A stretch of DNA of 64,000 bases from a virus (taxonomy: Duplodnaviria > Caudoviricetes): IMG/VR virus record IMGVR_UViG_3300028805_000057, positions 32,001 through 96,000 of that record. The stretch is one strand, 5' to 3'. Of the stretch, positions 1 through 64,000 are shown piece by piece; within the stretch, counting starts at the first letter, position 1, and each line of letters opens with the position of its first letter. Below the pieces are notes generated by a model. That model did no database searches, was not told the origin of the DNA, and worked only from the letters and a program-made list of their open reading frames with translations. The position numbers were made by a program, and so were the translations under genes.

Positions 1-213
1 TCAGGCGTAAGACATTTTCTCAAATGGATTGACAAATGGGATGATGAACCACATAATAGAGCATTTCTTTGGAATATGTTAGGATTACTTTGGACTGTAA
101 AACATAAACCTGAATGTAATGATCTTCCTTATGTATTATTACAAAAAGAAGCTAGTGAGGCCGAAGACAAAGAATGGGGTACTGTTGAAGAAAGATTAGG
201 CTCATTAAAGTGA
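1..213 (+). CDS. Partial CDS (3' end): dATP/dGTP diphosphohydrolase-like (DUF5664) protein
   Basis: Frame 1 reads SGVRHFLKWIDKWDDEPHNRAFLWNMLGLLWT, matching the RH..KW...DEPH..A.WN pattern of this phage family; stop TGA at 211-213. Confidence 0.6.
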   Translation, partial: SGVRHFLKWIDKWDDEPHNRAFLWNMLGLLWTVKHKPECNDLPYVLLQKEASEAEDKEWGTVEERLGSLK

Positions 214-246
214 AGATTTAAAAAATACTAAAAAGGAGAGCTAAAT

Positions 247-2151
247 ATGTATTTATATTTTGGACTGGGCATTAATGACTTAGAAGATTTTTGCCAATTG
301 ATGGACAAAGAAGAAAATGAAGCATACACTGTTAATGATAGAGTTTTTATAAATAAAAGAGATGGCGTATTTATAAGAACATTTATAGCTAAATTAATTC
401 ATTTGACTGAAGAAAATTTTGTAATAATTGGTTTTGATGATAGATCTCAAGCGCTTAGATCATTAGATTTAATAACTTTAAAATCATTTAAAGATTGTAA
501 TAAAGAGATTAGAGTAAAGTTATTTGATGCTGTATCAAATGTTAATATACGTGATAATTTTAAATACACTGTGCGTAATGGTTCAACAAAGTCAGAGGAT
601 GATACAAAAACTAATAACAAACAAACATATTACTTTACTTTGACTAAAGATGATTATAATCGTTTTGTATACAACAGATATGATGGTACCAAATCAATTA
701 TAACTGCTATTTGGAATGATGATCATACTAATTTTACTTTAGAGAATGTTCTAATTGAACCAGTTATAACTGTTTCAACTTCTTCAGATTTATTAACGTT
801 TCGTATCGTAGATTTTGATAGTAGGAATTTCCATATAAGTAGAAACTCACATAATGCATATGAAAAACAAATATATTTTTATGAGAGACAATATCCTAAA
901 ACTGTAGAATTCTTTACAGATTTAGATGATTGCATTCGCTTTACAAAATCTAAGAAAGAAAATCCTAAAATAACAAATAAACTGGAAGAACAATGTAGTT
1001 GGGATTGTAAACCTTTAAATATGTCAAAAAAGGAGACTAAAATGATTGAAATTAAAGACATTAAGTTAAATGGACCTGCAACTATCTTATTTATAACTGA
1101 TGACAAGAAAGTAGTTGTTAAGTGTAGACCTGGGGATAATTATGATCCTGAAAAAGGTATTTTAATGGTTTTATGTAAGTATATTATTAAAGGAGCTCTT
1201 CATTGTCAGAATTGGACTGAAATATTTGATATTCCTTATTCCGATGAAATAGATGTTGAAAAAGTTATAGCAATGTCTATTGTTAAAGGATATTTTTATA
1301 AAAAGGATAAAGACTGGCATTATAACTATGTATTAAAATATATGTATAATGCTGTAAATCTTCAAACTGAAGATAGAGTAAAAGCATTAAAAGCTCTTAA
1401 TTATTCAGTTGAGAGAATTTCAAGATGTCTTGGCATCACCAAAGGTGAAGTTAAAGATATTCTTGAGTCCAAAACTATTTTAGAAAAGGCAAAAGAAAGT
1501 TTATTATCCTATTTAGATGATTTAAAGAAATCCACTAATAATAAATCAAAGATTACTATTACTGGAACTAAGGATCCATATATTGAGAGTTTGTTAAAAG
1601 AGAAACCTGAACTTAAAAATAATACTAATCCTTATGAAGTTCCTGATCGTAATCCTGATAATAAACCTAAGAAACAGAAAGATGTTGTATCTGATCAGGA
1701 TATTATTGAGTTATTTAATAAAGGTTATTCCATTAGCAAGATTTCAAAAGAATTAGGATTGACTGAGTATTTTGTAAAGAAGTATCTTGATGCATATACT
1801 AATCCTAAGACTGAAAAGAAAGCCGCAAGAATTCTTAAGAAAGCTACAAAAGAGAAGATAGTTCATAAAAAGCATGTATTACGTACTGAGATAGATTTTC
1901 CCGATTACTTGGAAAAGGAAGAATGCGAAAAGATATTAGCTGCAACAAAGTTAAAGTATGCAGATAATCCTAGAATTAATTGTATGTCAGAACTTCAGAA
2001 ATTCTTTATTAGAGAATGTAAGATCTACAAGATTAAGCAGTTATATGGTAAGAATGGTTATTCAATGTATGAAATTGCACAGATAATTGGAACTACTGCA
2101 GCTGGTGTTCAAAAGATGTACAATGCTCATAAAGAGGAAATAGAGTCATAA
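247..2151 (+). CDS. Multi-HTH DNA-binding protein with conserved phage domain (NGPATILF..DDKKVVVKC...DPEKG)
   Basis: SD AAGGAG; three HTH-like segments (YSVERISRCLGIT, GYSISKISKELGLT, GYSMYEIAQIIGTT); internal SD+ATG at 1042. Confidence 0.65.
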   Translation: MYLYFGLGINDLEDFCQLMDKEENEAYTVNDRVFINKRDGVFIRTFIAKLIHLTEENFVIIGFDDRSQALRSLDLITLKSFKDCNKEIRVKLFDAVSNVNIRDNFKYTVRNGSTKSEDDTKTNNKQTYYFTLTKDDYNRFVYNRYDGTKSIITAIWNDDHTNFTLENVLIEPVITVSTSSDLLTFRIVDFDSRNFHISRNSHNAYEKQIYFYERQYPKTVEFFTDLDDCIRFTKSKKENPKITNKLEEQCSWDCKPLNMSKKETKMIEIKDIKLNGPATILFITDDKKVVVKCRPGDNYDPEKGILMVLCKYIIKGALHCQNWTEIFDIPYSDEIDVEKVIAMSIVKGYFYKKDKDWHYNYVLKYMYNAVNLQTEDRVKALKALNYSVERISRCLGITKGEVKDILESKTILEKAKESLLSYLDDLKKSTNNKSKITITGTKDPYIESLLKEKPELKNNTNPYEVPDRNPDNKPKKQKDVVSDQDIIELFNKGYSISKISKELGLTEYFVKKYLDAYTNPKTEKKAARILKKATKEKIVHKKHVLRTEIDFPDYLEKEECEKILAATKLKYADNPRINCMSELQKFFIRECKIYKIKQLYGKNGYSMYEIAQIIGTTAAGVQKMYNAHKEEIES

Positions 2152-2213
2152 AAAGCGAGGGAGACCGAACTATGTGAGGACTCAAGTCTGAATGAAATGA
2201 GGAGTGTTTTTTT

Positions 2214-2432
2214 ATGCCTAGTATAGTAATGATAGTTATAATAATTGTATTATTCGTTGTCTTAGCTTCTCTAATGGAATGGAAAGCTGACAAGGATAAA
2301 CGATTATATGAATGTTACACAAAAATGATATTTGAAAGTCGTGCAAGTGGCTCGGGGTGTACTGGAAAAGGTATGCCCCAATGCCAACACTGTTACTACC
2401 ATAAAGTTTATTTAAAGAAAGGTGGTTTATAA
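2214..2432 (+). CDS. Small membrane-anchored protein with Cys cluster
   Basis: SD GAGGAG; N-terminal hydrophobic helix; CxxC near C-terminus. Confidence 0.6.
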   Translation: MPSIVMIVIIIVLFVVLASLMEWKADKDKRLYECYTKMIFESRASGSGCTGKGMPQCQHCYYHKVYLKKGGL

Positions 2433-2626
2433 TGCTAATACATCAAGAAGCAGATGATAATGTATGTGAAGGTTTTATTAATTTGGATAACATTACTTAT
2501 ATAAGTAAACATGAGTATAGTGACGGTACTGTTATTTACAAATGTTATTTAGTTGGTGATGATGATCCATTAACTATAAACCAAAAAACATTTGATAAAA
2601 TTACAGCAGAGAAAGGTGTTATATAA
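2432..2626 (+). CDS. Hypothetical protein
   Basis: TAATG stop/start overlap; SD AAAGGTGG. Confidence 0.6.
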   Translation: MLIHQEADDNVCEGFINLDNITYISKHEYSDGTVIYKCYLVGDDDPLTINQKTFDKITAEKGVI

Positions 2627-2627
2627 T

Positions 2628-2858
2628 ATGGTAGCATTAAATGAACATCAGGTAAGAAAACTTCGACCTGGAGATTTTGTTTATTACAAGGAAAGAGATG
2701 GACAATTAAGTACACATTTCTATGAAGCAACAGTTTTAGAAAAATATCCTAGATTTATTTTGCTTGAATGTTTAGCAAATATTGATGGAACAACTTTTAA
2801 AACTTGTTATAATTATAATGATACTGTAGAATATAGTGGCTATAGATTGTATCAATAA
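2628..2858 (+). CDS. Hypothetical protein
   Basis: ATG 2628 after GAAAGGTG; tightly packed in operon. Confidence 0.55.
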   Translation: MVALNEHQVRKLRPGDFVYYKERDGQLSTHFYEATVLEKYPRFILLECLANIDGTTFKTCYNYNDTVEYSGYRLYQ

Positions 2859-2869
2859 GGAGAAACTCT

Positions 2870-3244
2870 ATGAATATTAATGTCTTCTTATCTACCAAGA
2901 TTAATGGTATTACTGAAGAAGAAAAGAAAGATATTTATGAATTTGTTAAGATTACTATATTGAATGAATTTGAAGATGTGTATGAAAAAGATAATATTAT
3001 AATTTATAGTAATCTCGATGAAGGACCTGCACCGGTTGAAGTAAAACATAAGAAATTATATCATTTAGAAAGGGCATTATCTAAGATGTCTAATTGTGAT
3101 GTATTTTTCTTACTCAAAGAATTAGATAATAGTATTAAACCTGGATGTATGGTAGAAATGAATGCTTGGTTGACTAGTTGTAATAATGCAATAATTGTAA
3201 GAAATAAAATTGAAATGAAAGCATGTCTTGGTTTAAAGAAATGA
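2870..3244 (+). CDS. Nucleoside 2-deoxyribosyltransferase-like / DUF4406-like protein
   Basis: N-terminal VFLS strand and MSNCDVFFLL...PGCMVE pattern. Confidence 0.5.
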   Translation: MNINVFLSTKINGITEEEKKDIYEFVKITILNEFEDVYEKDNIIIYSNLDEGPAPVEVKHKKLYHLERALSKMSNCDVFFLLKELDNSIKPGCMVEMNAWLTSCNNAIIVRNKIEMKACLGLKK

Positions 3245-3289
3245 TATTTGCAGAATGCCTCTCAAACGCTCTATTTTGTTCCACTACTC

Positions 3290-3413
3290 AGTACCTTCGT
3301 AGACGCTCAGATTTGCCCGTAAAGGCCTGTTTGGTATTTCTAGGTAGATTTATACTACTTTATACCCAAAAAGCCGAATATGGGCATTTTGGTGCGTTAC
3401 AGAGGTATTCTAG
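3290..3413. repeat. Dispersed ~125-bp imperfect palindrome, copy 1 (extra partial arm at 3252-3278)
   Basis: Core TGCCCGTAAAGGCCTGTTTGG; right arm GGGCATTTTGGTGCGTTACAGAGGTATT. Confidence 0.9.
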
Positions 3414-3424
3414 AGTTTGAAATT

Positions 3425-3449
3425 CGCGAAAATATTTAATTGTATATTG
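3425..3449 (+). promoter_or_regulatory. Phage promoter motif CGCGAAAA-N10-TATATT
   Basis: Member of ~10-copy intergenic motif family with fixed spacing. Confidence 0.7.
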
Positions 3450-3476
3450 GGACGGTATAGTCCTGTATATTTTTTA

Positions 3477-3560
3477 GTTTGAACGAAGTAAGAACTACAG
3501 TCTGTGATTGGGTTTGAACAAAGTGAGAACTACAGTCTGTGATTGGGTTTGAACAGAGTG
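3477..3560 (+). repeat. Tandem 35-bp direct repeat (2 copies plus a partial)
   Basis: AGAACTACAGTCTGTGATTGGGTTTGAACA(A/G)AGTG at 3491 and 3526; partial GTTTGAACGAAGTA at 3477. Confidence 0.9.
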
Positions 3561-3585
3561 ATAAATGCGAAAGGAGTTAAATAAA

Positions 3586-4431
3586 ATGAATTTACAAAAG
3601 ATATTTGAGGACGGTTTTAAAGATATGAAAAAGAACAGTCCTCTAATTCTTACGGGTCTGGCATGCTTTGGTGTTGCAGCAACTTCCGTAGTATCAATCT
3701 TTGCAGGAAAGAAGTTAGCTAAGAAAGAAGAAGTAGTAAAGCAAAAGATTGAAGAAAAGAAAGCAAAAGGAGAAGTAGTAACAAAGAAAGATAGTATAGT
3801 ATTATATGTAAGAGAGTACTTCCCTCCGATTGCTCCAGTTATTCTTAGTGTGGGTTTAACAAGTGCATGTGCAATATTCTCATATAAAGAAAGTGCAAAG
3901 AGATTATTGGCAGCAACAACTATAGCAACATTAGCTTCTTCAGAAAGAGATATGTATAAGAAACTTGCTGAGAAATTAATGGGCGAAAAAGAATTAGAAA
4001 GAGAAAAGTTAAAGAAACAAATCGAAGAAAATCCTATGCCCAAACAGATCGAAGACAAGGTTAAGAAAGAAGGAGCTAATAATGTAGACCAAGTTTATAA
4101 TACAACACAATCTTGGTATGAACCTACAACGAATCAGTATATTGCATGTACAGAAAGTGAAATAGTTAAAGCATTTGAAGAGATTTCTTCAAGAGTTAAA
4201 TTTGGTGAATCATTTGTATCATTTGATGAATTCTTATGGGCATTGCCGGTACAGGTAAAGCATCCAAAGATTGCAGAAACATTTGGTTGGCCTTATGAAA
4301 GATGTAAACGTGGTATTGTATATGATTTAAGTGATGGAGTAAAAGCAGAAAATGGATTATTTGTTGGTAAGATAGGTTATCAAGCATATGTAGAAACAAC
4401 AGAATATCCTATTGACACAATACATAGTTAA
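3586..4431 (+). CDS. DUF6353-like phage membrane-associated protein
   Basis: KKNSPLILTGLACFGVAATSV N-terminal helix; YFPPIAP..VGLTSACAIFS; C-terminal FGW; SD AAGGAG. Confidence 0.7.
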   Translation: MNLQKIFEDGFKDMKKNSPLILTGLACFGVAATSVVSIFAGKKLAKKEEVVKQKIEEKKAKGEVVTKKDSIVLYVREYFPPIAPVILSVGLTSACAIFSYKESAKRLLAATTIATLASSERDMYKKLAEKLMGEKELEREKLKKQIEENPMPKQIEDKVKKEGANNVDQVYNTTQSWYEPTTNQYIACTESEIVKAFEEISSRVKFGESFVSFDEFLWALPVQVKHPKIAETFGWPYERCKRGIVYDLSDGVKAENGLFVGKIGYQAYVETTEYPIDTIHS

Positions 4432-4503
4432 GCTGTCTCAAGGAACTTGTCTGGTCAGTAAAATGGCTGGATGAGTTCCTTTACATTTTATGAAAGGAAA
4501 CAT

Positions 4504-4680
4504 ATGTATATAGCTTTAATTATATTAATGATATTAACTGGATTTATATGGTTTACAGAACATTGTGTAGAACAGCAAAGAATGTATGAATTTTGTAGAG
4601 AACATCGTAAAGGTGTATGTAAAGATATTTTAATTGATAAGAAATGTAATAGGTGTCCATATTTAAATAAAGGAGAATGA
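4504..4680 (+). CDS. Small membrane protein with Cys cluster
   Basis: SD GAAAGGA; TM helix then C..C..CxxC; similar layout to 2214-2432. Confidence 0.55.
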   Translation: MYIALIILMILTGFIWFTEHCVEQQRMYEFCREHRKGVCKDILIDKKCNRCPYLNKGE

Positions 4681-4862
4681 TTATGAGTTCACCTGATGAA
4701 TTAATGACAAAAGAATGGAAATATGATTTTAGAAATAGTTGGGAACAAGCTACAGCTGATTTAAGATATATATCTTATATGAAAAAGATTGATTTAAAGA
4801 AAATTGGATTTACTAATGAATTATTAAATAATACATATATTAAAGTGAAAAGGAGAAAATAA
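4677..4862 (+). CDS. Hypothetical protein
   Basis: SD AAGGAG; ATGA overlap. Confidence 0.55.
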   Translation: MIMSSPDELMTKEWKYDFRNSWEQATADLRYISYMKKIDLKKIGFTNELLNNTYIKVKRRK

Positions 4863-4866
4863 TAAG

Positions 4867-5232
4867 ATGAGAAGTTGGAGTTTTACATTTGAGAATGAGG
4901 AAGATGCAAAGAAGGCTTTTGTTGGATTTCAGAAGATGTTTAAGGATTGTGAAGATTTTGAAAAGAGAAAAATATTCTACTGTTCAATGAAAGATAAAGA
5001 TAAAACATATAAAATATTTTTAGGAATTGAGGATACTGTTGCAGGTGCATTTACAATCACAACAATGAATGCATTTGATAAGTGTCTTAAGAATGTATTT
5101 ACAGTAACTAAAGCAGATTGTAAAGATATTAAGGTTGAGTTCCCGGAAAATTGCAAGATATCAAGTTGGTGGGAAGCAGATAAAGTTCCTAATAAATCAA
5201 AAGAGGAAACAAAAGATGGCAAAACAAATTGA
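4867..5232 (+). CDS. Hypothetical protein
   Basis: SD AAGGAG; 121-aa ORF. Confidence 0.65.
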   Translation: MRSWSFTFENEEDAKKAFVGFQKMFKDCEDFEKRKIFYCSMKDKDKTYKIFLGIEDTVAGAFTITTMNAFDKCLKNVFTVTKADCKDIKVEFPENCKISSWWEADKVPNKSKEETKDGKTN

Positions 5233-5434
5233 TTTTATATTTTTAGAAGAAAACGATCCTGCATATCCATACAGTATGGAAGCTTATGAATATGAGAAAC
5301 CATCTGGCGGATGCAGGACAAGAAATAAAGAAGACTTAAAAGCAATGTACCAGCTTTGGAAAGAAACATATGGTACAATTAATTTAAAGTATATTTTTAA
5401 AAAGAATGAAGAGGTATTGAAAGGAGTAGATTAA
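5216..5434 (+). CDS. Hypothetical protein
   Basis: SD GAGG, ATG 5216. Confidence 0.55.
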   Translation: MAKQIDFIFLEENDPAYPYSMEAYEYEKPSGGCRTRNKEDLKAMYQLWKETYGTINLKYIFKKNEEVLKGVD

Positions 5435-5436
5435 TT

Positions 5437-5742
5437 ATGGTACAGCGTGATACAGAGTATTTAACAAGAGAAGATGACAGGGAATTAAATGAATTCCTTG
5501 AAATTATGCACAATAGTCAAATGATATTTGAAAATTGTGTATTTAGTCTTTGCACAAATAAGCAGTTTAGAAATTGTACATTTACAAATTGTATCTTTGA
5601 TCATGTAACAAAGGAAACATATTTTACAAATTGCACATTTGATGCTCCTACATTTTATGCAGGATTCCATGGCAAACTTGATAACTGTAATATTACAAAA
5701 TATTCAGGAGTAATTGGAGAGTTAAAGGAGAGAATGCCATGA
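5437..5742 (+). CDS. Pentapeptide-repeat-like protein
   Basis: FENCVF, FRNCTFTNCIF, FTNCTF repeats; SD AAGGAG. Confidence 0.6.
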   Translation: MVQRDTEYLTREDDRELNEFLEIMHNSQMIFENCVFSLCTNKQFRNCTFTNCIFDHVTKETYFTNCTFDAPTFYAGFHGKLDNCNITKYSGVIGELKERMP

Positions 5743-5942
5743 GTCAACACTTAGTGGAATTTGAAAATTGGTGCAAAACCTGTAAATTTGGTAAGCAGGA
5801 AGAAGAAGATCATCCTTGTTATTTATGTCTTGATGAACCGGTAAATATTGATAGTAAGAAACCGGTTTATTATGTGGAAGGTGAAACTAAGAAGAAAGAG
5901 CGTTATGGCAGAAAGGAGAAAACTGATGCAAGGCGCCGTTGA
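5739..5942 (+). CDS. Small Cys-rich protein
   Basis: WCKTCK...PCYLCLDEPVN; SD AAGGAG. Confidence 0.65.
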   Translation: MSQHLVEFENWCKTCKFGKQEEEDHPCYLCLDEPVNIDSKKPVYYVEGETKKKERYGRKEKTDARRR

Positions 5943-6132
5943 AAATTTTTATAAAGCATTCGATGAACTTAGAAGAAGGCATGTAAATGTTGAATTTAAG
6001 TTAAATTACAAGACATATTGGATTATGGAATTACTTGTAGATAATAATGTAATCTTTAATCTCAAAGGAAATGATACAAGTATATTATTTGATAATGCAG
6101 CAAGTAAATTATTAAACTTCCTGAGAAAGTAA
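5926..6132 (+). CDS. Hypothetical protein
   Basis: SD AAAGGAG before ATG 5926. Confidence 0.55.
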   Translation: MQGAVENFYKAFDELRRRHVNVEFKLNYKTYWIMELLVDNNVIFNLKGNDTSILFDNAASKLLNFLRK

Positions 6133-6153
6133 AGATATTTAGGAGGTAAAATA

Positions 6154-6405
6154 ATGAGTTTAAGTCAAGCATTAGTATGTGCAAGTGTATTTATTGCAGG
6201 TATCATTATTGGTATTGTAATACATTCAATTCATGTAAATAAAAGAGTGCCTTGGGCAGGTAATGTAGTAATTGATACAAGAAATCCTAATGGTGATACA
6301 ATTAGTATCGAATCTCCAAAGAATATTACAAAATGGGATAAGTACAAAGAAATAAAATTCACTGTAATAGCTTTGTGGGGAGATAAGAAAAGAAAGGATA
6401 AGTAA
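6154..6405 (+). CDS. Small membrane protein
   Basis: SD AGGAGG; N-terminal TM helix. Confidence 0.65.
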   Translation: MSLSQALVCASVFIAGIIIGIVIHSIHVNKRVPWAGNVVIDTRNPNGDTISIESPKNITKWDKYKEIKFTVIALWGDKKRKDK

Positions 6406-6406
6406 T

Positions 6407-6799
6407 ATGCCAAGGAAGCATTATAGTCCTATTAATGTTCCAATGAATAAAACAACAGATCCTGAAGGAAGATTAGTAATCGATTCAAGAGGTGTACAAA
6501 CAACATTTGATCCAGATGGAACATTATCATTCAATGTAAATAATGGAATATTAACTTGGAATTCAGGAGATATAATACATCTGAATTTTACAAGTGATGA
6601 TTTTTCAATAATGTATGATGCTGAGAGTAATTTATTAACTTTAACAGCAGGTGATAAGAATATTTATTATCAGCTAGATACATTAAAAGAATTAATACAA
6701 GAAAAAGGTTATACCATTGAAGAAATGGAAAAAATATTGGAGGAAAAGAATGAAGCAGAACATGACGAAACTCTTAGTGATAGTGGACATGCAGAATGA
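6407..6799 (+). CDS. Hypothetical protein
   Basis: SD AAAGGA; 130 aa. Confidence 0.6.
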   Translation: MPRKHYSPINVPMNKTTDPEGRLVIDSRGVQTTFDPDGTLSFNVNNGILTWNSGDIIHLNFTSDDFSIMYDAESNLLTLTAGDKNIYYQLDTLKELIQEKGYTIEEMEKILEEKNEAEHDETLSDSGHAE

Positions 6800-7298
6800 T
6801 TTTGTAACTGGTTCGCTTGCAAATCCCGATGCTGAAAAAATAGTTCCTGGTATTGTAGAACTGATTAAGAATTGGGATGGAAATATTGCAATTACAATGG
6901 ATGTACATGCTTCTGATTATCTAAATACACAAGAAGGAAAAAGATTACCGATAGAGCATTGCATTTGTGGTACTAAAGGATATAAACTTGTAAAAGATAT
7001 TCAAGATGCTTTAGAAGCTTTTGATGAATTACCAGAAACAAATCTCGATTCATTTTACAAAGAAGATACTTTTGGTAGTGATCGTTTAGGTTGGCACGTT
7101 GAAGATTTTAAATATGATGAAATCTACTTCTGTGGAACTTGTACAGATATTTGTGTAATAAGTAATGCAATAATCTGTAAATCATTTGCTCCAGAAACAA
7201 GAATTATCGTATTAAAAGACTTATGTGCTGGAACTACACCAGAGAATCATGAGAATGCACTTAAAGCTATGAAACAATGTCAGATTGATATTGAATGA
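6750..7298 (+). CDS. pncA: Nicotinamidase / isochorismatase-family cysteine hydrolase
   Basis: VIVDMQNDF (catalytic Asp), D.H and HC metal ligands, FYK, GTCTDICV (catalytic Cys). Confidence 0.85.
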   Translation: MKQNMTKLLVIVDMQNDFVTGSLANPDAEKIVPGIVELIKNWDGNIAITMDVHASDYLNTQEGKRLPIEHCICGTKGYKLVKDIQDALEAFDELPETNLDSFYKEDTFGSDRLGWHVEDFKYDEIYFCGTCTDICVISNAIICKSFAPETRIIVLKDLCAGTTPENHENALKAMKQCQIDIE

Positions 7299-7377
7299 CA
7301 TCGAATGAAAAACCATTCACAAATCCGAATGGAAATTCATTTTGTAAACAAAATAAAATTAAAAAGGAGACGAAAAA

Positions 7378-7725
7378 ATGGCAGCAAAGAAGAAAGTAAC
7401 TGAAGTAGTTGAAGAAGTAAAGAATAATGTTGAGGAATTTGATGAGAAGGGCATTGTTGAAGAAGTAAAAGATGATATTGCTCTTGTTGACGAGAATGAT
7501 GAAACAAAAGAGGAGACACCTGGCGAGACATTAAGTAATTCAATTGATAAGCTTGTAAATGCTGTAGCTGATAAGATTAATAAAGATGTAAATACACCTA
7601 AGCCTACACCTGAGAAGAAACCTTGGAAGTTAGGTTTCTGGGGTTATCTTGGTTTAGCAGTAGTTGTAAAGGGTGCTGTTGAGATTGCAAGAGCTATAGC
7701 AGATTCAAAGAAACCTAGACGCTAA
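7378..7725 (+). CDS. Acidic protein with C-terminal TM helix
   Basis: SD AAGGAG; LGFWGYLGLAVVVKGAV. Confidence 0.7.
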   Translation: MAAKKKVTEVVEEVKNNVEEFDEKGIVEEVKDDIALVDENDETKEETPGETLSNSIDKLVNAVADKINKDVNTPKPTPEKKPWKLGFWGYLGLAVVVKGAVEIARAIADSKKPRR

Positions 7726-7744
7726 AAAATTTAATCGCTTTATG
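7720..7744 (+). promoter_or_regulatory. Phage promoter motif CGCTAAAA-N10-CTTTAT
   Basis: Motif family member. Confidence 0.6.
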
Positions 7745-7782
7745 AGCGGAATAGGGCTCGTACATTTTCGAAAGGAGAAAAA

Positions 7783-8331
7783 ATGGGCAAAAAGAAGGAA
7801 TATGTCGAGACCCCTGAAAATGGGGATGAGTTTGAGTACTATGAGGAAAATGAAGAGACCGAAGAGACAGCAGTAGAAGAACCTAAGAAGGTTGAGAAGA
7901 ATGATAAGAAACTTGAAGTCGAGTTGTTAAAGGCTCAGAATGAAGCAAAGAAGCTGGAACTTGAAACTAAGAAATTAGAATTTGAAACTAAGAAGCTTGA
8001 GAATGATCAGAAGAATGCTGAGGCTAATAGAGATCTTGAACTGAAGAGAATCAATAATGAGAAAGAGATTGAGGATAAGAAAGTTAAGATTGAAGAAGGC
8101 AAAGCAGAAGCTGAAAAGAAAGCATCTAAGAGAGATCTAATAGCAAAGTGGGGAACAGCAGGCATCGGTCTGATTGGAACTGGCTTGGGTATCTATTTCT
8201 CAAGAAAGGCATTCTTAGAGTCAATGTTGTTTGAAGAAAGCGGTTCATTCAGGACTTCAGTAAGTAAGAAGTCTCAGGCAATGACAGACAATGTTGCCAA
8301 GAAATTGGAGAATGTAAGAAAAGATATTTGA
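7783..8331 (+). CDS. Coiled-coil protein with C-terminal TM helix
   Basis: KKLELET heptad repeats; WGTAGIGLIGTGLGIYF; own promoter and terminator. Confidence 0.75.
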   Translation: MGKKKEYVETPENGDEFEYYEENEETEETAVEEPKKVEKNDKKLEVELLKAQNEAKKLELETKKLEFETKKLENDQKNAEANRDLELKRINNEKEIEDKKVKIEEGKAEAEKKASKRDLIAKWGTAGIGLIGTGLGIYFSRKAFLESMLFEESGSFRTSVSKKSQAMTDNVAKKLENVRKDI

Positions 8332-8354
8332 AATTCATAATTTGAATTGAGAAT

Positions 8355-8388
8355 GGGGATCAGAGAAATCTGGTCCTCTAATCTTTTT
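8355..8388 (+). terminator. Intrinsic terminator (identical to copy at 14804)
   Basis: GGGGATCAGA-GAAA-TCTGGTCCTC then T-run; second hairpin at 8391-8430. Confidence 0.8.
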
Positions 8389-8540
8389 GTAGGGACTGAC
8401 ATTGAATAATGGTGGTTCCTCTAATCTTTTTATAGTAAAAACTATAAACTTAAAATTATAAAAAATACTAAAAAGGTTACTACTTTGCAAAATGCAAACT
8501 AGGTACCATTTTTAAAAATACTAAAAAGGAGACCACAATT

Positions 8541-8825
8541 ATGACAAAGCAGGAAGCATCAAAGAAGGCACTTAATGTTATGGAAAACCACATTATCAAT
8601 GTTCACAAGAAAGACAGAAATGTTACAGACTTTGTTACAACTGTTACTACAATGGTAAGTATGGTTGGTGTTGGTATGATTATTGAAATGTTCCTTCATG
8701 GCAGACATTGGAATAAGGAAATGGATAAGGCTAAGGGTGAACTTGAGGGCATATTAAAGGAAATGGAGCCTGAAGAATCTGAAGCTGAAGTTAAAGAGGA
8801 GGCCGTAAATGAGCAGGCAGAGTAA
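8541..8825 (+). CDS. Small membrane protein
   Basis: SD AAGGAG; central hydrophobic helix. Confidence 0.65.
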   Translation: MTKQEASKKALNVMENHIINVHKKDRNVTDFVTTVTTMVSMVGVGMIIEMFLHGRHWNKEMDKAKGELEGILKEMEPEESEAEVKEEAVNEQAE

Positions 8826-9000
8826 TTATGCAAAAAAGAATTTCTTTAATGCTTCTATGCAAAGAGCACAGTTACTTGCAAAGAAGAAAAAAGATATTCA
8901 ATCTATAAAGAATGGCAATTTTGTAGAACCAGATCCTAAGAATGTTGTACTTGAAACTGAAGATTCCGTTGAGCAGGATTTGGAGGTTGTTGATGAGTGA
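8809..9000 (+). CDS. Hypothetical protein
   Basis: SD GAGGAGG. Confidence 0.6.
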   Translation: MSRQSNYAKKNFFNASMQRAQLLAKKKKDIQSIKNGNFVEPDPKNVVLETEDSVEQDLEVVDE

Positions 9001-9418
9001 TATTGCTTTAATGTTGGAAGAAATCAGAAATAAACTTGATGAACTTGATCATAAGGTTGATATAATACATCAGAAAGTCGATCGATTAAAGATATTTCCT
9101 CAAATGTCTGTTTGGAAAGATTATGATATTGTCGATAAACCAACAGAAAATTTTCCACGTCAAATCTCAGAAGATGAATATGAAGAAGATGGTAGATATG
9201 CTAAAATAGAAATAATATATTATGAAGTAGATGGTGTATTTGCTACTTTTGATGGCAAGTTAGTTGAATATTTGAATGAAGAATATTTTGGTATTGACAA
9301 TTTAAATTTATTCAATGAATATTGTAATATTTGTTTAAGAGATGAAACAATACATGTGGACTATCATATGGTTTATGAGGGATGTGCTAGTTATTTTGTA
9401 GAACATAAAGGAGAATAA
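8993..9418 (+). CDS. Hypothetical protein, paralog of the C-terminal domain of 22505-23281
   Basis: Shared FP..I..D.YE..G.Y.K.E.IYYE..G.FAT.D...EEY.G.DNLNLF...LRDE..H.DYH. Confidence 0.75.
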   Translation: MSDIALMLEEIRNKLDELDHKVDIIHQKVDRLKIFPQMSVWKDYDIVDKPTENFPRQISEDEYEEDGRYAKIEIIYYEVDGVFATFDGKLVEYLNEEYFGIDNLNLFNEYCNICLRDETIHVDYHMVYEGCASYFVEHKGE

Positions 9419-9427
9419 AACACACAC

Positions 9428-9571
9428 ATGAACAGAAATGGTAAGGCAATAGAAAAGTTCTTAGCTTTAAGAGAAGTTAAGAGAGATGCGGCAGCAAATG
9501 CAGCCGGTAAGAAGAAAGAAAATGTTGTATTTAGTTCAGTACCTGCAAGAAGAAGACAGAGAAAAGGTTAA
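9428..9571 (+). CDS. Small basic protein (47 aa)
   Basis: MNRNGKAIEKFLALREVKR...RRRQRKG; fills the gap after 9418. Confidence 0.45.
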   Translation: MNRNGKAIEKFLALREVKRDAAANAAGKKKENVVFSSVPARRRQRKG

Positions 9572-9667
9572 TTATGAATATCACTTTGCAAAAATTCAAA
9601 CTGAGACCTAAAAATTCGCTAAATTCTTTACAGCACACTTATCAAAGATAACTGATGCTCGGAGAAC

Positions 9668-9693
9668 CGCGAAAATCTCCATTCATATTATAG
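9668..9693 (+). promoter_or_regulatory. Phage promoter motif CGCGAAAA-N10-TATTAT
   Basis: Motif family member. Confidence 0.7.
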
Positions 9694-9736
9694 CACGGAA
9701 TGAGTAGTGTTGTACGAAAATAATGGAGGTAGAAAA

Positions 9737-9967
9737 ATGATTATTTTGTTGGTGTTACTCTTCTTGGCAATAGCAATGATTGCGATAACATTCGTATCAT
9801 TTGGCATATGGGTAGTAATCCCGGCCTTATGTATATTCGGAATTTATAAAATCATAAAGCTGTGTTTCAAGAAGAAGGAGAAACCTGACCTTGTAATTAT
9901 GGACAGGAAGTTATTTGAAAGTCAATATGAAAAGAAACCGGAACAAACAACTGTAGCTCAGCAGTAA
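9737..9967 (+). CDS. Small membrane protein
   Basis: SD GGAGGT; long hydrophobic N-terminus; cassette gene. Confidence 0.7.
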   Translation: MIILLVLLFLAIAMIAITFVSFGIWVVIPALCIFGIYKIIKLCFKKKEKPDLVIMDRKLFESQYEKKPEQTTVAQQ

Positions 9968-9986
9968 TAATTGAGCAAACTTTAAA

Positions 9987-10023
9987 GGGGATTGAACAAA
10001 TGTTCAGTCCTCTAAGTTTTTTA
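9987..10023 (+). terminator. Intrinsic terminator (identical to copy at 11399)
   Basis: GGGGATTGAACA-AA-TGTTCAGTCCTC then T-run. Confidence 0.8.
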
Positions 10024-10077
10024 TAACGAACACTTCGATTTTTAAGTGTAATTAAAATATTTAGGAGGAATATAAAA

Positions 10078-10545
10078 ATGGAATGTATTGATTGCGCAAA
10101 GAATGCAAATTGTACAAATGAAAAAACTGAAGTATGTAATGATTTTAAAGCTAAAAAGAAGTCTAAACTTAAAAAGATATTAACTATTGCAGGTATTGCA
10201 GCAGGCACAGGTATTGTTACAGGTGTTTTAGCATATCTCAAGGGTAGACAGGATGGTAATGAAAAAGGTTTTGAGAAAGCATTAACCAGTCCTGAAGTAA
10301 AATTAATCACAAATACTAAAGCATATGATGCTATGAGTGATTATAATGAAAAAGTACTTTATATGGTAGAAAATGGCAACTTTGCAACAGAATTCACAAA
10401 TGATGATACTGGAGAAAAGAAATATATGACATATACAGTATCAAATGAAGCTCCTGATTGGTGGGAGAATGATGATACACAAAGATTTGATTTAAAAGAA
10501 ATAGTAGTAAACGATCTCGAACCAAAAGAAGATGCAAGCCTATGA
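10078..10545 (+). CDS. Membrane protein with N-terminal Cys motif
   Basis: SD AGGAGG; CIDC..C..C; TM ILTIAGIAAGTGIVTGVLAYL. Confidence 0.7.
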   Translation: MECIDCAKNANCTNEKTEVCNDFKAKKKSKLKKILTIAGIAAGTGIVTGVLAYLKGRQDGNEKGFEKALTSPEVKLITNTKAYDAMSDYNEKVLYMVENGNFATEFTNDDTGEKKYMTYTVSNEAPDWWENDDTQRFDLKEIVVNDLEPKEDASL

Positions 10546-10841
10546 GAATCGATTGGTCCGAATTTCAAACAAAAGTGACGAATTGGGCAGAAAAAGAAAC
10601 TAATGAATTATCTTTCAAATTTACTGTTAAATTCTTTGATGATCATGTGTTAATAATTTCAGAAAAGAATAATAAAATACAAAAAATAAAATACAGTAAA
10701 GAGAAATATTATAAAGATAGAAACAAGTTTTCAGATAAAGATATTATTCCAATATTGTTCCAGATACTCAAAGAAAAGTATAAAACTGAAGTAAAATGGT
10801 CAGTAACTGGAGCAGGAAGGAGAAAGAAGTATGCAGGATAA
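10542..10841 (+). CDS. Hypothetical protein
   Basis: ATGA overlap; shares SDKDII with the next ORF. Confidence 0.6.
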   Translation: MRIDWSEFQTKVTNWAEKETNELSFKFTVKFFDDHVLIISEKNNKIQKIKYSKEKYYKDRNKFSDKDIIPILFQILKEKYKTEVKWSVTGAGRRKKYAG

Positions 10842-11139
10842 TATTATTAAAATAGATCTCACAAATATGGAAAATGCTAGAAATTGGAATACTTTTGTCG
10901 AGAAATGTTTTAATGCTACAATTAATAGGAATGAAGATGGTGCTATAAAGCATAGTAAATATTTATATACATTTACTTATGCACCTGATGAAGTAACTAT
11001 TACAAATCATGAAGTAATAAATGATATTCCATTTGAATTAAAATCTATTACATTAGGTATTGACGAGTATAATCAAGGTAATAAATCTGATAAAGATATT
11101 ATTGAAGGATTATTTAATTCGGTTGAACCTAGTCGCTAA
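10831..11139 (+). CDS. Hypothetical protein
   Basis: SD AAGGAG; W..F..K and SDKDII shared with the previous ORF. Confidence 0.6.
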   Translation: MQDNIIKIDLTNMENARNWNTFVEKCFNATINRNEDGAIKHSKYLYTFTYAPDEVTITNHEVINDIPFELKSITLGIDEYNQGNKSDKDIIEGLFNSVEPSR

Positions 11140-11158
11140 AATATTGTTCTCCTTAATG
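11134..11158 (+). promoter_or_regulatory. Phage promoter motif CGCTAAAA-N10-CTTAAT
   Basis: Motif family member. Confidence 0.65.
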
Positions 11159-11196
11159 CAGCGATAAATGTATATTAATTGATTGGAGGTTAAAAA

Positions 11197-11376
11197 ATGG
11201 ATAGAACTGAAAGCAAGCTTAAGATATTTGGATTTATTGGAAGTGCAATTGTAGGTATTAGTGGTGCAGCAGTAGCAACATGGAAGACTTGCAAGGAAAC
11301 TGACAAGTTACATCAGGATAAGCTTAAGCAGAAGGAACTGGAAGAATCTAGTAATAATGAAACTTCTGAGAAGTAA
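11197..11376 (+). CDS. Small single-TM protein (59 aa, not in ORF track)
   Basis: SD GGAGGT; IFGFIGSAIVGISGAAVATW; flanked by promoter and terminator. Confidence 0.7.
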   Translation: MDRTESKLKIFGFIGSAIVGISGAAVATWKTCKETDKLHQDKLKQKELEESSNNETSEK

Positions 11377-11398
11377 TAAGATTAAAATGCAGGATTTT

Positions 11399-11433
11399 GG
11401 GGATTGAACAAATGTTCAGTCCTCTAATTCTTT
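11399..11433 (+). terminator. Intrinsic terminator
   Basis: 29 nt identical to 9987 copy. Confidence 0.75.
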
Positions 11434-11459
11434 CGCGTAATTATATGACCTCTTTATAG
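11434..11459 (+). promoter_or_regulatory. Phage promoter motif CGCGTAAT-N10-CTTTAT
   Basis: Motif family member immediately after a terminator. Confidence 0.6.
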
Positions 11460-11495
11460 GTAATAACAAAATATTATTTATATGGAGGTAGCAAA

Positions 11496-11654
11496 ATGAA
11501 TAATGGTTTTGAGAAACAGGAATGCATCTTAAGAATTGGACAGAATGTCGGACAGATAGTTACAGGATTATGTATGACGGCAGTTGCAATATTAGGTGTA
11601 ATAAAGTTTATGAAAAACATTAAAGAAATAAAAAACCGTAATAAAGATATTTAA
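11496..11654 (+). CDS. Small single-TM protein (52 aa, not in ORF track)
   Basis: SD GGAGGT; IVTGLCMTAVAILGVIKFM. Confidence 0.65.
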   Translation: MNNGFEKQECILRIGQNVGQIVTGLCMTAVAILGVIKFMKNIKEIKNRNKDI

Positions 11655-11668
11655 GTAATACCAGGTTT

Positions 11669-11703
11669 AGGGGAGTCTAGAATTTAGGCTTCCTTAATTT
11701 TTT
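11669..11703 (+). terminator. Intrinsic terminator
   Basis: AGGGGAGTCTAG-AAT-TTAGGCTTCCTT then T-run. Confidence 0.75.
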
Positions 11704-11751
11704 CAGTTCCTAATTTATAGGAAAGTGAGAATAAGTGAGTGAGGTAATCAC

Positions 11752-11913
11752 ATGGACGACAAAACATATAACGATATACAGCTGTTATTACGTAAAGGTA
11801 TGGAACCTAAAGATATTGCATATGAATTAGAAATACCTGAACGTTTAGTATTTGCTGTAATAAGAAAGAAGGGATCTAATGCCGAGAGTAAGAATAGACA
11901 GACAAACAATTAA
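11752..11913 (+). CDS. Small HTH protein (53 aa)
   Basis: SD GAGGT; KGMEPKDIAYELEIPERLV. Confidence 0.55.
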   Translation: MDDKTYNDIQLLLRKGMEPKDIAYELEIPERLVFAVIRKKGSNAESKNRQTNN

Positions 11914-12166
11914 AGTTCCATGTACAAGATGTGGAAAAGAATATAGTAAAATGCTTGCTGGTTCAAGTGATATATCGTCATTTAGATTTCCTCAATACAT
12001 GATACAAAGATATCGTGATTTTGACTCTCCACCACGAGAAATTAATTTGTGTGAAGAGTGTTGTGACAAACTGGATAGATTCCTGTACATCTATACTGAA
12101 GGACAGGACTATTATATTAATGAAGAAAATTTAATGAATGAAGGAGAAAAAAGTAATGAGTGCTGA
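11879..12166 (+). CDS. Zinc-binding protein
   Basis: CTRCGK...LCEEC. Confidence 0.65.
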   Translation: MPRVRIDRQTIKVPCTRCGKEYSKMLAGSSDISSFRFPQYMIQRYRDFDSPPREINLCEECCDKLDRFLYIYTEGQDYYINEENLMNEGEKSNEC

Positions 12167-12500
12167 AGTAATGAACGATGTTTCAACTGTTGAAAAGAAG
12201 ATTGAGAGTATTGTTTTTAAGATATTAAAGGATAAGATTAAGGGTCGTATCTTTGTTAAGATGGAAGATAAGGCTGAAGGTGAAGTAGATACTCTTTATA
12301 TTAAGATTGAATCAAATAATTTGATTTATACAGAGTATTTACAGTTACCTGGTAATACTTTCGAGATGGTATCAACAAATGAAGACTTTGCTAGTACTCT
12401 TGGATTGATTGTATTTGACAACTTTAAGAAATATGTAGATAATAAGTTCTATGTACAGGATAAACCTAAGAGATACTTTAACAAGCGTGAAGCTAAATAA
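12156..12500 (+). CDS. Hypothetical protein
   Basis: SD AAGGAG. Confidence 0.65.
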   Translation: MSAEVMNDVSTVEKKIESIVFKILKDKIKGRIFVKMEDKAEGEVDTLYIKIESNNLIYTEYLQLPGNTFEMVSTNEDFASTLGLIVFDNFKKYVDNKFYVQDKPKRYFNKREAK

Positions 12501-12526
12501 CGCGAAATTCTACAGGCATATCATAG
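12501..12526 (+). promoter_or_regulatory. Phage promoter motif CGCGAAAT-N10-TATCAT
   Basis: Motif family member. Confidence 0.7.
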
Positions 12527-12566
12527 ACGGAATAGTCCGTTGATTTTGATGAAGGAGGAAAGTGTA

Positions 12567-12884
12567 ATGACAGAGAACGAGAATGTAGTAGATGACATTA
12601 TTAATGACGATGTTAATGATACCCCGGAGACAGAGAAGAGAACAGTTGATAAGATTCTTGACTGGGCAAAGGATCATAAGAAGGAATTGATTGTTGGTTC
12701 GGTGGCAGGAGCTATTGGAACAATTTTAGGAGCTAAAGCACTTAGCAAGACTGAAATTAAGGAAGTAGAGAAGCTCCCGGATCCGACTATCATGGACAAA
12801 TATGATCGTGTCCCGGTTGAGGAGCATTCTTATATTGATTATAAGTATGTTCTCAAGCCTGAATATAGGGAAGATGATGATTGA
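12567..12884 (+). CDS. Single-TM protein
   Basis: SD AAGGAGG; WAKDHKKELIVGSVAGAIGTILGAKAL. Confidence 0.75.
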   Translation: MTENENVVDDIINDDVNDTPETEKRTVDKILDWAKDHKKELIVGSVAGAIGTILGAKALSKTEIKEVEKLPDPTIMDKYDRVPVEEHSYIDYKYVLKPEYREDDD

Positions 12885-12910
12885 CACGTGATGGTCATCC
12901 AATAACATTT

Positions 12911-12948
12911 GGGGGAAGCTGAAATATATGCTTCCTCCTCATTTTTTT
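12911..12948 (+). terminator. Intrinsic terminator
   Basis: GGGGGAAGC...GCTTCCTC then T-run. Confidence 0.75.
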
Positions 12949-12982
12949 AAATCAAAAAACTATTCAATACATGGAGGTTAAT

Positions 12983-13180
12983 ATGTCGGAATTTATAGTA
13001 TTCTTTGAAAATGGCGTTACGACTAAAATAGAAGCAGATAAGATAGTCGATAGCGACAATTATATTAATTTTTATAATAATGTTAAAGTAAAAGATACTA
13101 ATGTAGATAGTTTAGTTGCACAATTCTTAAAATCTAAAATTGCTGGATATGGTAAAAGTTCAGCTATAAAAGAGGTGTAA
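12983..13180 (+). CDS. Hypothetical protein
   Basis: SD GGAGGT. Confidence 0.6.
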   Translation: MSEFIVFFENGVTTKIEADKIVDSDNYINFYNNVKVKDTNVDSLVAQFLKSKIAGYGKSSAIKEV

Positions 13181-13182
13181 TT

Positions 13183-13356
13183 ATGAAATGCACAATTGAA
13201 TGTTATGACAAGAATAATAAACTTGTAGAATATATTGGTGCTAAAGATGAAAAAGCAGCAATGGAATTTATGAAAGAGCATCAAGATATTTTTCCAAAGA
13301 TTAAAATAATACATGGTTTAAAACCCGATTGCACACAGATGCTTGAAGGATACTGA
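13183..13356 (+). CDS. Hypothetical protein (57 aa)
   Basis: SD GAGGTG; MKCTIECYDKNNKLVEYIG. Confidence 0.55.
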   Translation: MKCTIECYDKNNKLVEYIGAKDEKAAMEFMKEHQDIFPKIKIIHGLKPDCTQMLEGY

Positions 13357-13412
13357 GAACATCAGTCCAAACAAAGTGAAGAGTGCCAAGGGAAAGATAT
13401 TAAGGAGAATTT

Positions 13413-13661
13413 ATGAGAGAAATTAAGTATTATTGTGATATATGTGGTAAAGAAGCAAAAAATCCTAAAGAAGAAAAGAGTTGTGTTAAATTAGATTTAA
13501 ATTACGTACATAATTGGGAAACAGCTTTACCTTTATCAAAGAAGCTACAAGATTTACAATTATGTAAAGAATGTGGCGAAGAATTAAATAGTATTATTAA
13601 TCTTGCTATTGATGTAAAAGGTTTTACAAAAATTAGTTATAAAGGAGAAGAATGTATATGA
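13413..13661 (+). CDS. Zinc-binding protein
   Basis: CDICGK...LCKEC; resembles 11879-12166. Confidence 0.65.
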   Translation: MREIKYYCDICGKEAKNPKEEKSCVKLDLNYVHNWETALPLSKKLQDLQLCKECGEELNSIINLAIDVKGFTKISYKGEECI

Positions 13662-13903
13662 TAATTATAGCATATGATAACGGACAGAAATTAGAACTTG
13701 GTGATGAGTTTATACATGATAATAGAAAGTGGGTTATAACTCATTTTGATTTAGATAAGAAAGATAGATTAAAATATTTTTATGCAATTGATGAAGATTT
13801 AGCAGAGATTGCAACATTTGATTCGTTTGATGAAAATGCTATTCAGTTAACAGGAGTAAATCATAAGGAAGTATATAATCTTAAAAAGATATTAGGAGGT
13901 TGA
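13652..13903 (+). CDS. Hypothetical protein
   Basis: SD AAGGAG. Confidence 0.6.
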   Translation: MYMIIIAYDNGQKLELGDEFIHDNRKWVITHFDLDKKDRLKYFYAIDEDLAEIATFDSFDENAIQLTGVNHKEVYNLKKILGG

Positions 13904-13906
13904 CTT

Positions 13907-14083
13907 ATGTCAGAACCTATCAAGAAAAAGATTAAAGATATGACCAAAGCAGAAGCAGAAAGATATTTTTGTGATAAATATCGAACTTGTGAATCTTGTC
14001 CTTTAGATAGAAATAAAATAGGTTGCAAGATGGATGTTTATAACAAACAATATGACAATGAGATTGTAGAATTACAACCTTAA
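13907..14083 (+). CDS. Small Cys-rich protein (58 aa)
   Basis: SD AGGAGG; C.KY..CESCPL, similar to 30530-30709. Confidence 0.55.
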   Translation: MSEPIKKKIKDMTKAEAERYFCDKYRTCESCPLDRNKIGCKMDVYNKQYDNEIVELQP

Positions 14084-14110
14084 CTTTATCCATTTCATGT
14101 CTAATTGATT

Positions 14111-14135
14111 CGCGAAAATATGTCTTTATATAATG
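14111..14135 (+). promoter_or_regulatory. Phage promoter motif CGCGAAAA-N10-TATAAT
   Basis: Perfect -10 hexamer at the conserved distance. Confidence 0.75.
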
Positions 14136-14216
14136 ACACGGTGACGTTTCGAAGTGAGACAAGTCACCTTGACATAAAAATTGACATAGATTAAAATGAG
14201 AAGAAGGAGGACGAAA

Positions 14217-14318
14217 ATGGGTTTAGTAATTGTAGGTTTTATGATGTTAGGTATAGGAATAGCAGGTGTCGGTTTGATAGTGAAAGGATTTAAATCGATA
14301 TTTGGCGACAAAGATTGA
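14217..14318 (+). CDS. 33-aa hydrophobic membrane peptide
   Basis: SD AAGGAGG; MGLVIVGFMMLGIGIAGVGLIVKGF; own promoter and terminator (14347-14377). Confidence 0.65.
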   Translation: MGLVIVGFMMLGIGIAGVGLIVKGFKSIFGDKD

Positions 14319-14377
14319 TGACTAATAATTAAAAAACACAAGAATTAGAGGACGAAAATATAGTCCTCTTCTTCTTT

Positions 14378-14403
14378 CGCGAAAATTAATGATAATATAA
14401 TAG
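14378..14403 (+). promoter_or_regulatory. Phage promoter motif CGCGAAAA-N10-TATAAT
   Basis: Perfect -10 hexamer; follows a terminator. Confidence 0.75.
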
Positions 14404-14452
14404 GTGGGAACATCTAAAATATTATAATTATATAAAATAAGGAGGAAATAAA

Positions 14453-14782
14453 ATGGCAGATTTTAACGTGGACCTTAGTGAGGTTCAGCAGGCACAGGAA
14501 ATGGTAGCACAGAAGGAGACTAATGAAGTTGTAGAGTCTGATGATGATGAAGAAGAAGGTAACAACATCGTATTCTGGATTATAATGGGCGTATTAAGCG
14601 TCTTTACAATCGGAGTACCGATTTTGGTATACTTCCTCGTAAAGAACGTTAAGCAGAAGAAGCAGCTTCAGAAGCAGATCGATGATGCAGCTAAGACTGA
14701 TGATAAGTCAGCTGAAGAGACCAAGACTGAGGAAACAAAGCAGGAAGCTGTTCAGGAAGAGAAGAAAGATCCTGAGAAGTAA
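14453..14782 (+). CDS. Single-TM acidic protein
   Basis: SD AAGGAGG; IVFWIIMGVLSVFTIGVPILVYFLV. Confidence 0.75.
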   Translation: MADFNVDLSEVQQAQEMVAQKETNEVVESDDDEEEGNNIVFWIIMGVLSVFTIGVPILVYFLVKNVKQKKQLQKQIDDAAKTDDKSAEETKTEETKQEAVQEEKKDPEK

Positions 14783-14802
14783 TATTTAAGTAACACCAAA
14801 AA

Positions 14803-14838
14803 GGGGGATCAGAGAAATCTGGTCCTCTAAATTTTTTA
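14803..14838 (+). terminator. Intrinsic terminator
   Basis: Identical hairpin to 8355. Confidence 0.8.
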
Positions 14839-14859
14839 TAGAAAGGAGTTGACAGTTAG

Positions 14860-15540
14860 TTGGTTGAGAAAGTGCAAGGCGAAGTTGTGAGCATTGGTAA
14901 TAAGAATGTTAAAGATGAAACATTAGCACCAGTTATCTCAAATGCAGCAACAGTAAAAAAGACAAGTGGATTAAAGAAATTATGGAGAGGATTCTTTGCA
15001 GAAGACTTTAAGACAGTTCGCGGTAGTGTAATGGAGACAGTTATTAAGCCAAGTATTAAGTCAGGTATAGCAAATGCAATCACAAGTGCAGTATATATGT
15101 GGTTATTTGGTAAAAATGGTTATAGTAATGCTCCAGGAGGAATATTTAGACCATTATTGTCAGGTGGTGCAGTATCTTATAATGGTATCACAAGAATCCA
15201 AAATGGTCAAGTTGTAACAAGTCCTAAGGTAAGTATTGGTAATGATGCAAATTTTGGAAGGTATACGGCAGCTGAAGTATATGATCCTGAATATATAAGA
15301 TATGCAAGTTATCAAGATGCAGTAAATGTTCTTGAAGGATTAAGAGAACGTATTGGTAAGTATCAGGTTGCAACAGTAAAGAACTTATTTGATTTAAGTG
15401 GTCAAATTGGATATGAAATGGTTCTTCAGAATTGGGGTTGGTATGGTATTGAATGGTATCGTATTGTTCCAGTAGGAGATGGTACATGGATTCTTAGATT
15501 GCCACAGCCGACAGCTTTGAATGGAACTATGACTAAATAA
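14860..15540 (+). CDS. Conserved phage protein
   Basis: SD AAAGGAG, TTG start; C-terminal A..VL..L...I.KY..ATV..LFDL.G...WGW...LP.P. Confidence 0.7.
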   Translation: MVEKVQGEVVSIGNKNVKDETLAPVISNAATVKKTSGLKKLWRGFFAEDFKTVRGSVMETVIKPSIKSGIANAITSAVYMWLFGKNGYSNAPGGIFRPLLSGGAVSYNGITRIQNGQVVTSPKVSIGNDANFGRYTAAEVYDPEYIRYASYQDAVNVLEGLRERIGKYQVATVKNLFDLSGQIGYEMVLQNWGWYGIEWYRIVPVGDGTWILRLPQPTALNGTMTK

Positions 15541-15571
15541 AGATATTTAAGGAGAGCTAAAGGCATATTAA

Positions 15572-15790
15572 ATGAAAACATACAAGTATACAGCTATTAG
15601 AAAGCGATTCTTACAATTTTGTAGGAGATATAAGGTTAGCCCTGAAGAAGTGCTCGGTTATTGCGAGGGAAGACTGAGTAACTTTCCATATTGGTACGTA
15701 GATTATTTAAATTATACAAGAGCTGAAATAAGAAATAGAGTTAAGACAGGTGTAGTGCATGAAATCAAGTTGTGTGATGTATGGAGTTAA
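15572..15790 (+). CDS. Small protein, RIKTG paralog 1
   Basis: TRAEIRNRVKTG. Confidence 0.6.
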   Translation: MKTYKYTAIRKRFLQFCRRYKVSPEEVLGYCEGRLSNFPYWYVDYLNYTRAEIRNRVKTGVVHEIKLCDVWS

Positions 15791-15999
15791 AGATATTTAT
15801 GGAAGAATTGTATAAAGAAGCAATGTTTATGGCAGAAATTTATGGTATTCCAAAGATTGTTGTAGATGATTATTTTGAAATGTTTGTCCAATTCGTTCGC
15901 GAGGAATTGAACTATAGAATTAAATATGGTCGTACAAAGTTTGATATACGTCCAGAAATATTTATGACAATCTTATTGCAACAAGCAGAGGTAAGTTAA
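15781..15999 (+). CDS. Small protein, RIKTG paralog 2
   Basis: VREELNYRIKYG. Confidence 0.6.
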   Translation: MELKIFMEELYKEAMFMAEIYGIPKIVVDDYFEMFVQFVREELNYRIKYGRTKFDIRPEIFMTILLQQAEVS

Positions 16000-16275
16000 A
16001 TGATGGATGAAGCATGCGATAATGATTTAAGAGATTTAACCATGATAACTACAATAAATGGAGAAAACATTATAGATATTCTCTCAACAATGGGTGATTC
16101 TGAAATGGCAGATTACATTTGGTGTTGGAAACAGAGAATTAGAGAAGAGATTCAAACAAGAATTGAAACAGGTGTTGTTACTCCATTAAATGTATTAACT
16201 TGGTGTATTAGAGGAATCGGATGGGAGACATTGCAGGAGGTGAAAGCATTTGAAGAAACCACATCAGGAATTTAG
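16000..16275 (+). CDS. Small protein, RIKTG paralog 3
   Basis: IREEIQTRIETG. Confidence 0.6.
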   Translation: MMDEACDNDLRDLTMITTINGENIIDILSTMGDSEMADYIWCWKQRIREEIQTRIETGVVTPLNVLTWCIRGIGWETLQEVKAFEETTSGI

Positions 16276-16507
16276 AAATATTATTAAGTATTGTAAGTTA
16301 ATGAATTATGATGTAAATGATATTCTTGAAATGTCTGACCATGAATTAAGATTATGGTATAATAGAGTATTAAAGATGACTGAAAATGAAACTGAATTTA
16401 GAATTAAGACAGGTTTAAGTATTGATGAACAAGGTAAAGAACATAAGTTATTAAGTATAGTACAAACTAAATGGCATTCAAAGGAGAATCGTTATAATGG
16501 AAAATAG
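16250..16507 (+). CDS. Small protein, RIKTG paralog 4
   Basis: TENETEFRIKTG; SD AGGAGGTG. Confidence 0.6.
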   Translation: MKKPHQEFRNIIKYCKLMNYDVNDILEMSDHELRLWYNRVLKMTENETEFRIKTGLSIDEQGKEHKLLSIVQTKWHSKENRYNGK

Positions 16508-16847
16508 TGATATTAGGTTAAAAAGTGTGCCTAAAAAGTATTTGACAACTAAACAAAGACGAGCTGCTTTGAAATTAGTTTATAATGGTCCAGATTGGTC
16601 GGATAAAGTAGATAAAATGTCAAATGCTCAAGTATATGCAATATTCGACAAATTTAGAAAGAGCGGCCGAATAAGTTACGATGATTATGGTAATCTCATC
16701 TTTAGGAATGAAGATGAAGTAAGAAAATTGCAAGAAGCGCGCAGTGGTGTTCATCAAGTAACTTTAGATGAATACTTAAAAGAACTCGAGTTCAAAGAAA
16801 GAGAACAATCAAGAAAAGCAAAAGATATTCAGAAAGGAATGGTTTAA
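16497..16847 (+). CDS. Conserved phage protein
   Basis: Y.GP.W..KVDKMS.AQV.AI motif; SD AAGGAG. Confidence 0.65.
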   Translation: MENSDIRLKSVPKKYLTTKQRRAALKLVYNGPDWSDKVDKMSNAQVYAIFDKFRKSGRISYDDYGNLIFRNEDEVRKLQEARSGVHQVTLDEYLKELEFKEREQSRKAKDIQKGMV

Positions 16848-16852
16848 AATTT

Positions 16853-17821
16853 ATGGGAAAGTTTGCAGATTTTCGTGAGAATTTTATGCATAATTTTAAC
16901 GATATGAGAAATAATCTTGAGTCTAGAACAGGATTATTAACAGGTATCGGTGTTGTTGCAGGTTTAGCAGGAACTGTATTAGCTTGTAGAGCAACATTAA
17001 AGATTGCAAATAAAGCAGAAGAGCATAAGAAACTTGTAGATGACACAAAAGCAAATTGTACAGAATTAGCTCTTGATGATAAGGCAACACATAAGGAAGT
17101 AATGAAGGCATATCGTCATATTGGTGTTGATTATGTAAGACAGTATTGGCCTGCAGTAGGTTTATTAGCTGTTGGTTATGGATTGATTATTAGAGCACAT
17201 TGTATTGAAGTTGCAAAGAATGAAGCTTTGATGACAGCATATATCGGTCTTGAGCAGCTGTTTAATAAGTATCGTACAAGAGTTGCAGAGCAGGTTGGAG
17301 AAGAAAGAGAAGCTCAGATCTATAAGCAAGCAAAGATTGATCAGGCAGAAGAGAATAAGATTGGCCAGTATTCCGGCGAATTTAGAAATGGTTCATATTT
17401 ATTGTTTAATGATTCTTGTAGAGATTATCAGGAAGGTTGTCCTCAGGCAAATGATTTCTTGATTAGTACAATTGAGCAAGAATTAAATATGAAATTTGAC
17501 ACATTCACACCAGTTTATTTGAATGATGTAATGAGAGCATGTGGTCATGAAGAAGTAAATGGTGGATGGAATTGGGTTAAAGCAAAAGGTTTGACTGATA
17601 AGATTGATTTTAAGATTCATGATGTAGACTTCAATCCTGAATTTGCAAAAGGATATGGATTTGTAAAAGGTCAGGAACCGATTGCAAAGTTATATCTTGA
17701 TGGTTTCGTTCATGTATCAAAACTTTATAGTGCAGAATATCGTCAGTATCTGAAGAAAGATAAAGCTGATGGTGGTATTATGGGTGGCGAGATTGGAAGA
17801 GATCAGGTTTTAATTGGTTAA
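16853..17821 (+). CDS. DUF6353-like protein (second member)
   Basis: GVVAGLAGTVLACRATLK, YWPAV, F.KYR.RV...GEE.E, VYLNDV. Confidence 0.75.
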   Translation: MGKFADFRENFMHNFNDMRNNLESRTGLLTGIGVVAGLAGTVLACRATLKIANKAEEHKKLVDDTKANCTELALDDKATHKEVMKAYRHIGVDYVRQYWPAVGLLAVGYGLIIRAHCIEVAKNEALMTAYIGLEQLFNKYRTRVAEQVGEEREAQIYKQAKIDQAEENKIGQYSGEFRNGSYLLFNDSCRDYQEGCPQANDFLISTIEQELNMKFDTFTPVYLNDVMRACGHEEVNGGWNWVKAKGLTDKIDFKIHDVDFNPEFAKGYGFVKGQEPIAKLYLDGFVHVSKLYSAEYRQYLKKDKADGGIMGGEIGRDQVLIG

Positions 17822-17918
17822 ATGATATTTGGGGTTTCAGTAGCTCGTTACCCAAGATATCTTTAACATAGAGGAGCTCGGCGGGTCTGATTAACCACTC
17901 GGCTCGCTGAGTTTCTTT

Positions 17919-18056
17919 TATTTAATTTTATAATAGGGCTCCTAAGAGAAAAATATACCCCAAAAATAAAATACTCATAAAAAATAGACTCCTGGTTTTA
18001 TGACTGTTCAAAAATTACACTTATCACTCTTAGGAGTCCTGTTATGAAATTAAATA
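17919..18056 (+). ncRNA. Long hairpin RNA A: 30-bp stem, 78-nt loop antisense to an SD+AUG region
   Basis: Arms 17919-17948 and 18027-18056; all 3 arm differences are G.U on the + strand. Confidence 0.65.
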
Positions 18057-18071
18057 GGAGGACTACAAATA

Positions 18072-18239
18072 ATGGAAGAAAGTACTGCAACAAAGATAAT
18101 TGATAAATATATAGAAATGTATGATGAAATTATAAATGATAAAACATCTACAAGAATTCGTAAATCAATTGCTGAAAGTAATAAGAATTTATTAGAGAAT
18201 GTAAAAGGAGATATAATAAATGCTGAAGAAGGTAATTAA
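18072..18239 (+). CDS. Hypothetical protein (55 aa)
   Basis: SD AGGAGG. Confidence 0.5.
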   Translation: MEESTATKIIDKYIEMYDEIINDKTSTRIRKSIAESNKNLLENVKGDIINAEEGN

Positions 18240-18357
18240 GTATTGGTTTAGATTTACTTTAATAATAAATATTTTATCTTGGATAACCGGTTTAGCAAAT
18301 AATTTAAAAGAAAATAAAGATATTGTTAATTTATATTATGATGATATAGAAATTTAA
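18220..18357 (+). CDS. Small membrane peptide (45 aa)
   Basis: SD AAGGAG; WFRFTLIINILSWITGL. Confidence 0.45.
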   Translation: MLKKVIKYWFRFTLIINILSWITGLANNLKENKDIVNLYYDDIEI

Positions 18358-18365
18358 ATATGTAT

Positions 18366-18489
18366 TCTAAGTCTCATAGTAGGGCTCTTAGATTATCCGT
18401 CTTTTTGATGCTTGTGGTCTTTAATGACATGTGGACTCCTTTCTATGATAATATTTTTCCTATCTAAGGGCCCCATTATGAGACTTAGA
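18366..18489 (+). ncRNA. Long hairpin RNA B: 28-bp stem, 68-nt loop antisense to an SD+AUG region
   Basis: Arms 18366-18393 and 18462-18489; 2 of 3 differences are G.U on the + strand. Confidence 0.65.
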
Positions 18490-18510
18490 GATTATATTTG
18501 GAGGTAATTT

Positions 18511-19632
18511 ATGAATACACCTTTAGTAACAGTAATAATGCAAAATTATAATACAAATAAAGATATTCTTGACATTGCAATTAATTCAGTAATTAATCAA
18601 ACATTTAATGACTTTGCTTTTATTTTTATTGATGATTGGTCCACAGATTATGATGTTTCTTCATTTTTTGCTGAAATTGAGACTAAATGGAAGAATAAAA
18701 GGCCTGATATGCCGATACATCTTATAAAGAAACCACAAAATGGTCCTTTAGATGAAAGAGATCATAATCATGGTCATTCATTTTGTAGGAATTGGGGATT
18801 GGATTTAGTAAAAACAGCAAAGATATCTGATTATGTCTTTTTTATGGATTCAGATGATGAGATTATGCCTAATTGTCTTGAAATATTATGGTCAAAGATA
18901 GAGAAAGATCCTGAAGTTGAAATCAGTATAGGTAATTTTATAAGAGATGAAGTAAGATGGTGTCAGTTAAAGGATACTTATCATGATGCAGAAGTAAATG
19001 AAGGTACATTAGGTCCTCATGACAATAAGACTTATACAAATCTTGAAGCATTGGATATATTATGTGATCCTTATATGATTCCTGGTCATCATCCTACAAT
19101 GCCGAGTGTTGCTTTTTGTGCCACATGGAATAAGATATTTAAAGTAAGCCTTTTTGATAATGTCAGATTTCCTGATTATCGTACAAAAGATGATAACTTC
19201 ACAGCACATAGATTATTGTGGAATGCTAAGAAGATAGTTTTTACATTTGAGATAACCTACTTCTATCGTCCAGGTGGAAAGTTAGCAGACGCCAATCTCT
19301 ACAAGACAATGGATATAATAGATGCGCATCGAGATAGAGTTGAATTCTTTGAAAAGATATTTAACGTGTATGACAGAGAACACTATTATAATGAAAATAT
19401 TGACTTTTATAAAGAAGAATCTGAAATAAAGATATTCTACAATGAGTATTTAGTATTCTTGTATACTTTTATGAGAGTTATTGATGCTTCAAATGATAAC
19501 TTTAGAAAGAAACAACTTGCAAATTTATTAAATGAAAAACTTATTACTGAGTTATCTCATATAATATTAATCGATCCAAAATTTGTAAAAAGCGCGTATG
19601 AATTTGCAAGGAGGATTAGAAAAAATGAGTAA
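18511..19632 (+). CDS. Glycosyltransferase family 2 (GT-A)
   Basis: PLVTVIM..YN, IFIDDWSTD, RNWGL, YVFFMDSDD, WNKIFK..LF. Confidence 0.9.
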   Translation: MNTPLVTVIMQNYNTNKDILDIAINSVINQTFNDFAFIFIDDWSTDYDVSSFFAEIETKWKNKRPDMPIHLIKKPQNGPLDERDHNHGHSFCRNWGLDLVKTAKISDYVFFMDSDDEIMPNCLEILWSKIEKDPEVEISIGNFIRDEVRWCQLKDTYHDAEVNEGTLGPHDNKTYTNLEALDILCDPYMIPGHHPTMPSVAFCATWNKIFKVSLFDNVRFPDYRTKDDNFTAHRLLWNAKKIVFTFEITYFYRPGGKLADANLYKTMDIIDAHRDRVEFFEKIFNVYDREHYYNENIDFYKEESEIKIFYNEYLVFLYTFMRVIDASNDNFRKKQLANLLNEKLITELSHIILIDPKFVKSAYEFARRIRKNE

Positions 19633-19795
19633 GTTAAATATTGAGTTTCTTTATTCAATCAAAGATATTTGTGATTTTTTTAATAATAATAAAAACTTAA
19701 TTAATGATAATCAAATTAAAATTATTGAAATTAAATACGAAGATTTTGATGTTGGCAAAGCAATGATAATAAAATATAGTAAAGAGAAATCATAA
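19625..19795 (+). CDS. Hypothetical protein
   Basis: SD AGGAGG. Confidence 0.5.
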   Translation: MSKLNIEFLYSIKDICDFFNNNKNLINDNQIKIIEIKYEDFDVGKAMIIKYSKEKS

Positions 19796-19810
19796 ATGAA
19801 CTGTAATACC

Positions 19811-19941
19811 TTCTACAATACCTCTGTAACGCACAGATTTGCCCGTAAAGGCCTGTTTGGGTATTTTATAGTATATTTATAGGGTAAAACATGAAATAGG
19901 CCTAAATGGGCATTCTGGTGCGTCAGAAGGGCATTCTAGAA
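19811..19941. repeat. Dispersed palindrome copy 2
   Basis: AATACCTCTGTAACGCACAGATTTGCCCGTAAAGGCCTGTTTGG ... AAATAGGCCTAAATGGGCATTCTGGTGCGT. Confidence 0.9.
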
Positions 19942-19952
19942 AAGGAGATAAT

Positions 19953-20156
19953 ATGACTTTAGATAAAACAATAAAGATGTTAACACAAGATGATTATGGT
20001 AATTGTGATTGCGGGGATTGGTGTAGAGCATATGATAAAGCAGTTCAAATAACAAAACAATTATCTTTTCTTGAAAGTGAGTATAATGCTTATCATATAG
20101 ATAGTGATTATTGGAAAGGCATAAAATATGCCATAGATGTTTTAAATCATGAATAA
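19953..20156 (+). CDS. Hypothetical protein
   Basis: SD AAGGAG directly after the palindrome. Confidence 0.6.
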   Translation: MTLDKTIKMLTQDDYGNCDCGDWCRAYDKAVQITKQLSFLESEYNAYHIDSDYWKGIKYAIDVLNHE

Positions 20157-20173
20157 TATACGGAGGAATTAAA

Positions 20174-20485
20174 ATGAAAGGATATATACATATTGATAAC
20201 ATATATGGATTAATATCGGGACATAGTAACTATCATGGAGACAATATACTTTCGGCATTAACGTGTATTGCAGAAGGTAAAGATGTTACTAAGCCAATAA
20301 TGTCATTGGATGAAGAATATTACTCAAATAAAGAATTTAATAAATTCATTAATGATATAAAAAGTGATATTAATCAAATAATAACAAAGAACAAAGGTAT
20401 AAAAAGTGTTGAAGCTCAGGAAAGAATTAGAACAGCTCAACAAATACTTGATATTATTAACAAGCATACAAAGAGGTTAGTATGA
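20174..20485 (+). CDS. Hypothetical protein
   Basis: SD GGAGG. Confidence 0.6.
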   Translation: MKGYIHIDNIYGLISGHSNYHGDNILSALTCIAEGKDVTKPIMSLDEEYYSNKEFNKFINDIKSDINQIITKNKGIKSVEAQERIRTAQQILDIINKHTKRLV

Positions 20486-21408
20486 AACAAATAACAATAT
20501 ATATTGATCATATAGTTTATGCAGATGGAATATTTACTTGGATATGTAATTTCTATCAGTTAATGCATAAAGTATATGACATCGAGGTTATGACAAAAGT
20601 CATCAAACCTGAATTAAATGATATTTTTGAAAGATATAGTATTCCGGTAGTTAAGTGGAATGCTAATGTAAATTATGATACTGATATTTTGATGCTAATG
20701 TTGGATTTTGTTGTATATCCTACTAATTTCACTTTCTGGAAAAAGTATAAGATTGTACATTGTAATTATGAGATTCTTAAGTCTGAGTTTACTAATCTTA
20801 ATGATGGTAGTGAATTTATTGCAGTATCAAAGCAAGCAGCAGATGGCTTTACAAAGCGTTTCAATTTACCTTGTAAAGATATTTCATCATTTGTCATACC
20901 ATACACACCAAGACCTGTTATGAAGATTACTTCTTGTTCAAGAGTATATAACAATAAAGGTTTTGAGAGAATGTTTCATTTAGCAGATGACTTAGATGAA
21001 TGTGGTGTACGATTTCAGTGGATTAATTATAGTGAAATTGATCAGAATGGTGTTAAGTATCTACAAAGTAAAAAACATAACTTAATAACTTTCTTACCTG
21101 CATTGGAGCATCATCATTTAATGGATATGATTGCTGCAAGTGATTACTTAGTTCAATTAAGTGATAGAGAGGGTTATTGTTATGCAGTTCATGAGGCTTT
21201 AACTTTAGGTACTCCAGTCATTGTTACAGACATAGACGCATTTAAAGATATTGTCATAGATGGCCAGAATGGTTATAAGTTGCCTTTGGAGATGAATTAT
21301 AAGGAAGATACATTATTAAATATTATAAATAATGTTCCATCAAATTTTGAATTTAAAGAGGATTTGTCAGTAATTTATAGGCAATGGACTACGATTTTAG
21401 GACATTGA
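20482..21408 (+). CDS. Glycosyltransferase, GT-B fold (GT4-like)
   Basis: IAVSK, SR...NKG, ASDYLVQLSDREGYCYAVHEALTLGTPVIVTD, DGQNGY. Confidence 0.85.
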   Translation: MKQITIYIDHIVYADGIFTWICNFYQLMHKVYDIEVMTKVIKPELNDIFERYSIPVVKWNANVNYDTDILMLMLDFVVYPTNFTFWKKYKIVHCNYEILKSEFTNLNDGSEFIAVSKQAADGFTKRFNLPCKDISSFVIPYTPRPVMKITSCSRVYNNKGFERMFHLADDLDECGVRFQWINYSEIDQNGVKYLQSKKHNLITFLPALEHHHLMDMIAASDYLVQLSDREGYCYAVHEALTLGTPVIVTDIDAFKDIVIDGQNGYKLPLEMNYKEDTLLNIINNVPSNFEFKEDLSVIYRQWTTILGH

Positions 21409-21434
21409 GTATCGGTTTATAACAAAGTTGGAAA

Positions 21435-21653
21435 GTGATTAAAATGGAAGGAAGTGCTTGGTTAATGAGAGATTTAAGAAGTGAAATGTACGCAAGTGGT
21501 ATTAATGATGACGATAACAATGTGCTTGGTAAAACAAAAGGAATGGAAATAGAAAATATTACAAGAGAAGAATTTAACCGAAAAATTAAAGAACTTGAGA
21601 GGAAGATTGCTTTATTAGAATCTAAAATTCAGAATCTTACTATGGTATATTGA
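21435..21653 (+). CDS. Hypothetical coiled-coil protein
   Basis: ORF fills the gap; start uncertain. Confidence 0.45.
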   Translation: MIKMEGSAWLMRDLRSEMYASGINDDDNNVLGKTKGMEIENITREEFNRKIKELERKIALLESKIQNLTMVY

Positions 21654-21928
21654 AAATAAATGAGGATGATTATATGAAAGCTTTATTTATTATATTGTGT
21701 ATAGTTTTATATATTATAATCGGTATAATAACTGGAATGATATTTGTATATGTTGATAAGAAACATGGTGATTTTGATCCATATAATGGCGATGCTAATT
21801 TTGCTTATGTACTTGTGGCAATATTTTGGCCAATAGCACTTGGTGTTGTTATAATAGCATATCCTTTTATCAAATTATATGATTTTTTCATGTGGTTTGG
21901 TAAACATATTAACAGTGATGATGAATAG
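21650..21928 (+). CDS. Two-TM membrane protein
   Basis: Two hydrophobic segments with FWP motif. Confidence 0.65.
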   Translation: MKINEDDYMKALFIILCIVLYIIIGIITGMIFVYVDKKHGDFDPYNGDANFAYVLVAIFWPIALGVVIIAYPFIKLYDFFMWFGKHINSDDE

Positions 21929-21944
21929 AAAGGAGAGGTAAAAA

Positions 21945-22508
21945 ATGTCTTTAGCAACAACTTATGATGGAAAGTTGAGAGTAATAAATGATATTTTAAA
22001 TAAAATGAGTCCTGATGAGAAGAGGATAGTGCTTCAAAGCCTTATAAAAGAGGATATGAAAACATATTTTGAAGTAATCTGGGATGAACAGAAGCGTCTT
22101 GAAACTGAAGCTGGTGTTGAAGGAGTATGTGAATTTACTTCTGATAAAGCTTGGGTTGATGGTGATGAAGATAAGACATTTGACGATATTGAAGGTAGTA
22201 AAGATTCTGGAATTGAAATAAATTTAGCTGGTAAAGTATCTAAAGAAGCTGAGAATGCATATTATTTAGATGAGAAGATAGATAAGAAACAGGGAAATGA
22301 TAAGTTTGATGGTTTCTTAGGATATGTTAACTCAAGTGCTAGTGATGATAATGAAAAAGAATTAGAAACTGAACAGGAAACTATATTAGAGCCTGGTGAA
22401 TTTATGGATAAAGTAATGGATAAGATTGAAGATAGAATCCAGGAAATTGAAATGAAGAATAAAATGAAAAATGCGAAGTTTCCCGATTTTGGAGGTGATA
22501 ATAAATGA
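21945..22508 (+). CDS. Acidic hypothetical protein
   Basis: SD GGAGAGG. Confidence 0.7.
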   Translation: MSLATTYDGKLRVINDILNKMSPDEKRIVLQSLIKEDMKTYFEVIWDEQKRLETEAGVEGVCEFTSDKAWVDGDEDKTFDDIEGSKDSGIEINLAGKVSKEAENAYYLDEKIDKKQGNDKFDGFLGYVNSSASDDNEKELETEQETILEPGEFMDKVMDKIEDRIQEIEMKNKMKNAKFPDFGGDNK

Positions 22509-23281
22509 GAAGAAGCACCCAATTTGCAGCAATTTTAGGTACATTTTTTGGTGGTTTACTTGGTTCTACAGGAACTATTTTAGTATTTAAAAAACTTGAT
22601 AAATTAGAACATAAAAAAGATTTAGAAGCTGAAGCAGAACATATTGCAGAAGTTGCTGAAACATATGAAGCAAGAATAAAAAAGTTAAAAGAATATTATG
22701 AATCTAAAGAAATTGAAGAAAAAAATGATATTTCTGAGACTAAAAAAAGTGATGAAATAGTTAATGAAAAAGCTAAAGAAGCACATAAAAGAATTACTTT
22801 AGATAAAGTTATAGAAAATCCTGATGAACCAAAAATACTTAATCCAAAATTTGTATATCAAGATAGACTTGCTGAAGAAGATAATGCAAAACCTACTGAT
22901 TATAGCAAAATTAGTAGAGATAAATATACAGATTTAAAGAAAGAATATGAAAGAGAACCAATTATTGATGAAGCAGTTAAGTTCCCTCATTTAATAACAC
23001 AGGATAGTTATGAACATGCTGGTGGTTATGTCAAAGAAGAAGTAATATATTATGAACAAAATGGTATATTTGCAACTCTTGACGATGATACAATTGTTGA
23101 TCATATAACTGAAGAATATATTGGTTTGGATAATTTAAATCTATTTGGTAGTCAGCAAGCAAGTCTTGATGGTAAGAGTAGTTTGTATGAATTATATCTT
23201 CGTGATGAAGTCTTACATATTGATTATCATATTATTTATAACGGCACCGAAGACTTCGACCATTTAGGCGATTGCAGATGA
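22505..23281 (+). CDS. Membrane-anchored conserved phage protein
   Basis: N-terminal TM, coiled coil, C-terminal domain shared with 8993-9418. Confidence 0.75.
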   Translation: MRRSTQFAAILGTFFGGLLGSTGTILVFKKLDKLEHKKDLEAEAEHIAEVAETYEARIKKLKEYYESKEIEEKNDISETKKSDEIVNEKAKEAHKRITLDKVIENPDEPKILNPKFVYQDRLAEEDNAKPTDYSKISRDKYTDLKKEYEREPIIDEAVKFPHLITQDSYEHAGGYVKEEVIYYEQNGIFATLDDDTIVDHITEEYIGLDNLNLFGSQQASLDGKSSLYELYLRDEVLHIDYHIIYNGTEDFDHLGDCR

Positions 23282-23313
23282 TTTAAAGATATTTGATAAA
23301 AAGGAGACGAAAT

Positions 23314-23706
23314 ATGTATAAACAATTTGATTTTGATACTTATAATTGGATAAAACAAAATTCAGGTCATGATGATTTGGAATATGAAGTAAAATATACT
23401 GATGGAAATGGAAAATTTGAATATGATGGCTTTATTGATGAAATGATTTATACTAAAGATGGAGAAATAAAACCATTAAAACAATTTTGTAAAGAAATTA
23501 TTCAACAAAATAAAAATGGTACATTATTTAATTATGATAATATGATTCATGAATATTACAAACTTATGAATAGATATATTCCGCCAACAGATAATCCTGA
23601 AGATTTTGCTTATCCAGTATTTTTATGTCAATCTTGTAATTCTCCTGAAGATTCTATTGTTGTAGCACCATTTTATACAATAATTTGTATACCTCGAGGA
23701 GAATGA
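23314..23706 (+). CDS. Hypothetical protein
   Basis: SD AAGGAG. Confidence 0.6.
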   Translation: MYKQFDFDTYNWIKQNSGHDDLEYEVKYTDGNGKFEYDGFIDEMIYTKDGEIKPLKQFCKEIIQQNKNGTLFNYDNMIHEYYKLMNRYIPPTDNPEDFAYPVFLCQSCNSPEDSIVVAPFYTIICIPRGE

Positions 23707-23712
23707 ATGTGA

Positions 23713-23738
23713 CGCGAAAATAATTTATATTATAAAAT
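23713..23738 (+). promoter_or_regulatory. Phage promoter motif CGCGAAAA-N10-TATAAA
   Basis: Motif family member upstream of the replication genes. Confidence 0.6.
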
Positions 23739-23852
23739 GGAAGGCCAGGAGTTGGTCTTTTAGTTTGTCCAAAATATGACAAAGAAAGGAGAGAAAAATG
23801 GTATCAATTAAAGATATTATCCTTGTAAATTTTTTAGACAAGGAGGCAAATT

Positions 23853-24419
23853 ATGGATGAAAATGTTTTGATAAAATTATATTATGATTGGTTAGTTGAT
23901 CAGATAGATTATGATTATAAAGCTAGTATGTATGAAGATTTATTAGAGTATTTATTTAATATGGATTTTGTATGGTTGGATACAGTTCCATTAGATGAAA
24001 ATAGAGCAATTGACGGGTTAGAATTAAGAACAAATTATGCTAAAATTATAGGTGAAAATGATGGCGATTTATTGTTAAATTTATTGAATAGAAAACGATG
24101 TTCTATGTTAGAAATGTTTGTAGCTTTTTCTGAAAGATTGACGGGTCTTTCTGACTTAAATGGTGATATGAATGCAAGGGAAAAATTCTTTTGGATGTTT
24201 ATAGATAATTTAGGTTTAAGTTGGGCTACAAAGTATGATTTTGATATAGATATTGTGGGTGAAATTTTAAATGATTTTTTGTCTGGAACAGTACATGGAA
24301 GAGATCCAAAAGGTAATGAAAATCCTCCTGTTTTATTTCCTTGTAGAGAAGTTTATAATAATATGAATTATGATCTATTTATGCAAGCTAATTTATACTT
24401 AAAATCGTACCTTTTGTGA
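23853..24419 (+). CDS. Conserved phage protein preceding the replicase
   Basis: Y.DWL, DENRA.DGLELR, CSMLEM, FWMFIDNLGL. Confidence 0.75.
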   Translation: MDENVLIKLYYDWLVDQIDYDYKASMYEDLLEYLFNMDFVWLDTVPLDENRAIDGLELRTNYAKIIGENDGDLLLNLLNRKRCSMLEMFVAFSERLTGLSDLNGDMNAREKFFWMFIDNLGLSWATKYDFDIDIVGEILNDFLSGTVHGRDPKGNENPPVLFPCREVYNNMNYDLFMQANLYLKSYLL

Positions 24420-24616
24420 GGCATTTTTGGGCGATTTTGGTAGTATTTTTGATGGAATTTTTGTCTTATTTTTGTAGGTAAAAATAACATTAAAAAAATC
24501 TTTATGAAAAAGACACTTTTTTTAAAAAAGTTTTAAAAGTATGCTCTAGCACGATGCCAGAGTAAAAAAATGCCAAAAAATGTAACTTTTTCGCGAAAGG
24601 AGGAATATAAAATTGT

Positions 24617-27600
24617 ATGGATTTTTTATCAGTTAGAGCAAAAAGTAATACAAAAAATAGACATACAATTACACTTGAACCACATATCAATTTGGATGAC
24701 TCAGAAGACATCATAATTAAGGGTGGTGGAGTATATGCAATTTATGATGAAAATAAGAAAATTTGGGTCACTGATATGGACAAAATCATGAAGGTTTTAA
24801 ACAATGATTGGGTTAAGAAATATAATGCAAAAGTTAAGGAAATTGAAGAAGCAAATAAACGTCTTCCAGCAGCTGACAGAAAGTTCATTACAAATGATAT
24901 AGAATTTGATAATTATACAAGTGATTCAGGGTATTTAGAGAAGTTTTTACAGTTCACAAAGAAGGTTGAAAAGTATCATGAAAATATTGATTTAAATCCT
25001 CATGTTATCTTCAAAAATATGGATGTAAAAAAAGAAGATTATTCAACTGGAAAATTGCCATATTCTTTAGAAGAAGGAAGTACTGAATCATGGGATCAAA
25101 TGGTTGGTTATTTGTATGAACCTGAAGAGAAAGAAAAGATAGAATGGATGATTGGAAGTATTGTATCTGGTTATAGTACAAAGATACAAAAGTTCTTTGT
25201 ATTTTATGGTGATCCAGGTTCAGGTAAAGGTACAATAATGAAAATCATTGAATCTATGTTTAAACCTTATTATGCACCATTCATTTCAAAGAGAGTTGTA
25301 AGTAATAGTAACTTTCCTCTTGAATGTTTAGCTATGAATCCCTTAGTTGCAATCGATGAAGATGGAGATTTATCTCAAGTACAAGACAATACAAGATTAA
25401 ATAGTATTGTGTCTCATGAAACAATTCCTGTAGAAACAAAATTTAAAAATCCTTATCCTGTAAAATTTAAAACTTTATTAATTATGTCAAGTAATGAGCC
25501 AGTACAAATGACAGGACCACAATCAGGTTTCACAAGAAGACTTATAGATATTAATCCTGTTGGCGGTGAACCAATTCCTACAGATGAATATGATATTCTT
25601 TTAAATCGTATAACTAAATATGAACGTGGAGCTATAGCATATAAGTGTTTAGAAACATTTAATAGATTAGGTAAAACATATTTTAATGGTTATGTTGCTG
25701 AAGATATGTTCTCTCGTACAAATCAGTTTTTTCAATTTCTTGAAGAAAATGTAGACATATTTAGAAAACAAAATTATACATATCTCGATCAGGTTTGGAG
25801 AATGTATAAGATATTTGTAGAAGATAATGGTATTAAACATTTTCATAGGAAAGCTGAAATACGTGAGCAACTTAAAAAATATTTTGAAGAATATTATTAT
25901 GAAACTCGTATAGGTGATGATAATCATAATCATTATCATGTATATAAAGGTTTTATAGTAAAGAAATTTGATGATGTAATTAAGAAAGCAACTAAAAAGA
26001 AAAAACCTAGAAAGAATGTTATAATTAATAAGGAATATGCTGAAGAAAATAATATTGATGTTGTAACTGTAGACGATGATGTTGTACATTGGTTGAAATT
26101 CGATAAGAATTATGGTGAGTGCAAGTCGAAGCTGGATATTTATCTTCAGAATGAGAAAGCACAATATGCTACAAAAGATGGAATCCCTGGAAAGAGATGG
26201 GATAATGTTGAAACTACTCTTAAAGATATTTCTACAAATAAGTTACATTATGTCCAAGCACCTGAACATCTCATAGTTATTGATTTTGATAAGAAAGACG
26301 AAACTGGTAATAAGAGCTATGAGTTAAATCTTAAGGAAGCAAATAAATTCCCTCGCACATATGCAGAATTAAGTAAGTCCGGTGCAGGTATTCATTTACA
26401 TTATATTTATGATGGCGACATAACAGAACTTAGTAGGATCTTTGGAGATGACATTGAAGTAAAGATATTTACTGGTAATGCTTCATTAAGGAGGCAACTA
26501 ACAAAATTTAATGACGAAGAAATTGCAACGATATCTGAAGGTTTGCCTCTAAAAGAAAAGAAGGGAGGTAAAATGTTAGATCAAGAAGTCTTGCAAACTG
26601 AACAAATGATGCGAAGAACTATTGTCAAATGTTTAAGGAATGAGATTCATGGTCATCACAAACCTAATATGGATTTCATCTACAAGATATTGACAGATGC
26701 ATATAATAATGGTATTCATTATGATGTTAGTGATATGTATAATGATATTTTGAATTATGCAATGGCTTCATCAAATAGTTCTGAATATTGTTTAGAGTTA
26801 GTAGCTAAGTTGCCTTTAAAGTCAGACGAACCTAGCGAGGCGGTAGAAAGTGAAGAAAAAGATTATAATAATGACTCAATTGTATTCTTTGATGTAGAAG
26901 TTTGGCCGAATTTATTTATATTTGGTTATAAGTTCTTAGGTGGAGAGAAACATATTTTATTAAATCCTAAACCCGAAGATGTTGAATATTTGTTAAAGCA
27001 TAAACTTGTTGGATTTAACTGCAGAAAGTATGATAATCATATTGTATATGCATTCTTACAAGGTTATACAAATGAACAATTATTTAAACTTTCACAAAAG
27101 ATAGTTAAAGCAAAGAAGGGTGAAAAGGATAATGGAATGTTTGGTGAGGCATATAATTTGTCTTACACCGATATTTATGATTTCTCAAAGAAGAAGCAGT
27201 CATTAAAGAAATGGGAAATTGAATTAGGCATTTATCATAAAGAGATGGATGCAAGTTGGGATGAACCACTTCCTGAAGAGTTATGGGATGCAGCAAAAGA
27301 GTATAACGGTTATGACTTAGACGCGACTGAGGCATTATGGTTATCTAAAGGCATTCAAGTTGACTTTACATCAAGAATGATATTAGCAGATATTGCAAAT
27401 GGTACACCCAATGATACAGATAACACATTGACTGAACGATTAATTCTTGGTCCTAACTATCAGGAAAGAAAAGCAGCAAAGAATTCATTCCATTATAGGA
27501 ATCTTGCAGAACCCGTTTATCATTTGGATGCAGATCAAGAGGAATTCTTAAAGGAAATCTTTCCGGAAATGATGGCTGAGACACATGGTGAAGCGCATAG

Positions 27601-28897
27601 TTTACTTCCTTACTTCCCTGGATATACATTTGATAAGTATGCAAAGACAAGTATATATAAGGGTGAAGAGATTGGTGAAGGTGGATTAGTTCGAGCAATT
27701 CCTGGTGTATATGGTTATTCCAAAACATTTGATGTAACATCGATGCATCCTCATAGTTTAGCTGCAGAGTATTATTTTGGTAAATATACAGAAGGATATT
27801 ATAATTTAGTTAGAGCAAGAATAGCAATTAAGCATGATAATATGGAGTTCTTAGGAAAGTTATTTGAAGGTAAGTTGTTAAAGTATTGTACCGATGATGA
27901 TCAGAAAAAGAAATTAAGTACTGCTTTAAAGACACCTATTAATGCAGTTTATGGTTTGACAGCTGCAGCATTTGAGAATAACTTAAGACATCCTGATAAT
28001 ATAGATAATATTGTTGCTAAGCGTGGTGCATTGTTTATGATGGATTTGAGAGATGCAGTATTAGCACAGGGTTATCAGATATTCCATATTAAGACAGATT
28101 CATTGAAAGTTATAAATCCTGATGAATACATTGAGAAGTTTATATTAGATTTTGGAAAGAGATATGGATATAGTTTTGAAGTAGAACACGAATTTGAAAA
28201 GATCTGTTTAGTTAATGATGCAGTTTATATAGCTAAGGTAACTGAAAATGATGCAGATTGGAAGAAGGAAGCTAAGAAAGCAGCTGAGAAGGGTGAACCT
28301 GAACCTACAAGATGGACAGCAACAGGTGCTCAGTTCCAGATTCCTTATGTATTTAAGACATTATTTAGTGGAGAAGGAATTACATTTGATGATGTATGTT
28401 TCATTAAGAATGTATCTAAGGGTTCAATTTATTTAGATTATAATGAGAACTTAGAAGATGTATCTCAATGGGAATTATTAAAAGAAATGAGATCACAAGT
28501 TAAGAATAATAAAGTTGCATTGTCTTGGGAAGAAGCTAAAGATAAAGGTTGGACTAAGAGAGAATGTGAGTTCTATAATCTTAACTTTGATATGAGCGAT
28601 GAAGAACTTGAATCTAAGATTAATGCAGGACATAGTAGACAGTTCATTGGTAAAGTTGGTAACTTCTGTCCTATATTAGCTGGTTATGGTGGAGCAGAGA
28701 TGTTATGTCTCAACGAACAGGGCAAGTATAATGCAGTGACTGGAACTAAAGATGTTCGTTGGTTAGAAGCATCTTATGTAAAGGAACATCATATGGAAGA
28801 TAAGATTGATTATGGTTATCTTGATAAGATGTGTCAGAGTGCAATAGAAGATATTAGTAAATATGATCCAAACTTCTTTGATAAGATTGAAAAATGA
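24617..28897 (+). CDS. Fused SF3 (D5-like) helicase / AEP primase / family-B DNA polymerase
   Basis: Walker A GDPGSGKGT, Walker B VAIDED, motif C SSN; primase IVIDFD and SKSGAGIHLHY; exonuclease FFDVE, VGFNCRKYD, YNGYD; polymerase DVTSMHP, KTPINAVYG, HIKTDS. Confidence 0.9.
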   Translation: MDFLSVRAKSNTKNRHTITLEPHINLDDSEDIIIKGGGVYAIYDENKKIWVTDMDKIMKVLNNDWVKKYNAKVKEIEEANKRLPAADRKFITNDIEFDNYTSDSGYLEKFLQFTKKVEKYHENIDLNPHVIFKNMDVKKEDYSTGKLPYSLEEGSTESWDQMVGYLYEPEEKEKIEWMIGSIVSGYSTKIQKFFVFYGDPGSGKGTIMKIIESMFKPYYAPFISKRVVSNSNFPLECLAMNPLVAIDEDGDLSQVQDNTRLNSIVSHETIPVETKFKNPYPVKFKTLLIMSSNEPVQMTGPQSGFTRRLIDINPVGGEPIPTDEYDILLNRITKYERGAIAYKCLETFNRLGKTYFNGYVAEDMFSRTNQFFQFLEENVDIFRKQNYTYLDQVWRMYKIFVEDNGIKHFHRKAEIREQLKKYFEEYYYETRIGDDNHNHYHVYKGFIVKKFDDVIKKATKKKKPRKNVIINKEYAEENNIDVVTVDDDVVHWLKFDKNYGECKSKLDIYLQNEKAQYATKDGIPGKRWDNVETTLKDISTNKLHYVQAPEHLIVIDFDKKDETGNKSYELNLKEANKFPRTYAELSKSGAGIHLHYIYDGDITELSRIFGDDIEVKIFTGNASLRRQLTKFNDEEIATISEGLPLKEKKGGKMLDQEVLQTEQMMRRTIVKCLRNEIHGHHKPNMDFIYKILTDAYNNGIHYDVSDMYNDILNYAMASSNSSEYCLELVAKLPLKSDEPSEAVESEEKDYNNDSIVFFDVEVWPNLFIFGYKFLGGEKHILLNPKPEDVEYLLKHKLVGFNCRKYDNHIVYAFLQGYTNEQLFKLSQKIVKAKKGEKDNGMFGEAYNLSYTDIYDFSKKKQSLKKWEIELGIYHKEMDASWDEPLPEELWDAAKEYNGYDLDATEALWLSKGIQVDFTSRMILADIANGTPNDTDNTLTERLILGPNYQERKAAKNSFHYRNLAEPVYHLDADQEEFLKEIFPEMMAETHGEAHSLLPYFPGYTFDKYAKTSIYKGEEIGEGGLVRAIPGVYGYSKTFDVTSMHPHSLAAEYYFGKYTEGYYNLVRARIAIKHDNMEFLGKLFEGKLLKYCTDDDQKKKLSTALKTPINAVYGLTAAAFENNLRHPDNIDNIVAKRGALFMMDLRDAVLAQGYQIFHIKTDSLKVINPDEYIEKFILDFGKRYGYSFEVEHEFEKICLVNDAVYIAKVTENDADWKKEAKKAAEKGEPEPTRWTATGAQFQIPYVFKTLFSGEGITFDDVCFIKNVSKGSIYLDYNENLEDVSQWELLKEMRSQVKNNKVALSWEEAKDKGWTKRECEFYNLNFDMSDEELESKINAGHSRQFIGKVGNFCPILAGYGGAEMLCLNEQGKYNAVTGTKDVRWLEASYVKEHHMEDKIDYGYLDKMCQSAIEDISKYDPNFFDKIEK

Positions 28898-28960
28898 TAT
28901 TTATAAAGTGAGGTGATGCTAAGTGCAGTATTATTCATGTGATAAACAAGTCACCTTCAA

Positions 28961-29091
28961 TGTAGAAATACCTCTGTAACGCACAGATTTGCCCGTAAAG
29001 GCCTGTTTGGGTATTTTATGGTATATTTTATATGGTAAAACATGAAATAGGCCTAAATGGGCAAAATATGAGCTTACAGAGGTATTTGACA
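28961..29091. repeat. Dispersed palindrome copy 3
   Basis: Left 50+ nt identical to copy 2; outer AAATACCTCTGTAA / TTACAGAGGTATTT. Confidence 0.9.
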
Positions 29092-29231
29092 AAAAAAATG
29101 ATATTTATGGGAACGATAACAAAATCGATATTGGGTGTTATCATATTATAGTTGTATTAGGGTGGGTTTAACTATAATGATATTTGAATACTCGAACAAG
29201 AAAACACGAACAAGAAAAGGAGAAAACAAAA

Positions 29232-29744
29232 ATGGCACAGAAGATTAACATCGCAGGCGCAAGAATTACATTTAAGAACTTTGCAGGAAGACCTACTGAT
29301 TGGAATAAGAAAGGTGGAGCAAGAGACTTTGCAGTTGTATTGGATACTTATGAGGATGTACAGGCTTTGATTGATATGGGATTCTCAGTAAAGTATTTCA
29401 AGAAGAAGGAAGAAACAGATCCTGATGTTCCGTTCTTAAAGGTTAAGGTTAACTTCAGATATAATGATGACGGTAGTGAATTACTTAGTCCTCATATCTA
29501 TATGATTAACAACAATAAGAAAGTTCTCATCACTCCTCAGACAGCTCAGATTCTTGATCAGGCAGATATTGCATATTGTGATATTGTTATCAGACCTTAT
29601 TATTATGAGGTTCAGGGTAAGGCAGGAGTCGCAGCTTATCTTGACAAGATGTATGTAAATATTGAGCAGGATGAATTTGAGAAGAAGTATGAGATGTATA
29701 ATGATCCTGAGGAAGAAGAAGCTGAAGAGATACCTTTTGAATAA
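29232..29744 (+). CDS. ssb: Single-stranded DNA-binding protein
   Basis: ARITFKNFAG...N..G.R.F; acidic tail ending EEIPFE; next to the replicase. Confidence 0.75.
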   Translation: MAQKINIAGARITFKNFAGRPTDWNKKGGARDFAVVLDTYEDVQALIDMGFSVKYFKKKEETDPDVPFLKVKVNFRYNDDGSELLSPHIYMINNNKKVLITPQTAQILDQADIAYCDIVIRPYYYEVQGKAGVAAYLDKMYVNIEQDEFEKKYEMYNDPEEEEAEEIPFE

Positions 29745-29933
29745 TCATTGGATAACTTGTTTAACCGATGCGTGATATAATTGCAGTTTGGCGAAGACAA
29801 AGTGTTTTGAATGATTAAAGATATTCTGTAATATTAGGTGACATGTACAAGCGAAAAGTGTAGTAGCTTAGAGGGTTTCAATTCCTAGTAAGTGATTAGA
29901 CTTACACAGAATAGCTTTAGAAAAATAATATTT

Positions 29934-30101
29934 GTTGGGATGGCGGAATAGACGCAGGAACAGCGGTAAAATAGTAGACGCGCACGGTGTGAAAATACTT
30001 TCACACACTACGTGTGAATGTCCTGAGATGGCTAGAGTTCCTATAAGCCATAAAACTGAAGCAGGATCTTTCATGTAAGGTGCAAATCCTTACTCCCAAT
30101 A
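29934..30101 (+). ncRNA. tRNA-like RNA with ~110-nt insertion replacing the anticodon arm
   Basis: Acceptor GTTGGGA/TCCCAAT, D-like TGGCGGAATAGACGC, T arm GTAAGG-TGCAAAT-CCTTAC. Confidence 0.6.
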
Positions 30102-30121
30102 ATATTTGTGGAGATTAACTT

Positions 30122-30373
30122 ATGGATAAAACAATTTATATAGTAATATTTTCAAGTACATATGAAGGAACATATCAGGAACAAAATGTTGCAGCATTTG
30201 ATACTGAAGATAAAGCTAATGCGTTTCGTGAAAAATATGAAAAGATAATATCTGAAACTAATGAGTTTAAATTATTAAAAGAAGATATTCCTTATTTAAA
30301 TGAAGATTATTCTGAAAAACTTATTGGTAGAACTAATTGTCATTATCTTTGTCAGGCAATGCATTTACTTTAA
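30122..30373 (+). CDS. Hypothetical protein
   Basis: SD GGAG. Confidence 0.6.
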   Translation: MDKTIYIVIFSSTYEGTYQEQNVAAFDTEDKANAFREKYEKIISETNEFKLLKEDIPYLNEDYSEKLIGRTNCHYLCQAMHLL

Positions 30374-30387
30374 GATATTTTAGATAT

Positions 30388-30514
30388 TCTAGAATACCTC
30401 TCAGACGCACCAGAATGCCCGTAAAGGCCTGTTTGGGGGTTTTATGATATATTTATAGGGTAAAACATGAAACCGGTCTAAATGAGGCTTCTGGTGCGTT
30501 ATAAGGGTATATGA
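30388..30514. repeat. Dispersed palindrome copy 4
   Basis: GAATACCTCTCAGACGCACCAGAATGCCCGTAAAGGCCTGTTTGG... Confidence 0.9.
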
Positions 30515-30529
30515 GGTTTAAAGATATTT

Positions 30530-30709
30530 ATGAAAATACAGAGAAAACTATTAACTATTGAACAAAAGCATGAAATCTGTACAAAATATTATGATAATTG
30601 TGAAGAATGTCCTTTATACTCAAAAGTGTTAAATCATTTCTGCATTTATAATTTAGATCAAGTACAATATGCTATTGACGATTATTTAAATGAAGAAATT
30701 GAGGTATAA
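30530..30709 (+). CDS. Small Cys-rich protein (59 aa)
   Basis: CTKYYDNCEECPL. Confidence 0.55.
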   Translation: MKIQRKLLTIEQKHEICTKYYDNCEECPLYSKVLNHFCIYNLDQVQYAIDDYLNEEIEV

Positions 30710-30711
30710 CT

Positions 30712-30882
30712 ATGTTAGCATATAATGTTCATGTAGATAATGATAATGAAGTTTATTGTATTGTTGCACCTACAGAAAAAGAAGCTATTGAATATGCTAT
30801 AGAACTTTATAAAAAAGATTATGGAACTGAAGTAACTGAAGAAGATTGTAAGGTTATTTGGAACTATGATGAAGATTATTAA
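30712..30882 (+). CDS. Hypothetical protein (56 aa)
   Basis: SD GAGGT. Confidence 0.55.
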   Translation: MLAYNVHVDNDNEVYCIVAPTEKEAIEYAIELYKKDYGTEVTEEDCKVIWNYDEDY

Positions 30883-30936
30883 TCAGGAAATGCCCTTGTA
30901 ACGATAACACTTCACAAGTGAACTGTAGTTCGTTAC

Positions 30937-31060
30937 TACAATACCTCTGTAACGCTCTATTTTGCCCGTAAAGGCCTGTTTGGTATAATTGTGGTATAAA
31001 TCTACCCTAAAATACTAAATGGGCCTAAATGAGGCTTTAAATGCGTTACAGAGGCATATT
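30937..31060. repeat. Dispersed palindrome copy 5
   Basis: AATACCTCTGTAACGC...TGCCCGTAAAGGCCTGTTTGG...GCGTTACAGAGGCAT. Confidence 0.9.
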
Positions 31061-31077
31061 AAGGAAAGGAGATAAAT

Positions 31078-31230
31078 ATGGATAATGAAGTTAATATAGA
31101 AAGAGTTAACAAAATTTTAAATTTTGCGATATGTTGGGCTGATGATACTGTAGATTTAATACGTAATGGTTATACTGAAGATGAAATAATTGAAGCAGTT
31201 AAAACATTATTTAAAGAAGAAGGTAAATAA
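31078..31230 (+). CDS. Hypothetical protein (50 aa)
   Basis: SD AAAGGAG. Confidence 0.5.
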   Translation: MDNEVNIERVNKILNFAICWADDTVDLIRNGYTEDEIIEAVKTLFKEEGK

Positions 31231-31231
31231 T

Positions 31232-31447
31232 ATGAATATAGAAGATATACAAGAACTTTCAACAAGAGCTAAAAATTCATTAATTAGAAACGGTTATTTA
31301 ACTCTTGAAGATATTAATAAAACTAATTTTTATGATATATTTGCTTTACCTTGTTTTAAGAAAACTGTAAAAAATATGAAAATTATACTTAAAGTTATGC
31401 ATGAAAATGGTTATTCTTATTGGGGAATTGGACATCCAATAAAATAA
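31232..31447 (+). CDS. RNA polymerase alpha-CTD-like protein
   Basis: IEDIQELSTRAKNSLIRNGYLTLEDI resembles the RpoA CTD consensus IEEL.LSVR..NCL.R.GI.T..DL. Confidence 0.65.
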   Translation: MNIEDIQELSTRAKNSLIRNGYLTLEDINKTNFYDIFALPCFKKTVKNMKIILKVMHENGYSYWGIGHPIK

Positions 31448-31468
31448 TATTTAAGGAGACAATATAAT

Positions 31469-32089
31469 ATGAGAAAAATACCTACATTATTGGAAAGAAT
31501 ATATGAAAATAATAGAGTTGTTGCAATAAAAAGTACATTAAGTGATAAAAGATTACAAGTTGTATTAGATGGTAAATGTATTGCTACTGTCAAGATTGAT
31601 GGTTCTTGTTGTGCTGTAATTGATAATAAATGGTATAAGAGATACGATGCTAAAGCTGGTAAGAAAATTCCAGAAGGTGCAATACCTTGTCAAGATACTC
31701 CAGATCCTATTACAGGTCATTGGCCTCATTGGGTTGAACTTAATCCAGATAAAGCAGAAGATAAATGGTATATTATTGCTTTTAATAATTATCGTGAATT
31801 ATATAAAATTGAAAGTGGCGACAAATGGGATCCAATAACATATGAAGCTATTGGTCCGCATTTCCAAGGTAATCCATATAAATTAGAAAAAGATACTTTG
31901 TATAAGCATGGTGTTAGTGTTATTGAAGAATTATCTAATAAGCCATTAACAATAGATATTCTTAGAGAGTATTTATATAATAATGAAATAGAAGGAATAG
32001 TATTTTGGTTCACCGATCCTACAGGTAGCTGTCCAATTTGTAAAATAAAAAGAAGTGACTTTGGTTTCAAGTGGCCTGTTAAGGATTAA
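31469..32089 (+). CDS. RNA ligase-like nucleotidyltransferase (DUF5565/RLIG1-like)
   Basis: ATVKIDGSCC (KxDG), GHWPHW, TYEAIGP, EGIVF, KIKRSDFG. Confidence 0.75.
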   Translation: MRKIPTLLERIYENNRVVAIKSTLSDKRLQVVLDGKCIATVKIDGSCCAVIDNKWYKRYDAKAGKKIPEGAIPCQDTPDPITGHWPHWVELNPDKAEDKWYIIAFNNYRELYKIESGDKWDPITYEAIGPHFQGNPYKLEKDTLYKHGVSVIEELSNKPLTIDILREYLYNNEIEGIVFWFTDPTGSCPICKIKRSDFGFKWPVKD

Positions 32090-32114
32090 AGATATTTGAA
32101 GGAGAAATAAAAAT

Positions 32115-32396
32115 ATGACTTTTGGTGCATTAAAAGAAATAATAGATAAAAATAAAATTCCGGATGATGTTTTATTATTATCTCATAGCGGATGGGAATG
32201 CGATGCAACACATATGGATGGAATATGGTATTGCAAAGATAAAAATGTAATTGTTTTTACACAAGGAGATGATCCTGAATTTGATTTTAAAGAATCACAA
32301 GATGATCTTAATATAGCACTTCGTGATCATTTTAAAGATTATAGACGTATGAAGTTTGTTAAATTAAATGGTATTGATGCTGTAACAATAAAATGA
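32115..32396 (+). CDS. Hypothetical protein
   Basis: SD AAGGAG; SGWECDAT. Confidence 0.65.
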   Translation: MTFGALKEIIDKNKIPDDVLLLSHSGWECDATHMDGIWYCKDKNVIVFTQGDDPEFDFKESQDDLNIALRDHFKDYRRMKFVKLNGIDAVTIK

Positions 32397-32414
32397 TATT
32401 TAAAGGAGAATAAT

Positions 32415-32657
32415 ATGGGTTTAAATGATTTTTATAAATATTTAGAAAGTAAATTAATACAAGATTATATTGTTGAACTTCGTTATAAATATTTTTATGA
32501 AACCGGTTGGCGTTATAGTAATGAGATTCTTGAATGGGATCCTGATTTAAAAGTTTATGAATGGCGTAATGATTGGGATGAAGGTTATGATAAAGTTGAA
32601 GTATTAGGTTACATAGCAATCGCAAATGTAAAAGTTCCGAGATTTGAAGGAGAATAA
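32415..32657 (+). CDS. Hypothetical protein
   Basis: SD AAGGAG; W.NDWDEG. Confidence 0.65.
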   Translation: MGLNDFYKYLESKLIQDYIVELRYKYFYETGWRYSNEILEWDPDLKVYEWRNDWDEGYDKVEVLGYIAIANVKVPRFEGE

Positions 32658-32660
32658 TTT

Positions 32661-33218
32661 ATGGGTAAAAAGAAATTTGATACCGGTACTATAACAATAA
32701 ATGATAAAGATAGATATGCATATAAGATTGTAAAATGTTGTGATAAAAATGGTAATGATTTAAAGTTTGATTATTTTTGTCATGACATTTATGCCATAAT
32801 ACGTTTGATAATACCTGAAGAAGCAATTATTGTAACTCCAAGTAATATAATTATAGAAACTAGGTCAAGGTCAGATTTATTTGTAAAAAGAAGATGTAAT
32901 AAATTATATTTTGATAGAGTTATGAGCTATTTTTATATAACGAATACAATACATGGCGGACCGACAATAGCAAGAATTTATACAAAAGATTTAGATAGGT
33001 TTTTAAAAGATGAACATTCAGACAGATCATTAATTGAATATCATAGCTATTATAGAAATTTTATAGAAAATTATCATATTATAACATATAAACAAAATAC
33101 ATTAATAAAACCTGCTGAAGGTTATTTAGACATGGATGTTTCAAAGGAATGTGCTTGTGGTTTACATTTCTTTTTTACTTTAAAAGAGTTGTATAACTAT
33201 TTAGATTATTTAATTTAA
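32661..33218 (+). CDS. DUF5758-like protein
   Basis: AYK...I.L.IP..A and C-terminal ECACGLHFF. Confidence 0.55.
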   Translation: MGKKKFDTGTITINDKDRYAYKIVKCCDKNGNDLKFDYFCHDIYAIIRLIIPEEAIIVTPSNIIIETRSRSDLFVKRRCNKLYFDRVMSYFYITNTIHGGPTIARIYTKDLDRFLKDEHSDRSLIEYHSYYRNFIENYHIITYKQNTLIKPAEGYLDMDVSKECACGLHFFFTLKELYNYLDYLI

Positions 33219-33236
33219 TAGTCAGGGAGGAATATA

Positions 33237-33443
33237 ATGAAATTAAATAAAATAGATGATATACTTTGTAAATATAATTTTAAATTATCAAATACAAACA
33301 TGAACAAAGATGATACTGATTCTGTTTATAATGAGTTTCGGAATAAAACACTTGATGAAATAGTACATGATTATGCAAATCAAAGAAATTGTATAAAAGA
33401 AATAATGAAAGTTTTATATAATGTTCGAGAAATTGATAGATGA
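33237..33443 (+). CDS. Hypothetical protein
   Basis: SD GGAGG. Confidence 0.55.
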   Translation: MKLNKIDDILCKYNFKLSNTNMNKDDTDSVYNEFRNKTLDEIVHDYANQRNCIKEIMKVLYNVREIDR

Positions 33444-33468
33444 TAATTTTGTAAAGGAGACAAATAAA

Positions 33469-33633
33469 ATGATGAAAATTGAGATTGAACTGAGTGAAAA
33501 AGATTTTGAAAAAATACGTAAAACTTCCATGTCTATTGACGATATGGATAATACCGTAATTGGCAGAGTTTATACATCGATAATAAAGGGATATAAAAAA
33601 GACCATCCTGAGGAATTTGGAGTAACTTCATAA
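33469..33633 (+). CDS. Hypothetical protein
   Basis: SD AAGGAG. Confidence 0.5.
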   Translation: MMKIEIELSEKDFEKIRKTSMSIDDMDNTVIGRVYTSIIKGYKKDHPEEFGVTS

Positions 33634-33656
33634 AAATAATTATATAGGAGAAGAAA

Positions 33657-34193
33657 ATGACAGATACAGAAATAAAACAAATAGAAACTATTTGCGAAGT
33701 AGCTAATATTAAAGATATTGGTGATTTAAGTGATGGTTATCATACATTTAATCAACTTTATCATCAAAGAGCTGTTTTGTTTGCAACTATTGTAAATCAG
33801 AATAAAGATATTTCATGGAAATCATTTAAGCATTCTGATGGTAAATATTGTTTTGACAGTAATGGTGAATGGTTTATTGTTGGCATTGATACACCAGAAG
33901 GTAGTTATACATATCATTATGAAAAGAGTTATTGGGATATGTTTAAATGCCAAGAATTAGAATGTGGTAAAGAATGGGATGGACATACTGAAGAAGATGT
34001 AACGAGATTATTGTCTTTAGAAAAGACAGATGACGAAGAAAAAGTTATAAAAACAGAATTTATTGATATAACACGTTATTGCCGTAAATATAAAAAGTGT
34101 GGTAATTGTGAAGAGGAATTTATGGAACAATATACTTATAGATGGTTCTTTTGTCCAAGATGTGGTGCAAAGTTTATTAATGTAACTCAATAA
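33657..34193 (+). CDS. Conserved phage protein (SDGYHTF..LY / WDGH) with C-terminal Zn ribbon
   Basis: DLSDGYHTFNQLYHQR, YTYHY, WDGHT; CGNC...FCPRCGAK. Confidence 0.7.
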   Translation: MTDTEIKQIETICEVANIKDIGDLSDGYHTFNQLYHQRAVLFATIVNQNKDISWKSFKHSDGKYCFDSNGEWFIVGIDTPEGSYTYHYEKSYWDMFKCQELECGKEWDGHTEEDVTRLLSLEKTDDEEKVIKTEFIDITRYCRKYKKCGNCEEEFMEQYTYRWFFCPRCGAKFINVTQ

Positions 34194-34210
34194 AAATATT
34201 TTAGGAGGAA

Positions 34211-34393
34211 ATGATGAAACAAATTGTTTATACAGTAATACAATATTTTCCTAATACTAATGAAGAACCCATAGTTACAGTTTTTGATAATAAGGATAAT
34301 GCTGAATCTTGTTTTAAATATTATAAAAGTCTTGGTAGAATGGTGTGCATGGATGAATGTCTTGTATGTAAGACGTTTAAAATACTTTTATAA
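34211..34393 (+). CDS. Hypothetical protein
   Basis: SD AGGAGG. Confidence 0.55.
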   Translation: MMKQIVYTVIQYFPNTNEEPIVTVFDNKDNAESCFKYYKSLGRMVCMDECLVCKTFKILL

Positions 34394-34418
34394 GATGAAA
34401 ACATTTTAGGAGAAAAAG

Positions 34419-34538
34419 ATGAATGATTTAGCAATTACAGGAATATTCATTGTTTTAATGACTATACTCACAGTCGGTTATAATCATATTGTAACTAAAA
34501 TTGAAAAGAAGAAGAAACTAAATAAAAACACAGATTAA
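34419..34538 (+). CDS. Small membrane peptide (39 aa)
   Basis: SD AGGAG; TM then basic tail. Confidence 0.5.
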   Translation: MNDLAITGIFIVLMTILTVGYNHIVTKIEKKKKLNKNTD

Positions 34539-34553
34539 TAAATGATATTTTGT

Positions 34554-34626
34554 AGCCCCTTAGCCAAGTGGTGAAGGCGGCGGTCTTTGACACCGTTATT
34601 CACTGGTTCGAATCCAGTAGGGGCTG
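34554..34626 (+). tRNA. tRNA-Gln (UUG)
   Basis: Acceptor AGCCCCT/AGGGGCT, D arm GCC..GGC, anticodon arm GCGGT-CTTTGAC-ACCGT, T arm ACTGG-TTCGAAT-CCAGT; CCA not encoded. Confidence 0.92.
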
Positions 34627-34750
34627 TAATGCGCACGGATGGCCGTGGACACAATGGCAGTTGAAGCACAGAGGAGCTTTTGGTGCGCTATATAAATAAA
34701 TATGGGCCTCAAGCTGAAAGTGGTATGTCCCTCATGAGTAAGCAATTATC

Positions 34751-34868
34751 ATTCAGGTGGCGGAATAGGTAGACGTTTTTAGTGATAAGGTTAAAGATAT
34801 ATAAAACCATTAAGAATAATCTTAGCAAAACTTTATATCATATAAGGTGCAGATCCTTATCCTGAATG
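34751..34868 (+). ncRNA. tRNA-like RNA with non-canonical anticodon region
   Basis: Acceptor ATTCAGG/CCTGAAT, Leu-type D arm TGGCGGAATAGGTAGACG, T arm ATAAGG-TGCAGAT-CCTTAT. Confidence 0.6.
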
Positions 34869-34891
34869 ATATTTTAAAAAGGAGAAATAAT

Positions 34892-35212
34892 ATGGGAAAT
34901 AGTATTTATTATGGAATTTATTCAAAAGAATGTAATAATGATAAAGTATTGCCTTATTTGGATATAGACTATATTTGTGTTGATTTAAATATTAGTAAGG
35001 ATTCGCAAAGAGAGTTCTTTAACATTTTGAGAAAGTATTCTATTGAAAAAGGAGAAACTGTAGAAAGATATTTTGATTTGCATTATTATCATTGTTTTAT
35101 AATTACATACTACGAAGATTATTTTAATTTTTATAATGAAGTTAATGTAGTTTTACCTGATGATATAGAATGTGATTTTGATAATGATATTTTGATATTT
35201 TGGGTAGTGTAA
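34892..35212 (+). CDS. Hypothetical protein
   Basis: SD AAGGAG. Confidence 0.6.
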   Translation: MGNSIYYGIYSKECNNDKVLPYLDIDYICVDLNISKDSQREFFNILRKYSIEKGETVERYFDLHYYHCFIITYYEDYFNFYNEVNVVLPDDIECDFDNDILIFWVV

Positions 35213-35224
35213 AAGACTGCTCTT

Positions 35225-35367
35225 CGCGCACGTATACGCGTATGTACGCGCACACGCCCGCCTAGCGCATCCGCGTGATCACGCCCACGCACGCATTATG
35301 CACGCACGCCCGGACCCGCGCTACACGCACGTGCGCCTGAGTTTAATGTAATGTTTCTTACGCGCGA
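35225..35367. repeat. GC-rich alternating purine-pyrimidine (CACGC/CGCG) tract
   Basis: CGCGCACGTATACGCGTATGTACGCGCACACGCCC...; sharp GC island in an AT-rich genome. Confidence 0.75.
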
Positions 35368-35427
35368 GAAAAATAAATAAAAATAATTTTTAAAGTTTTT
35401 TACACAAAATAAAAAGGAGGAATAATT

Positions 35428-35607
35428 ATGGAAAATACAATTAAATCAAGTTATTCAATAAGGTTAATAGATGGAAGTGATTCTGTCAATGACTTTGAAA
35501 CATATGACGATGCAGTTAAATATGCAAAAGATAAATATCCTAACTCATCATACAAAATTGTTAAAATAACAGAAGAAACATTGGTTACCGTACTTCTAAG
35601 GAGATAA
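35428..35607 (+). CDS. Hypothetical protein (59 aa)
   Basis: SD AAGGAGG. Confidence 0.55.
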   Translation: MENTIKSSYSIRLIDGSDSVNDFETYDDAVKYAKDKYPNSSYKIVKITEETLVTVLLRR

Positions 35608-35608
35608 T

Positions 35609-36862
35609 ATGGTTAAACTAAGGGAACACCAGAAGAAAGCACTTACCCAAATGAAGAATGGTTGTATTCTTTGTGGTGGTGTAGGTTCTGGTAAAAGTAT
35701 TACAAGTGTTGCTTATTATTTTTTAAAAGCTGGTGGCTCTATTGAACCATTCAGATTTCCTAAACAAATGAAAGATCTCTATATTATTACGACAGCAAGA
35801 AAAAGAGATACATTTGAATGGGACGACGACATATTACATTTTGGTTTAGCAAGAAATGGTCAAAATTTTGGTGGTAAAGTTGTAATTGATTCTTGGAATA
35901 ACTTACACAAATATGTCGAACATAAAGAAGGTAGAGGTTGGAAACCATTAGTAAAAGATGCTTACTTTATTTTTGATGAGCAAAGAGTAATCGGTACAGG
36001 AACTTGGGTTAAATCATTTTTGTGTTTAACAAAAGTAAATGAATGGATATTATTAAGTGCAACACCTGGCGACACTTGGCTAGATTACATTCCAGTATTT
36101 ATTGCTAATGGTTTCTACACAAATTTTACAGATTTCAGATTACAACATGTTATATACTCTCCTTTTGTTAAATTTAGAAAAGTTGAGAGATATGTAAATG
36201 TACCAAAACTAGAAAGATTACGAGCAAGCATATTAGTAGATATGCCTTTTGATAGAAAAACAGTTCAACATCATGAAGACATATATGTAACTTATGATAG
36301 TGCATTATATGACAAAATAATGAACACTAGATTTGACTTTGAAAAAGGTGAACCATTTAAGAATGCTGCTGAATTATGTTCTGCTTTAAGAAAAGTATGT
36401 AATATGTCACCTGAGAAATTCGACATATTACTACAGATAATAAAAGATAGGCGAAAAGTTATACTCTTTTATAATTTTAACTACGAGCTTGAAGCTTTAG
36501 TAGATCTACTTACAAAAATGGAAATACCGTTCTCGCAATGGAATGGACATAAACATGAAGAAATACCACAAACAGATAACTGGGTTTATATAGTTCAGTA
36601 CAGTGCAGGTAATGAAGGTTGGAATTGTATACTAACAGATACGATTGTATTCTTTAGTCAAAACTATTCATATAAAGTTATGACACAAGCAGCTGGACGA
36701 ATTGATAGATTAACAACACCATTTACAGATTTATGGTATTATCATTTTAAAACTAAATCGGGTATAGATAGAGGAATTGCAAGAGCTATTAAACAAAAGA
36801 AGAAATTTAATGAAGAAAAATATTATGGATACTTATTTCCAAAGAATAGAGATGAACGTTAA
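35609..36862 (+). CDS. Superfamily-2 (SNF2-like) DNA helicase
   Basis: Q motif LREHQ, GGVGSGKS, FIFDEQR, LLSATPG, QAAGRIDR. Confidence 0.9.
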   Translation: MVKLREHQKKALTQMKNGCILCGGVGSGKSITSVAYYFLKAGGSIEPFRFPKQMKDLYIITTARKRDTFEWDDDILHFGLARNGQNFGGKVVIDSWNNLHKYVEHKEGRGWKPLVKDAYFIFDEQRVIGTGTWVKSFLCLTKVNEWILLSATPGDTWLDYIPVFIANGFYTNFTDFRLQHVIYSPFVKFRKVERYVNVPKLERLRASILVDMPFDRKTVQHHEDIYVTYDSALYDKIMNTRFDFEKGEPFKNAAELCSALRKVCNMSPEKFDILLQIIKDRRKVILFYNFNYELEALVDLLTKMEIPFSQWNGHKHEEIPQTDNWVYIVQYSAGNEGWNCILTDTIVFFSQNYSYKVMTQAAGRIDRLTTPFTDLWYYHFKTKSGIDRGIARAIKQKKKFNEEKYYGYLFPKNRDER

Positions 36863-37056
36863 TGAATTATGAAAAATGTGAATCATGTAAGAATTACGAT
36901 CCAATAGATAACAAGTGTTATATTAGTGATGGATTAATTATTAAACAACATTCATTACAAGAGAATTGCAATAATTATAATCCATCAACTTCTAGGATTC
37001 GCTCTCGTCAAACAAGTAGACTTTACCTTATTAATCAAAGTGTTAAAAATCCCTAA
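36862..37056 (+). CDS. Small Cys-rich protein
   Basis: CESCK...C...C; TAATG overlap. Confidence 0.5.
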   Translation: MNYEKCESCKNYDPIDNKCYISDGLIIKQHSLQENCNNYNPSTSRIRSRQTSRLYLINQSVKNP

Positions 37057-37068
37057 CACTTCGAGATT

Positions 37069-37094
37069 CGCGAAAAAATTCGCTTCTATTGTAG
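37069..37094 (+). promoter_or_regulatory. Phage promoter motif CGCGAAAA-N10-TATTGT
   Basis: Motif family member upstream of the nuclease/RNAP operon. Confidence 0.65.
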
Positions 37095-37188
37095 AGAGGG
37101 GTAGAATCAAGCCCCAGGTCATGTTAAGGAGATAAATGAGGTCTTCTTAGCATTCTGGGTGTTCTTGGTTAGTCCTTTAAATTTTTTT
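37095..37188 (+). ncRNA. Structured leader / small RNA hairpin
   Basis: ATGTTAAGGAGAT/GTCTTCTTAGCAT and outer helices with G.U pairs, followed by T-run. Confidence 0.5.
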
Positions 37189-37272
37189 GAGAATATAAGC
37201 AGACGATTTTATATTCTCTAATTCTTTTTTGTAAATATCAACATAGCAACAAAATTAAAAGGAGACGACTGC

Positions 37273-37575
37273 ATGAAACATTACAAAAAAGAAAGTGATT
37301 TCCAAGCTGATGTAATTAAAATGGTTGAAGAAAGGTTCCCTGGTTGTTATTGTGTTAAACAAGATACCAGACAAGGAACACCTGATTTGTTAATCTTACA
37401 TCAAAAGCATTGGGCGATGCTTGAGAATAAGATTGATGAGAATGCAGATCACCAACCAAATCAAGATTGGTATGTAAATCACTTTAATGAAATGTCCTTC
37501 TCAGCATTTGTCTATCCGGAAAATGTAGAGGAGGTACTAAATGAAATGGAACGATCATTTCAAGCTGCCGAGTGA
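37273..37575 (+). CDS. VRR-NUC-type PD-(D/E)XK nuclease
   Basis: ESDFQ, QGTPDLLIL, WAMLENK, QPNQ. Confidence 0.8.
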   Translation: MKHYKKESDFQADVIKMVEERFPGCYCVKQDTRQGTPDLLILHQKHWAMLENKIDENADHQPNQDWYVNHFNEMSFSAFVYPENVEEVLNEMERSFQAAE

Positions 37576-38101
37576 TCATGCTTTTCTTGGAGCAAGCACA
37601 CATGCATGGTTAAATGATGATCCTGCAAAACTTAAGAATCGATATTTAAGATGGCTTGCAAAAGAAAGAGGAACACGATTACATGATTTAGCAGCTCGAT
37701 TAATCAAAGAAGGTATTGAACTTCCACAAACAACTAAAACTTTTGATCAATATGTAAATGATGCAATTGGTTTTAGAATGAGGCCTGAACAAAAATTATA
37801 TTATAGTGATAATTGTTTTGGTACTGCGGATGCAATAGCCTTTGATGAAAAAATAAAGTTTCTACGAATTCATGATTTAAAGACTGGTGAGATTCCTGCA
37901 AAGATGGAACAGTTATATATTTATGCTGCTTTATTTTGTTTGGAATATCATCAGAAGCCTGGAGATCTTGGATTCGAATTACGAATCTATCAGAATAATG
38001 GAATTGATATTGCTAATCCTAATGCGGAGATTATATTACCGATTATGGATAAGATTATATCATTCGATAAATTAATTAACAACATTAAAGGAGAATTGTA
38101 A
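37541..38101 (+). CDS. DUF2800/Cas4-like PD-(D/E)XK exonuclease
   Basis: HAFLGAS, GTRLH, EQKL, FGTADAI, IHDLKTG, QLYIYA. Confidence 0.8.
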   Translation: MKWNDHFKLPSDHAFLGASTHAWLNDDPAKLKNRYLRWLAKERGTRLHDLAARLIKEGIELPQTTKTFDQYVNDAIGFRMRPEQKLYYSDNCFGTADAIAFDEKIKFLRIHDLKTGEIPAKMEQLYIYAALFCLEYHQKPGDLGFELRIYQNNGIDIANPNAEIILPIMDKIISFDKLINNIKGEL

Positions 38102-41025
38102 TGGATACTAGCGGCATGTCATTTGATGACAAAATCAAAGCTTATATTCGACTCCATGAGACAGAGTCTTCATTACAACATTATGGAACCCCGAGACATT
38201 CTGGTAGATATCCATGGGGTTCTGGTGAAAATCCTTATCAAAGAAATGAGGACTTTCATAGGGTTTACAATGATTTAAAATCTCAGGGATATTCTGATAA
38301 AGAGATGGCTGAGATGTTTGGTTGTTCTATTAATGAACTTAAAGCAAGACGTTCAATGTCTTCACAGCAAGAAAAAGAAAGACAGAGAGTTCGTGTTGTT
38401 AGACTTCATGACCAAAAAGGAATGGGTTGGACAGCTATTGCACAAGAGATGGGATTAAAGAATGAATCTACAGCTCGTTCAATTTACAAGAATGCAAAAG
38501 CTCCTAAGAAACAACTCAATCAGCAAGTTGCAGATAGACTTGAAAAGATTCTTAAGGAAAAAGGCGGATATTTGGATATTTCAACAGGAACAGAACTTGG
38601 ATATCCTTGGTCTGAAGATGCTCCTAAGACTGGTATTAGTTCAAGTCAGATGAGAACAGCATCTATTATGTTAAGAGAAAAAGGATATTCTGTACAGGTA
38701 ATTAACTTACCTCAGGTTACAAATCCAGGTCAGTATACAAATACAACTGTACTTGCTCCTGCTGGAACAACCAAAAAGGATATTTTCAATAATCTTGATA
38801 AACTTCATTCAGTTGAAGATTATACACCAGATGCTGGTAAGACTTGGTGGGTTCCTGAATGGCCTGCTTCAATTGATAGAAAGAGAGTTTATGTAAGATG
38901 GCCTGATGAAGGTGGAGCCGAGAGAGATGGTATGGTTGAAATAAGACCTGGTGTTAAAGACCTTTCTCTTGGAAACTCTACTTATGCACAAGTTAGAATT
39001 GCAGTACATGGATGCGATGTTGCTGGAAAGACAGATGATTACGGAAATCCTGAACCTTCAGATCGTTATATTAAAGGAATGGCTGTATATTCTGATGAGA
39101 TACCCGATGGCTATGATATTGTTGTAAACTGTTCTAAAGCAAGATCAAAAGGTGATGCTAAAGCATTTAAACCAATAAAAGATACAACAGATGTAAATGC
39201 TGTCTTTGGTGCAAGAATTATGACTAACGGACAGGATCATTATATTGGTGATGATGGAAAAGATCATCTTGGTTTAATAAATAAGGTTAATGCAGAAGGA
39301 ACTTGGCAGGATTGGTCTAAAACTTTACCTTCACAGTTCTTAAGCAAACAGCCTAAAGAGCTTATTAAGAAACAGCTTAACTTAACATATGCTGATGCAC
39401 TTGATGAGTTCAATGAAATTAAGAATTATACAAATGATGTTGTTAGACAGAAAGCTCTTGAAGAGTTTGCAAGTCAGTGTGATAGTGCTGCAGTAGATTT
39501 AAAAGCAGCTGCATTACCTAGACAGCAGTCACATGTTATAATTCCAATTAACACATTAAAAGACAATGAAGTATTTGCACCTGGATATGATGATGGTGAG
39601 GAAGTTATATTAATCAGATATCCTCATGAAGGAACATTCCAGATACCTAGACTTATTGTAAATAATAAAAATAAAGAAGGTATTAAATTTATTGGCAAGC
39701 TTGCACCTGATGCAATTGGTATTAATCATAATGTTGCAGACATAATGTCAGGAGCAGACTTTGATGGAGATACTGTTACAGTAATACCTACAAGTAAGAT
39801 TGTCAATATTAAGAATAAACCACCTCTTGAAGGACTTAAAGGCTTTGATGCAAAAGCTGAGTATCCTTACAGACCTGGTATGAAACACTTGGATAAGAAG
39901 CAGACACAGACAGAAATGGGTGTCATCTCAAACCTTATTACTGATATGACAATCAAAGGTGCTACTGATGAAGAACTTACTCGTGCAGTAAAGTATGCAA
40001 ACACAGTTATTGATGCAGATAAACATAATCTTGATTACAAGAGAAGTTATGCAGAGAATGATATTGAAAGTTTAAAAAAGAAATACCAGCAGAAAGCTGA
40101 TTGGAATGGTAAAGGTAAATCATATGGTGGTGCTGGAACTTTACTTTCAAGAGCTAGTTCAGAGCAACATATTTTAGAACAGCAGTTAGCACAAGTAGAT
40201 GAGAAAACTGGAAACTTAAAGAAAGCTTGGAGACCTGATTCTTCTGGAGAATTAATGTATATGCCTACTGGAAGAACAAGAATGGTTCCTGAGAGAAACA
40301 AAGATGGTTCTATAAAACTTGACGAAAATGGCAAGAAAATATACAAGGAAGAACTTGTAAGACAGAAAGTTTCTAAAATGTCACAGGTTGAAGATGCAAG
40401 AGAGCTTATGTCTAATCCCGAGAAAGGTTACATTCAGGAAGAGTTGTATGCTGAGTATGCTAACAACATGAAACACCTTGCTATTCAGGCTCGTAAAGAA
40501 GCTTTCTCTATTAAACCCGAGAAGTGTAACCCTGAAGCAGCTGCAGCATATAAAGATGAAGTTGAATCACTTAATCGTAAACTTGAAAATGCACAGCGTA
40601 ACGCACCTAAGGAAAGACAAGCTCAGGTTCTTGCTAATGTATCTATGAAGGAGCTTAAGGAAGCTAATCCTGGCATGGACAATGAGAAGAAGAAGAAGCT
40701 TGCTCAGCTTGTAATGACTCAGGCTAGAGCTTCTGTTGGTGCTAACAAGAAGGATGTACAGGTAGAAATCACTCCTCGTGAATGGGAAGCCATACAGAAG
40801 AATGCTATCAGCCCTAGTAAGCTGCGCGAGATACTCAAGAATACTGATACCGATAAGGTTAAGAAGCTTGCATCTCCTAAGGTTCCTGCTAATACATTAC
40901 CCAAGACTAAGATTAATCGTATCAAGGCTATGGCTAATAGTGGTTACACCTTAGAGGAAATAGCAAAGGCACTTGATATTTCAAAGAGCAGTGTTTCGAA
41001 GTACATCAAAGGGAAGGAGGATTGA
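38101..41025 (+). CDS. Single-subunit two-barrel (YonO/QDE-1-like) RNA polymerase with HTH domains
   Basis: Ordered motifs DGMVEI, QVR, YIKGM, RYP, SGADFDGD (39748-39771), MGVISNL, VIDADK; N- and C-terminal HTHs. Confidence 0.8.
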   Translation: MDTSGMSFDDKIKAYIRLHETESSLQHYGTPRHSGRYPWGSGENPYQRNEDFHRVYNDLKSQGYSDKEMAEMFGCSINELKARRSMSSQQEKERQRVRVVRLHDQKGMGWTAIAQEMGLKNESTARSIYKNAKAPKKQLNQQVADRLEKILKEKGGYLDISTGTELGYPWSEDAPKTGISSSQMRTASIMLREKGYSVQVINLPQVTNPGQYTNTTVLAPAGTTKKDIFNNLDKLHSVEDYTPDAGKTWWVPEWPASIDRKRVYVRWPDEGGAERDGMVEIRPGVKDLSLGNSTYAQVRIAVHGCDVAGKTDDYGNPEPSDRYIKGMAVYSDEIPDGYDIVVNCSKARSKGDAKAFKPIKDTTDVNAVFGARIMTNGQDHYIGDDGKDHLGLINKVNAEGTWQDWSKTLPSQFLSKQPKELIKKQLNLTYADALDEFNEIKNYTNDVVRQKALEEFASQCDSAAVDLKAAALPRQQSHVIIPINTLKDNEVFAPGYDDGEEVILIRYPHEGTFQIPRLIVNNKNKEGIKFIGKLAPDAIGINHNVADIMSGADFDGDTVTVIPTSKIVNIKNKPPLEGLKGFDAKAEYPYRPGMKHLDKKQTQTEMGVISNLITDMTIKGATDEELTRAVKYANTVIDADKHNLDYKRSYAENDIESLKKKYQQKADWNGKGKSYGGAGTLLSRASSEQHILEQQLAQVDEKTGNLKKAWRPDSSGELMYMPTGRTRMVPERNKDGSIKLDENGKKIYKEELVRQKVSKMSQVEDARELMSNPEKGYIQEELYAEYANNMKHLAIQARKEAFSIKPEKCNPEAAAAYKDEVESLNRKLENAQRNAPKERQAQVLANVSMKELKEANPGMDNEKKKKLAQLVMTQARASVGANKKDVQVEITPREWEAIQKNAISPSKLREILKNTDTDKVKKLASPKVPANTLPKTKINRIKAMANSGYTLEEIAKALDISKSSVSKYIKGKED

Positions 41026-41357
41026 GAGCTATGAGAGAAGTAATGTTAACAACAGTCGACAATCCGTTTAATCCATTTGATAATTTTGAAGAGTGGTTCA
41101 AAATTGATATGCAGTTTGGATACAATACTTGTGCTTTGGTAGCTCGTATTGCTCCATCTGCTACTGATGCATTGCCTGATAAGTTTGCTAACGCAATGCA
41201 AGAGGAATGTATCGACCGTTGGTGTCGTATGTTCCCACTCACTTACAAGAAAGTTGTTAGGGAGATACCTGACCCTGACTACAAAGCCATGTTAGAAGAG
41301 GACGAAGACTATAGCGATTACTATAGCGATGACGATAGCGAGACATCAGAAGATTAA
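41022..41357 (+). CDS. Conserved phage protein
   Basis: MLTTVDNPFNPFDNFEEW..D...GYNT..L.AR. Confidence 0.7.
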   Translation: MRAMREVMLTTVDNPFNPFDNFEEWFKIDMQFGYNTCALVARIAPSATDALPDKFANAMQEECIDRWCRMFPLTYKKVVREIPDPDYKAMLEEDEDYSDYYSDDDSETSED

Positions 41358-41423
41358 TAGCTATCTTTTTCTACTATGAATATCAAAATCATTTATTCAA
41401 AAGTAGAATGAAGCTAGCAATAC

Positions 41424-41525
41424 CACCCCGGGGGGTGCGAGGGGCTGCATGGGACTGTTCGTTCGAGCGCCACTTCGAAAATTCTCCGGGGGGATCTGCT
41501 GATATTTGAGTTTATACCCGGGGCT
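41424..41525. other. Putative genome end / packaging (cos-like) region
   Basis: GC-rich CCCCGGGG-type palindromes between the RNAP operon and the TerS/HNH genes. Confidence 0.45.
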
Positions 41526-41529
41526 TTCC

Positions 41530-41741
41530 CAGTGAGGTTGATTCACTCTAAAGCTCCATTGTCTCGCTAGGTTCGTCTCCTTATCCTTTAAGTGATAAAA
41601 GGTTGGTAATACAAAGGCTTTACAAGATCGCTAACTAAAAACGCCAACCCATAAGTCACAGCGGTATTAGCTTAGTCTTACGCCCAATAAACTACGGCTA
41701 AAGTGTGTCAGTGGAGCTTTAAAGTGTAGTTAACCTCACTG
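41530..41741 (+). ncRNA. Long hairpin RNA C (~32-bp terminal stem, ~147-nt interior)
   Basis: CAGTGAGGTTGATTCACTCTAAAGCTCCATTG pairs with CAGTGGAGCTTTAAAGTGTAGTTAACCTCACTG; 3 G.U pairs on the + strand. Confidence 0.55.
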
Positions 41742-41771
41742 TAAAGCAAATAGAGAAGGAAGGAAAAGTGT

Positions 41772-42140
41772 ATGAAAGAAGCCAAGAGAGTGATACCAAA
41801 CACTCCGGTATTCCCGCCAGCGTCTTCTGATGAGGAACGGACAATGCAGATGGGCTCTCTTGCAATGGACTTAGCAGAAATGAGAATGCGTGAAGGTATT
41901 GCTTCCTCTGCTGAAATATTATACTTTATTAAAGCAGCCTCACCTGAAGCAAGACTTGAACGAACTAAGTTAGAAGAAGAAACAAAATTAATTCAAGCAA
42001 GAGTAACAGATATAGAACGTTCAAAGAATACTGAAGAACTCTATAGTAAAGCAATTGCTGCATTTCAAGAGTATCAAGGAATTGAGATTGAAGAAGAAGG
42101 TGATGAAGATGGTTACGGACCGTATCAGAACCTATACTGA
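41772..42140 (+). CDS. Probable terminase small subunit
   Basis: First gene of the packaging module; PPA...E.R..Q...LA.DLAE...EG.ASS, ELY..AI.AF..Y.G. Confidence 0.5.
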   Translation: MKEAKRVIPNTPVFPPASSDEERTMQMGSLAMDLAEMRMREGIASSAEILYFIKAASPEARLERTKLEEETKLIQARVTDIERSKNTEELYSKAIAAFQEYQGIEIEEEGDEDGYGPYQNLY

Positions 42141-42603
42141 GTTAATCCAATTTCTAACTTTTGAAGAACGATTTGAATATTTGAATCTTGGCGGAATAAT
42201 TGGAGTCGAAACATTTGGTGCATTAAGTAGTCGTTGGATGAATCAAAATTTTTACAGATCAAATGAATGGAAACAATTAAAGAATCAGATACTTATACGA
42301 GATAACGCTTGTGATATGGCATTGCAAAATTATCCAATCGGTAACACAAGAATTTACATACATCATATGAATCCTATTACCGAAGATGATATTGTTGAGA
42401 GAACACCTTTTCTCTTAGATCCAGAGTATCTTATATGTGTTTCATTTGAAACTCACAATGCGATTCACTTCGGTGACATAAATGTTTCAAGATTAGCAAA
42501 AGATCCAGTATTAAGACAACCAAATGATCAATGCCCTTGGAAGTCAGATTATCAAGTAGCACCACATGTTACTGCAAGAGGATTTGATCGAAGAAGTAAA
42601 TAA
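42109..42603 (+). CDS. HNH endonuclease (packaging associated)
   Basis: FYRS.EW, IRDNACD, YIHHMNP, LICVS..THNAIH. Confidence 0.8.
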   Translation: MVTDRIRTYTELIQFLTFEERFEYLNLGGIIGVETFGALSSRWMNQNFYRSNEWKQLKNQILIRDNACDMALQNYPIGNTRIYIHHMNPITEDDIVERTPFLLDPEYLICVSFETHNAIHFGDINVSRLAKDPVLRQPNDQCPWKSDYQVAPHVTARGFDRRSK

Positions 42604-42620
42604 GAAAGGAGAATACCATA

Positions 42621-43976
42621 ATGCCAATGCGTAATAATGAAATGTTATACAATGTATTTGCATACCATAAAAATCATATACAACATTATGGTACTCTTGG
42701 ACAAAAGTGGGGTGTTCGTCATTGGCAAAACTCAGATGGTACTTTTAATGCTGAAGGTAAACTGAGATATTTTGGAACACCTAAGAATAGAAATACAAAT
42801 GGAACTGTTTTTATTAGCGGTTCTTCTAAAACACAATTTGACAATAGTCCATATTATCGAGAAAAATTACCCGATCAGATACAAGAACAAATAAGGAAGT
42901 ATATGAATCAAGGTAAGACAATTCTTGTTGGAGATGCACCTGGTATTGATAGACAAGTACAAGATTTCCTTAAAGAAAATAACTATAAAGATGTAGAAGT
43001 TTATAGTCCAGGAAAAGAAGTAAGGTATAATGCTAATCCTGAATGGAAAACTAATCTTATCGATGTTCCCGAAGCACCACAAGGTTCTAGTGAATGGCTT
43101 GCCGGTAAAGATAAAGCTATGTCTGATCGAGCAGATGAAGGCTTAGCAATTGTCTTAGATGATGGTTCACAAGCCACAAGAAATAATATTTCAAGATTGA
43201 ATGAACAAGATAAAAATTGTGATGTATTTCAATTAAATAAAGATGGTAAAGATGGATGGACTAAATATGGTGACTTTGATGAAAATACATTGAAGAAACT
43301 TAAGAGTGAAGGTTATGCAAGAGATTCATATGAAAACGAAAGTGAAACAGATAATGGTTACTTAGATAATGTAGCTAATTGTATGCAAGAAGACTTCTCA
43401 TATGATGACTCAGATCATAAACTTCAATCTCCATCTCAAACATTTAAATACAAAACTGGTAATTGTCATGATCAGACTTTGTTTGAAAAAGAATTATTTG
43501 AACAAGCTGGATTAGAACCCAAAGCGATCTTTTTAATGGAAGTTGATCCTAATACTGGACAAGGCGGTGTTACACATAGTTTTGTGTTCTTTGAAGATCC
43601 TGACACCAAACATATTACAAAATTTGAAAATGCTTGGCGAGATAAAGCTGGAGTTGAAACATTTTCATCAATTAATCAAATGAAAGATTATATGGAATGG
43701 GAACATAAGAATAAAAACAACTTTGGCAATTCAGAAGTTTATCCTAAAATAGTTTGGGGTAACTTTGAAGGTCAGCCAGGTGACGATTTACAAGACATTG
43801 TTACTAAGAGCCTTTCTTCAAAGATTGGAGCAGATTCTTTTATTAAGGATTTAGGTTTGGGAAAGAAAGTTCTTAGTGCATTAGTCAAAACAAAAGACAA
43901 AGCCAAAGAAACAGCAAAGGAGATTTATAGTAATGGGAAGACGAAATTATTATCAAAATATGGAAGAAACAACTGA
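42621..43976 (+). CDS. HYG-tagged putative internal virion protein with SLOG-like and transglutaminase-like domains
   Basis: IQHYGTLGQKWGVR; VFISGSS...ILVGDAPGID...KDKAM; GNCHDQ...THSF...FENAW. Confidence 0.65.
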   Translation: MPMRNNEMLYNVFAYHKNHIQHYGTLGQKWGVRHWQNSDGTFNAEGKLRYFGTPKNRNTNGTVFISGSSKTQFDNSPYYREKLPDQIQEQIRKYMNQGKTILVGDAPGIDRQVQDFLKENNYKDVEVYSPGKEVRYNANPEWKTNLIDVPEAPQGSSEWLAGKDKAMSDRADEGLAIVLDDGSQATRNNISRLNEQDKNCDVFQLNKDGKDGWTKYGDFDENTLKKLKSEGYARDSYENESETDNGYLDNVANCMQEDFSYDDSDHKLQSPSQTFKYKTGNCHDQTLFEKELFEQAGLEPKAIFLMEVDPNTGQGGVTHSFVFFEDPDTKHITKFENAWRDKAGVETFSSINQMKDYMEWEHKNKNNFGNSEVYPKIVWGNFEGQPGDDLQDIVTKSLSSKIGADSFIKDLGLGKKVLSALVKTKDKAKETAKEIYSNGKTKLLSKYGRNN

Positions 43977-44196
43977 AGAAGTAGTCAATGAGACACCTGT
44001 TGTTGAAGAGGCTCCTGCAGTTGAGACTGTTGTAAATGAAGAACCTGCAAAAGTAGAAGAGAAGAAAGAAGAGCCTGTAGTTCAGAAAGCAGTAGTTGAA
44101 GAGAAGAAAGTTGAAACTCCTGCACCTGCACCCGTACCTGCTCCTATAAAGAAAGGTGTTAAAGAGGTTAAAGCAAAGGGAACTGCAACTCTATAA
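43933..44196 (+). CDS. Small Glu/Pro-rich protein
   Basis: SD AAGGAG; low complexity. Confidence 0.55.
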   Translation: MGRRNYYQNMEETTEEVVNETPVVEEAPAVETVVNEEPAKVEEKKEEPVVQKAVVEEKKVETPAPAPVPAPIKKGVKEVKAKGTATL

Positions 44197-44208
44197 AGGA
44201 GACTTATT

Positions 44209-44559
44209 ATGGATGAGAGTATACTAACATCAATTAAAACTCAATTAGCTCTTATGCCAGAAGATGAATCATTTGACAGAGAGTTAATAATATTTATAAA
44301 TGCTGCGTTCGCTAGACTGACACAGCTTGGTGTTGGTCCAATGCCTCATTTCCAAATAGCAGATGATAGTACAACTTGGGATGAATATGTCACAGATATT
44401 ACACAAGAAGAAATGGCAAAAGTATATGTTTATCTCAAAGTAAAAAGATTATTTGACCCACCTGCTAATTCAACACTTGCAAAAGCAATTGATGAAGAAA
44501 TAGCAATGTATGAATACTTATTAAAAGTTGAAGCGGAGGATGATGCAGAATATGAGTGA
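44209..44559 (+). CDS. Head-to-tail connector/adaptor
   Basis: SILTSIK, FD..LI..IN.AF..L.QLGVGP, YVYLKV..LFDPP. Confidence 0.7.
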   Translation: MDESILTSIKTQLALMPEDESFDRELIIFINAAFARLTQLGVGPMPHFQIADDSTTWDEYVTDITQEEMAKVYVYLKVKRLFDPPANSTLAKAIDEEIAMYEYLLKVEAEDDAEYE

Positions 44560-46276
44560 AGAAATGTTAGCAGTAATGCAAGAAGATGATCAGAATTCGC
44601 TTGAACATTATGGTGTAAAAGGCCAAAAGTGGGGACAGCGAAATTACCAAAATCCTGATGGTACTTATACGGATTTAGGAAAAGAAAGAAGACGAGTAAA
44701 ATTTATCCGAGAAGAGAAGGCTAAGAAAGAAGCTGATGCTAATGCGCATCAAAATGGTATTGAAGAATCAATTGATACAGATGTAAAGATTGGTGGCAAA
44801 GCATATAAGGATATGACTCGTAAAGAGCTCCGTGCTGCAAAGAAACGTGCAAGACATAACGAAGCTGAGCGTAGAGCACAGAGAGAATTTAATAGAGATA
44901 AAAAGCAAGCATTAGAAGATGGTGACATTGCTTTTATTTCAAAAAATATCAGCAAATTTACTAATGAAGAGATTGATGCAGCAATGGTTAGATACAAGAA
45001 AATGCAGGATTTGAAGAATCTTGATAAGGCTAACCAGAAAGATGCAAACCATTACATTGACAAAGCTTTACATTACTTGGATAAAGCAAGTCAAGCAAGT
45101 AAGTCAATCTCTAATATTGCAAATAACTTCAATGATATGTCTAAGAAGGCTGCTGAGAAGAAGAAAGCTTGGATAGATTATGAATATACCAAAGATCCTA
45201 GCTTAAAGCCTCTTACTGAGAAAGAGAAGCTTGATGTTGAGAAACAGAAGACTATTAATAAACAGTCAGAAGAAACTCTTGCTAAGATGAGAGAAGCAAC
45301 ATTACAAGAACAGGAAAAGACCAAGCAAGCGAGAATAGATTCTGCTAATAAACGTTCTTCACAGCAAGCTGAACTTACAGAGATTGAAGAAAAAGCAAGA
45401 AAAGCTCGTATTGATAACGATATGCTTGAACAAGAAGTAAGACAAAAGAAATTCGAAGCTGATCAGAAAGCAGTTGAGAGAGACCAGAAGAAATTTGATC
45501 TTGATATGCAGAAGAAAGCTGTAAAGGATCTTGAGAAAGCAGAAGATGATCTTAAGAAACAACTTAAAGACAGTATCAAACGAGAAATGACTTCTGAAGA
45601 GAAAGAACTCAGAGCAAAGTTAAAAGAAGTTGAAGAAGAGAAGAGAGAAGCTGAACGTAAAGAAAAAGAAGCACGTAGAGCAGAAAAAGAAGCAACTAAT
45701 AGAGCTAATGCTGAATTAAAAGAATATTTACGTAAGCTTGATGAGCAAGAAGAAAATGAAAAAGAACAGAGAAGATTAGAAAAAGAGCAAGCTAAAAAGC
45801 AAAAAGAGATTGAACGTACGATGCAAGAAGAAGCAAAGAATATTGCTAAACAGAATGAAGTTGAAAAACAATTAAATTCTATGACAAATGATGAATATTG
45901 GAATTTAATGTATTCTGGTCAGTCAAAGAATCAATCTAAACTTGGCTCATTCTTCTCTAAGAAAGATAAGGATAAAGTACATAAAGATAATAATCAGGAC
46001 TTTGATCCAGATGATAAAGGTGTTAATATTGTTACAAGAAAATACCTTAATCAGTTAAAAAATTCACCTAAAGATTACTTCAAAGAAAATCAGGTTCAAA
46101 CAGATCAGTGGAAGAAAGATCTGAAGAAGTATGATGCTGATGTAATCGATAAGTGGGTTAAAGATATGAAGAAGAAATATATGAAAGAAAGAAACATGGA
46201 TTCCAAAGCAGCTGAACAAAAAGCTGAGGAGTATGTTGATTCTTGGTTAGATGCCTATGACGAAGGCTTATTCTAA
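44528..46276 (+). CDS. HYG-tagged coiled-coil putative internal virion (ejection) protein
   Basis: LEHYGVKGQKWGQRNYQNPDGT; long charged coiled coil; true start probably 44552. Confidence 0.7.
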   Translation: MKRRMMQNMSEEMLAVMQEDDQNSLEHYGVKGQKWGQRNYQNPDGTYTDLGKERRRVKFIREEKAKKEADANAHQNGIEESIDTDVKIGGKAYKDMTRKELRAAKKRARHNEAERRAQREFNRDKKQALEDGDIAFISKNISKFTNEEIDAAMVRYKKMQDLKNLDKANQKDANHYIDKALHYLDKASQASKSISNIANNFNDMSKKAAEKKKAWIDYEYTKDPSLKPLTEKEKLDVEKQKTINKQSEETLAKMREATLQEQEKTKQARIDSANKRSSQQAELTEIEEKARKARIDNDMLEQEVRQKKFEADQKAVERDQKKFDLDMQKKAVKDLEKAEDDLKKQLKDSIKREMTSEEKELRAKLKEVEEEKREAERKEKEARRAEKEATNRANAELKEYLRKLDEQEENEKEQRRLEKEQAKKQKEIERTMQEEAKNIAKQNEVEKQLNSMTNDEYWNLMYSGQSKNQSKLGSFFSKKDKDKVHKDNNQDFDPDDKGVNIVTRKYLNQLKNSPKDYFKENQVQTDQWKKDLKKYDADVIDKWVKDMKKKYMKERNMDSKAAEQKAEEYVDSWLDAYDEGLF

Positions 46277-46294
46277 TAAATATGAGGTAAACTT

Positions 46295-48037
46295 ATGATA
46301 TCAAATACAGCTACACCGAAATATTATGGGCAATTTCGAGAAGCTGTCTTAAAAGGAGAAATACCAGTTTGTCAAACTATTTCTATGGAGATGAATCGTA
46401 TAGATAATCTTATAGCAAATCCAACAGTTTGGTATGATCCTGCTCCAGTAGAAGGTTATATTAAATTCTGCGAAAAAGAGTTAACTTTGACAGATGGTTC
46501 GGATTTAGTCCTACTTGATTCATTTAAATTATGGGCTGAACAAATATTTTGTTGGTATCACTTTGAACCAGCACAAGTATTTGTTAAAGGCAAGGATGGA
46601 CAACCTGGACATTATGTCACAAAAAATGTTCGTAGACGACTTACACATAAACAATTCCTTATAGTAGGAAGACGTGCATCAAAATCATTATATGTAAGTA
46701 CAATACAAAATTACTTCTTAAACATTGACAACTCTACAACTCATCAAATAGCTGTAGCACCTACAATGAGACAGGCTGAAGAAGTAATGTCGCCCATAAA
46801 AACAGCCTTAGCAAAAGCAAGAGGACCATTATTTAAATTCCTCACAGAAGGTTCTATTAATAATACTACTGGTTCTAAAGCAAATAGAGTTAAAGTTGCA
46901 TCTACAAAGAAAGGTATTCAGAACTTCCTTACAAATTCACTCTTGGAAGTAAGACCACTTTCGATTGATTCGCTTCAGGGTTTGCGCTGTAAAGTCGCAA
47001 GTCTTGATGAGTGGTTATCAGGAGAAACTAAGGAAAATCCTATTACCGCTATTGAACAGGGTGCAAGAAAGATTCCTGATTGGTTAATACTATGTACTTC
47101 ATCAGAAGGTACTATCAGACATGGCGTTGGTGATACAATCAAAATAACACTAATGGATACGCTTAAAGGAGAATACATTGATCCTTTTACAAGTATATTC
47201 TATTATAAGTTAGATAACATTCAGGAATTAAATTATCCAGAATTATTTGTAAAGGCTAATCCTAATATTGGTTATACAACATCATTACAAGATTATATAC
47301 AAGAACGCGATAGAGCAGAAGCGTACCCCTCGGAACGTAATGACATACTCGCCAAGATGTTTAATATACCAATGGAAGGTTATACGTATTACTTTACATA
47401 TGATGAAGCAACACCTGGCCCTTATCAAGAATTTTGGAATATGCCTTGTGCAATGGGTTGTGACTTATCGCAAGGAGATGACTTCTGTGCTTTTACATTT
47501 TTATTTCCTCTTGGTAATGGAAAGTTTGGTATTAAGACAAGAAGTTACATAACCACTTTAACTCAATCAAAGTTAACATTGGCAACACGATTAAGATATG
47601 ATGACTTTATTAATGAAGGAACTTTAGTTGTAATGGATACAACTGTTTTGGATTTAAATTTAGTTTATGAAGATCTAGAACAATTTATAGCATCGAAACA
47701 ATATGCTGTAGAATGTGTAGGATATGACCCGTATAATGCAAAAGAATTTATTGAAAGATGGGCAAGGGATAATGGACCTTATGGTATTGAGAAAGTTATA
47801 CAAGGTGTTAGAACTGAATCAGTACCCCTTGGAGAGTTGAAGAAACTGGCCGAAAATCGTATGCTTCTCTTTGATGAACAGCTTATGAGTTTCGCCATGG
47901 AAAATTCTGTTGTATCAGAAGATTCTAATGGTAATAGAAAACTTTATAAGAAAAGACATCAGGATAAGATTGATAATGTATCGGCACTAATGGATGCATT
48001 TGTTGCATACAAGTTAAATAAAGATTACTTCGAGTAA
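46295..48037 (+). CDS. terL: Terminase large subunit
   Basis: Walker A variant VGRRASKS, Walker B SLDEW, GCDLSQGDDF, GYDPYN, KIDNVSALMDA. Confidence 0.92.
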   Translation: MISNTATPKYYGQFREAVLKGEIPVCQTISMEMNRIDNLIANPTVWYDPAPVEGYIKFCEKELTLTDGSDLVLLDSFKLWAEQIFCWYHFEPAQVFVKGKDGQPGHYVTKNVRRRLTHKQFLIVGRRASKSLYVSTIQNYFLNIDNSTTHQIAVAPTMRQAEEVMSPIKTALAKARGPLFKFLTEGSINNTTGSKANRVKVASTKKGIQNFLTNSLLEVRPLSIDSLQGLRCKVASLDEWLSGETKENPITAIEQGARKIPDWLILCTSSEGTIRHGVGDTIKITLMDTLKGEYIDPFTSIFYYKLDNIQELNYPELFVKANPNIGYTTSLQDYIQERDRAEAYPSERNDILAKMFNIPMEGYTYYFTYDEATPGPYQEFWNMPCAMGCDLSQGDDFCAFTFLFPLGNGKFGIKTRSYITTLTQSKLTLATRLRYDDFINEGTLVVMDTTVLDLNLVYEDLEQFIASKQYAVECVGYDPYNAKEFIERWARDNGPYGIEKVIQGVRTESVPLGELKKLAENRMLLFDEQLMSFAMENSVVSEDSNGNRKLYKKRHQDKIDNVSALMDAFVAYKLNKDYFE

Positions 48038-48057
48038 AATCAAAATAGAAGGAGATA

Positions 48058-49407
48058 ATGATGGATTTCAAGAATAGAATCAAGCATGCCTGGAATGCAT
48101 TTATGAATAAAGATCCCACTCCAACGGTGGATTTAGGTCCAAGTTCATATTATTATCCAGAGCGAACGCAAACAAGAACACAGACTGATCGTTCAATGAT
48201 TACATCAATATTTAATCGTATTGCGATAGATGTATCTACAGTAAGAATATTACAAGCAAAGGTTGACGAATTAGGTAATTATATAGAACCCATGAGAACT
48301 CCTTTGAATGAATGCTTACAAGTTAGTGCAAATATTGATCAGACTGGACGAGCATTAATACAAGATGCAGTTCAGAGAATGTTTAGAGATGGAGTTGTTG
48401 CATTAGCTCCAATTGTATCAGATGATAATCCTAATGAAACTGGTACATTTGATATATACGATATTCGATGTTGTGCAGTAACACAATGGTATCCTCGAAA
48501 AGTCGAAGTAGAAGTTTACAATGACAAGAAAGGAACTATTGAGAAATTATTACTTGACAAAGAGATCGTATGTATTATTCAAAATCCTATGTATGAAATA
48601 ATGAATGCACCAAGTTCATTACTTAATAGGATTTTTAAGAAATTGAGTTTGCTGGATGTAGTCGATAATGAGAATGCATCTAATAAACTAAATATGATTA
48701 TTCAAGTACCTTACTCAACAAGATCTCAGCTTCATCAAGATAATGCTTCGAGACGAAGAAAAGAGATTGAAGACCAATTAATTAATAATCCTTATGGTAT
48801 TGCCTATATGGATGTTAATGAAAAGCTTATTCAATTGAGTAGACCTCTTGAATCAAATCTCCTCGAACATATCAAATATTTGATGGAGACTTATAAGAAT
48901 CAACTTGGTATCACCGATGCAGTTTTAAATGGAACTGCGAATGAAACAGAGATGAACAACTACATCAAGAGAACAGTTGAACCTATTTGTGCTGCTCTCT
49001 GTGATGAAATGAGACGTAAATGGTTAACACAAACTGCCCGTACAAAAGGACAATCCATTACGTATTACTCTGATCCATTCAAGCTTATACCTATTAATGA
49101 AATTGCTAAGTTTGCAGATGTACTTTCTAGAAATGAGATTATGACATCTAATGAACTTAGACAGAAGATGGGTATGCCTCCGTCAGATGATCCAAGGGCT
49201 GATGAGTTAAATAATGCTAATATGCCTGACTACGATCAAGAAAATCAAAATGAGATGATTCCTATGGAAGAAGAAACTAATCCTGGACAAGAAGAAGTTT
49301 ACTTCGATCCTAATGCTCAGAATCAGGAAACTGAAGAAGAGCAAGGTGAAGAGGAAGTTTATTATGATCCTGAAAGTAGCACTAAGACATTTAGCTTGTT
49401 TAAATAA
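48058..49407 (+). CDS. Portal protein
   Basis: Follows TerL; IFNRIAIDV, ANIDQTGRA, NEIMTSNELR..MGMPP. Confidence 0.88.
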   Translation: MMDFKNRIKHAWNAFMNKDPTPTVDLGPSSYYYPERTQTRTQTDRSMITSIFNRIAIDVSTVRILQAKVDELGNYIEPMRTPLNECLQVSANIDQTGRALIQDAVQRMFRDGVVALAPIVSDDNPNETGTFDIYDIRCCAVTQWYPRKVEVEVYNDKKGTIEKLLLDKEIVCIIQNPMYEIMNAPSSLLNRIFKKLSLLDVVDNENASNKLNMIIQVPYSTRSQLHQDNASRRRKEIEDQLINNPYGIAYMDVNEKLIQLSRPLESNLLEHIKYLMETYKNQLGITDAVLNGTANETEMNNYIKRTVEPICAALCDEMRRKWLTQTARTKGQSITYYSDPFKLIPINEIAKFADVLSRNEIMTSNELRQKMGMPPSDDPRADELNNANMPDYDQENQNEMIPMEEETNPGQEEVYFDPNAQNQETEEEQGEEEVYYDPESSTKTFSLFK

Positions 49408-49430
49408 AATATTACGAGAGGAGAAAACCA

Positions 49431-51842
49431 ATGAATCAAGACTACGATTTTGCCGGTTGGGCAACCAAAAATGACATTCTTTGTGAAGACGGTCGTGTTA
49501 TTAAGAAGGATGCATTTAAGGATTGCGATGGTAAACAGGTACCGTTAGTCTTCAATCATGATCACAAAGATGTTCAGAACTTTTTAGGACATTGTGTATT
49601 AGAAAATCGTGATGAGGGTGTTTACTGCTATGGCTATATAGACAAAGACACACCTGCAGGTCAGCAGGCTCTGAGTCTTATTAAACATGGAAGTTTGAAT
49701 TCTCTCTCGATTTATGCTAATAAACTTAAACAGATTGGTCATGATGTAATTCACGGTCTTATTCGTGAAGTTTCACTTGTACTTGCTGGTGCTAATTCAG
49801 GCGCTGTAATAGATACAGTATTAGCTCATGCAGAAGATGCAAGTGATATTGAAGGCGATGCTATGATAGTTTACGCTGGTGAAGAAAATCCTATTGAGCA
49901 TAGTTTTGATGATTCCGAGCACGAAGAAGAAATAGAACATTCAGCTGATGAGTCAGAAGATGATGAAGCAGTATTTGATTCTATGACAGATGCTCAGAAG
50001 AGACTTATGCTCAAAATGATGGGTATGGCTGCAGAAGATGCAGCAAATTCTACAGTTTCCCATTCTTCAAAAGATGCTGAGGAAGATGATGAAGATGACG
50101 ATGACGAAGACGATGAGTCAGAGTTAGAACATTCTAAAGAATCTTCTGAAGAGAATGAAGATAAGGATAAAAAGAAAGCTTGTTCACACAGCTTCTTACT
50201 TTTTGGTAATGATGATGAATTGAGTCATGCTTCAAAAGAAGAAGACGAAAAAGAAGAAACCAAAAATGAGGAAGATGATGAAGACAATGAAAACCTCGAA
50301 GATGCTGAAGAATCCGATGTAGAAGAGGATGACAAAGACGACGAGGAAGAAACAAATGATTCAAACAAAAATAATGAGAAGGAGAAAAAAGAAATGACTC
50401 ACAATTTATTTGAAAATCAGGCACAGAACGATGTTCTTATCCACAGCGCTGAAATGTGCAGCGAGATGATGGCAGATGCAGTTAAGTTTGGTTCACTTAA
50501 GGATTCCGTAATGGCTCATAGTGCAGATTACGGTATTGATAACATTGATTACCTTTTCCCGAATGCAAAGAATTACACCACTACTCCTGAGTTCATTAAG
50601 AGAAGAACTGAGTGGGTTAATGAAGTTCTTTCAGGCGTTCGTCAGTCACCTTTCAGCCGTGTTAAGACTATCTTCGCTGACATCACCGAGGATGAGGCTC
50701 GTGCTAAGGGTTACATCAAGGGTAACCGTAAGGCAGAGGAAGTATTCACTCTGTTAAAGAGAGAGACCACTCCTACTACCGTTTACAAGAAGCAGAGAAT
50801 TGATCGTGATGATATTATCGATATCACTGACTTCTCAGTTATCGAGTATATCAAGGCAGAGATGAGAATTATGTACGATGAGGAATGTGCACGTGCAATC
50901 CTTGTTGGTGATGGACGTAATCCTCTTAGCCCTGACAAGATCAAGGAAGCTAACATCAGACCTATCTGGACAGATGATGATCTGTTTACAGTTAAGAGAG
51001 CAATCGCTGTTACTACAGCTACAACTGATCAGGCTCGTGCTAAGGCATTTATCAAGAACCTTGTTAAGTCAAGAAAGCTTTACAGAGGTTCAGGTAATCC
51101 TACACTCTTCATCGCTGAGGACCTTCTTGCTGATATGCTCCTTATCGAGGATGAGATGGGACGTCTTATCTATGATGACATCAACAAGCTTAAGAACACT
51201 CTTCGTGTTAACAAGATTGTTGAAGTTCCGATCTTTGATGGTCTTATGAGAATAGACAATGGCGATACCAAGTATCTTGCAGCTATTCTTGTTAATCTTA
51301 ATGACTACAGAACTGGCCGTGATCGTGGTGGCGAGCTCAGCTTCTTCGATGATTTTGATATCGACTTCAACCAGCAGAAGTATCTTATGGAGTCAAGATT
51401 CTCAGGTGCTCTTGTTCTGCCTTATTCAGCAGTTGCATATGAGTTCGTTTACAATCTTACTCTTGATATCCAGGCAGAGGACAGCACTACTGTTGTTCTT
51501 GGCAAGCAGGTATCTGAGCTTCAGGAGAATGTATTCGTTAATGAGAACTCTGTACAGGGTATCCTTAACTATGTAACTGGTTATACTCAGTTCTCAGATT
51601 CACCTGAGCTTCAGGAAGGTCACTATCTTGCACTTAAGTTCGAGGCATCTGATGGAGCAACTGTTACTATCCAGACTATCGGTGGCGTAGATGATGCAAG
51701 AGTCGTTACTCTTGATCAGGATATGAATTCAGTTACTTATGTTAAGTCTACAAAGGAGAAGCTCAGAGTTACTTGCTCACTTAACGGCGACGTTATCACA
51801 AGAACTATCACCTTCAGTGGCTTAAAGCTTCTTGCTGAGTAA
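49431..51842 (+). CDS. Prohead protease + acidic scaffold + HK97-fold major capsid protein fusion
   Basis: VPLVFNH (His), SLSIYA (Ser), IREVSLVLAGAN; capsid part AKGYIKG, FDDFDIDFNQQKYLMESRFSGAL. Confidence 0.9.
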   Translation: MNQDYDFAGWATKNDILCEDGRVIKKDAFKDCDGKQVPLVFNHDHKDVQNFLGHCVLENRDEGVYCYGYIDKDTPAGQQALSLIKHGSLNSLSIYANKLKQIGHDVIHGLIREVSLVLAGANSGAVIDTVLAHAEDASDIEGDAMIVYAGEENPIEHSFDDSEHEEEIEHSADESEDDEAVFDSMTDAQKRLMLKMMGMAAEDAANSTVSHSSKDAEEDDEDDDDEDDESELEHSKESSEENEDKDKKKACSHSFLLFGNDDELSHASKEEDEKEETKNEEDDEDNENLEDAEESDVEEDDKDDEEETNDSNKNNEKEKKEMTHNLFENQAQNDVLIHSAEMCSEMMADAVKFGSLKDSVMAHSADYGIDNIDYLFPNAKNYTTTPEFIKRRTEWVNEVLSGVRQSPFSRVKTIFADITEDEARAKGYIKGNRKAEEVFTLLKRETTPTTVYKKQRIDRDDIIDITDFSVIEYIKAEMRIMYDEECARAILVGDGRNPLSPDKIKEANIRPIWTDDDLFTVKRAIAVTTATTDQARAKAFIKNLVKSRKLYRGSGNPTLFIAEDLLADMLLIEDEMGRLIYDDINKLKNTLRVNKIVEVPIFDGLMRIDNGDTKYLAAILVNLNDYRTGRDRGGELSFFDDFDIDFNQQKYLMESRFSGALVLPYSAVAYEFVYNLTLDIQAEDSTTVVLGKQVSELQENVFVNENSVQGILNYVTGYTQFSDSPELQEGHYLALKFEASDGATVTIQTIGGVDDARVVTLDQDMNSVTYVKSTKEKLRVTCSLNGDVITRTITFSGLKLLAE

Positions 51843-51904
51843 TAAATCACTTTGCAGAGCAAACTAAACTACTCGCACTAAAATAAAGTGTTCGTAATCA
51901 AAAT

Positions 51905-51944
51905 GGGGTGCTGCGGGTAAGTTACCCGTGGTGCCCTTAATTTT
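51905..51944 (+). terminator. Intrinsic terminator after the capsid gene
   Basis: GGGGTGCTGCGGGTAA-G-TTACCCGTGGTGCCCT then TAATTTT. Confidence 0.7.
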
Positions 51945-51964
51945 AATGGAAGGAGGACGAGATA

Positions 51965-52309
51965 ATGAGATACTTTGCTAAATTAGGTTATAGATATACT
52001 GAAGAACAGAAAGACTCTGAAGGCAGACCTAATGGTATCTATAAAGAGATTTATATTGAAAGACCTTACAAAGCAGAAGTAATGTCATCTGGTTATCGGA
52101 ACCAACAAGGCGAAGGTATTAATGATGACTACAAAATAACAAACAAGTTTAGTGTATTAGCTTGTGATGCTTTTACATTATCTCATCTGAATTCTATTAT
52201 CTGGATTGAATATTTAAATGTCAAATGGAAGGTGACTTCTGTTGATATACAAAGACCCAGATTAATAATTTCAATAGGAGGTGAGTATAATGGCGTTGAG
52301 CAAGAATAG
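51965..52309 (+). CDS. Head closure / head-tail stopper
   Basis: Position; KWKVTSVDIQRPRLIISIGG.YNG. Confidence 0.7.
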   Translation: MRYFAKLGYRYTEEQKDSEGRPNGIYKEIYIERPYKAEVMSSGYRNQQGEGINDDYKITNKFSVLACDAFTLSHLNSIIWIEYLNVKWKVTSVDIQRPRLIISIGGEYNGVEQE

Positions 52310-52598
52310 AGAAGATTTACATCAAGTACTTCTGACTTATTGTCCTAACGTATATTACCAACCTCCAGAATCAGTGAAACTTAAATTTCCATGCATAATT
52401 TATGCTATGGCTACTTTAAGTCCACAGTATGCTGACAATAATCCATATCTCTTGCATGTATCTTATGATATGAGGTATATTACAAGAGATGCAGATGATG
52501 AAACAGTATATAATTTGGCTCTATTGCCAAAGTGTAAGCATGGTAAAATGTATGCAAAAGATAATTTGTATCATCATTCTTACACAATCTATTATTAA
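52290..52598 (+). CDS. Tail terminator protein
   Basis: NVYYQPPES..KFPCIIY, ADNNPY, DNLYH. Confidence 0.7.
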   Translation: MALSKNREDLHQVLLTYCPNVYYQPPESVKLKFPCIIYAMATLSPQYADNNPYLLHVSYDMRYITRDADDETVYNLALLPKCKHGKMYAKDNLYHHSYTIYY

Positions 52599-52627
52599 AA
52601 AATACAGAACAAGGAGGAAAAACAACC

Positions 52628-53326
52628 ATGGCTAAACTCACATGGGATGAAGCGGCCAATCGTTTATATGAAACTGGTGTCGATCATGTAGTTCTTTTCC
52701 CTATGTTTGGTACTACCAAAGCTAATAGTGCTTACGCTAAGGGTGTTGCTTGGAATGGTGTTACAGGTATCACAGAGAATCCTGAAGGTGCAGATGCAAA
52801 TGATATCTATGCAGATAACATGAAGTATTTGTCACTGATTTCTGTTGAGAACTGGAAGGCTACTATCAAGGCTTACACTTGGCCCAGAGAATTTAATAGA
52901 TGTCAGGGCGAGCTTGAGTATAATGATGGTACTCATATGGGATTGTTCTTTGGTCAGCAGAATCATGAAAGATTTGGTATTGCTTGGAGAACAATTCAGG
53001 GTAATGCAGTTAAGGGTGATTCTTATGGTTACAAGCTTCATGTTGCTTATGGTCTTACTGCAGCTCCTTCAGAGAAGGATCATGCTACAGTTAATGATTC
53101 TCCTGAAGCAACAGAGTTCTCATGGGAACTTAACTCAATTCCGGATGCATTTGTAACAACTGAAGATCCTAATACAGGAGAAGTTCTTGCACCTACTTCA
53201 CATATTGTAGTAGATAGTGTATTGAATCCTACTGGATATGCAGCTCTTGAAGCAGCATTATTTGGAACAGTAAGTGCAGATGCATATCTTCCTACACCCG
53301 ATTATTTAGCAACTTTAGTATCTTAA
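52628..53326 (+). CDS. Major tail protein 1
   Basis: WD....YETGVD, GVAWNG, YADN.KY, A.PSE...T.NDSPE...FSWE. Confidence 0.85.
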   Translation: MAKLTWDEAANRLYETGVDHVVLFPMFGTTKANSAYAKGVAWNGVTGITENPEGADANDIYADNMKYLSLISVENWKATIKAYTWPREFNRCQGELEYNDGTHMGLFFGQQNHERFGIAWRTIQGNAVKGDSYGYKLHVAYGLTAAPSEKDHATVNDSPEATEFSWELNSIPDAFVTTEDPNTGEVLAPTSHIVVDSVLNPTGYAALEAALFGTVSADAYLPTPDYLATLVS

Positions 53327-53344
53327 TGAAAGGAGAAAGACATC

Positions 53345-54127
53345 ATGGCAGCTTTGGTTTGGGATGCTGATAATGAGAGACTGTTTGAGACTGGTGTGGA
53401 TCATGTAGTCCTCTATCTTATGAATGATGACGGCACATATGCTGAGGGTGTTGCATGGAATGGTGTTACCGGTATTACCGAGTCACCTGAAGGTGCAGAT
53501 GCTAATGACATATATGCTGACAATATTAAGTATCTTTCTCTGATCTCAAAGGAAGACTGGAAAGGTACTATTAAAGCTTATACTTATCCTAAGGAATTCA
53601 ATCAGTGTATGGGTAACTTTGGTGTTGGTTCAACATCTTCAGCTCTTGGTTTCAAGGCTCATGTTGGACAGCAGAAGAGAAAGAAGTTTGCTCTTTCTTG
53701 GAGAACCCGTCTTGGTAATGATACACTTGGTGATAGTTTTGCTTACAAGATTCACATTGCTTGGGGTCTGAGTGCAGCTCCTTCAGAAATGGATCATGCT
53801 ACACAGAATGACTCACCTGAGGCACAGGAATTTAGCTGGGAAATCAGTTCGATTCCTCCTCAGACAAGTGAAAAGATTCCTTATGATGGAACTACCACTG
53901 CAGCAAACAAGATTGCTGTTCAGCCTTGCGCACATGTATTTGTAGCAAGTAAGATTGTTACATTTGATCAAGTAACAGATGTTGATAATGAAGATCTTGC
54001 TGCTCTTGAAGCATATCTGTATGGCACTAATGAGTCTGCAGTGGGTGAGGGTGACGATACTCCCGCAAAGGTTCCTACTCTGACAGAACTTATTCAGGGT
54101 TATCCTACAGGCAACTACGGATCGTAA
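53345..54127 (+). CDS. Major tail protein 2 (tandem paralog)
   Basis: Same motifs as 52628-53326. Confidence 0.85.
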   Translation: MAALVWDADNERLFETGVDHVVLYLMNDDGTYAEGVAWNGVTGITESPEGADANDIYADNIKYLSLISKEDWKGTIKAYTYPKEFNQCMGNFGVGSTSSALGFKAHVGQQKRKKFALSWRTRLGNDTLGDSFAYKIHIAWGLSAAPSEMDHATQNDSPEAQEFSWEISSIPPQTSEKIPYDGTTTAANKIAVQPCAHVFVASKIVTFDQVTDVDNEDLAALEAYLYGTNESAVGEGDDTPAKVPTLTELIQGYPTGNYGS

Positions 54128-54150
54128 TTTTACAATTAAATAATTATTAT

Positions 54151-54190
54151 AGGGGGAGCTTGAAATACAGTTTCCCTCTATAATTTTTTT
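54151..54190 (+). terminator. Intrinsic terminator after the tail tube genes
   Basis: AGGGGGAGCT...AGTTTCCCTCT then T-run. Confidence 0.75.
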
Positions 54191-54364
54191 CATTAAAATA
54201 TAACTGTTCACTGCGTTCAAATTTCAAAATGAATATAAATTGGGCTTTAAATATTAGGTTCAAACGAGACTTCTCACTTCGTTCAAAGTACATTTTCTTC
54301 ATTTTTGTTCGGAAAAAAGTAGTTCTCATTTCATTCAAACTAAAAGGAGACAAGGAGATATATT

Positions 54365-54832
54365 ATGTTAAAGAAAATAATTAAGTATACAGATTTTAAT
54401 GATAATGCAAGAACACAGGAATTCTATTTCTATCTTTCAAAGAGAGATATTCAAGCACTTGATGCTAAGTATCAGGAAGATGGCGGACTTTCTGGAAGAT
54501 TTAACATTATAGTAAATGATAGAGATGCAAGAAGACTTCTTGAAACAGTTGAAGATCTTATTCTTTTATCATATGGTGTTAAGTCAGAAGATGGTACAAA
54601 GTTTAATAAGAGCGAAAAAGTAAGAGAAGACTTTAGATGGTCTGCAGCTTATGAAACTCTGTTTGATGAATTAACAGATATGAAGGATAATACTGATAAA
54701 TTCTCAGATTTCCTTAAAAAGATATTACCTAATGATGTTCAGGCACAGATTACAAAAGCAGAATCTGAAGGTAAAGTAGAAATGCCTGAGATCCTGGCCG
54801 AGGCTATTAAGGACACAGAGGCTAATAAATAA
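54365..54832 (+). CDS. Tail assembly chaperone
   Basis: MLKK.I.YTDFN...R...FYF.L, SYG.KSEDG..F.K. Confidence 0.75.
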   Translation: MLKKIIKYTDFNDNARTQEFYFYLSKRDIQALDAKYQEDGGLSGRFNIIVNDRDARRLLETVEDLILLSYGVKSEDGTKFNKSEKVREDFRWSAAYETLFDELTDMKDNTDKFSDFLKKILPNDVQAQITKAESEGKVEMPEILAEAIKDTEANK

Positions 54833-55461
54833 TGCTTGCATTAACAGTCAAAGCTTTTAGTGTGTTTGATGAAGCAACTGAACAATTTATTTCAGTTGAC
54901 AAACCAACTAGTCTTCTCTTGGAAAATTCTCTTTATGCTATTGGTGAATGGGAAAAAAAATATAAGAAACCATGGTTTCCAGATAGTAGAGCAAGTGCTT
55001 ATGCAAAAAAGAAAGAACAACAAGAAAAAACTCCTGAAGAAATATTGTATTTTATAAAATGTATGATACGATATAAAGATAGAGAGTTAATAATAGATGT
55101 TAGCGAGATAGATGAAAAATTACTTTATGGTTTAACAGAAGAAGATTTAAAGAAAGTAACAGATTATTTACAAGATAGTCAAACTGCTTTATCGTCTATT
55201 CCTGAAACTAAACCTGATAAGAAACATAAATCAGATCCAATTAGATTAACATCTGATAGAATGTATGCATGGCTTGCAGAATTACAAATACCATTTGAAG
55301 CTGAGTATTGGAATATTAATAGATTAATGAATGTTATACAAGTAGTTAATTATGATAATACTCCAGATGATAGAAAGAAGAGAGCTAAACCAATGGAAGT
55401 AGCTCAAGACTACGCAAGAATAAATGAAGAGCGTCTGAAAAAACTCGGCACGAAAGGATAA
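54832..55461 (+). CDS. Tail assembly chaperone 2 / pre-tape-measure protein
   Basis: LENSL..I.EWE.K.KKP, IPFEAE.W..NRL, N..R...LGTKG. Confidence 0.7.
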   Translation: MLALTVKAFSVFDEATEQFISVDKPTSLLLENSLYAIGEWEKKYKKPWFPDSRASAYAKKKEQQEKTPEEILYFIKCMIRYKDRELIIDVSEIDEKLLYGLTEEDLKKVTDYLQDSQTALSSIPETKPDKKHKSDPIRLTSDRMYAWLAELQIPFEAEYWNINRLMNVIQVVNYDNTPDDRKKRAKPMEVAQDYARINEERLKKLGTKG

Positions 55462-55467
55462 TTAATT

Positions 55468-55854
55468 ATGATACAGATGACCAGTAAGGGCGAGTGGAAG
55501 AAAACCAGGAAATGGCTTGATAAAGTCGGAAAGCACAAGTTATACTTAAATGAAATGAGAAAGTATGGACAGCGCGGAGTTGAAGCCCTGAAGAATGCTA
55601 CACCTGTCCTTACTGGTACAACTGCTGAATCTTGGTATTATGACATTAGTGAATCCGAGAAAGGCAAATATAAAATTACTTGGTGCAATAGTAATGTTGA
55701 AGATGAATGGTATAATGTAGCATTATATATACAATTAGGACATGCTACAGGAGCTGGTGTTTGGATTGAAGGTTTGGATTACATTAATCCAGCATTAAGA
55801 TCTATTTTTACAGATCTTGAAAAAGCTGTATGGCAAGAGTACAGTACAAATTAA
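55468..55854 (+). CDS. HK97 gp10-like tail completion protein
   Basis: GVEALK.ATP..TG.TA.SW.Y, Q.GHATG, G.DYINPA. Confidence 0.7.
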   Translation: MIQMTSKGEWKKTRKWLDKVGKHKLYLNEMRKYGQRGVEALKNATPVLTGTTAESWYYDISESEKGKYKITWCNSNVEDEWYNVALYIQLGHATGAGVWIEGLDYINPALRSIFTDLEKAVWQEYSTN

Positions 55855-55879
55855 AATCTCTTGAAAGGAGGAAATCAAA

Positions 55880-58800
55880 ATGGTCGATATAGATGAAAGA
55901 GTCGTGTCTATGAAATTCGACTCAAGCGACTTTGAGAAGAATACTAAATCGACAATGAGCATCTTAGATAAACTTCATGAAAAGTTATCATTTAAAGATG
56001 TTGCTGATAGTGATTCGCTGAACGCCATCACAAATAATGTACAAAAGATGGCAGATAAAGCTTATACAATCGTTGATAGGATGATTGATAAGATTAAAGA
56101 TAATATAGCTAATAAGCTTGTTAATTTCCTTCAAGAGAATACATTAGGACAATTTAAAGCAGGTTTTGATAAGTATGCTGATATGACTACCTCTGTTGCA
56201 ACTTTAAGTTCACAAGGTTATGCAATGAAGCGTATTAATGAACAGCTTGCGAGACTAAATTACTTTACAGATGAAACTTCATACAACTTCACTTCAATGG
56301 TTAGTGAAATTGGTAAGTTTACAGCTTCAGGACAATCACTTGAAGATGCTACGACAGCAATGATGGGTATTGCAGAATGGGCAGCACTTTCAGGTAAGAA
56401 TGCAAATGAAGCATCAAGAGCAATGTATCAGCTTTCACAAGCTCTTGGTTCTGGTACAATGAGACTGATAGACTATAAGTCAATTCAGAATTTGAATATG
56501 GATACAATCGAGTTCCGAAAGAATGCTATTGAAGCAGCTATTGCAGCAGGAACTCTTAAAGATAATTTAAATGGTACGTTTACATCATTAGTTGATAATA
56601 AGACAACATTTGCTATTCAAAACTTCGCCGAATCATTAAGTGGTAAATGGTTTAATAGTAAAGTAATGATGGAAACATACAAGAAATATTCTGATGCAGT
56701 TGATGAAATTAGAGCAATATATGAAGAAGGTACTTATACAACACTTGCCGGTGATGAAAAAGATATAAATACAACTGCAGATGCTGTTAAACTTGTTAAA
56801 GAAAATAATGAAGAACTTATTAAAAGGTTTAGAGAAGCTAATAAAAAATTAACTAGTGATCAGATTGATGACTTTCTGAAAAAATGGAAGAAAGTTGAAA
56901 AAGTCACTGGTATGACAGTTAAAGATTATGCCAAAATGCATGAAATTTCTGAAGAAGAAGCCAAAACTATGATGGCTGCTAAAGAGAAAGGTTATGCAGA
57001 ATATTTAAAAGAGTATGCAGAAGTATTTAAAGAAACTGAACAAAGTGCAGAAGAAGCTCTTGAAGATTGGCATACATATGTTTCAACTTATGGTATTAAA
57101 GCATTTGAAGCAGCTCAGGAAGCAAAGACATTTAGAGATGCTATTGAATCTGCTAAGGATGCAGCAAGTACTGTTTGGACAACTATTTATACAGAAGTAT
57201 TTGGTAATTATGAAGAAGCAAAAGAGCTTTGGACTGATTTGGCAAATGCTTTATATGAAATATTTGTAAATCGTTTGTGGGATCTTGAAGGTATCTTTAA
57301 TTATTGGAAAGATGGATACGAAAAAGATGCTGAAAAGCAAATAAAAACTCTTAAAGAAGAATATGACAAGTTAACTGCTAATGGTGCTCCTGCAGATGTA
57401 TATGGTAGACAACGTGTCGAAGAAATAAAAAAAGAAATGGCTGAAATTCAAGCACAATTGGATACTGGTTTATTAAATGGTAGACGAGTATTATTTCAAG
57501 GTTTGTATGCGTTTGGTGGTGGTTTAAAAAGCGTTATACAAAATTTTAGAGATGCTTGGAATGGATTATTTGATGAAAATGAGAGTGCTAAAAAGTTATT
57601 TAATTTAAGTGAACGTATCAGATATGATGGTTTTAGATTCTATGATATGCTTACTAATAAAGAAACTGGTTTAGTTGCTACTGATTTTTATAAAAATATT
57701 GCACAAGGTATAAAGAATTTATTTGCTCCATTTAAAGGTGCTATAGAAGTAATTAAAGCTGTTATTAATTCATTCTTACCTGCTAGAAAAACAACTAAGG
57801 ATATACTTGTTTCATTATCTGAAGCATTTAAGAATTTTACAGAGAAACTTGTACCTAGTCAAGAAACTTTACAGAAGATTGCAAAGATATTAAGAGGTGT
57901 AGTTTCTGTTATACGTTTAATTGCAAAAGCAGCATATGGTTTATGGACTGCTATAATTAAACCAATTCTTAGTGTATTGTTTGATGGTTTAGGAAGTATA
58001 ATTGGATTCTTAACAGATATACTAGCTTCAATGGCAGATGGTTTCTATGGATTTGAAAATGCTATAGGACCAATGGAAGCTTTACAGGTTGTTGCTGAAG
58101 CTGTTCAATGGGCATTTGAAGGAATTCTCGAAATACTCAAATCAGTTGCTGGTGTGATTTGGGATATATTTGGACCTGCAATTAGCTTTGTAGTTGGTAT
58201 ATTTAAAGATTTATTTAATAAAGCTAAAAATTTATTTAGTGGTGAAAAAGGTAATGTCTTTAAGAATATTGGTAATGGATTCAAGAATGTTACAAGTAGA
58301 GCTAAAGATGCTTGGAAGTCAACTGAAACCTTTGCTGATGTTTTTAATAGATTTAAAGAAGGTAAAGGCATAAGTAATGTTGTTGAATTACTTGGTGCTT
58401 TACTCGATAACTTTGTTACAAGAATTGGTAGAACTGTAATCGCAATATTCGGTCTTGAAGATGTTATAACAAATGAAAATGGTAAAATTGGAGCAGCATT
58501 CAGTGATCTTAAGAGCTCATTAAGTGGTGTTGCTACAATATTTAAATGGATTTATACAAATGTTATACGACCTACATTACAGGTAGCATTTACTGGTCTT
58601 GCTAATTGCATAAGAGATATTGGCGAAGCTTGGAAATCTGGCGACGTTATGAGAATTATGCAAATATTAACTCAAGCATTTAAGACCATCGGTAGTTTTC
58701 AATTATTTAAAGTATTACAAGCTTTAAGTAGATCATTTGGTTCTGCTGGTATTCTTAGAGTATTAAGAAATGGTGCCAAAGCATTAAAGAGTTTATCAAA

Positions 58801-61800
58801 ATGGTTGGGTGCAAAAGCAGTAAATGAAGTATCAAGTGCTATCTTTAAGTTAGTATTAGCATTTAGTATGTTACTTGGTGTGCTTACTGCAATGTCTTTC
58901 TTACCTGCAGAAAACTTAGAGAGAGTATCGGGTTTATTGTTAAATGCTGGTATTGCTCTTGGTGTTATGATGGTTGCAATGACTACACTTTCGATTGTCG
59001 CAACTAAGACAAGATGGGGATTAGTAGGCATAGCAGGTTCAATGATTGCAATAGTTGCAGCTACTTGGACGTTTATATTTGTAATTGAGAAAATAAGACA
59101 AGCTATAGAAAGATTTAAAGACGAAACTGAAGGATTCGGTGGAATTTTAGTTGCTATAGCTCCTATTATTGCAGTATTAGCAGCGATGTTTATTGTATTT
59201 AAAGCAGCTGCAAAGATCGGTAATAGTGGTGGACTATTAGCATTTAGTGCCGGTGTAATGGCATTAGGTGTTGCTGTATTTGCTATGGTATTTGCACTTG
59301 ATAAGATGGTTACTTTCTTACAAGATAATACTGCTGAAAATGTTATTTCCGCTATTTTAGTAACTGTAGCTATTATGACAACTGTTGCTTTAGCTAGTGG
59401 TTTAATGTTAAGATTAGTTGGTAAGAGTTTCCAAAATATTAGTAAATCAGCTGGAGCAATTGCTATGGCTGTTGCTATAGTAACTGTAGCATTAACTACT
59501 GCTTTAATTGTTATACCATTACTTGAAGAAATGGTTCAAAATAGTGATAGATTCCCTGAATATGTAGAAGCTTTGGCAATATTTACAGCAACAATGATAT
59601 CAATCAGTGGTTCTTTTGCATTAATGACAAGTAGAACTAAGGGTGGTTTCCACATGTTAGCTGCTGGTATTGTATTTAATATATTTGCTAAAACTATTTC
59701 AAATATAATAATGCCATTATTAGAATCTCTTAAAGGTTTAGATTTTACTGAGTATCTTGGTGGTATATTAGCATTAGGTATGATGATGGTTGCCATTTCA
59801 TATAGTATTAAATTAGTTATGGAAGGCGTTGCTGAAATAGTTAAAGCTATTAGTAAGATTAATTGGAAGAGTTGGTTTGCTATAATATTAAGTACTGGTG
59901 CTGTTATAGCTGGTATTATGTTATTAGCAAGTTATTTGGAAAATAATAAAACTGAAGTTAGTGCTGGTGTAATAATTGGTGTTATTGGCACTGCTTTAGC
60001 TGTAATACTTGGATTTGGTTTATTTGCAGAAATGTTAATGAAGATAACAAATCAAAATCTGAATAATAGCATTTCTCAATTAGCTGCTGTATTTAAATGG
60101 ATGACTGCTTTCATTACATCAATAGTAGTTGGTTTGGCTGGCACAATGGCTTTATTAAAGTTATTATATGACGGTAATGAAATGGAAGCATTAAGTCGTA
60201 TGGCAATATTTGCTGGTATTGTTTTAGCTACTATTGGTCTTACATTATTGATGTTTGGTAAATTTATTAAATCGGTAAGTCAAAAATTATCACTTATACC
60301 CGATGCAAATTTAACAAAAGTAAGGAATTTATTAATTACTATATTTGCTGGTATGGTTGGTATAATGCTTGCTTTAGTAACATATACTATAGTAATTGAT
60401 GATACTTTCTCAAGATGGGAAGAATATGCAGCTCCATTAGCGACTATTGTTGCTACGATGTTAATTGTAACAGGAGGAATCTTAGCAGAAATTGCAGCAT
60501 TTATTAATTTCTTACCAACACTTGAATTTAATAAGAGTGCTGTTACTATTGTTATTTCAACATTAGCGGCTGTATTATTAGATATATTAGCTATTGGATT
60601 GATATTAATTCCTTCATTTGAAAAGATGAGAGATGTTGATTGGAGAGTTGTATTATCATTACTAGCTGGCATTGCTCTGATTATATTCTCCATATCAATG
60701 CTAACTGTCGCGGCTGCAAGAACAACAACTTGGGAAAAGACTTTAGAAGCATTAGTAGTAGCATTAGGTACATTGGCGGCTATTGCGGTATTCCTTCCTG
60801 CTATTGCAAAAGCATTTGAAGCAATGAAAGGTATCGGATGGACTGAGTTTGCAGTATTAATGTTAGGTTTCTTAATTCCTTTTGTTGCTGTACTTATAGC
60901 TGTTAAATCAATGACAGAAATTGCTCCTAAATTTGCTGCAGCTGCTGGCAATATTGCTTTAGGATTTATTGCGATTGCCGCTGCGATTGCTGCAGTAGCT
61001 ATTGCTATTGGATTACTTAAAGAAATGTTCTCACCTGGTAGTACATTAATTGGTCAAATGCTAATGAAGGGTGAAGCAGAAGGTATTAAGAAAGGCTCTA
61101 AAGAAGTATATGATGAAAATGAAAAAGCTCAGGAAGGATTACTTGAACAAACTGAAGAGATTGACCAAATAAATTCACCCTCTAAGAAATTTAGATACTA
61201 TGGTAAGATGATTGATAAAGGTCTTGCTCAAGGTATTACTAAAAATAGAAGAGTTGCAATTAAAGCTGCGACTGCTCTTGCTATATTTACTAATGATGGA
61301 TTCTGTGAAGAACTTGGTATTGCATCACCTTCAAAAGTATTCTATGAGAATGGTCGATTTGTTGTTAGAGGTTTCATTAATGGTTTAAATGATGAAAGTA
61401 ATAAGAACAAGAAGGCTGGTGCTGATATGGCCGAAGGCTTTACTGAAGGTATGGACAATATGATGGATGGAATGAAAGATAAATGGTCCGGATTATGGTC
61501 TGAACTTGGCATGGATGAAGATATTAAGAAGGCTATTGAAGAAGGTACTGAAGGTGCTGGATCAGTATTTGCTAATGGTTTACTTGATGAATTAACGGGT
61601 GAAGATAGCACTATTGTAAGTCAATTAAGTGCCGCTGAAGCTCAAGAGTTATCAAGACTTAAAGGCATACAAGCTGAGCGAGATAAAGCACTTAAAGAAT
61701 TTGATAGAAGTTGGTCTGGTCCTCATGATGAAAGTTATACATCTACAAAACAAAAATTATCAGATAGTTACGGAAAGAATCTTGATGCACAAATTGCGGC

Positions 61801-63496
61801 TCTTGAAAGTAAAGCTGGTCAAGTAACTAAGAAAAATAGTGGATTATCTGGTTTATTTAGTAGTATATTTGGCGATACATTTACTAATCTTGGAAAAGAC
61901 GGAAACTTTATAGATACTCTTAAAGGATTCGGAGATAAAATTGGTAGTGGTATTGGATCAGTATTTAATAAAGATGGAAGTGCTTATAAGAGTCTTAAAG
62001 AAACTGGTCAATCATTACTTAGTGAATTCGGTATAGATTTTGGTGGTAATGGTAGTAATACTAGTGGAACTCCAGCAGATAATGTTGGTAAACAAGTTGG
62101 TACTGGTATTGGAAATGGTTTAAATACTTGGTTAAATGGTAAAACATTTAATGACACTATGGAAACTGCTGGAAAAACAATAGGTAATTCTATAAAAACT
62201 GGTATTGATGAGATTTTAGATAAATATAATCCATTAAAGAATCTAGAACTTATTGCTGAAACTGCTTATGAACGGTTAAAGGCTGCTATAACAGGTAGTG
62301 AAAATCGTTCAAGTACAATGAGCGCATTAAGTGATATTTTGAACAAAAAAGCATCAGTTTATGGATGGGAAAATGATGAAGTTACATTATATAATGAATT
62401 TTTAAAATTATATAATAAAATGGGTAGAAATGTACTTATGGATAATGCTCAGATTGAAAAAGTTTTAACTACAATTTATAATAATGGTAAGTATGGTAGA
62501 TTAAGTGAAAATAGTAAGATTGATTGGGAATTAGATATGTTCGGTGATTTTGTTTATAATGGAATAACCGATCTTGTAGGAACAAGTTATATTGAAGAAG
62601 AATATGAAAAAGCTAAAGAAAATTTATTAAAATCAAGTATTGATTGGGGAACTTTATTAAAATCTAATGATTATTATACATTCCAAAATTATTTATTGGA
62701 ATTATTGCCGATGGGAACATCAAATAGTGTTATTAAAAATTGGTCGAATGCATATACTAGATATACCAATGGCGCAGATACCACATTTAATAGAGAATTA
62801 CAAAAAATATTTGCTGACGAGAAATTCAAAGAACAATTCTTATCTTCCGGAACTGATATTATTAAATTCTTATTCTGGGGTATGAAAGTTGGATATTTGG
62901 AATATGAAGATGGTATATTAAATACTGCTAATGGCAATGCTGCTGATATTATTCAGGCATACTATGATAATTTCAGAGAGCATTCGCCTTCCAAAGTTGG
63001 TATTGACATAATGAAATTCTTTATGGAAGGTCTTAAGATTGGTATCGATGATAATACAAAATCGGTTCTTGATAGTGTAGGAATAAGTACTGATTTAATA
63101 ACCGATTCTACAATTACTGGTCTGAATGCAATGGTTAATGCTCTTGAAGAAGATGTTCAACCTCAAATTACTCCAGTAATAGATGCAGATGCTGTAAATA
63201 ATGGTATATCATCTATTAATACATCATTTGCTAATCTAAATCCTACAATGCAAGCAACTATTGATTCATTCCATGATGATGCACCAAATTATAATGGACA
63301 GTTAGCAATATTAGCTAATGCAATTAATGGAACAAATACACTTGTTAATAATCTCATGAATATGTTAGCAGAAGGTGATATTGTTACTGTTAATGTTACC
63401 GGAGAAGTTGATACAAATAATCTGTATGAACTTGTAGTTAACACAAATCGTGAGAAATTTAAACAAACTGGTAAAAACAAATTAATGTCATACTAG
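55880..63496 (+). CDS. Tape measure protein
   Basis: 2538 aa; IDERVVSMKFD, tape-measure domain (D.T.YNF..M...IGKFT, AMYQLSQAL), long hydrophobic region, SPSK motifs. Confidence 0.92.
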   Translation: MVDIDERVVSMKFDSSDFEKNTKSTMSILDKLHEKLSFKDVADSDSLNAITNNVQKMADKAYTIVDRMIDKIKDNIANKLVNFLQENTLGQFKAGFDKYADMTTSVATLSSQGYAMKRINEQLARLNYFTDETSYNFTSMVSEIGKFTASGQSLEDATTAMMGIAEWAALSGKNANEASRAMYQLSQALGSGTMRLIDYKSIQNLNMDTIEFRKNAIEAAIAAGTLKDNLNGTFTSLVDNKTTFAIQNFAESLSGKWFNSKVMMETYKKYSDAVDEIRAIYEEGTYTTLAGDEKDINTTADAVKLVKENNEELIKRFREANKKLTSDQIDDFLKKWKKVEKVTGMTVKDYAKMHEISEEEAKTMMAAKEKGYAEYLKEYAEVFKETEQSAEEALEDWHTYVSTYGIKAFEAAQEAKTFRDAIESAKDAASTVWTTIYTEVFGNYEEAKELWTDLANALYEIFVNRLWDLEGIFNYWKDGYEKDAEKQIKTLKEEYDKLTANGAPADVYGRQRVEEIKKEMAEIQAQLDTGLLNGRRVLFQGLYAFGGGLKSVIQNFRDAWNGLFDENESAKKLFNLSERIRYDGFRFYDMLTNKETGLVATDFYKNIAQGIKNLFAPFKGAIEVIKAVINSFLPARKTTKDILVSLSEAFKNFTEKLVPSQETLQKIAKILRGVVSVIRLIAKAAYGLWTAIIKPILSVLFDGLGSIIGFLTDILASMADGFYGFENAIGPMEALQVVAEAVQWAFEGILEILKSVAGVIWDIFGPAISFVVGIFKDLFNKAKNLFSGEKGNVFKNIGNGFKNVTSRAKDAWKSTETFADVFNRFKEGKGISNVVELLGALLDNFVTRIGRTVIAIFGLEDVITNENGKIGAAFSDLKSSLSGVATIFKWIYTNVIRPTLQVAFTGLANCIRDIGEAWKSGDVMRIMQILTQAFKTIGSFQLFKVLQALSRSFGSAGILRVLRNGAKALKSLSKWLGAKAVNEVSSAIFKLVLAFSMLLGVLTAMSFLPAENLERVSGLLLNAGIALGVMMVAMTTLSIVATKTRWGLVGIAGSMIAIVAATWTFIFVIEKIRQAIERFKDETEGFGGILVAIAPIIAVLAAMFIVFKAAAKIGNSGGLLAFSAGVMALGVAVFAMVFALDKMVTFLQDNTAENVISAILVTVAIMTTVALASGLMLRLVGKSFQNISKSAGAIAMAVAIVTVALTTALIVIPLLEEMVQNSDRFPEYVEALAIFTATMISISGSFALMTSRTKGGFHMLAAGIVFNIFAKTISNIIMPLLESLKGLDFTEYLGGILALGMMMVAISYSIKLVMEGVAEIVKAISKINWKSWFAIILSTGAVIAGIMLLASYLENNKTEVSAGVIIGVIGTALAVILGFGLFAEMLMKITNQNLNNSISQLAAVFKWMTAFITSIVVGLAGTMALLKLLYDGNEMEALSRMAIFAGIVLATIGLTLLMFGKFIKSVSQKLSLIPDANLTKVRNLLITIFAGMVGIMLALVTYTIVIDDTFSRWEEYAAPLATIVATMLIVTGGILAEIAAFINFLPTLEFNKSAVTIVISTLAAVLLDILAIGLILIPSFEKMRDVDWRVVLSLLAGIALIIFSISMLTVAAARTTTWEKTLEALVVALGTLAAIAVFLPAIAKAFEAMKGIGWTEFAVLMLGFLIPFVAVLIAVKSMTEIAPKFAAAAGNIALGFIAIAAAIAAVAIAIGLLKEMFSPGSTLIGQMLMKGEAEGIKKGSKEVYDENEKAQEGLLEQTEEIDQINSPSKKFRYYGKMIDKGLAQGITKNRRVAIKAATALAIFTNDGFCEELGIASPSKVFYENGRFVVRGFINGLNDESNKNKKAGADMAEGFTEGMDNMMDGMKDKWSGLWSELGMDEDIKKAIEEGTEGAGSVFANGLLDELTGEDSTIVSQLSAAEAQELSRLKGIQAERDKALKEFDRSWSGPHDESYTSTKQKLSDSYGKNLDAQIAALESKAGQVTKKNSGLSGLFSSIFGDTFTNLGKDGNFIDTLKGFGDKIGSGIGSVFNKDGSAYKSLKETGQSLLSEFGIDFGGNGSNTSGTPADNVGKQVGTGIGNGLNTWLNGKTFNDTMETAGKTIGNSIKTGIDEILDKYNPLKNLELIAETAYERLKAAITGSENRSSTMSALSDILNKKASVYGWENDEVTLYNEFLKLYNKMGRNVLMDNAQIEKVLTTIYNNGKYGRLSENSKIDWELDMFGDFVYNGITDLVGTSYIEEEYEKAKENLLKSSIDWGTLLKSNDYYTFQNYLLELLPMGTSNSVIKNWSNAYTRYTNGADTTFNRELQKIFADEKFKEQFLSSGTDIIKFLFWGMKVGYLEYEDGILNTANGNAADIIQAYYDNFREHSPSKVGIDIMKFFMEGLKIGIDDNTKSVLDSVGISTDLITDSTITGLNAMVNALEEDVQPQITPVIDADAVNNGISSINTSFANLNPTMQATIDSFHDDAPNYNGQLAILANAINGTNTLVNNLMNMLAEGDIVTVNVTGEVDTNNLYELVVNTNREKFKQTGKNKLMSY

Positions 63497-63517
63497 GGAA
63501 AGGAGGAATAATAATAC

Positions 63518-64000
63518 ATGGCAAAAGGTGAAATAGAATATATTAGTTATGAACCTGGTTGGAGTCAAACAAAAGGCTATTTCTTAACTGGTATTGTTCA
63601 ATTTAAATTTAATTCAAAATATTATTTAACTAAAAATAGTGTTAGAATATATTATAGACCTTTAGCATCTCAATCTGATGCTGATTATGTTGATATTGTT
63701 CCTCCAGACTCTACTGAAACTGGAACAAATATATTAAAAGCTGATAGTTGGCAAAAACCTTATACACCAACTTTACAAGCTCAAAAGAGTTATGAAGATA
63801 TTTCAGCTTTGATAAATAATGCTGTAAAAATAGTAAAAGGTCTTAGTAATGATAAATATGTTGTTAAATTTACTATTTCTAATCTTACTGGTAGTACACT
63901 ATATGTTACTGCAGCTCGTTTAAGGTTATTTAATTCAAAAGGTGATTACAAGACGTATGTAAGAGCTCCAGAAAATGAACAAGGTAATTTTGGTTTCACT
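63518..64000 (+). CDS. Partial minor tail/baseplate protein (runs off the window)
   Basis: SD AAGGAGG; open frame after the tape measure gene. Confidence 0.55.
   Translation, partial: MAKGEIEYISYEPGWSQTKGYFLTGIVQFKFNSKYYLTKNSVRIYYRPLASQSDADYVDIVPPDSTETGTNILKADSWQKPYTPTLQAQKSYEDISALINNAVKIVKGLSNDKYVVKFTISNLTGSTLYVTAARLRLFNSKGDYKTYVRAPENEQGNFGFT

Follow-up and report, generated by a model that had tools for sequence, protein, structure and literature searches.

Imperfect palindromes between the early genes of a rumen-type phage: possible mRNA boundary elements and homology for cassette shuffling

How does a large phage split its early region, 80 kb long, into units of expression, and how might its small accessory genes be shuffled without a dedicated recombinase? 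Gene expression is almost unstudied in the large uncultured phages that infect Firmicutes of the gut and rumen, and a family of palindromes now offers an easily testable handle on both questions. Five dispersed palindromes had been predicted in the stretch of DNA analysed here (the window, 64,000 nt), and several approaches confirm them. The 21-mer TGCCCGTAAAGGCCTGTTTGG occurs exactly five times in the window, always on the + strand (positions 3314, 19840, 28990, 30416, and 30963; 0.00 expected), a repeat search returns a single five-member family at the predicted places, and the copies align over approximately 130 nt. A covariance model (CM), which also recovers them, was used to set the limits of the copies. 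The features, in window coordinates, are as follows:

3254 to 3278, + strand: solo left-arm fragment upstream of copy 1, with a AATGATATTT motif directly before it
3281 to 3417, + strand: copy 1 (genome 35281; CM 106 bits; predicted RNA fold -47.7 kcal/mol, z -6.2)
19808 to 19943, + strand: copy 2 (genome 51808; CM 145.8 bits; predicted fold -52.5 kcal/mol; orthologous in the relative G002)
28893 to 28906, + strand: left direct repeat AAAATGATATTTAT bounding the copy-3 insert; includes the PrimPol stop codon
28958 to 29094, + strand: copy 3 (genome 60958; predicted fold -60.2 kcal/mol, z -9.3)
29097 to 29110, + strand: right direct repeat AAAATGATATTTAT, just past copy 3
30384 to 30519, + strand: copy 4 (genome 62384), flanked on both sides by an AWGATATTT motif
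30889 to 30904, + strand: solo left-arm fragment upstream of copy 5
30931 to 31066, + strand: copy 5 (genome 62931), with a ribosome-binding site (RBS) and ATG within ~20 nt downstream

The start originally assigned to the family, 3252, corresponds to the solo left arm, at 3254-3269, that precedes copy 1 rather than to copy 1 itself. The AATGATATTT motif before this solo arm contains the stop codon of the upstream gene, and the same architecture of solo arm plus motif is found in contig L081. Copy 1 belongs to a subfamily with a degenerate proximal left arm, and it too has an orthologous copy in G002.

The source phage is uncultured, of rumen type, and approximately 148 kb in size. Its genome (G000; 147,894 bp) contains eight copies in total, three of which lie outside the window (genome 256, 9227, and 137313); the 21-mer that had been called invariant is indeed so in the five window copies but not in these three. 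G002, which is 70-90% identical, has seven copies, and other metagenome contigs bring the number of distinct copies to 31. Of the searches suggested in the original prediction, those of relatives and metagenome contigs were positive; no copy was found in cultured phages or in 185,579 prokaryote species genomes. A match to an Rfam family or known terminator, which had been named as a refuting result, was likewise looked for, and none was found. In an Rfam scan of the whole window, tRNA-Gln alone reaches the gathering threshold and the elements match no family, and for positions 28800-31200, which hold three copies, nothing appears at E <= 1. To judge from these searches, the palindromes are a family of imperfect, ~130-base elements private to this phage and its relatives. 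Within the genome, they are confined to the early/replication region and absent from the 68-kb structural half.

When folded as RNA, all five window copies are predicted to form long imperfect hairpins of ~55 imperfect base pairs (-47.7 to -60.2 kcal/mol, z -6.2 to -9.3), in which internal loops are kept, such as an AA/AA loop adjoining a GGCC helix. The sense RNA is more stable than the antisense in 27 of the 31 copies. Mismatches had been described as not consistently G.U on one strand; instead, the sense strand leans toward G.U (149 versus 97 A.C), an excess that is modest and arises from related copies. In the inner helix, pairing reaches 90% because the right arm, where it varies, mostly has R facing U and Y facing G. 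Folded as DNA, both strands are weak and nearly equal (-15 to -31 kcal/mol).

Compensatory evolution between the arms, however, is absent. Standard pairs between arms amount to 72.1%, whereas shuffled arms reach 74.2 +/- 0.5%. For covariation the score of 0.102 compares with 0.127 +/- 0.007, and 500 of 500 shuffles are at least equal. Native arm pairs average -48.5 kcal/mol versus -53.1 for chimeras, a gap that remains when flipped copies are left out, and RNAalifold over the 31 copies yields no consensus long helix. Left arms are often closer to the right arms of other copies than to their own; the swap first noticed between copies 4 and 2, in which the left arm of copy 4 equals the right arm of copy 2 in reverse complement, is an instance of a general pattern. 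Arm modules and centre are found in both orientations (the centre of copy 5 is opposite to that of the genome-256 copy), and the core is flipped in three copies while the other 28 of the 31 share one orientation. Given the high conservation, the negative arm covariation, and the free orientation of the modules, caution is warranted: a palindrome can be conserved and fold strongly without compensatory evolution maintaining its structure. The earlier judgement of DNA and RNA as equally plausible is a fair one, since the strand asymmetry points to RNA and the missing arm covariation to DNA.

What is conserved is a series of blocks (at least 90%: AAT..C, ACGC.C, TGCC, and AGGCCTGTTT), spaced approximately one helical turn apart with variable modules between them. 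Each arm shows phased sub-repeats of 10-11 nt and may be an array of about four of them, with a core of approximately AGAAYGCC. Over the family the periodicity is clear, with autocorrelation maxima of the arms at lags 10, 11, and 21 (0.43, 0.34, and 0.38 versus 0.24 +/- 0.011 in shuffles); for the consensus arm, these lags combined give p = 0.0002, although they were picked after the data had been seen, and the strongest lag taken alone has p ~0.17 after correction over lags 4-30. The centre is AT-rich and in many copies carries a TRTGnTATAAT-like motif. The phage shows no excess of extended -10 motifs, either on its + strand or in its other spacers (18 on + versus 21 on -), and no -35 element accompanies the -10-like centre.

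In every contig the elements are intergenic and in gene orientation, and the five window copies all lie between + strand ORFs, which bears out their description as intergenic and co-oriented. The stop codon of the upstream gene falls 0-70 nt before the element; in about 10 of the 31 copies, an RBS and ATG follow within ~20 nt (~18 nt for copy 2), with the Shine-Dalgarno sequence (SD) 5-12 nt after the element. Copy 3 sits between the PrimPol-helicase gene and the gene for a single-strand annealing protein (SSAP), the SSAP gene lies between two copies, and one copy directly follows the PrimPol gene in most relatives. Small cassette-like ORFs lie between copies.

The elements coincide with break points of gene gain, loss, and replacement. 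Between G000 and G002, the genes lying between SSAP and RNA ligase all differ, and elements punctuate this region; another copy, cB, lies within a 2-kb block found in G000 but not G002. Copy 3 is missing at the orthologous site in G002 and L060 and present in L076, L085, L067, L068, and L070. The AAAATGATATTTAT repeat around it is a gene-junction motif already present at the empty site, and the insert has 65 extra nt. An 83-aa gene adjacent to an element has a 93% identical counterpart in another phage, where the genes on either side are ~52% identical, and copy 4 together with its upstream 83-aa gene is shared with contig L076 at 87% nucleotide identity; on this evidence, the 83-aa gene appears to have been transferred recently. 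The proposed link of the copies with blocks of accessory genes and with gene shuffling thus holds, both in the comparison with G002 and for the transferred gene. Fixed positions in relatives with no link to gene gain or loss had been named as part of what would refute the prediction. Positions beside SSAP are in fact kept where PrimPol and SSAP are 44-65% identical (the elements there are 75-85% identical in nucleotides), yet gene gain and loss are linked to the elements.

The explanation preferred here, tentatively and with somewhat less than an even chance of being right, is that the palindromes mark the boundaries of transcription units. As long imperfect hairpins in the mRNA they would serve processing or insulation, and they would also supply the homology for cassette shuffling. 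In this model, the elements would be transcribed within polycistronic mRNA, and the hairpin with its kept internal loops would be recognised by a nuclease or protein specific for dsRNA, most simply host RNase III, an enzyme whose specificity is narrow in Firmicutes. No RNase III gene is present in the phage, and consequently the host enzyme would have to be relied on. Cutting or binding would separate cistrons and set mRNA ends and half-lives, leaving unobstructed a ribosome-binding site that often lies just past the hairpin. As DNA, the ~130 bp that the copies have in common would be a substrate for homologous recombination by the phage. Exchange in direct register could swap or delete cassettes, a process demonstrated for the PeSL cassettes of T4-type phages discussed below, and gene conversion in inverted register could produce both the modules and centres in either orientation and the left arms that resemble right arms of other copies. 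Against an mRNA hairpin stand the pairing and covariation below those of shuffles, conservation in the form of sequence blocks one helical turn apart, the three flipped cores, and the centre in both orientations.

Several known systems invite comparison. ERIC and Correia elements are imperfect palindromes of ~100-150 bp in transcribed bacterial spacers and give hairpin transcripts; Correia elements have TA duplications, and their hairpins are cut by RNase III. These, however, are chromosomal and occur in both orientations, whereas the present family is phage-only, co-oriented, and without target duplication. RNase III also cuts conserved hairpins in the early mRNA of T7. In the account given in PMC4838370, the RNase III of B. 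subtilis has a narrow specificity and cleaves sites in SP82 early mRNA (Panganiban and Whiteley 1983, cited therein). Like the T7 and SP82 sites, the elements are several hairpins that resemble one another, contain internal loops, and lie between early genes in sense orientation with no U-tract following, and a host enzyme would be relied on; each is a predicted intergenic hairpin of at least 20 bp in an RNA whose transcription is presumed. They differ in being about twice as long, in lacking sequence similarity and arm covariation, and in that their cleavage is putative.

A close parallel is offered by the PeSL (promoter-early stem-loop) cassettes of T4-type phages, described in connection with gene cassettes and mini-circles (Arbiol et al. 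2010, PMC2839356; Comeau et al. 2014, PMC4122927). Both are conserved intergenic motifs with a stem-loop (~100 bp in PeSLs), and the SD and start codon of the following gene often mark their end. In both, copies gather among the small accessory ORFs of the early region and match the break points of indels and replacements, and in neither is a dedicated recombinase involved. However, the present phages belong to another lineage, as relatives of FP_oengus/1706-type phages with their own RNA polymerase. The palindromes here are much longer, with arms of ~55 nt that appear to be built of phased sub-repeats in place of a short GC-rich stem, and they lack a convincing sigma-70 promoter, the -10-like centre being ambiguous; any promoter, terminator, or mini-circle activity of theirs would be putative. 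If the likeness is sound, the idea that regulatory repeats serve as portable homology for modular shuffling would extend from T4-type phages to an unrelated lineage.

The main rival, a quite different possibility that is rather unlikely, is that each element is a nucleoprotein site on dsDNA, with two inverted phased arrays round an AT-rich centre bound by a phage protein, and serves as an operator/promoter or, less likely, an origin. Conserved blocks one turn apart suit a DNA-binding protein, independent half-sites predict the absence of arm covariation, and the phasing, the free module orientation, the TATAAT-like centres, and the copy after PrimPol all argue in the same direction; the phased sub-repeats lend some weight to the early suggestion that a phage protein binds the element. 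Yet the lags were chosen post hoc, and a 10-11 nt period fits an A-form RNA helix or a relic of tandem duplication equally well. In addition, a symmetric site leaves the shared core orientation and the G.U excess unexplained, extended -10 motifs are not enriched and have no -35, and no binding protein has been identified. Palindromic origins and centromeres such as HSV-1 oriL, P4 ori/crr, and R1 parC have arrays of short protein-binding repeats, phased by roughly a helical turn, to either side of an AT-rich centre, and the phased repeats here resemble them, with the statistical reservation already given. Unlike an origin or centromere, however, the element occurs eight times in the genome, and a cluster of three inside 2 kb makes little sense for origins; the repeats of parC are direct, and those here are inverted. 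As an operator/promoter, such a site would be an early-operon cassette that might serve a two-barrel RNA polymerase with HTH domains encoded by the phage itself, this enzyme being putative (Koert et al. bioRxiv 10.1101/842583); the less likely alternative is one of several PrimPol-helicase replication origins, in the manner of HSV oriL or P4 ori/crr. More doubtful still is the specific claim that the palindromes, with a meltable AT-rich centre, are dsDNA assembly sites acting as early promoters or operators of that polymerase, possibly virion-borne, or as PrimPol-dependent initiation sites; such a promoter/origin architecture would be new for any phage. Under a DNA-site reading in general, the elements would reveal what sequence an uncharacterised phage protein or polymerase recognises. 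It is improbable that the hairpin acts instead as ssDNA on the + strand (the lagging-strand template or injected strand), as a PrimPol priming or initiation signal like the ssi/sso of plasmids and ssDNA phages. The elements are strand-specific, lying on the + strand, which is the G-rich one in this genome (GC skew is positive throughout), and are near PrimPol and SSAP/ssDNA-binding genes, but DNA folding energies are low and nearly equal on both strands, the arms do not covary, and the structural half lacks copies despite an equal need for lagging-strand priming.

Selfish miniature DNA of MITE or REP type, spread by transposition and without phage function, is scarcely more probable than the ssDNA signal. 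Terminal inverted symmetry, differences in presence between close relatives, partial and solo arms, and clustering of copies would all suit it. However, transposases (PF01797, Y1; PF00665, rve; PF01609, DDE_Tnp_1; PF07282, TnpB-type) and tyrosine (PF00589) or serine (PF00239) recombinases have no match in G000 or G002, extending to both complete phages the earlier statement that none is visible in the window. Comparison of the flanks of the 31 copies revealed no matching target-site duplications, and the copy-3 insert is bounded by a motif that pre-existed at the empty site. Furthermore, the same intergenic positions are filled in phages at ~50% protein identity, every copy is intergenic and co-oriented, and neither prokaryote genomes nor cultured phages hold a copy. 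Because duplication, transposase, recombinase, and bacterial copies are all lacking, the originally suggested MITE/REP-like and attC-like roles both fail, and exchange by ordinary homologous recombination, as in the mRNA boundary model, fits better. An attC-like site for an integron-type integrase, or an intrinsic terminator, would agree with a hairpin at gene ends and with the cassette-like ORFs between copies, but this pair of readings is the least credible of all, with no integrase in the phage for the former. The terminator reading was rejected: the elements lack a U-tract and were not called by a scan that does find a separate, canonical terminator family in the same phage. A T-run occurs only near the genome-256 copy and its G002 orthologue.

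The five palindromes of the original prediction proved to be real and to form one repeat family that aligns over about 130 nt, and the 21-mer described as invariant occurs exactly five times, always on the + strand, versus an expected 0.00. The copies within the window are:

3281-3417, + strand, copy 1
19808-19943, + strand, copy 2
28958-29094, + strand, copy 3
30384-30519, + strand, copy 4
30931-31066, + strand, copy 5

RNA folds of these copies are long imperfect hairpins (-47.7 to -60.2 kcal/mol; z of -6.2 to -9.3 relative to shuffles). The whole record (G000), of which the window covers bases 32001-96000, is 147,894 bp long, has 31.6% G+C and bears nearly all of its genes on the + strand. 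A covariance model trained on the copies of this genome finds eight in it: the five in the window and those at genome positions 256, 9227, and 137313, the last being degenerate. The model also finds seven in G002, a complete and syntenic relative of 135,705 bp with direct terminal repeats and 65-95% nucleotide identity, and one in a separate fragment. Metagenome contigs yielded 16 extra copies by a core-pattern scan and covariance-model filter, bringing the total to 31 distinct copies, among which divergent or flipped ones are under-sampled because the scan demanded the common core.

The element has no match in Rfam at gathering or permissive thresholds and is absent from cultured phages (blastn, 50,697 records). 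Among prokaryotes (185,579 species, one representative genome each), the core pattern has eight chance matches, of which the covariance model confirms none. Thus, the family appears to be private to a single lineage of uncultured phages, whose sample names suggest an origin in the rumen. A search for more distant relatives with a single protein, the primase-polymerase/helicase (PrimPol), returned G002 only. In the cultured relative FP_oengus, the next gene directly follows the PrimPol gene, and the inverted repeats listed by a repeat scan of that 18-kb locus include nothing comparable to the palindromes.

In every contig, each of the 31 copies lies between ORFs, which were called mechanically, and is co-directional with the neighboring genes. 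The stop codon of the upstream gene is typically 0-70 nt 5' of the element, and in about 10 copies a Shine-Dalgarno sequence begins 5-12 nt past it. Copies are confined to the early/replication part of the genome, with none in the 68-kb structural block; genes adjoining those in the window include ones for two glycosyltransferases, the 1426-aa PrimPol, a single-strand annealing protein (SSAP)/ssDNA-binding protein, and an RNA ligase. Pfam and PHROGs gave no DNA- or RNA-binding candidate among the small ORFs beside the elements, the sole hint being a sub-threshold alpha-CTD/winged-helix match of an 85-aa ORF (window 31190-31447). Solo arm fragments are present upstream of copies 1 and 5.

It had been suggested that the palindromes might be MITE/REP-like elements or attC-like sites. 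These readings, and that of a terminator, each miss a defining feature. The flanks lack target-site duplications, no copy is present in the prokaryote genomes searched, and a host MITE is rejected because the core-pattern matches there fail the covariance model. Neither complete phage encodes a tyrosine or serine recombinase, as attC-like sites would lead one to expect, or a Y1, rve, DDE_Tnp_1, or TnpB-type transposase. The elements are not terminators because U-tracts are missing and the phage has its own canonical family of intrinsic terminators. These have near-identical stems, conserved loops (e.g., AGAGAAATCT), and a T-run after each:

8355-8378, + strand, canonical terminator
9986-10013, + strand, canonical terminator
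11399-11424, + strand, canonical terminator
14803-14828, + strand, canonical terminator

The terminators of FP_oengus have the same GAGAAATC loop (family D1), a sequence that seems to be kept across the supercluster. A host-type promoter in the centre of the element is at most a candidate: extended -10 motifs are not enriched on the + strand or in other spacers, and a generic promoter scan found no excess above shuffles.

Two readings remain, and they are compatible with each other. In the one ranked first, which is favored only tentatively, the element would form a hairpin in the mRNA that acts in cis where transcription units meet and is recognized by a dsRNA-specific factor, and the shared DNA would provide homology for cassette shuffling. 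In the other, which ranks second and is considered less likely, it would be a putative nucleoprotein site on duplex DNA. A duplex-DNA site is the worse account of the orientation bias of the copies and of their strand asymmetry. The sense RNA fold is better than the antisense fold in 27 of the 31 copies, and when left arms are aligned to the reverse complement of right arms, transition mismatches are G.U in 149 cases versus A.C in 97, a count that, like others such as 28/31, does not represent independent trials because the copies share kinship. Furthermore, the inner helix (AGGCCUGUUU and its partner) is 90% paired, and at its variable right-arm positions U mostly faces purines and G mostly faces pyrimidines. 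As DNA, the element folds weakly, and the strands are about equal. All of these observations speak for a role at the RNA level.

A duplex-DNA site is, however, the better account of the missing covariation and of the phasing. RNAalifold finds no long consensus helix among the 31 copies, partly because the GGGCA and GAGGC variants of the right arm shift the register; a hand-drawn structure count and an alignment-free arm-chimera test served as substitutes. Within a hand-drawn structure of 45 pairs, standard pairs occupy 72.1% of cells versus 74.2 +/- 0.5% when 3' letters are shuffled among copies, and the covariation score is 0.102 versus 0.127 +/- 0.007; for both measures, 500/500 shuffles equal or exceed the observed value. 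Native arm pairs average -48.5 kcal/mol versus -53.1 for between-copy chimeras (0/5000 permutations as weak), or -51.1 versus -53.8 kcal/mol without five odd copies (p ~0.005). These results speak against a helix maintained by compensatory change. Phasing is a feature beyond the original prediction: each arm is periodic, with about four units of 10-11 nt whose core is near AGAAYGCC. Across all 31 copies, autocorrelation of the arms is highest at lags 10, 11, and 21 (0.43, 0.34, and 0.38 versus 0.24 +/- 0.011 shuffled), and columns at least 90% conserved cluster in blocks spaced by roughly one helical turn, with variable modules in between. Combining these lags, which were picked post hoc, yields p = 0.0002 for the consensus arm, and the best single lag gives p ~0.17 when corrected over lags 4-30; the periodicity is suggestive only. 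Such a period fits a protein on one face of B-DNA, and it fits equally an A-form RNA helix (11 bp/turn) or a relic of tandem duplication.

Arm swapping between copies, as originally predicted, is borne out as a general pattern. Some left arms complement the right arms of other copies almost perfectly (-76 to -85 kcal/mol versus -35 to -51 with their own), and the core is flipped in three copies. A fixed orientation of the centre is rejected, since the 14-nt GGTAGATTTATACC and its reverse complement are both found. These features, too, speak against a helix maintained by compensatory change. Gene conversion among copies, in direct and inverted register, is the simplest account of the swapped arms, flipped cores, and two-way centre, perhaps alongside selection against perfect long palindromes.

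If the element does act as an mRNA hairpin, it would be recognized by a dsRNA-specific factor such as host RNase III; a phage RNase III was looked for in both complete genomes and not found. T7 provides the classic case of RNase III cutting early-mRNA hairpins. In Firmicutes, the enzyme has narrow specificity, and its targets include conserved hairpins of the early mRNA of SP82 (PMC4838370). In addition, the shared DNA of the elements could act as portable homology for the shuffling of cassettes, like the promoter-early stem-loops (PeSLs) of T4-type phages. For PeSLs, cassette shuffling through shared sequence has been demonstrated (PMC2839356; PMC4122927). Transcription, cleavage, and binding of the elements are each predictions from sequence analysis.

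A link of the copies to accessory-gene blocks and gene shuffling, also part of the original prediction, held when gene content was compared: copies sit where the cassettes of G000 differ from those of G002. Orthologous copies in the two phages are copies 1 and 2, the genome 256 copy, and the degenerate 137313 copy; the genome 9227 copy lies inside a 2-kb gene block that G002 lacks. Copy 3, just 5' of the SSAP gene, is missing in G002, where G000 has an insert of about 205 nt made up of 65 nt plus the element. On either side of this insert lies the direct repeat AAAATGATATTTAT, which is single at the empty site and represents a gene-junction motif that is very common. The SSAP genes of the two phages are 97% identical and their RNA-ligase genes 89%; no gene in between is shared, and this stretch holds two elements in each phage (copies 4 and 5 in G000). 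In six further contigs, PrimPol and SSAP have only 44-65% identity to their G000 counterparts, apart from the L060 SSAP with 77%. The spacer after SSAP holds an element in 6/6 of these and the PrimPol-SSAP spacer in 5/6, being empty in L060 and likewise in G002; the elements have 75-85% nucleotide identity versus about 68% for coding flanks. The 83-aa ORF adjoining copy 4 (window 30122-30373) is absent from G002 and 93% identical in contig L076, where gene plus element have 87% DNA identity and the flanking PrimPol and SSAP only about 52%. This disparity points to recent transfer, and the gene looks like a recently exchanged cassette. The RNA-ligase gene and a neighboring 93-aa gene are in reversed order in G000 versus G002 (window 31469-32396).

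Another motif, AAWGATATTT (more fully, about TTAAAGATATTT), has 36 sites in the window versus 2.8 expected, always on the + strand, with none beyond 35192:

2324-35192 (e.g., 3240, 15539, 28893, 29097, 30520, 32088, 34541), + strand, AAWGATATTT sites

A looser form, A[AT]GATATTT[ATG], is on the + strand in 76/78 cases throughout G000 and 69/70 in G002. The upstream stop codon often falls within AAWGATATTT, and the motif tends to precede either the next RBS, by 0-25 nt, or an immediately adjoining ATG; one instance ends 3 nt 5' of a tRNA-Gln gene. A -35-like partner was looked for, and none was seen. The motif probably marks gene starts in this lineage, either as a promoter that the phage's own RNA polymerase would use, initiating within the motif, or as a site of processing. 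In many FP_oengus genes, TGATATTT(T)ATG is present between the Shine-Dalgarno sequence and the start codon. Many palindromes are flanked by AAWGATATTT, which also borders the insert with copy 3. Directly 3' of 5/31 palindromes there is a second conserved motif, approximately ATGAGTCTACACGAA ... GTGGCTGG:

G002, downstream of the copies at 12672 and 17372
contigs L076 and L067
G000, genome 137449-137500

The spacer that separates copy 1 from the following gene contains two 35-nt repeats in tandem (94% identical; window 3477-3546), just 3' of a small terminator-like hairpin (3448-3465), and an inverted partial copy of the repeat is found at 54319-54345. Finally, two direct-repeat pairs of 176 and 128 nt (window 52733-53856; about 75% identical, spacing ~705-714 nt) suggest that a gene of the structural region was duplicated in tandem.

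Follow-up and report, generated by a model that had tools for sequence, protein, structure and literature searches.

Among the described systems closest to the hairpins reported here, the T4 genes e, soc, 49 and I-TevI carry short local helices that sequester the start region, and a late promoter located between the arms gives open transcripts (PMC3014915). In T7 early mRNA, RNase III sites such as R1.1 end in small loops and contain internal bubbles (PMC1540722), and rRNA processing stems provide a further RNase III comparison (PMC8708148). The c4 RNA of P1/P7 uses sequences in its loops to bind around a ribosome-binding site (PMC12197685). In T4-type phages, conserved motifs consisting of a promoter and a stem-loop (PeSLs) mediate gene shuffling (PMC2839356). 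In Neisseria, the Correia elements are units of ~100-155 nt with ~26-nt inverted repeats, which are transcribed, fold, are bound or cut by RNase III and alter the expression of their neighbours (PMC2649163).

Two long hairpins, A and B, in the genome of an uncultured phage resemble these systems in part. As in T4, a sense-strand helix in read-through transcripts is predicted to bury the Shine-Dalgarno (SD) sequence or start codon, with a probability of an unpaired SD, P(SD unpaired), of 0.01 for both hairpins when the full leader is folded. Unlike the T4 helices, the stems of this family comprise 21-41 bp and the loops 57-112 nt, an internal sigma-70-type promoter is not conserved, and about half of the homologues lack a buried SD. 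With RNase III hairpins they share long double-stranded stems between cistrons of a polycistronic phage mRNA, enclosing a segment that cleavage would release; they differ in their near-perfect stems and very large, variable loops enriched in anti-SD sequence. The c4 RNA of P1/P7 and the sar RNA of P22 likewise expose a loop complementary to the ribosome-binding site of a phage gene on a conserved scaffold with a varying targeting sequence (PMC12197685). However, the targets of c4 and sar are defined and conserved and their recognition loops are short, whereas here a significant target match is confined to one lineage (hairpin B, L018-B and L011) and the motif is missing from half of the family. 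PeSLs, too, are conserved intergenic motifs with GGG...CCC stems, located on either side of small non-essential genes within a hyperplastic region, a likeness that fits cassette exchange (PMC2839356, PMC4122927). They consist, however, of a sigma-70 promoter with a short terminator stem-loop and occur in many copies, while the present hairpins occur as two copies at one locus, lack a sigma-70 promoter and have stems ten times longer with a large loop; with no promoter enrichment, long stems and only two copies, membership of the PeSLs was rejected. Correia elements have a similar unit size and similar inverted repeats but are dispersed, mobile and present in hundreds of copies, in contrast to hairpins that are bound to a single locus and absent from the prokaryote genomes searched.

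The window analysed is a stretch of 64,000 nt, bases 32001-96000 of a 147,894-bp IMG/VR record (genome G000), and its hairpins are labelled WIN. The window has about 31% G+C, and its + strand carries nearly all genes. At the locus, the DUF6353 gene is followed by two small hairpins, hairpin A and the 55-aa gene, and then by the 45-aa membrane-protein gene, hairpin B and the GtrB-like GT2 gene, with a GT1 gene further downstream (Table 1). The same region in relatives holds zero to two small genes and differing GT2 genes between the conserved DUF6353 and GT1 genes. The 55-aa gene recurs in L003, L018, L023 and L024, always downstream of an A-type hairpin. The 45-aa protein and its homologues in L003, L010-L019, L023 and L026 form a conserved family of 29-45-aa single-pass membrane proteins with an N-terminus like M-x-K-K-x-I-K-Y, whose genes always lie directly 5' of a B-type hairpin and, in most cases, of a GT2 gene; the family has no Pfam or PHROG match. 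A blastn search of the hairpin locus against a phage database gave no match, and tblastn of DUF6353 gave only distant matches, to actinophage and Faecalibacterium phage sequences.

Table 1. Features of the hairpin locus and of the candidate target of loop B (window coordinates).
Feature	Position	Strand	Details
226-aa gene (phrog_4079), start region	14838..14862	+	TTG start at 14860; block ATAGAAAGGAGTTGACA at 14838-14854; candidate loop B target
DUF6353 (PF19880) gene	16853..17821	+	Conserved left anchor of the variable cassette region
Small hairpin	17824..17861	+	Directly 3' of the DUF6353 stop codon; predicted fold
Terminator-like GC-rich hairpin with U tract	17870..17918	+	U tract also forms the outermost 5' strand of hairpin A
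Hairpin A core (A-type)	17919-17948 / 18027-18056 (arms)	+	Arms of 30 nt each; loop 17949-18026 (78 nt)
Loop A anti-start/anti-SD block	17976..17993	+	CAT 17976-17978; GACTCCT 17987-17993
55-aa gene	18072..18239	+	Without known family
45-aa single-pass membrane-protein gene	18220..18357	+	Stop codon separated by 7 nt from the hairpin B 5' arm
Hairpin B core (B-type)	18365-18393 / 18462-18490 (arms)	+	Loop 18394-18461 (68 nt)
Loop B anti-start/anti-SD block	18428..18446	+	CAT 18428-18430; GACTCCTTTCTAT 18434-18446
GT2 glycosyltransferase gene (GtrB-like)	18511..19632	+	Led by hairpin B

No other inverted repeat in the 147,894-bp genome is as long as hairpin A or B. The stem of hairpin A contains 27 Watson-Crick pairs and three G.U pairs, confirming the original prediction of a 30-bp stem whose imperfections are all G.U on the + strand, and its RNA folds at -45.8 kcal/mol (z -8.6) on the + strand vs -35.3 on the - strand. 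Further G.U pairs lengthen it to 17913-18062 (5' arm 17913-17948, 3' arm 18027-18062), and in this lower stem the U tract pairs with the SD sequence GGAGG at 18057-18061. Hairpin B, with 25 Watson-Crick pairs, three G.U pairs and one A.C mismatch, folds at -47.5 kcal/mol (z -7.0) as + strand RNA and more weakly as - strand RNA; looser pairing stretches it to 18353-18502, into the SD sequence GGAGG at 18500-18504. The stem motif ATARTAGGGCTCYTA, predicted to be common to both hairpins, has exact copies at 17930 and 18376, and GACTCCT occurs in both loops as predicted (17987 in A, 18434 in B). The reverse complements of the loops read, as had been stated, as an SD, a spacer and an ATG opening 16- and 18-aa reading frames that end ALL-stop. 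The two smaller hairpins noticed upstream are also present (-39.6 kcal/mol, z -5.4), the second of them being terminator-like with a U tract.

Related loci were fetched through the DUF6353 protein (>100 relatives). One IMG/VR genome (L003, also labelled G001, 135.7 kb) has homologous hairpins at both of the same positions, 18 further loci were added, and a curated set of 18 non-redundant hairpins from 12 distinct phage contigs was assembled. Homologous hairpins thus lie at the same place in 12 related contigs, with the stem and loop sizes given above, while the more distant relative L020 (51% identity) has no such hairpin. Among 13 aligned B-type hairpins, pairing covers 97.5% of the cells and 22 of the 28 stem pairs show changes on both sides, a level reached by 0 of 500 shuffles; slid registers gave 30-53% pairing. 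A covariance model built solely from B-type hairpins (R1) recovers hairpin A at an E-value of 8.6e-12 and its counterpart A' in L003 at 5.7e-11, which bears out the prediction of a conserved stem scaffold with variable loops. In two complete genomes the model finds exactly two copies each, solely at this locus.

The strand on which the structure forms is indicated by its imperfections. Over the 18 hairpins, read as + strand RNA, there are 454 Watson-Crick, 76 G.U, 8 A.C and 24 other pairs, and base composition predicts a G.U to A.C ratio of about 1.5 to 1. Because the imperfections are G.U on the + strand (76) rather than A.C (8), the sense-strand RNA is the folding molecule, as had been proposed; R1 also scores hairpin B at 96 bits on the + strand vs 49 bits on the - strand. 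The 21-41-bp stem is therefore the selected part and forms in sense-strand RNA. Searches against Rfam gave no family match, the sole gathering-level match in the window being a tRNA, and an E-value scan of 17700-18600 returned noise, mostly miRNA-precursor models far below their cut-offs. Exact A-type and B-type DNA patterns matched only the one relative in IMG/VR, and a scan of 185,579 prokaryote species genomes with hairpin DNA patterns gave no copy. The two hairpins are members of a new, clade-specific structured RNA family of a known general kind, and this conclusion is well supported.

The same data bear on whether the repeats act as DNA, whether as a recombination module that bounds cassettes in the manner of PeSLs, as a miniature inverted-repeat element (MITE), as an invertible switch or as an attC-like site. 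The region is variable, with its zero to two small genes and different GT2 genes between DUF6353 and GT1, and the small-gene cassette of WIN, L003, L018, L023, L012 and L026 has a pair of related hairpins, one on either side. Exchange of cassettes between phage lineages is evident. The hairpin B cassette (window 18365-18490) is almost identical to L018:4158-4310, and since the flanking DUF6353 proteins are only 74% identical, the sequences point to a recent exchange of this cassette between lineages. Nevertheless, a DNA-level role is quite improbable: the ratio of 76 G.U to 8 A.C shows that a single folded strand, rather than the duplex repeats, is under selection, the elements occur as two copies per genome at one locus and in none of 185,000 prokaryote genomes or other viral contigs, and CTCC keeps one orientation in all 13 loops that contain it, none being inverted. 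A MITE was rejected because no copy turned up in these prokaryote genomes, in addition to the two copies per phage genome at a single locus. An inverton or integron attC site was set aside with no match to a tyrosine or serine recombinase (PF00589, PF00239) in the phage genome and a single loop orientation, and a retron non-coding RNA with no match to a reverse transcriptase (PF00078).

Two further structures were seen beside the family hairpins of relatives. In L014 and L010 (L014:3936-4085, L010:4128-4277) a further long structured leader, unrelated to the first, stands before the GT2 gene (-45 kcal/mol and z -4.7 in L014) and is itself preceded by the 9-mer AAAGATATT, and both contigs carry the module CATGTGTGACTCCTTTCAATAAT outside the family hairpin. 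In L011 (3963-4062), the stretch that separates the hairpin from the GT2 start holds a ~50-nt unit (CAAAGTGAAAACTCCAGTCT...) twice in tandem.

The placement of the hairpins relative to genes is regular. In 15 of the 18, the next start codon lies within about 30 nt 3' of the stem, and in all 12 B-type hairpins scored the 5' arm begins 2-18 nt past the stop codon of the conserved 29-45-aa membrane-protein gene; the base of a B-type stem therefore sets this stop codon beside the SD of the next gene. A-type hairpins come after the terminator, and G.U pairs join its U tract to the SD that serves the 55-aa gene. Fold calculations show, as a prediction, that both stems bury the downstream SD in this phage. 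P(SD unpaired) is predicted at or below 0.02 for WIN-A, WIN-B, L003-A, L018-A, L018-B and L026-1. The SD is predicted to be open in L003-B, L019, L026-2 and both L012 hairpins, so occlusion is not a family-wide property. Loop complementarity showed no preference for the hairpin's own downstream start region (p 0.99) or its own upstream one (p 0.45), and a specific pseudoknot between loop and SD was ruled out because of this lack of a cognate preference.

Our preferred reading, held with a little less than even confidence, is that the hairpins are cis-acting leader or intercistronic elements, or processing elements, of the sense-strand mRNA. The hairpins occupy leaders and intercistronic gaps within a variable cassette 3' of DUF6353 that comprises a small membrane protein, sometimes the 55-aa protein, and then a glycosyltransferase, and we infer that they act in cis on the expression of the flanking genes. 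The stem would keep the downstream start closed in read-through transcripts, and a ribosome that reaches the upstream stop codon, located on the stem base, and terminates there could open this start. Because its near-perfect double-stranded RNA exceeds two helical turns, the stem is also predicted to be a likely substrate of the host RNase III, which would set mRNA ends and stability. The T4 e, soc, 49 and I-TevI hairpins (PMC3014915) and RNase III sites of the T7 R1.1 kind (PMC1540722) are the nearest precedents for this reading. RNase III hairpins are expected to offer at least about 20 bp of double-stranded RNA on the transcribed strand between cistrons, and the stems here have 21-41 bp and lie in intergenic gaps; searches of the phage genome found no RNase III and no dsRNA-binding domain of its own.

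A T4-like design, in which a late promoter lies inside the hairpin, is not supported, since no sigma-70-type promoter is conserved between the arms. Such promoters occur in 7 of 20 hairpins vs 4.3 expected, which is no enrichment, and a phage-specific promoter is possible. WIN-B does contain a sigma-70-type site (ATGACA-17-GATAAT), which is not conserved. Reading frames running through the hairpins on the + strand (e.g., 18360-18467, 35 aa) were likewise rejected as not conserved.

A candidate for a phage-specific promoter, or for another signal read on one strand, is the word AAAGATATT, of which the 147.9-kb genome has 95 copies on the + strand and 0 on the - strand; one-mismatch variants occur 3-24 times. 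Copies in the window include 18316-18324 (+), 15539, 23285 and 32088. Inside genes the word falls in each of the three reading frames. The 40 nt before gene starts hold about three times as many copies as expected, whereas few occur across the 70-110-kb structural block. The genome G001 has 82 copies, all on the coding strand, and a control word there occurs 6 and 5 times. Among the relatives, AAAGATATT abuts the 5' arm of B-type hairpins and, counted over the family, of 9 of 18 hairpins.

The preferred cis-acting reading leaves two properties of the loops without a role, namely the ten-fold enrichment of CTCC and the antisense SD and ATG in half of the loops. The loops contain CTCC at 9.8 per kb, vs 0.98 per kb genome-wide, and no GGAG. 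A strict minus-strand SD followed after 4-12 nt by ATG is found in 9 of 18 loops, vs 0.86 expected from dinucleotide shuffles. In B-type loops the anti-SD motif extends to RACTCCTTTCWAT, and the loop motif CUCCUUUCUAU equals what we take to be the 3' tail of Firmicute 16S rRNA. Between the WIN-A and L018-A loops, the parts conserved are the SD block and the start block; the alignment shows no conserved secondary structure within the loops. The register of anti-SD and anti-AUG that had been read from the two loops of this phage thus recurs well beyond expectation, but half of the homologues are without it, and A' of L003 has neither CTCC nor an antisense start.

These loop properties are what would be expected of a scaffolded antisense RNA, in which the stem serves as a scaffold for processing and stability and the loop displays a block of 20-30 nt against the SD and start codon of a target. 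Hairpin B would then shut off the phrog_4079 gene at 14860 once the cassette transcript accumulates, while different targets, perhaps mRNAs of the host, would be recognised by loop A and by the loops of other lineages. The c4 RNA of P1/P7 is a precedent (PMC12197685). However, loops that measure 57-112 nt and differ by indels among close relatives do not resemble known antisense recognition loops, the register is missing in half of them, and this explanation is unlikely.

Inspection by eye had found no perfect target in the window. The window does contain a near-target of loop B: the sequence ATAGAAAGGAGTnnACA at 14838-14854, in the start region of gene 14860, is complementary to loop B at 18430-18446, and the reverse complement of the loop contains ATAGAAAGGAGTccACA. 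Loop A has no target in its own genome by blastn-short or RNAduplex. The 12-mer ATAGAAAGGAGT occurs once per strand in the 148-kb genome, the + copy at 14838 and the - copy in loop B. Against the start region of the 14860 gene family, the B loop of L018 shows 26/33 identity (30/33 with wobble, z 6.4-7.5) and that of L011 22/33 (z 4.5-4.9). Loop B of the window phage matches its own gene 14860 at 21/33, with z 3.7 in local alignment but only 0.8 among 270 start regions. Its predicted duplex with 14860 (RNAduplex, -34.7 kcal/mol) is the best of 266 start regions, yet lies within the range of shuffled loops, and much of the shared block is simply a perfect extended SD. A bias of 9 to 0 towards wobble-compatible transitions between loop B and the target was not counted, because the GC skew of the genome predicts the same bias.

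In the other lineages, the loops show no match to the start region of their own phage's copy of phrog_4079, so that loop and start region do not covary there. The match of loop B to this start region is strong in L018 and L011 and weak genome-wide in the window phage. Matches in host genes, which had been suggested as targets, did not appear: an exact 21-nt seed search of 185,000 prokaryote genomes found nothing. The phrog_4079 start (window 14800-14862) is unusual in itself, with a TTG start kept as TTG or GTG in 10 relatives and an unusually strong, 12-nt perfect extended SD that combines with this weak start codon directly after a strong terminator.

The antisense blocks could instead be sense signals of the minus strand, the loop providing a ribosome-binding site and start for a tiny reading frame (16 and 18 aa in this phage) and the hairpin acting as a control of the type I toxin-antitoxin kind, as the original prediction offered as an alternative. 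On this strand, nine of the 18 loops combine a strong extended SD (AGAAAGGAG), preceded by an A/T-rich stretch, with an ATG at 5-11 nt, five B-type members read in frame to the same 5'-arm stop across a 21-nt indel, and the A peptide is hydrophobic. However, the minus-strand reading frames vary in length from 3 to 28 aa, are conserved in neither sequence nor frame and are absent from the other nine loops. The peptide MSILFLGYIFLLGALL corresponds to MFMRYFIT in the closest relative and to MTL-stop in L015, and all three substitutions between the WIN-B and L018-B frames are non-synonymous. The shared stop is not independent evidence of coding, because it results from the conserved YYA in the stem. 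Minus-strand sigma-70-type promoters occur in 3 of 20 hairpins vs 4.6 expected, and the stem imperfections favour the + strand. Expression of the minus strand is accordingly very improbable, and the peptide alternative fell with it.

Beyond a single target pair, the broadest claim would be a new class of phage regulatory RNA: a duplex scaffold in an mRNA leader, probably excised by RNase III, that silences chosen start regions through a loop copy of 20-30 nt of anti-SD and anti-start sequence, directed at phrog_4079 in the case of hairpin B and at host or competitor genes in others, with the loop being retargeted as cassettes move between phages. We regard this claim as rather unlikely. If the loops are antisense guides, the hairpins would be a modular, retargetable phage silencing RNA, and loop B (18430-18446) with 14838-14854 would be its candidate pair. 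The family itself is a structured RNA of a clade of large, uncultured gut or rumen phages, with no Rfam match and unusually clean covariation, and its architecture is unusual in that a stem of ~30 bp closes a large loop enriched in anti-ribosome-binding-site sequence. If it is cis-acting, it would provide an example from a Gram-positive-type phage of leader-hairpin control of surface-modification genes, here a GtrB-like glycosyltransferase.

Follow-up and report, generated by a model that had tools for sequence, protein, structure and literature searches.

Non-decoding, tRNA-framed RNA genes of an uncultured phage belong to a very large family in phages and prophages of Bacillota

The window, a 64,000-nt stretch (positions 32,001 to 96,000) of IMG/VR record IMGVR_UViG_3300028805_000057, derives from an uncultured phage with a 148-kb genome of about 30% G+C. 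It contains two unusual RNA genes on the + strand (called elements 1 and 2 for simplicity) and a tRNA gene, with the following features:

29743-30368, +: 625-bp segment with element 1 and an 83-aa ORF (30122-30373), missing in the closest relative phage (BLAST against L003)
29924-29941, +: 5' copy of an 18-nt direct repeat (repeat search)
29934-30101, +: element 1, anticodon-less tRNA-Leu-shaped RNA gene, atypical family member
29934-29940, +: element 1 acceptor stem, 5' strand, pairing with 30094-30100; the helix covaries, with double changes at all 7 pairs across the family
29943-29955, +: element 1 D arm, GCG/CGC stem with a shortened loop lacking G18G19 (sequence, alignment)
29956-30074, +: element 1 insert, 119 nt, with three predicted hairpin domains (constrained fold) and the conserved YCAU junction at its end
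29963-29981, +: second D-arm-like copy within the element 1 insert, a separate hairpin in the fold (MAFFT alignment)
30075-30093, +: T arm of element 1, with loop UGCAAAU on a 6-bp stem (sequence, family covariation)
30094-30101, +: element 1 acceptor stem, 3' strand, and discriminator A
34553-34627, +: tRNA-Gln(UUG), the sole canonical tRNA of the genome (ARAGORN; Rfam, 66.9 bits)
34751-34868, +: element 2, typical family member
34760-34776, +: element 2 D arm, family consensus apart from a G10.U25 pair (sequence, alignment)
34777-34841, +: insert of element 2, AT-rich, 65 nt long and with a single small hairpin; not related to that of element 1 (sequence, fold)
34842-34860, +: T arm of element 2, with loop UGCAGAU on a 6-bp stem whose outer pair is A-U (sequence, family covariation)

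The acceptor stem of element 1 consists of six Watson-Crick pairs and G1.U72 and is prolonged by two base pairs (-1/73 and -2/74), and its T stem is formed by 30075-30080 and 30088-30093. An unconstrained fold recovered the acceptor, D and T arms and was better than 200 out of 200 shuffled sequences (z -3.35); in a constrained fold the insert by itself reached a z of -2.36. The family consensus carries GG in the D loop where the loop of element 1 has none, and it was the second D-arm-like copy that MAFFT matched to the family D arm instead of the first. Given this aberrant D loop, element 1 may be impaired. In element 2, the acceptor stem (34751-34757/34861-34867) is extended by three pairs, the T stem is formed by 34842-34847 and 34855-34860, and the discriminator is G. 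Its folding energy alone was not separable from that of shuffled sequences (z -0.8), and its support therefore comes from the comparison with other members.

The original prediction described both elements as tRNA-shaped RNAs with a Leu-like D region, and our analysis confirms that they are real tRNA-shaped RNA genes, derived from or modelled on tRNA-Leu. Both retain the upper half of the tRNA, with an acceptor stem of 7 bp, a D arm of the tRNA-Leu type and a 6-bp T stem topped by the loop UGCA(A/G)AU. The proposed extension of the acceptor stem is present in both, as is the proposed covariation: the two acceptor stems are wholly unlike in sequence and nevertheless both pair, and as outermost T-stem pair one element has G-C, the other A-U. 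As predicted, the inserts are unrelated, and the hairpins originally listed for them appear in the folds. That the elements are not ordinary decoding tRNAs was likewise borne out. ARAGORN and Rfam found only the tRNA-Gln, 123 nt upstream of element 2, and neither element was called; among the family copies described below, ARAGORN called 0 of 204, and Rfam gave no match for the window elements or 20 other family loci.

A search with the covariance model R1 detected exactly four copies in the 147.9-kb genome, and not only the two noted originally in the window, with scores of 79.9 (element 2), 75.4, 75.2 and 52.9 bits (element 1) that are somewhat inflated, since all four were in the training alignment of the model. 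Elements 3 and 4 lie beyond the window, at genome positions 101006-101115 and 104826-104957. All four are non-decoding, tRNA-framed RNA genes within a very large family that Rfam does not contain and that is found in phages and prophages of Bacillota, with members in phages of Gram-positive bacteria including the model phage SPP1. One pattern scan located the shared pattern at at least 118 IMG/VR loci, and 80 bacterial genomes, almost all Bacillota, carry the family. The independent SPP1 member, between head genes 9 and 11, scored 81.5 bits with R1, compared to only 25.1 bits for a real tRNA-Leu. Most members reside in prophage-like contigs of 30-60 kb, and copies are also found within tRNA arrays, e.g. 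in Enterococcus phage EFGrNG.

Structure is conserved family-wide in a fixed frame, in which the 7-bp acceptor stem and the 6-bp T stem covary and the tRNA-Leu-type D arm is near-invariant; the conserved YCAU junction and the loop UGCAAAU complete it, and the two stems jointly make up a 13-bp coaxial helix. In 93 members with distinct inserts, 97.2% of the stem cells pair (72.1% in shuffles, 35-45% with slid partners) and double-change cells number 395 versus 106 +/- 9. A seventh T-stem pair exists in just 2 of 117 copies, i.e. the T stem is exactly 6 bp long, and G.U pairs exceed A.C by 44 to 13, which identifies the gene-sense strand as the folded molecule. Position 55 is invariably G. The acceptor helix often runs into the flanks, with -1/73 paired in 60% and -2/74 in 65% of cases versus about 40% further out. 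These data decide against decaying tRNA-Leu pseudogenes without function, the outcome named at the outset as the one that would overturn the prediction. Decay would account for the damaged D loop and duplicated D-arm segment of element 1 and for the lack of counterparts of elements 1, 3 and 4 in the closest relative, but it is refuted for the family by the near-complete pairing with hundreds of compensatory changes, and by the conservation of the very features that are foreign to tRNAs, the 6-bp T stem and the UGCAAAU loop. The members are thus neither decaying pseudogenes nor decoding tRNAs.

The insert replaces the anticodon and variable arms, measures 37-119 nt across the family and varies freely between copies, even where the frame is identical; 91 unrelated types were counted in 121 copies. 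One phage lineage combines a single frame with different inserts, three loci (L004, L011 and L028) carry the same insert on differing acceptor stems, and the hairpin of one insert family displays compensatory changes. Insert structure is mildly above that of shuffled sequences (median z -0.84; 11 of 94 below -2). No common motif was found in the inserts beyond the YCAU junction, and no relative of the element 1 insert among cultured phages. The inserts of this phage show no excess complementarity to its own genome, so that no target is in sight. Among the roles originally proposed, a scaffold carrying cargo RNA fits this anatomy of constant frame and unrelated inserts best, and it is the role we infer. 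The alternative of a decoy for anticodon nucleases is not supported, as hairpins resembling an anticodon arm show no enrichment in the inserts (6 found against 3.9 +/- 2.0 expected). A further proposal was that the copies are intron-containing tRNA precursors, in which the insert would be excised and the halves rejoined into a working tRNA, e.g. by the RNA ligase (phrog_14301, Pfam RLIG1) encoded at 31469-32089 between elements 1 and 2. In intron mode, ARAGORN can fit element 3 to a tRNA-Arg with an intron of 13 nt, but only by placing the intron non-canonically (34/35) and accepting both mismatches in the anticodon stem and an unpaired position 66, and intron-mode calls of any kind, weak and non-canonical, were obtained for only 2 of 204 members. 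An anticodon stem is conserved on neither side of the insert, leaving none for rejoining, the inserts are much too short for group I introns and match no ribozyme family, and no ligase is among the recurrent neighbour genes of the small prophage-like contigs. We regard splicing as very improbable.

In 81 of 201 members, the copy lies on the same strand between a late-gene activator (phrog_36 or phrog_248) and HNH, small-terminase or large-terminase genes. A terminator-like hairpin follows within 80 nt in only 10 of 93 members, no fixed-distance promoter was found for the family copies, and in this genome the start codon of the next gene lies 22-30 nt past the end of each of the four copies. 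Such placement, together with weakly structured inserts that have no common motif, would suit an element that acts in cis in processing or as an insulator: the tRNA shape would punctuate long phage transcripts, which RNase P and RNase Z would cleave there, parting neighbouring messages and setting their stability (e.g. uncoupling the late-activator message from the packaging operon), and the insert would be functionless in itself. For this purpose, however, any tRNA would do and the near-invariant 19-nt D arm and T loop would be unneeded, yet they are kept constant from phages of about 30% G+C such as this one to far G+C-richer prophages. Many copies sit within tRNA arrays, where there is no message to part, and inserts are retained at their length instead of being lost and reappear on other frames with compensatory changes. 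We consider a purely cis-acting role rather unlikely.

Comparison with the closest relative revealed a mosaic setting. The BLAST alignment to L003 skips from 29742 to 30369, and no family copy is present in L003 at the site matching element 1. The repeat pair bracketing element 1 (3' copy at 30098-30115, 16 of 18 positions identical) duplicates the pre-RBS leader of the next gene, and its 12-nt exact core is the longest flank repeat in 93 members. The orthologue of element 2 (L003:15347-15468) lies inside a 97% identical block and is immediately followed by an inserted 113-aa ORF; in the relative, a family copy is located 6 nt past a tRNA-Gln, and its extra copy lies within a 1.37-kb insertion. 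Elements 3 and 4 share the same acceptor stem and flank a divergent 1192-aa tail-like gene precisely where homology to the relative ends. With every copy of the two phages abutting an insertion, deletion or mosaic junction, the elements might act as recombination linkers at the DNA level, their identical 19-20-nt D-arm/T-arm sequences serving as short homologies for swapping inserts or adjoining small-gene cassettes. Flank repeats of at least 8 nt occur in 5 of 93 members where 2.4 are expected, but this excess is small and plastic tRNA regions are common in many phages anyway. Stem covariation and the excess of G.U over A.C show that selection acts on the sense strand as a folded RNA, for which a recombination site has no need, and the junctions are more probably a by-product of the conserved sequence than its function. 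We consider this account improbable.

The frame resembles class II bacterial and phage tRNA-Leu (RF00005) in U8, the 3-bp D stem, A15-U48, G18G19, the 7-bp acceptor stem and a 7-nt T loop with U54, C56 and A58, and its D arm presumably differs from that of E. coli tRNA-Leu by about one base. In contrast to these tRNAs, the family has no anticodon arm, a T stem of 6 bp instead of 5 bp, G55 and A57 in the loop and a variable discriminator, and it is detected by neither RF00005 nor ARAGORN. LeuRS requires neither anticodon nor variable arm, and the review PMC9976931, citing Larkin 2002, describes tRNA-Leu variants devoid of both arms as still being charged. Since the frame retains the E. coli LeuRS identity elements A14, A15-U48 (U48 being the U of the YCAU junction), G18G19, G19-C56 and U54-A58, and A is the commonest discriminator, LeuRS might charge the RNA for a non-decoding use (tmRNA-like ribosome action, amino-acid donor or LeuRS sponge). 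However, A73 is crucial for leucine charging and C73 abolishes it (PMC9976931), whereas A73 is present in only 53 of 93 members (57%), with G in element 2; taking the first unpaired 3' base instead gives no better register. Likewise, the G18:U55 contact is reported to be important for leucine identity (PMC9976931), whereas the family has G55 throughout. CCA is not encoded, and tmRNA features (a G3.U70 pair, an Rfam tmRNA match) are missing. We consider a leucine-charged mimic improbable, and with A73 in barely more than half of the members and G at position 55, leucine charging of the family RNAs is doubtful.

The closest known systems include the species 1 and species 2 RNAs of phage T4 (rnaC, rnaD) and RNA1 of phage T5. 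The latter (NC_005859, 30501-30644) is annotated as 'tRNA-like stable RNA with unknown functions'. Like the family, it is phage-encoded, longer than a tRNA and located in a tRNA gene cluster, and its acceptor stem, Leu-type D arm and T arm enclose a long interior that has no usable anticodon arm. R1 aligns it end to end (25 bits, E 2e-6), a score no higher than that of the real tRNA-Leu, and it differs in several respects: its loop is the ordinary UUCAACU, its T stem measures 4-5 bp, its D stem is a variant one, and it comes from a phage of Proteobacteria. T5 RNA1 is the same kind of object, but not a family member. The tRNA-like domain of tmRNA also keeps the upper half of a tRNA (acceptor and T arm), with the ends enclosing a large non-tRNA interior, and its identity is that of a synthetase for which the anticodon is irrelevant; in contrast, the family lacks the G3.U70 alanine identity pair, has a full D arm and an interior without conserved tag reading frame or pseudoknot series, and Rfam tmRNA models did not match the elements. 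Ponchon and Dardel reportedly engineered a 'tRNA scaffold' for recombinant RNA expression in bacteria. There, cargo RNA replaces the anticodon arm and the frame ensures processing and nuclease protection, as would be the case here, but the scaffold is a laboratory construct on tRNA-Lys or tRNA-Met with the normal 7/5 helix; no description of a natural counterpart was found in the literature searched. Bacterial Y RNA-like YrlA (RF02553), which also occurs in some phages, is a non-coding RNA with a module mimicking tRNA acceptor, T and D arms (PMC4201824). Beyond this likeness, the elements gave no Rfam match to YrlA and have no rsr or rtcB neighbours. We take the YrlA topology to be the opposite one, with the RNA ends within the stem that replaces the anticodon arm.

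The best reading, to which we assign a probability of about 0.55, is that of a tRNA-framed stable RNA that tRNA-processing enzymes excise from phage transcripts and whose putative working part is the insert. The frame would be a handle by which the host matures the RNA like a tRNA, with 5' cleavage by RNase P, cleavage past the discriminator by RNase Z and then CCA addition. These enzymes would free the RNA from tRNA arrays or polycistronic phage transcripts, and its stability would come from the compact elbow. The insert may act in trans on a partner that differs among hosts or competing phages. The additional T-stem base pair, G55 and the missing anticodon arm would exclude the RNA from translation and probably also prevent efficient leucine charging. 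Copies in tRNA arrays or near tRNA-Gln, the scarcity of terminators, the lack of a fixed-distance promoter and a U after the discriminator in 56% of members point indirectly to tRNA-like processing, as does T5 RNA1, a stable RNA by annotation on a Leu-type D arm. The number of insert types, the reassortment of inserts and frames and the compensatory changes in one insert family argue for the insert as a module. An acceptor helix continuing into the flanks is not typical of RNase P substrates and may point to another maturation route or a cis role, the uniform spacing to the next start codon also fits a cis leader function, and mild structure and the lack of a common motif weigh against the insert as the working part. 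New here are the placement of 40% of the members between late-gene activator and packaging genes, and the finding that every copy in this phage lineage adjoins an insertion or mosaic junction.

Two RNA genes framed like tRNA-Leu (called elements 1 and 2) were analyzed in the window (bases 32001-96000 of a virus record of 147,894 bp), in which the G+C content is about 30%, every gene lies on the + strand and the helicase has its nearest cultured match in a Faecalibacterium phage (55% identity). When the genome was scanned with the motif over its full length, two further copies were found (elements 3 and 4), which have one acceptor stem in common with each other.

Copies of the RNA family in the source genome
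29934-30101, + strand: element 1; 7-bp acceptor stem, Leu-type D arm, 119-nt insert, 6-bp T stem, loop UGCAAAU, discriminator A
34751-34868, + strand: element 2; acceptor stem fully paired and different from that of element 1, consensus D arm, 65-nt insert unrelated to that of element 1
Within 34751-34868: T arm of element 2; 6-bp stem with outer pair A-U (G-C in element 1), loop UGCAGAU, discriminator G
Genome 101006-101115 (L122:5006-5115, in the stretch beyond the window): element 3
Genome 104826-104957 (L122:8826-8957): element 4

Read from the sequence, elements 1 and 2 have the anatomy put forward in the original prediction, i.e. a tRNA-shaped frame (acceptor stem, D arm and T arm) in which the anticodon arm is replaced by an unrelated interior (the insert); in both, the flanking sequence adds another 2-3 bp to the acceptor helix. 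Element 1, whose D loop has no G18G19, is an exception to the family arrangement of 7-bp acceptor stem, U8 and GG-containing D arm, and the T loops of elements 3 and 4 are a normal UUCAAAU in one and a loop with a 2-nt insertion in the other. Element 1 folds far better than its shuffles (z -3.35). The energy of the AT-rich element 2 was not better than that of its shuffles, so that its support comes from the comparison with other family members. The covariance model of the family (R1) detected exactly four copies in the source genome (79.9, 75.4, 75.2 and 52.9 bits) and did not match the tRNA-Gln. Element 2, with all family features, scored 79.9 bits and element 1, with all except the D-loop GG, 52.9 bits, both being part of the training set; independent support for membership came from the regular-expression match and from a copy in phage SPP1 (81.5 bits) on which the model had not been trained.

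For the wider family, IMG/VR was scanned with a single degenerate pattern, in which 40-70 nt separate the D arm from the T loop; it matched at least 118 loci, where by our estimate only a few would arise by chance. All IMG/VR matches listed share the same anatomy: U8 is invariant and the 19-nt D arm nearly so, the junction before the T stem reads YCAU, the acceptor stem has 7 bp and the T stem exactly 6 bp (sixth pair in 113/117 copies, seventh in 2/117), resulting in an acceptor/T helix of 7 + 6, and the T loop reads UGCAAAU in 112 of 117 copies. Among 121 copies, 91 unrelated types of insert were distinguished, and the insert length has a median of 58 nt (range 37-119). Covariation was determined on 93 aligned members, each with its own insert, in which 97.2% of the stem cells were paired vs 72.1% in shuffled alignments and 35-45% with the partners slid, and 395 cells showed double changes vs 106 ± 9 in the shuffles. 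G.U pairs exceeded A.C pairs by 44:13, indicating that the sense-strand RNA is the folding molecule. The frame is sharply defined and under strong selection.

Among cultured phages, the family was found in those of Enterococcus, Lactobacillus, Listeria, Leuconostoc, Weissella and Bacillus, including the genetically tractable model phages SPP1 and phi3T. The SPP1 copy lies between head genes 9 and 11, and Enterococcus phage EFGrNG carries a copy within a tRNA array (51.4 bits with R1, at which genuine tRNA-Leu reaches 25.1 bits). Bacterial genomes contributed 80 loci, nearly all in Bacillota. The copies are unannotated in the cultured-phage records listed, one Listeria record having a hypothetical protein beneath the match; the SPP1 genome paper mentions no RNA between genes 9 and 11, and a literature search that included the literal D-arm and T-loop sequences retrieved no description of the family.

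Known identities were then compared with this anatomy. ARAGORN called a tRNA in 0 of 204 family copies and in none of the four copies of the source genome, and the tRNA-Gln(UUG) gene at 34553-34627 was the sole ARAGORN or Rfam find in the window. Rfam 15 at gathering and permissive thresholds gave nothing on elements or inserts in the window and 20 other family loci, a negative that spans riboswitch, ribozyme, tmRNA, Y-RNA and all other families; even at E <= 10 no match, including tRNA (RF00005), touched elements 1 and 2. A canonical tRNA was rejected since the anticodon arm (5-bp stem and 7-nt loop, positions 27-43) is missing, the helix is 7 + 6 rather than 7 + 5 and the T loop is not UUCRANY. 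Because they have no anticodon arm, the RNAs are not decoding tRNAs, in agreement with the original prediction for elements 1 and 2. Decaying tRNA-Leu pseudogenes, the counter-explanation considered at that time, were ruled out by stems that covary across the 93 members and by the conserved non-tRNA features. An intron-bearing precursor was rejected on the ground that no anticodon stem is kept on either side of the insert. In its intron mode ARAGORN forced element 3 to a tRNA-Arg with a 13-nt intron at 34/35, a call judged spurious as such calls were made in only 2 of 204 members. Splicing by the nearby RNA ligase (31469-32089), which had also been suggested, is not supported, given the same lack of a conserved anticodon stem beside the insert and given that the ligase is not a neighbour across the family. 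Group I introns have about 200 nt or more, a P1-P9 core and an insertion site in the anticodon loop; the inserts of the source genome (54-119 nt) are too short for a group I intron in tRNA-Leu and matched no intron or ribozyme family. A tmRNA, which is defined by a G3.U70 pair, by pseudoknots and by a reading frame for the tag with resume and stop codons, was rejected as well, because pair 3-70 is U-A in elements 1 and 2, and no match to the Rfam tmRNA clan was obtained on them. T5 RNA1, annotated in its record as 'tRNA-like stable RNA with unknown functions', has a similar architecture but a different T arm, and with 25.0 bits in R1 it scores like genuine tRNA-Leu. By analogy, the family members may be discrete stable RNAs, for which the T5 RNA1 annotation is the sole precedent.

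For E. coli LeuRS, A73 is crucial and the G18:U55 contact important, and tRNA-Leu variants without anticodon and variable arms can be charged (PMC9976931). In the family, the remaining E. coli LeuRS identity elements are present (A14, A15-U48, G18G19 and G19-C56). However, A73 was found in only 53 of 93 members (57%), with G in element 2, and position 55 is G throughout (117 copies among the matches listed); judged from these positions, the family RNA is probably not efficiently leucylated. No conserved discriminator was found in another register.

For the genomic context, the two closest genes on either flank were clustered for 201 copies. No single neighbour protein was conserved family-wide among them, and 81 copies (40%) have a late-gene transcriptional activator (phrog_36 and phrog_248; ArpU/RinA/Alt-like) on one side and genes for an HNH endonuclease or the small or large terminase subunit on the other, all in the same orientation. 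This niche from activator to packaging genes is the head of the late operon, and its share was equal in viral contigs and bacterial genomes. Other copies directly follow tRNAs or fellow family members. A search for a fixed upstream promoter gave no positional -10 signal, and a terminator-like hairpin was nearby in 10 of 93 members only. The discriminator is directly followed by U in 56%; B. subtilis RNase Z prefers U at this place in precursors that lack CCA. Small RNA genes seem to cluster as islands at two loci (L026:230-335 and L034:2892-2961): in one viral contig, a family member is followed at about 125 nt by a 'drum' RNA (RF02958, 72 bits), and another contig carries a twister-sister ribozyme (44.7 bits).

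In the mechanism that we consider most likely, the frame would act as a handle for tRNA-maturation enzymes, which would excise and stabilise the RNA; the extra T-stem pair, G55 and the absent anticodon arm would prevent its use in translation, and the effector role would fall to the insert. A signal acting in cis on transcript processing is the main rival. It fits the operon-internal positions, the acceptor stems extended into the flanks and the weakly structured inserts; the invariant elbow, the copies within tRNA arrays and the recurrence of insert families with compensatory changes speak against it.

Comparison with the closest relative, a complete 135.7-kb phage (SSB 95% identical), revealed that every copy adjoins a difference between the two genomes, so that the copies move together with small accessory cassettes or mark them. 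Element 1 and an 83-aa ORF occupy a 625-bp segment absent from the relative. Element 1 has at either end one copy of an 18-nt direct repeat (29924-29941 and 30098-30115, 16/18 identical), a duplication of the pre-RBS leader of the following gene; in two members from other loci (L031 and L077), the sequence just upstream of the ribosome-binding site of the next gene is likewise repeated on both sides, which hints at insertion with target duplication. In the relative, the orthologue of element 2 is immediately followed by an inserted ORF of 113 aa, and the extra copy of the relative, with the acceptor stem of element 2 and a different insert, lies within a 1.37-kb insertion. These are its only two family copies, and both follow tRNA-Gln genes in what looks like a duplicated module.

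tRNA-Gln genes of the closest relative (L003)
L003:14069-14142: tRNA-Gln(UUG), followed by a family copy
L003:14960-15034: tRNA-Gln(UUG), also followed by a family copy, whose acceptor stem is that of the other copy and whose insert differs

Between elements 3 and 4 lies a divergent tail-like gene of 1192 aa, with a weak match to a phrog 'tail protein', and homology to the relative ends exactly at the first of the two elements. About 1 kb upstream of element 3, an HNH endonuclease gene (L122:3239-3958, genome 99239-99958; phrog_374, E 5e-72) is missing from the otherwise collinear relative and is probably a homing-endonuclease insertion.

Three other features were noted in the window.

28960-29100, 30389-30512, 30936-31059 and about 19818-19943: repeated intergenic unit of about 125-140 nt, whose fold is a single hairpin of great length (-60 kcal/mol, z -9.75)
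34630-34690: spacer between tRNA-Gln and element 2, G+C about 50%, 6-bp closing stem GCGCAC/GUGCGC, containing GGAUG and GGCAGUUGAAG (z -1.9); the block around it shares 97% identity with the relative; may be a second small RNA family
35215-35330: tract of about 115 nt just after a 106-aa ORF, about 65% G+C in a 30% G+C genome, rich in ACGC/GCGC words, with structure no greater than shuffles; could be a protein-binding array or origin-like site

The inserts were searched for signs of function. When the four inserts were compared with the phage genome, their best matches did not exceed those of shuffled inserts, which gives no antisense target there, and neither an Rfam aptamer nor a known RNA family was detected in the inserts. 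k-mer enrichment for a common insert motif returned just the 3' junction and helix-closing words. Hairpins resembling an anticodon arm (5-bp stem, 7-nt U-N3-R loop) were not enriched (6 observed vs 3.9 ± 2.0 expected), and the proposal of a decoy for anticodon nucleases finds no support in this count. A block of 700 bp around element 2 (34182-34894) is 96-99% identical to the relative vs 81-84% in the flanking genes; selection on the insert was set aside as an explanation, since recent recombination accounts for this identity as well as constraint does.

We tentatively consider, at roughly one chance in five, that Bacillota phages share a universal chassis, i.e. a tRNA-Leu-derived frame that is processed and stabilised by the host and ignored by translation, that carries interchangeable RNA modules and whose arms serve as recombination handles. 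If so, the modules would be decoys, sponges or inhibitors directed against variable host factors (e.g. defence systems) or rival phages, an RNA counterpart of swappable protein anti-defence genes, and the conserved arms would double as handles for the exchange of modules and neighbouring small genes.

Since the 1970s, T4 and T5 have been known to carry stable RNAs resembling tRNAs; to our knowledge, no role has been assigned to these RNAs. The family described here appears far larger, with members in hundreds of phages and prophages whose hosts are lactic acid bacteria, Listeria, Enterococcus, Bacillus and gut Clostridia, and its presence in SPP1 and phi3T makes the old question of tRNA-like stable RNAs directly testable. 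If the inserts are functional modules, they would represent a new class of phage effector RNA and a natural form of the tRNA scaffold that biotechnology employs, as well as an annotation gap, as Rfam, ARAGORN and phage records all miss the family.

Follow-up and report, generated by a model that had tools for sequence, protein, structure and literature searches.

Organization of the Head Module

The window, that is, the whole stretch of 64,000 nucleotides analyzed (positions 32,001 to 96,000 of IMG/VR record IMGVR_UViG_3300028805_000057), contains the head module of an uncultured siphovirus with a 148-kb genome, a member of the lineage of Lactococcus phage 1706, ReqiPepy6, the actinophages of clusters AU, AW, DJ and BI and Faecalibacterium phages. 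No match was obtained when the region was compared by megablast with the GenBank phages, so this virus has no close cultured relative. The lineage, its protease-capsid fusion and its RdRP-like polymerase have already been described in the literature. The features studied here are three genes whose products carry a short tag introduced by a hydrophobic-x-His (h-x-H) motif, the terminase and portal genes, and a gene in which a prohead protease, an acidic spacer and the capsid protein are fused (Table 1).

Table 1. Positions of the head genes, the tags and the domains of the fusion protein in the window.
Feature	Position	Strand	Support
Two-barrel RNA polymerase, YonO/RdRP-like, with HTH domains at the N- and C-terminus	38101..41025	+	phrog_4291, Pfam RdRP
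Polymerase-type tag, LQH27-YGTPRHSGRYPWG	38173..38220	+	
451-aa tagged protein (disordered tag, SLOG fold, papain/transglutaminase-like fold)	42621..43976	+	AF2, Foldseek
Tag of the 451-aa protein, IQH22-YGTLGQKWGVRHWQNSDGTFN	42678..42749	+	
Lys/Glu-rich 582-aa protein with tag, encoded directly before TerL	44528..46276	+	Pfam DUF7211, phrog_32444
Tag of the 582-aa protein, LEH-YGVKGQKWGQRNYQNPDGTYT	44600..44671	+	
Head module holding the tagged genes (TerL and portal)	46295..49407	+	Pfam TerL_nuclease, TerL_ATPase, Phage_portal
TerL	46295-48037	+	
Portal	48058-49407	+	
Portal N-terminus IKH10-AWNAF, extra h-x-H site	48079..48102	+	Homologue comparison; absent from the sequence-only reading
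Prohead serine protease domain, residues 1-132	49431..49826	+	Pfam Peptidase_S78, TIGR01543, AF2
Acidic spacer/scaffold, residues 133-363, ten h-x-H sites	49827..50519	+	Motif count, shuffles, AF2
HK97-fold major capsid core, residues 364-675	50520..51455	+	Foldseek, Pfam Phage_capsid
C-terminal all-beta (Ig-like) domain of the capsid protein	51456..51842	+	AF2, phrog_31690

The Protease-Spacer-Capsid Fusion

An ORF of 803 amino acids (49431-51842) encodes the protease, the spacer and the capsid protein, in this order, on one chain. Scanned alone, the N-terminal domain matched Peptidase_S78 (PF04586) over residues 20-130 with 33.8 bits (cut-off 21), a match that was missed when the full-length protein was scanned, and TIGR01543 with an E-value of 3e-8, but below the equivalog cut-off of this model. 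H43, H45 and S115 were invariant among 41 homologues, as befits the catalytic His and Ser residues of the S78 family, and judging from their motif context (NHD, EVSLV..AN) they would be the counterparts of the catalytic residues of HK97 gp4. In the AF2 model residues 1-132 are folded (pLDDT about 80-93). The capsid part was related by Foldseek, with probability 1.0, to the HK97 (2gp1, 1ohg), T5, actinophage, phi29 and encapsulin shells and thus has the HK97 fold; the score of its core with Pfam Phage_capsid was 23.4 bits, below the cut-off of 24.2. Beta strands were predicted by AF2 across residues 676-803, of which residues 697-802 matched phrog_31690, and this C-terminal domain is a separate ORF of 139 amino acids in one relative. 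No solved related structure was found when the PDB was searched with the sequence of the fusion.

The sequence-only reading had listed ten h-x-H motifs between the protease and capsid domains. All of them were found in this ORF (LAH133A, IEH157S, IEH170S, VSH211S, LEH234S, CSH253S, LSH266A, MTH324N, LIH338S and MAH363S), the last one immediately before SADYGIDNIDYLFPN, where the capsid core starts. Residues 124-366 include 11 His, and ten of these have one of LIVMFC at position -2 and S, A, G or N at +1; ten of the 11 also fall within the pattern [LIVMC]-x-H-[SAN], the exception being SEH164E. When the spacer was shuffled, the means of the -2 and +1 counts were 2.0 and 0.57, and the observed values were reached in none of 100,000 shuffles. 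The bias extends to the family, since 88% of the 472 spacer His in 62 distinct homologues have LIVMFC at -2 versus a background of 21%, and it is shown by His only, the next residue being Tyr with 45%. Each spacer in the homologues contains from 4 to 10 such sites within acidic sequence that is otherwise unalignable. The sequences compared, here and for the tags below, are related to each other, and raw counts overstate their independence.

The outermost sites coincide with the domain boundaries. The first one is located 19-20 residues past the catalytic-Ser motif in all 62 proteins, with H133 invariant, and the disorder predicted by AF2 starts exactly at residue 133, the end of the protease fold. 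The pLDDT is below 50 over residues 133-177 and 206-338, and conserved helices occupy residues 178-205 and 340-367; H338 is conserved in at least 90% of the homologues. The last h-x-H precedes, at a distance of 0-20 residues, the sequence YGI.NI[DE].LFP of the capsid N-arm, an arrangement conserved in about 60 of the 62 homologues. Cuts at all ten sites would give fragments of 13-58 amino acids. We infer that the spacer motif is best explained by cleavage after His, and the mature capsid protein is predicted to begin with SADYGIDNID...

Tagged Proteins Encoded in the Window

The three tags announced outside the fusion were located in the polymerase (38173), the 451-aa protein (42678) and the 582-aa protein (44600), and in each of them h-x-H is followed by YG...(K/P)WG, namely LQH27YGTPRHSGRYPWG, IQH22YGTLGQKWG and LEH27YGVKGQKWG, respectively. 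A six-frame scan of the window for H[YFW]G..WG returned these three places only, and four further tagged proteins are encoded in the 148-kb genome. The tag was therefore present where it had been described, but its extent had been drawn too short: in the two non-polymerase proteins it continues as (V/Q)R.(W/Y)QN.DGT(F/Y).

The polymerase matched phrog_4291 with an E-value of 0 and Pfam RdRP with 23.9 bits (cut-off 23.8) and has a DFDGD loop, features by which it is placed in the YonO/RdRP class; its family is the same as that in bioRxiv 10.1101/842583. In a count by eye aimed at a possible avoidance of h-x-H in mature cargo, 3 of its 13 non-tag His had a hydrophobic residue at -2, which is roughly the level of chance. 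In the 451-aa protein, residues 1-31 have pLDDT values below 50 in the AF2 model, which predicts a disordered tag. Foldseek matches of this protein included YpsA (2nx2), DprA, the CPR-C4 protease and LapG, and in its homologues the C-terminal half is replaced by GNAT, DUF5662, PF03496 or kinase domains. As to the 582-aa ORF, the true start is more likely the ATG at 44552, preceded by GGAGG and overlapping the stop codon upstream; the His of the tag is then residue 19. Its gene occupies the position of orf7 in phage 1706, and its sequence matched Pfam DUF7211 (PF23847) with 28.9 bits (cut-off 27), or 33.4 bits in the genome scan. The same model reached 17.3 bits with the 451-aa protein, below the cut-off, and did not match the polymerase, although h-x-H-Y-G..WG is present in it. 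No Pfam match to a MuF domain, the mark of MuF polymorphic toxins, was obtained with the tagged proteins examined.

Additionally, a matrix derived from distant spacer sites alone was applied to the 670 His of the genome, and the tags of the 582-aa protein, the polymerase and the 451-aa protein ranked 2nd, 5th and 66th. The N-terminal enrichment of high-scoring sites was weak across the proteome (Fisher p from 0.07 to 0.006, depending on the threshold) because many ORFs are short. The motif h-x-H-[AGSV]-W-N-A-F is shared by 48 distinct portal proteins of the lineage, in which it lies around residues 8-13; this h-x-H, with its conserved WNAF behind it, may be structural.

Distribution of the DUF7211 Tag

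The tag is Pfam DUF7211, which has no assigned function in Pfam and is borne by about 45,600 protein clusters. Its consensus is [DE]-x-h-x-H-(Y/H/F)-G-x-x-G-x-(K/R)-W-G-x-R, and that of the polymerase variant is h-x-H-Y-G-x3-SGRYPWGSG. Since a search by protein returned only 3 polymerase loci, a DNA pattern for GRYPWGSG was used instead, and 104 distinct contexts were collected without requiring His. The h-x-H was found ahead of every tag examined (51/51 and 345/345 tags, and 104/104 polymerases). The domains catalogued on the tags across phages differ (SLOG, GNAT, RNA ligase, polymerase), which supports the proposal of a varied cargo.

Among the 148 top hits, 136 carry from 2 to 5 tags, and in 130 of the 145 tag-bearing proteins the first tag is N-terminal. 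In the multi-tag proteins of this set each tag opens a module of about 224 amino acids. The last tag is followed by at least 26 residues (median 207), and a tag invariably precedes its domain, which sets it apart from encapsulin cargo peptides, terminal and usually C-terminal. A module that stands alone in two loci (L027, L040) is fused behind other modules in three others (L033, L035, L044). The leaders upstream of the His differ in length (4 to more than 25 residues) and show no conservation, the shortest in relatives being of 4-6 residues (MEELYH↓HG, MSYLAH↓YG and MPLKH↓YG, where the arrow marks the proposed cut), and conservation lies downstream of the His.

The tag was also closely tied to one type of capsid gene. 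With a DNA pattern made from the tag only, 80 contigs were found, 61 of which contain the protease-capsid fusion; none of the other 19, which are fragments, exceeds 15.8 kb. The fusion was present in 61/61 tag contigs longer than 16 kb and in 8/8 complete genomes. In the GenBank phages, 120/120 tag records belong to genera of this lineage, including one newcomer, a Bifidobacterium phage, whose gene order proved on inspection to be the same. Moreover, in the record of phage 1706 (EU081845) the depositors label both orf7, which has two tags, and orf75, the polymerase, as 'structural protein', a label that we assume to rest on mass spectrometry. A full-text literature search for DUF7211 returned 0 papers, and no mention of the h-x-H code, the tag or the link between both was found in the literature searches; those on the fusion, virion polymerases, capsid-targeting sequences (CTS) and relatives returned only the paper on the lineage and the analogues in T4 and SPN3US.

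Proposed Role of the h-x-H Motif and the Tag

The observation that the capsid spacer and the tagged proteins share one motif was upheld: the spacer motif is family-wide, specific for His and placed at both domain boundaries, and it is invariant in the tags. Since h-x-H is shared by the spacer and the tag, it is probably both a site cut by the protease and part of a label for loading into the head. The explanation as a whole, a protease site joined to a head-loading tag, would be moderately likely, and its steps differ in strength. After assembly of the prohead, in which the acidic spacer would act as scaffold, the protease would cut past the His in [LIVM]-x-H↓(S/A/G/N...); the protease would thereby be freed at H133, the spacer would be reduced to peptides of up to 60 residues able to exit the shell, and the N-terminus of the capsid protein would be made after H363. 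On the sequence comparisons above, this step is very likely. The DUF7211 module of 20-25 residues would be a disordered linear tag at the start of the cargo domain that carries it into the assembling head, which the annotation of the 1706 virion proteins and the strict co-occurrence make likely. The same protease would then read the h-x-H of the tag and remove what lies upstream, a short leader in this genome and whole modules in multi-tag proteins, leaving the tag on the mature cargo; for this trimming we see slightly better than an even chance. Finally, the cargo, and the RNA polymerase in particular, may exit with the DNA and act early in the next cell, a step for which the analogy with the virion polymerases of N4, crAss-like phages and phiKZ leaves the chances evenly balanced.

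The sequence-only reading had assigned the routing of the cargo to the leader together with the tag. The part concerning the tag is supported by its tie to one capsid type, and the part concerning the leader is not supported. The long leader seen in the distal gene array (EFY..L..YK) was considered as the signal and rejected on account of the short leaders of relatives. As leaders lack conservation, targeting would be the task of the tag, which is retained, unlike the removed CTS of T4. Short leaders and internal tags at module starts place the conserved element on the prime side of the putative cut, so that it would stay on the mature protein, the reverse of the T4 arrangement. A further, portable form of this reading is tentative and somewhat doubtful: the S78 protease of the capsid subunit might itself read h-x-H and the tag, recruit the cargo and, on activation, free it in the shell, and chains of tag and domain would be cargo 'trains' that are split into proteins.

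The position P1' differs between the two classes of sites, being a small residue in spacers and Tyr, His or Phe followed by an invariant Gly in tags, so the protease might bind the tag without cutting it. The cut would then be confined to the capsid precursor, and in DUF7211 the same residues would form an uncut docking motif for the protease groove, a spacer helix or the inner shell, with the cargo keeping its leader. This is unlikely, even though the prime side (aromatic and invariant Gly in tags, small or acidic in spacers) and the strong conservation of the tag downstream of the His would suit docking, and the removal of 4-6 amino acids looks pointless. In all the tags examined P3 and P1 do not vary, as in the protease code; tags repeated internally, where modules begin, are more suitable for a polyprotein than for a protein with many anchors; and the same module is found alone or behind other modules.

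That DUF7211 is unrelated to the virion is improbable. Under this explanation it would be a basic peptide containing Trp that acts inside the cell (for instance by binding nucleic acid or a host factor), encoded by accessory genes merely near the packaging genes. The motif is indeed rich in K, R and W, and the tagged domains are enzymes able to act in the cytoplasm (SLOG, GNAT, RNA ligase, polymerase), but such a role is at odds with the strict co-occurrence with one capsid-protease type, the h-x-H common to the tag and the capsid spacer, the position of the tagged genes within the head module and the structural label of both tagged proteins of 1706. It is very improbable that the spacer His serve in metal binding or pH sensing within an acidic scaffold, with the capsid junction cut elsewhere or by a host enzyme. 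The abundance of His, Asp and Glu in the spacer would agree with it, but metal binding explains neither the strict hydrophobic residue at -2 and small residue at +1 nor the sites exactly at both fold boundaries, and h-x-H is the sole conserved feature at the junction where protease and spacer must go for HK97-type maturation.

Relation to Known Systems

The related prohead proteases recognize a hydrophobic P3 and a fixed P1, as in the codes of T4 gp21 (L/I-x-E) and herpesvirus assemblin (V/L-x-A↓S). In T4, the CTS is reportedly present on IPI-III and Alt and is said to be removed by gp21 at (L/I)-x-E (Mullaney & Black 1996, as listed in PMC10052503). The proposed system resembles T4 in that a short N-terminal signal on unrelated proteins loads the prohead, in the triplet with hydrophobic P3 and fixed P1, and in its many copies in the scaffold; the T4 cargo is ejected with the DNA. 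However, the T4 signal is upstream of the cut and discarded, whereas here the conserved module is downstream and the leader is dispensable in relatives. Further differences are a P1 His instead of Glu, an S78 protease fused to the capsid protein and the fact that the virus is a siphovirus.

Virion RNA polymerases, such as those of N4, the crAss-like phi14:2 (gp66, YonO-like) and phiKZ, are packaged in the head and injected to begin transcription. The polymerase described here belongs, like phi14:2 gp66, to the two-barrel YonO/RdRP class. Unlike those of N4, phi14:2 and phiKZ, it is a putative virion protein by the label in the 1706 record, the phage is a siphovirus, whose tail channel is narrow, and the protein has a tag and two HTH domains. 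MuF polymorphic toxins are reportedly found in temperate phages, and exchangeable effector or toxin domains on a head-associated N-terminal part are common to both; their carrier is a folded MuF domain at the portal, whereas no MuF was detected in the tagged proteins. Encapsulin cargo-loading peptides are likewise short disordered peptides that bring varied enzymes into an HK97-fold shell, but they are usually C-terminal and involve neither protease nor ejection. In the jumbo phages, gp245 of SPN3US trims head and ejection proteins by cleaving off N-terminal propeptides that contain several motifs each (PMC10052503), and the likeness, N-terminal propeptides taken off many head proteins at multiple motifs, also extends to phiKZ gp175 (PMC10052503, PMC5694885). 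Both proteases differ from the present one in being of the T4 gp21 type and cutting after Glu, with no conserved retained tag described, and their phages are jumbo myoviruses.

If true, this would be a His-cutting specificity of a prohead protease, for which no description was found in the HK97/S78 family, and it could be read from the sequences of hundreds of cultured actinophages and lactococcal phages. It would also provide a function for a Pfam DUF of such wide occurrence and explain how the RNA polymerase encoded by a siphovirus is packaged along with exchangeable enzymes and toxin-like proteins. Should the portable form of the reading hold, the tag would be a general protein-delivery code of more than 45,000 protein clusters, serving a polymerase as well as swappable enzymes and toxin-like domains, in siphoviruses whose lineage extends over Actinobacteria and Firmicutes. 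Many relatives are kept in teaching collections, among them the SEA-PHAGES clusters AU, AW, DJ and BI, and Lactococcus phage 1706.

A Repeated Motif in the Spacer of the Protease-Capsid Fusion

The sequence-only reading had pointed to a hydrophobic-x-His motif (h-x-H) repeated between the protease and capsid domains of an 803-aa ORF, and the ten motifs quoted were all found in this protein. Ten of the 11 spacer His have one of LIVMFC at -2 and S, A, G or N at +1. Shuffling of the spacer gave means of 2.0 and 0.57 for the two counts, and in 100,000 shuffles a count of 10 never occurred. IMG/VR loci were retrieved via the capsid, and the 62 distinct fusion proteins they encode show the same bias; their folded parts are 38–86% identical and their spacers are unalignable. 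LIVMFC occupied -2 in 88% of their 472 spacer His, the hydrophobic share of these spacers being 21%, and +1 was mostly S, A, G or D. The bias at -2 was specific to His, with Tyr at 45% and every other residue type at 27% or less. Each spacer contained 4–10 sites (median 7), and the median of the largest inter-site fragment was 52 aa.

The first site lies 19–20 residues past the catalytic-Ser motif in 62/62 proteins. H133 is invariant, and so, in 41 homologues, are H43, H45 and S115 of the protease domain. In the AF2 model of the fusion, order stops exactly at residue 133; pLDDT is <50 for residues 133–177 and 206–338, and conserved helices occupy 178–205 and 340–367. The last site, kept in about 60 of the 62 proteins, is the sole conserved feature at the spacer-capsid junction and stands a variable 0–20 residues before the conserved capsid N-arm YGI.NI[DE].LFP, as expected if the His ended the removed part and the variable stretch were a free tail. 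A like pattern was found in orf10 of Lactococcus phage 1706 (VMTHG, IITHA, TLKHN, VITHA, TLKHA, and VLKHA directly followed by ITNIDVLFPN).

HK97-like maturation of the fusion would need the protease and spacer to be removed from each subunit, and these comparisons strongly suggest that h-x-H is the maturation cleavage code, with the cut after His (P1). Its geometry (P3 hydrophobic, P2 free, P1 fixed, P1' small) fits that of related enzymes: the T4 gp21 site is L/I-x-E, and herpesvirus assemblin cuts V/L-x-A before S. For SPN3US gp245, several motifs per propeptide have been described (PMC10052503), a multi-motif arrangement like that of the spacer here.

The Motif Also Opens a Tag on Other Proteins

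The polymerase, the 451-aa protein and the 582-aa protein carry h-x-H at the opening of a DUF7211 module (PF23847; 25 positions, family of unknown function), h-x-H-Y-G..WG, here called the tag. The three tags lie at 38173, 42678 and 44600 as had been reported, and are the sole H[YFW]G..WG matches in a six-frame scan of the window; the 582-aa protein scores above the Pfam DUF7211 cut-off. Elsewhere in the genome, the full tag occurs in four more proteins, and two others have a similar leader ending in SLEH or SLRH, without the KWG part.

Three samples established h-x-H as part of the tag. Among 51 distinct G..G.[KR]WG cores drawn from capsid loci and not selected for His, His stood two residues before the first Gly in all 51, P3 was always L, I, V or F, and P1' always H, Y or F. 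Polymerase N-termini drawn via GRYPWGSG alone had h-x-H upstream in 104/104 distinct cases; spacing was regular in 99, where P3 was L, I or V (99/99) and P1' was Tyr in 93. Moreover, a search of 1.84 billion representative proteins with a 17-tag profile gave 45,619 matches at E ≤0.001 (20,816 at ≤1e-10), and in the best 148 of these 45,619, h-x-H precedes 345/345 tag cores.

In those best 148 matches, 136 proteins have 2–5 tags. Of the 145 tag-bearing proteins, 130 have an N-terminal first tag; the median inter-tag distance is 224 aa, and the last tag is always followed by 26 residues or more. The unit is therefore a tag plus a domain, often strung in series. One module stands alone with a 12–16-aa leader in two relatives' loci (L027, L040) and follows one or two modules in three others (L033, L035, L044). 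AF2 models the leader and tag of the 451-aa protein (residues 1–31) as disordered, with two folded domains following: a SLOG fold (YpsA, DprA) and a papain/transglutaminase-like fold (CPR-C4, LapG). Its homologues (P0018–P0126) keep the tag and SLOG half, the other half being GNAT, DUF5662, transglutaminase, PF03496 ADP-ribosyltransferase or kinase, which to judge from these proteins is domain swapping in the style of polymorphic effectors. Annotations of tag-headed proteins in cultured relatives include RNA ligase, acetyltransferase and membrane protein. The variety of tagged proteins anticipated by the earlier reading was thus borne out.

Association of the Tag with the Capsid Type

The tag was found to go with the fusion. 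In 80 IMG/VR contigs selected only by a DNA pattern encoding H.G.KGMKWG, the fusion was present within the fetched stretch in 41 and elsewhere on the contig in 20 more; the 19 in which it was not seen are all fragments of ≤15.8 kb. Among 39 re-examined tag contigs, the genomes at least 90% complete had it in 8/8. When 50,697 GenBank phages were searched for the tag by tblastn, the 120 records matched all belonged to genera of this lineage; a Bifidobacterium phage, the one newcomer, showed the lineage's gene order on inspection. Additionally, all 670 His in the 214 ORFs of the genome were scored with a site matrix whose only training set was spacer sites from distant homologues. The top ranks were held by the phage's own spacer sites and by tags, that of the 582-aa protein coming 2nd, that of a 295-aa protein 3rd and that of the polymerase 5th; the site of the 451-aa protein ranked only 66th.

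In the GenBank record of 1706 (EU081845, depositors' annotation), orf7, which has two tags and, like the 582-aa protein here, lies just upstream of TerL, is labelled "structural protein", as are the polymerase homologue orf75 and the polymerase in the ReqiPoco6 record. We assume that these labels derive from virion mass spectrometry. DUF7211 is probably a head-loading tag, and the chances that the cargo is ejected with the DNA, by analogy, are even.

The earlier observation was thus upheld and extended, and its interpretation held in part: comparison supports the cleavage code and the tag, and speaks against the leader as routing signal. The leader is not conserved (MEELYH/HG, MSYLAH/YG and MPLKH/YG in relatives, the slash marking the proposed cut), so the conserved element lies on the downstream side of the proposed cut and, in contrast to the T4 CTS, would be retained by the mature cargo. 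Cleavage at the tag's His is only slightly favored, its P1' (aromatic, then an invariant Gly) being unlike that of spacer sites. Near residue 10, 48 distinct portals from the lineage, that of 1706 included (LLH9/SWNA), have another h-x-H followed by [AGSV]-WNAF, which may represent a third substrate class of the protease or a structural motif.

Genomic Setting and Further Features

The window spans bases 32001–96000 of the virus record (147,894 bp), which CheckV rates complete, and its sizeable ORFs are all on the + strand. The lineage of the virus, already described (bioRxiv 10.1101/842583), groups it with 1706, Rhodococcus phages ReqiPepy6 and ReqiPoco6, actinophage clusters AU, AW, DJ and BI, and Faecalibacterium phages; no close cultured relative was found. 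The fusion and the polymerase are likewise known; no description of the h-x-H code, the tag's role or their link was found in the literature searched. The gene order is exonuclease, RNA polymerase, small ORF, 415-bp gap, HNH endonuclease, 451-aa protein, connector, 582-aa protein, TerL, portal and 803-aa ORF.

Features of the region (window positions unless genome is stated)
Feature	Position	Strand	Remarks
974-aa YonO/RdRP-like two-barrel RNA polymerase	38101–41025	+	HTH at both ends; phrog_4291, E 0; Pfam RdRP; DFDGD
Gap	41358–41771		No ORF ≥80 aa
451-aa protein	42621–43976	+	
Connector	44209–44559	+	
582-aa Lys/Glu-rich protein	Just upstream of TerL	+	Start probably ATG 44552 rather than TTG
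Portal site RIKH10-AWNAF	48079–48102	+	Portal residues 8–15
803-aa fusion	49431–51842	+	
S78 (HK97-family) prohead protease domain			Fusion residues 1–132; Pfam 33.8 bits vs cut-off 21, domain scanned alone
Acidic spacer			Fusion residues 133–363
Spacer helix	49962–50045		Fusion residues 178–205
HK97-fold capsid core			Fusion residues 364–675; Foldseek probability 1.0 to HK97, T5, actinophage and encapsulin shells
Ig-like beta domain	51456–51842		Fusion residues 676–803; phrog_31690
Terminator-like hairpin	51905–51937		15-bp stem, 8 GC pairs
2,538-aa ORF	55880–63496	+	Downstream of tail genes
Gene array	Genome 112192–123330		EFY..L..YK leaders ending in h-x-H; 4 proteins with full tag

Some relatives (L028, L030, L034) have two copies of the spacer helix (..DSM...QK.V...M.G.A.E), the sole confidently helical conserved stretch within the spacer; it is a candidate for a scaffolding role and might serve the tag as a docking point. 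The Ig-like domain looks like a decoration domain fused only in some phages, since in at least one relative (G017) it is a separate 139-aa ORF (39860–40252) downstream of the capsid gene. In the gene array beyond the window, a 797-aa protein (PELNH32/SGEE) ranked 6th on the site matrix.

The gap, between the small ORF and the genes toward HNH and TerL, may be the cos/packaging region, since the genomes of linear cos relatives (ReqiPoco6, actinophages) end at the equivalent place. A strong hairpin lies directly 3' of the capsid gene; since none of comparable strength was listed on the + strand between that gene and the polymerase gene, the polymerase may share a transcript with the head genes. 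The 2,538-aa ORF is presumably the tape-measure protein, its great length fitting a large siphovirus.
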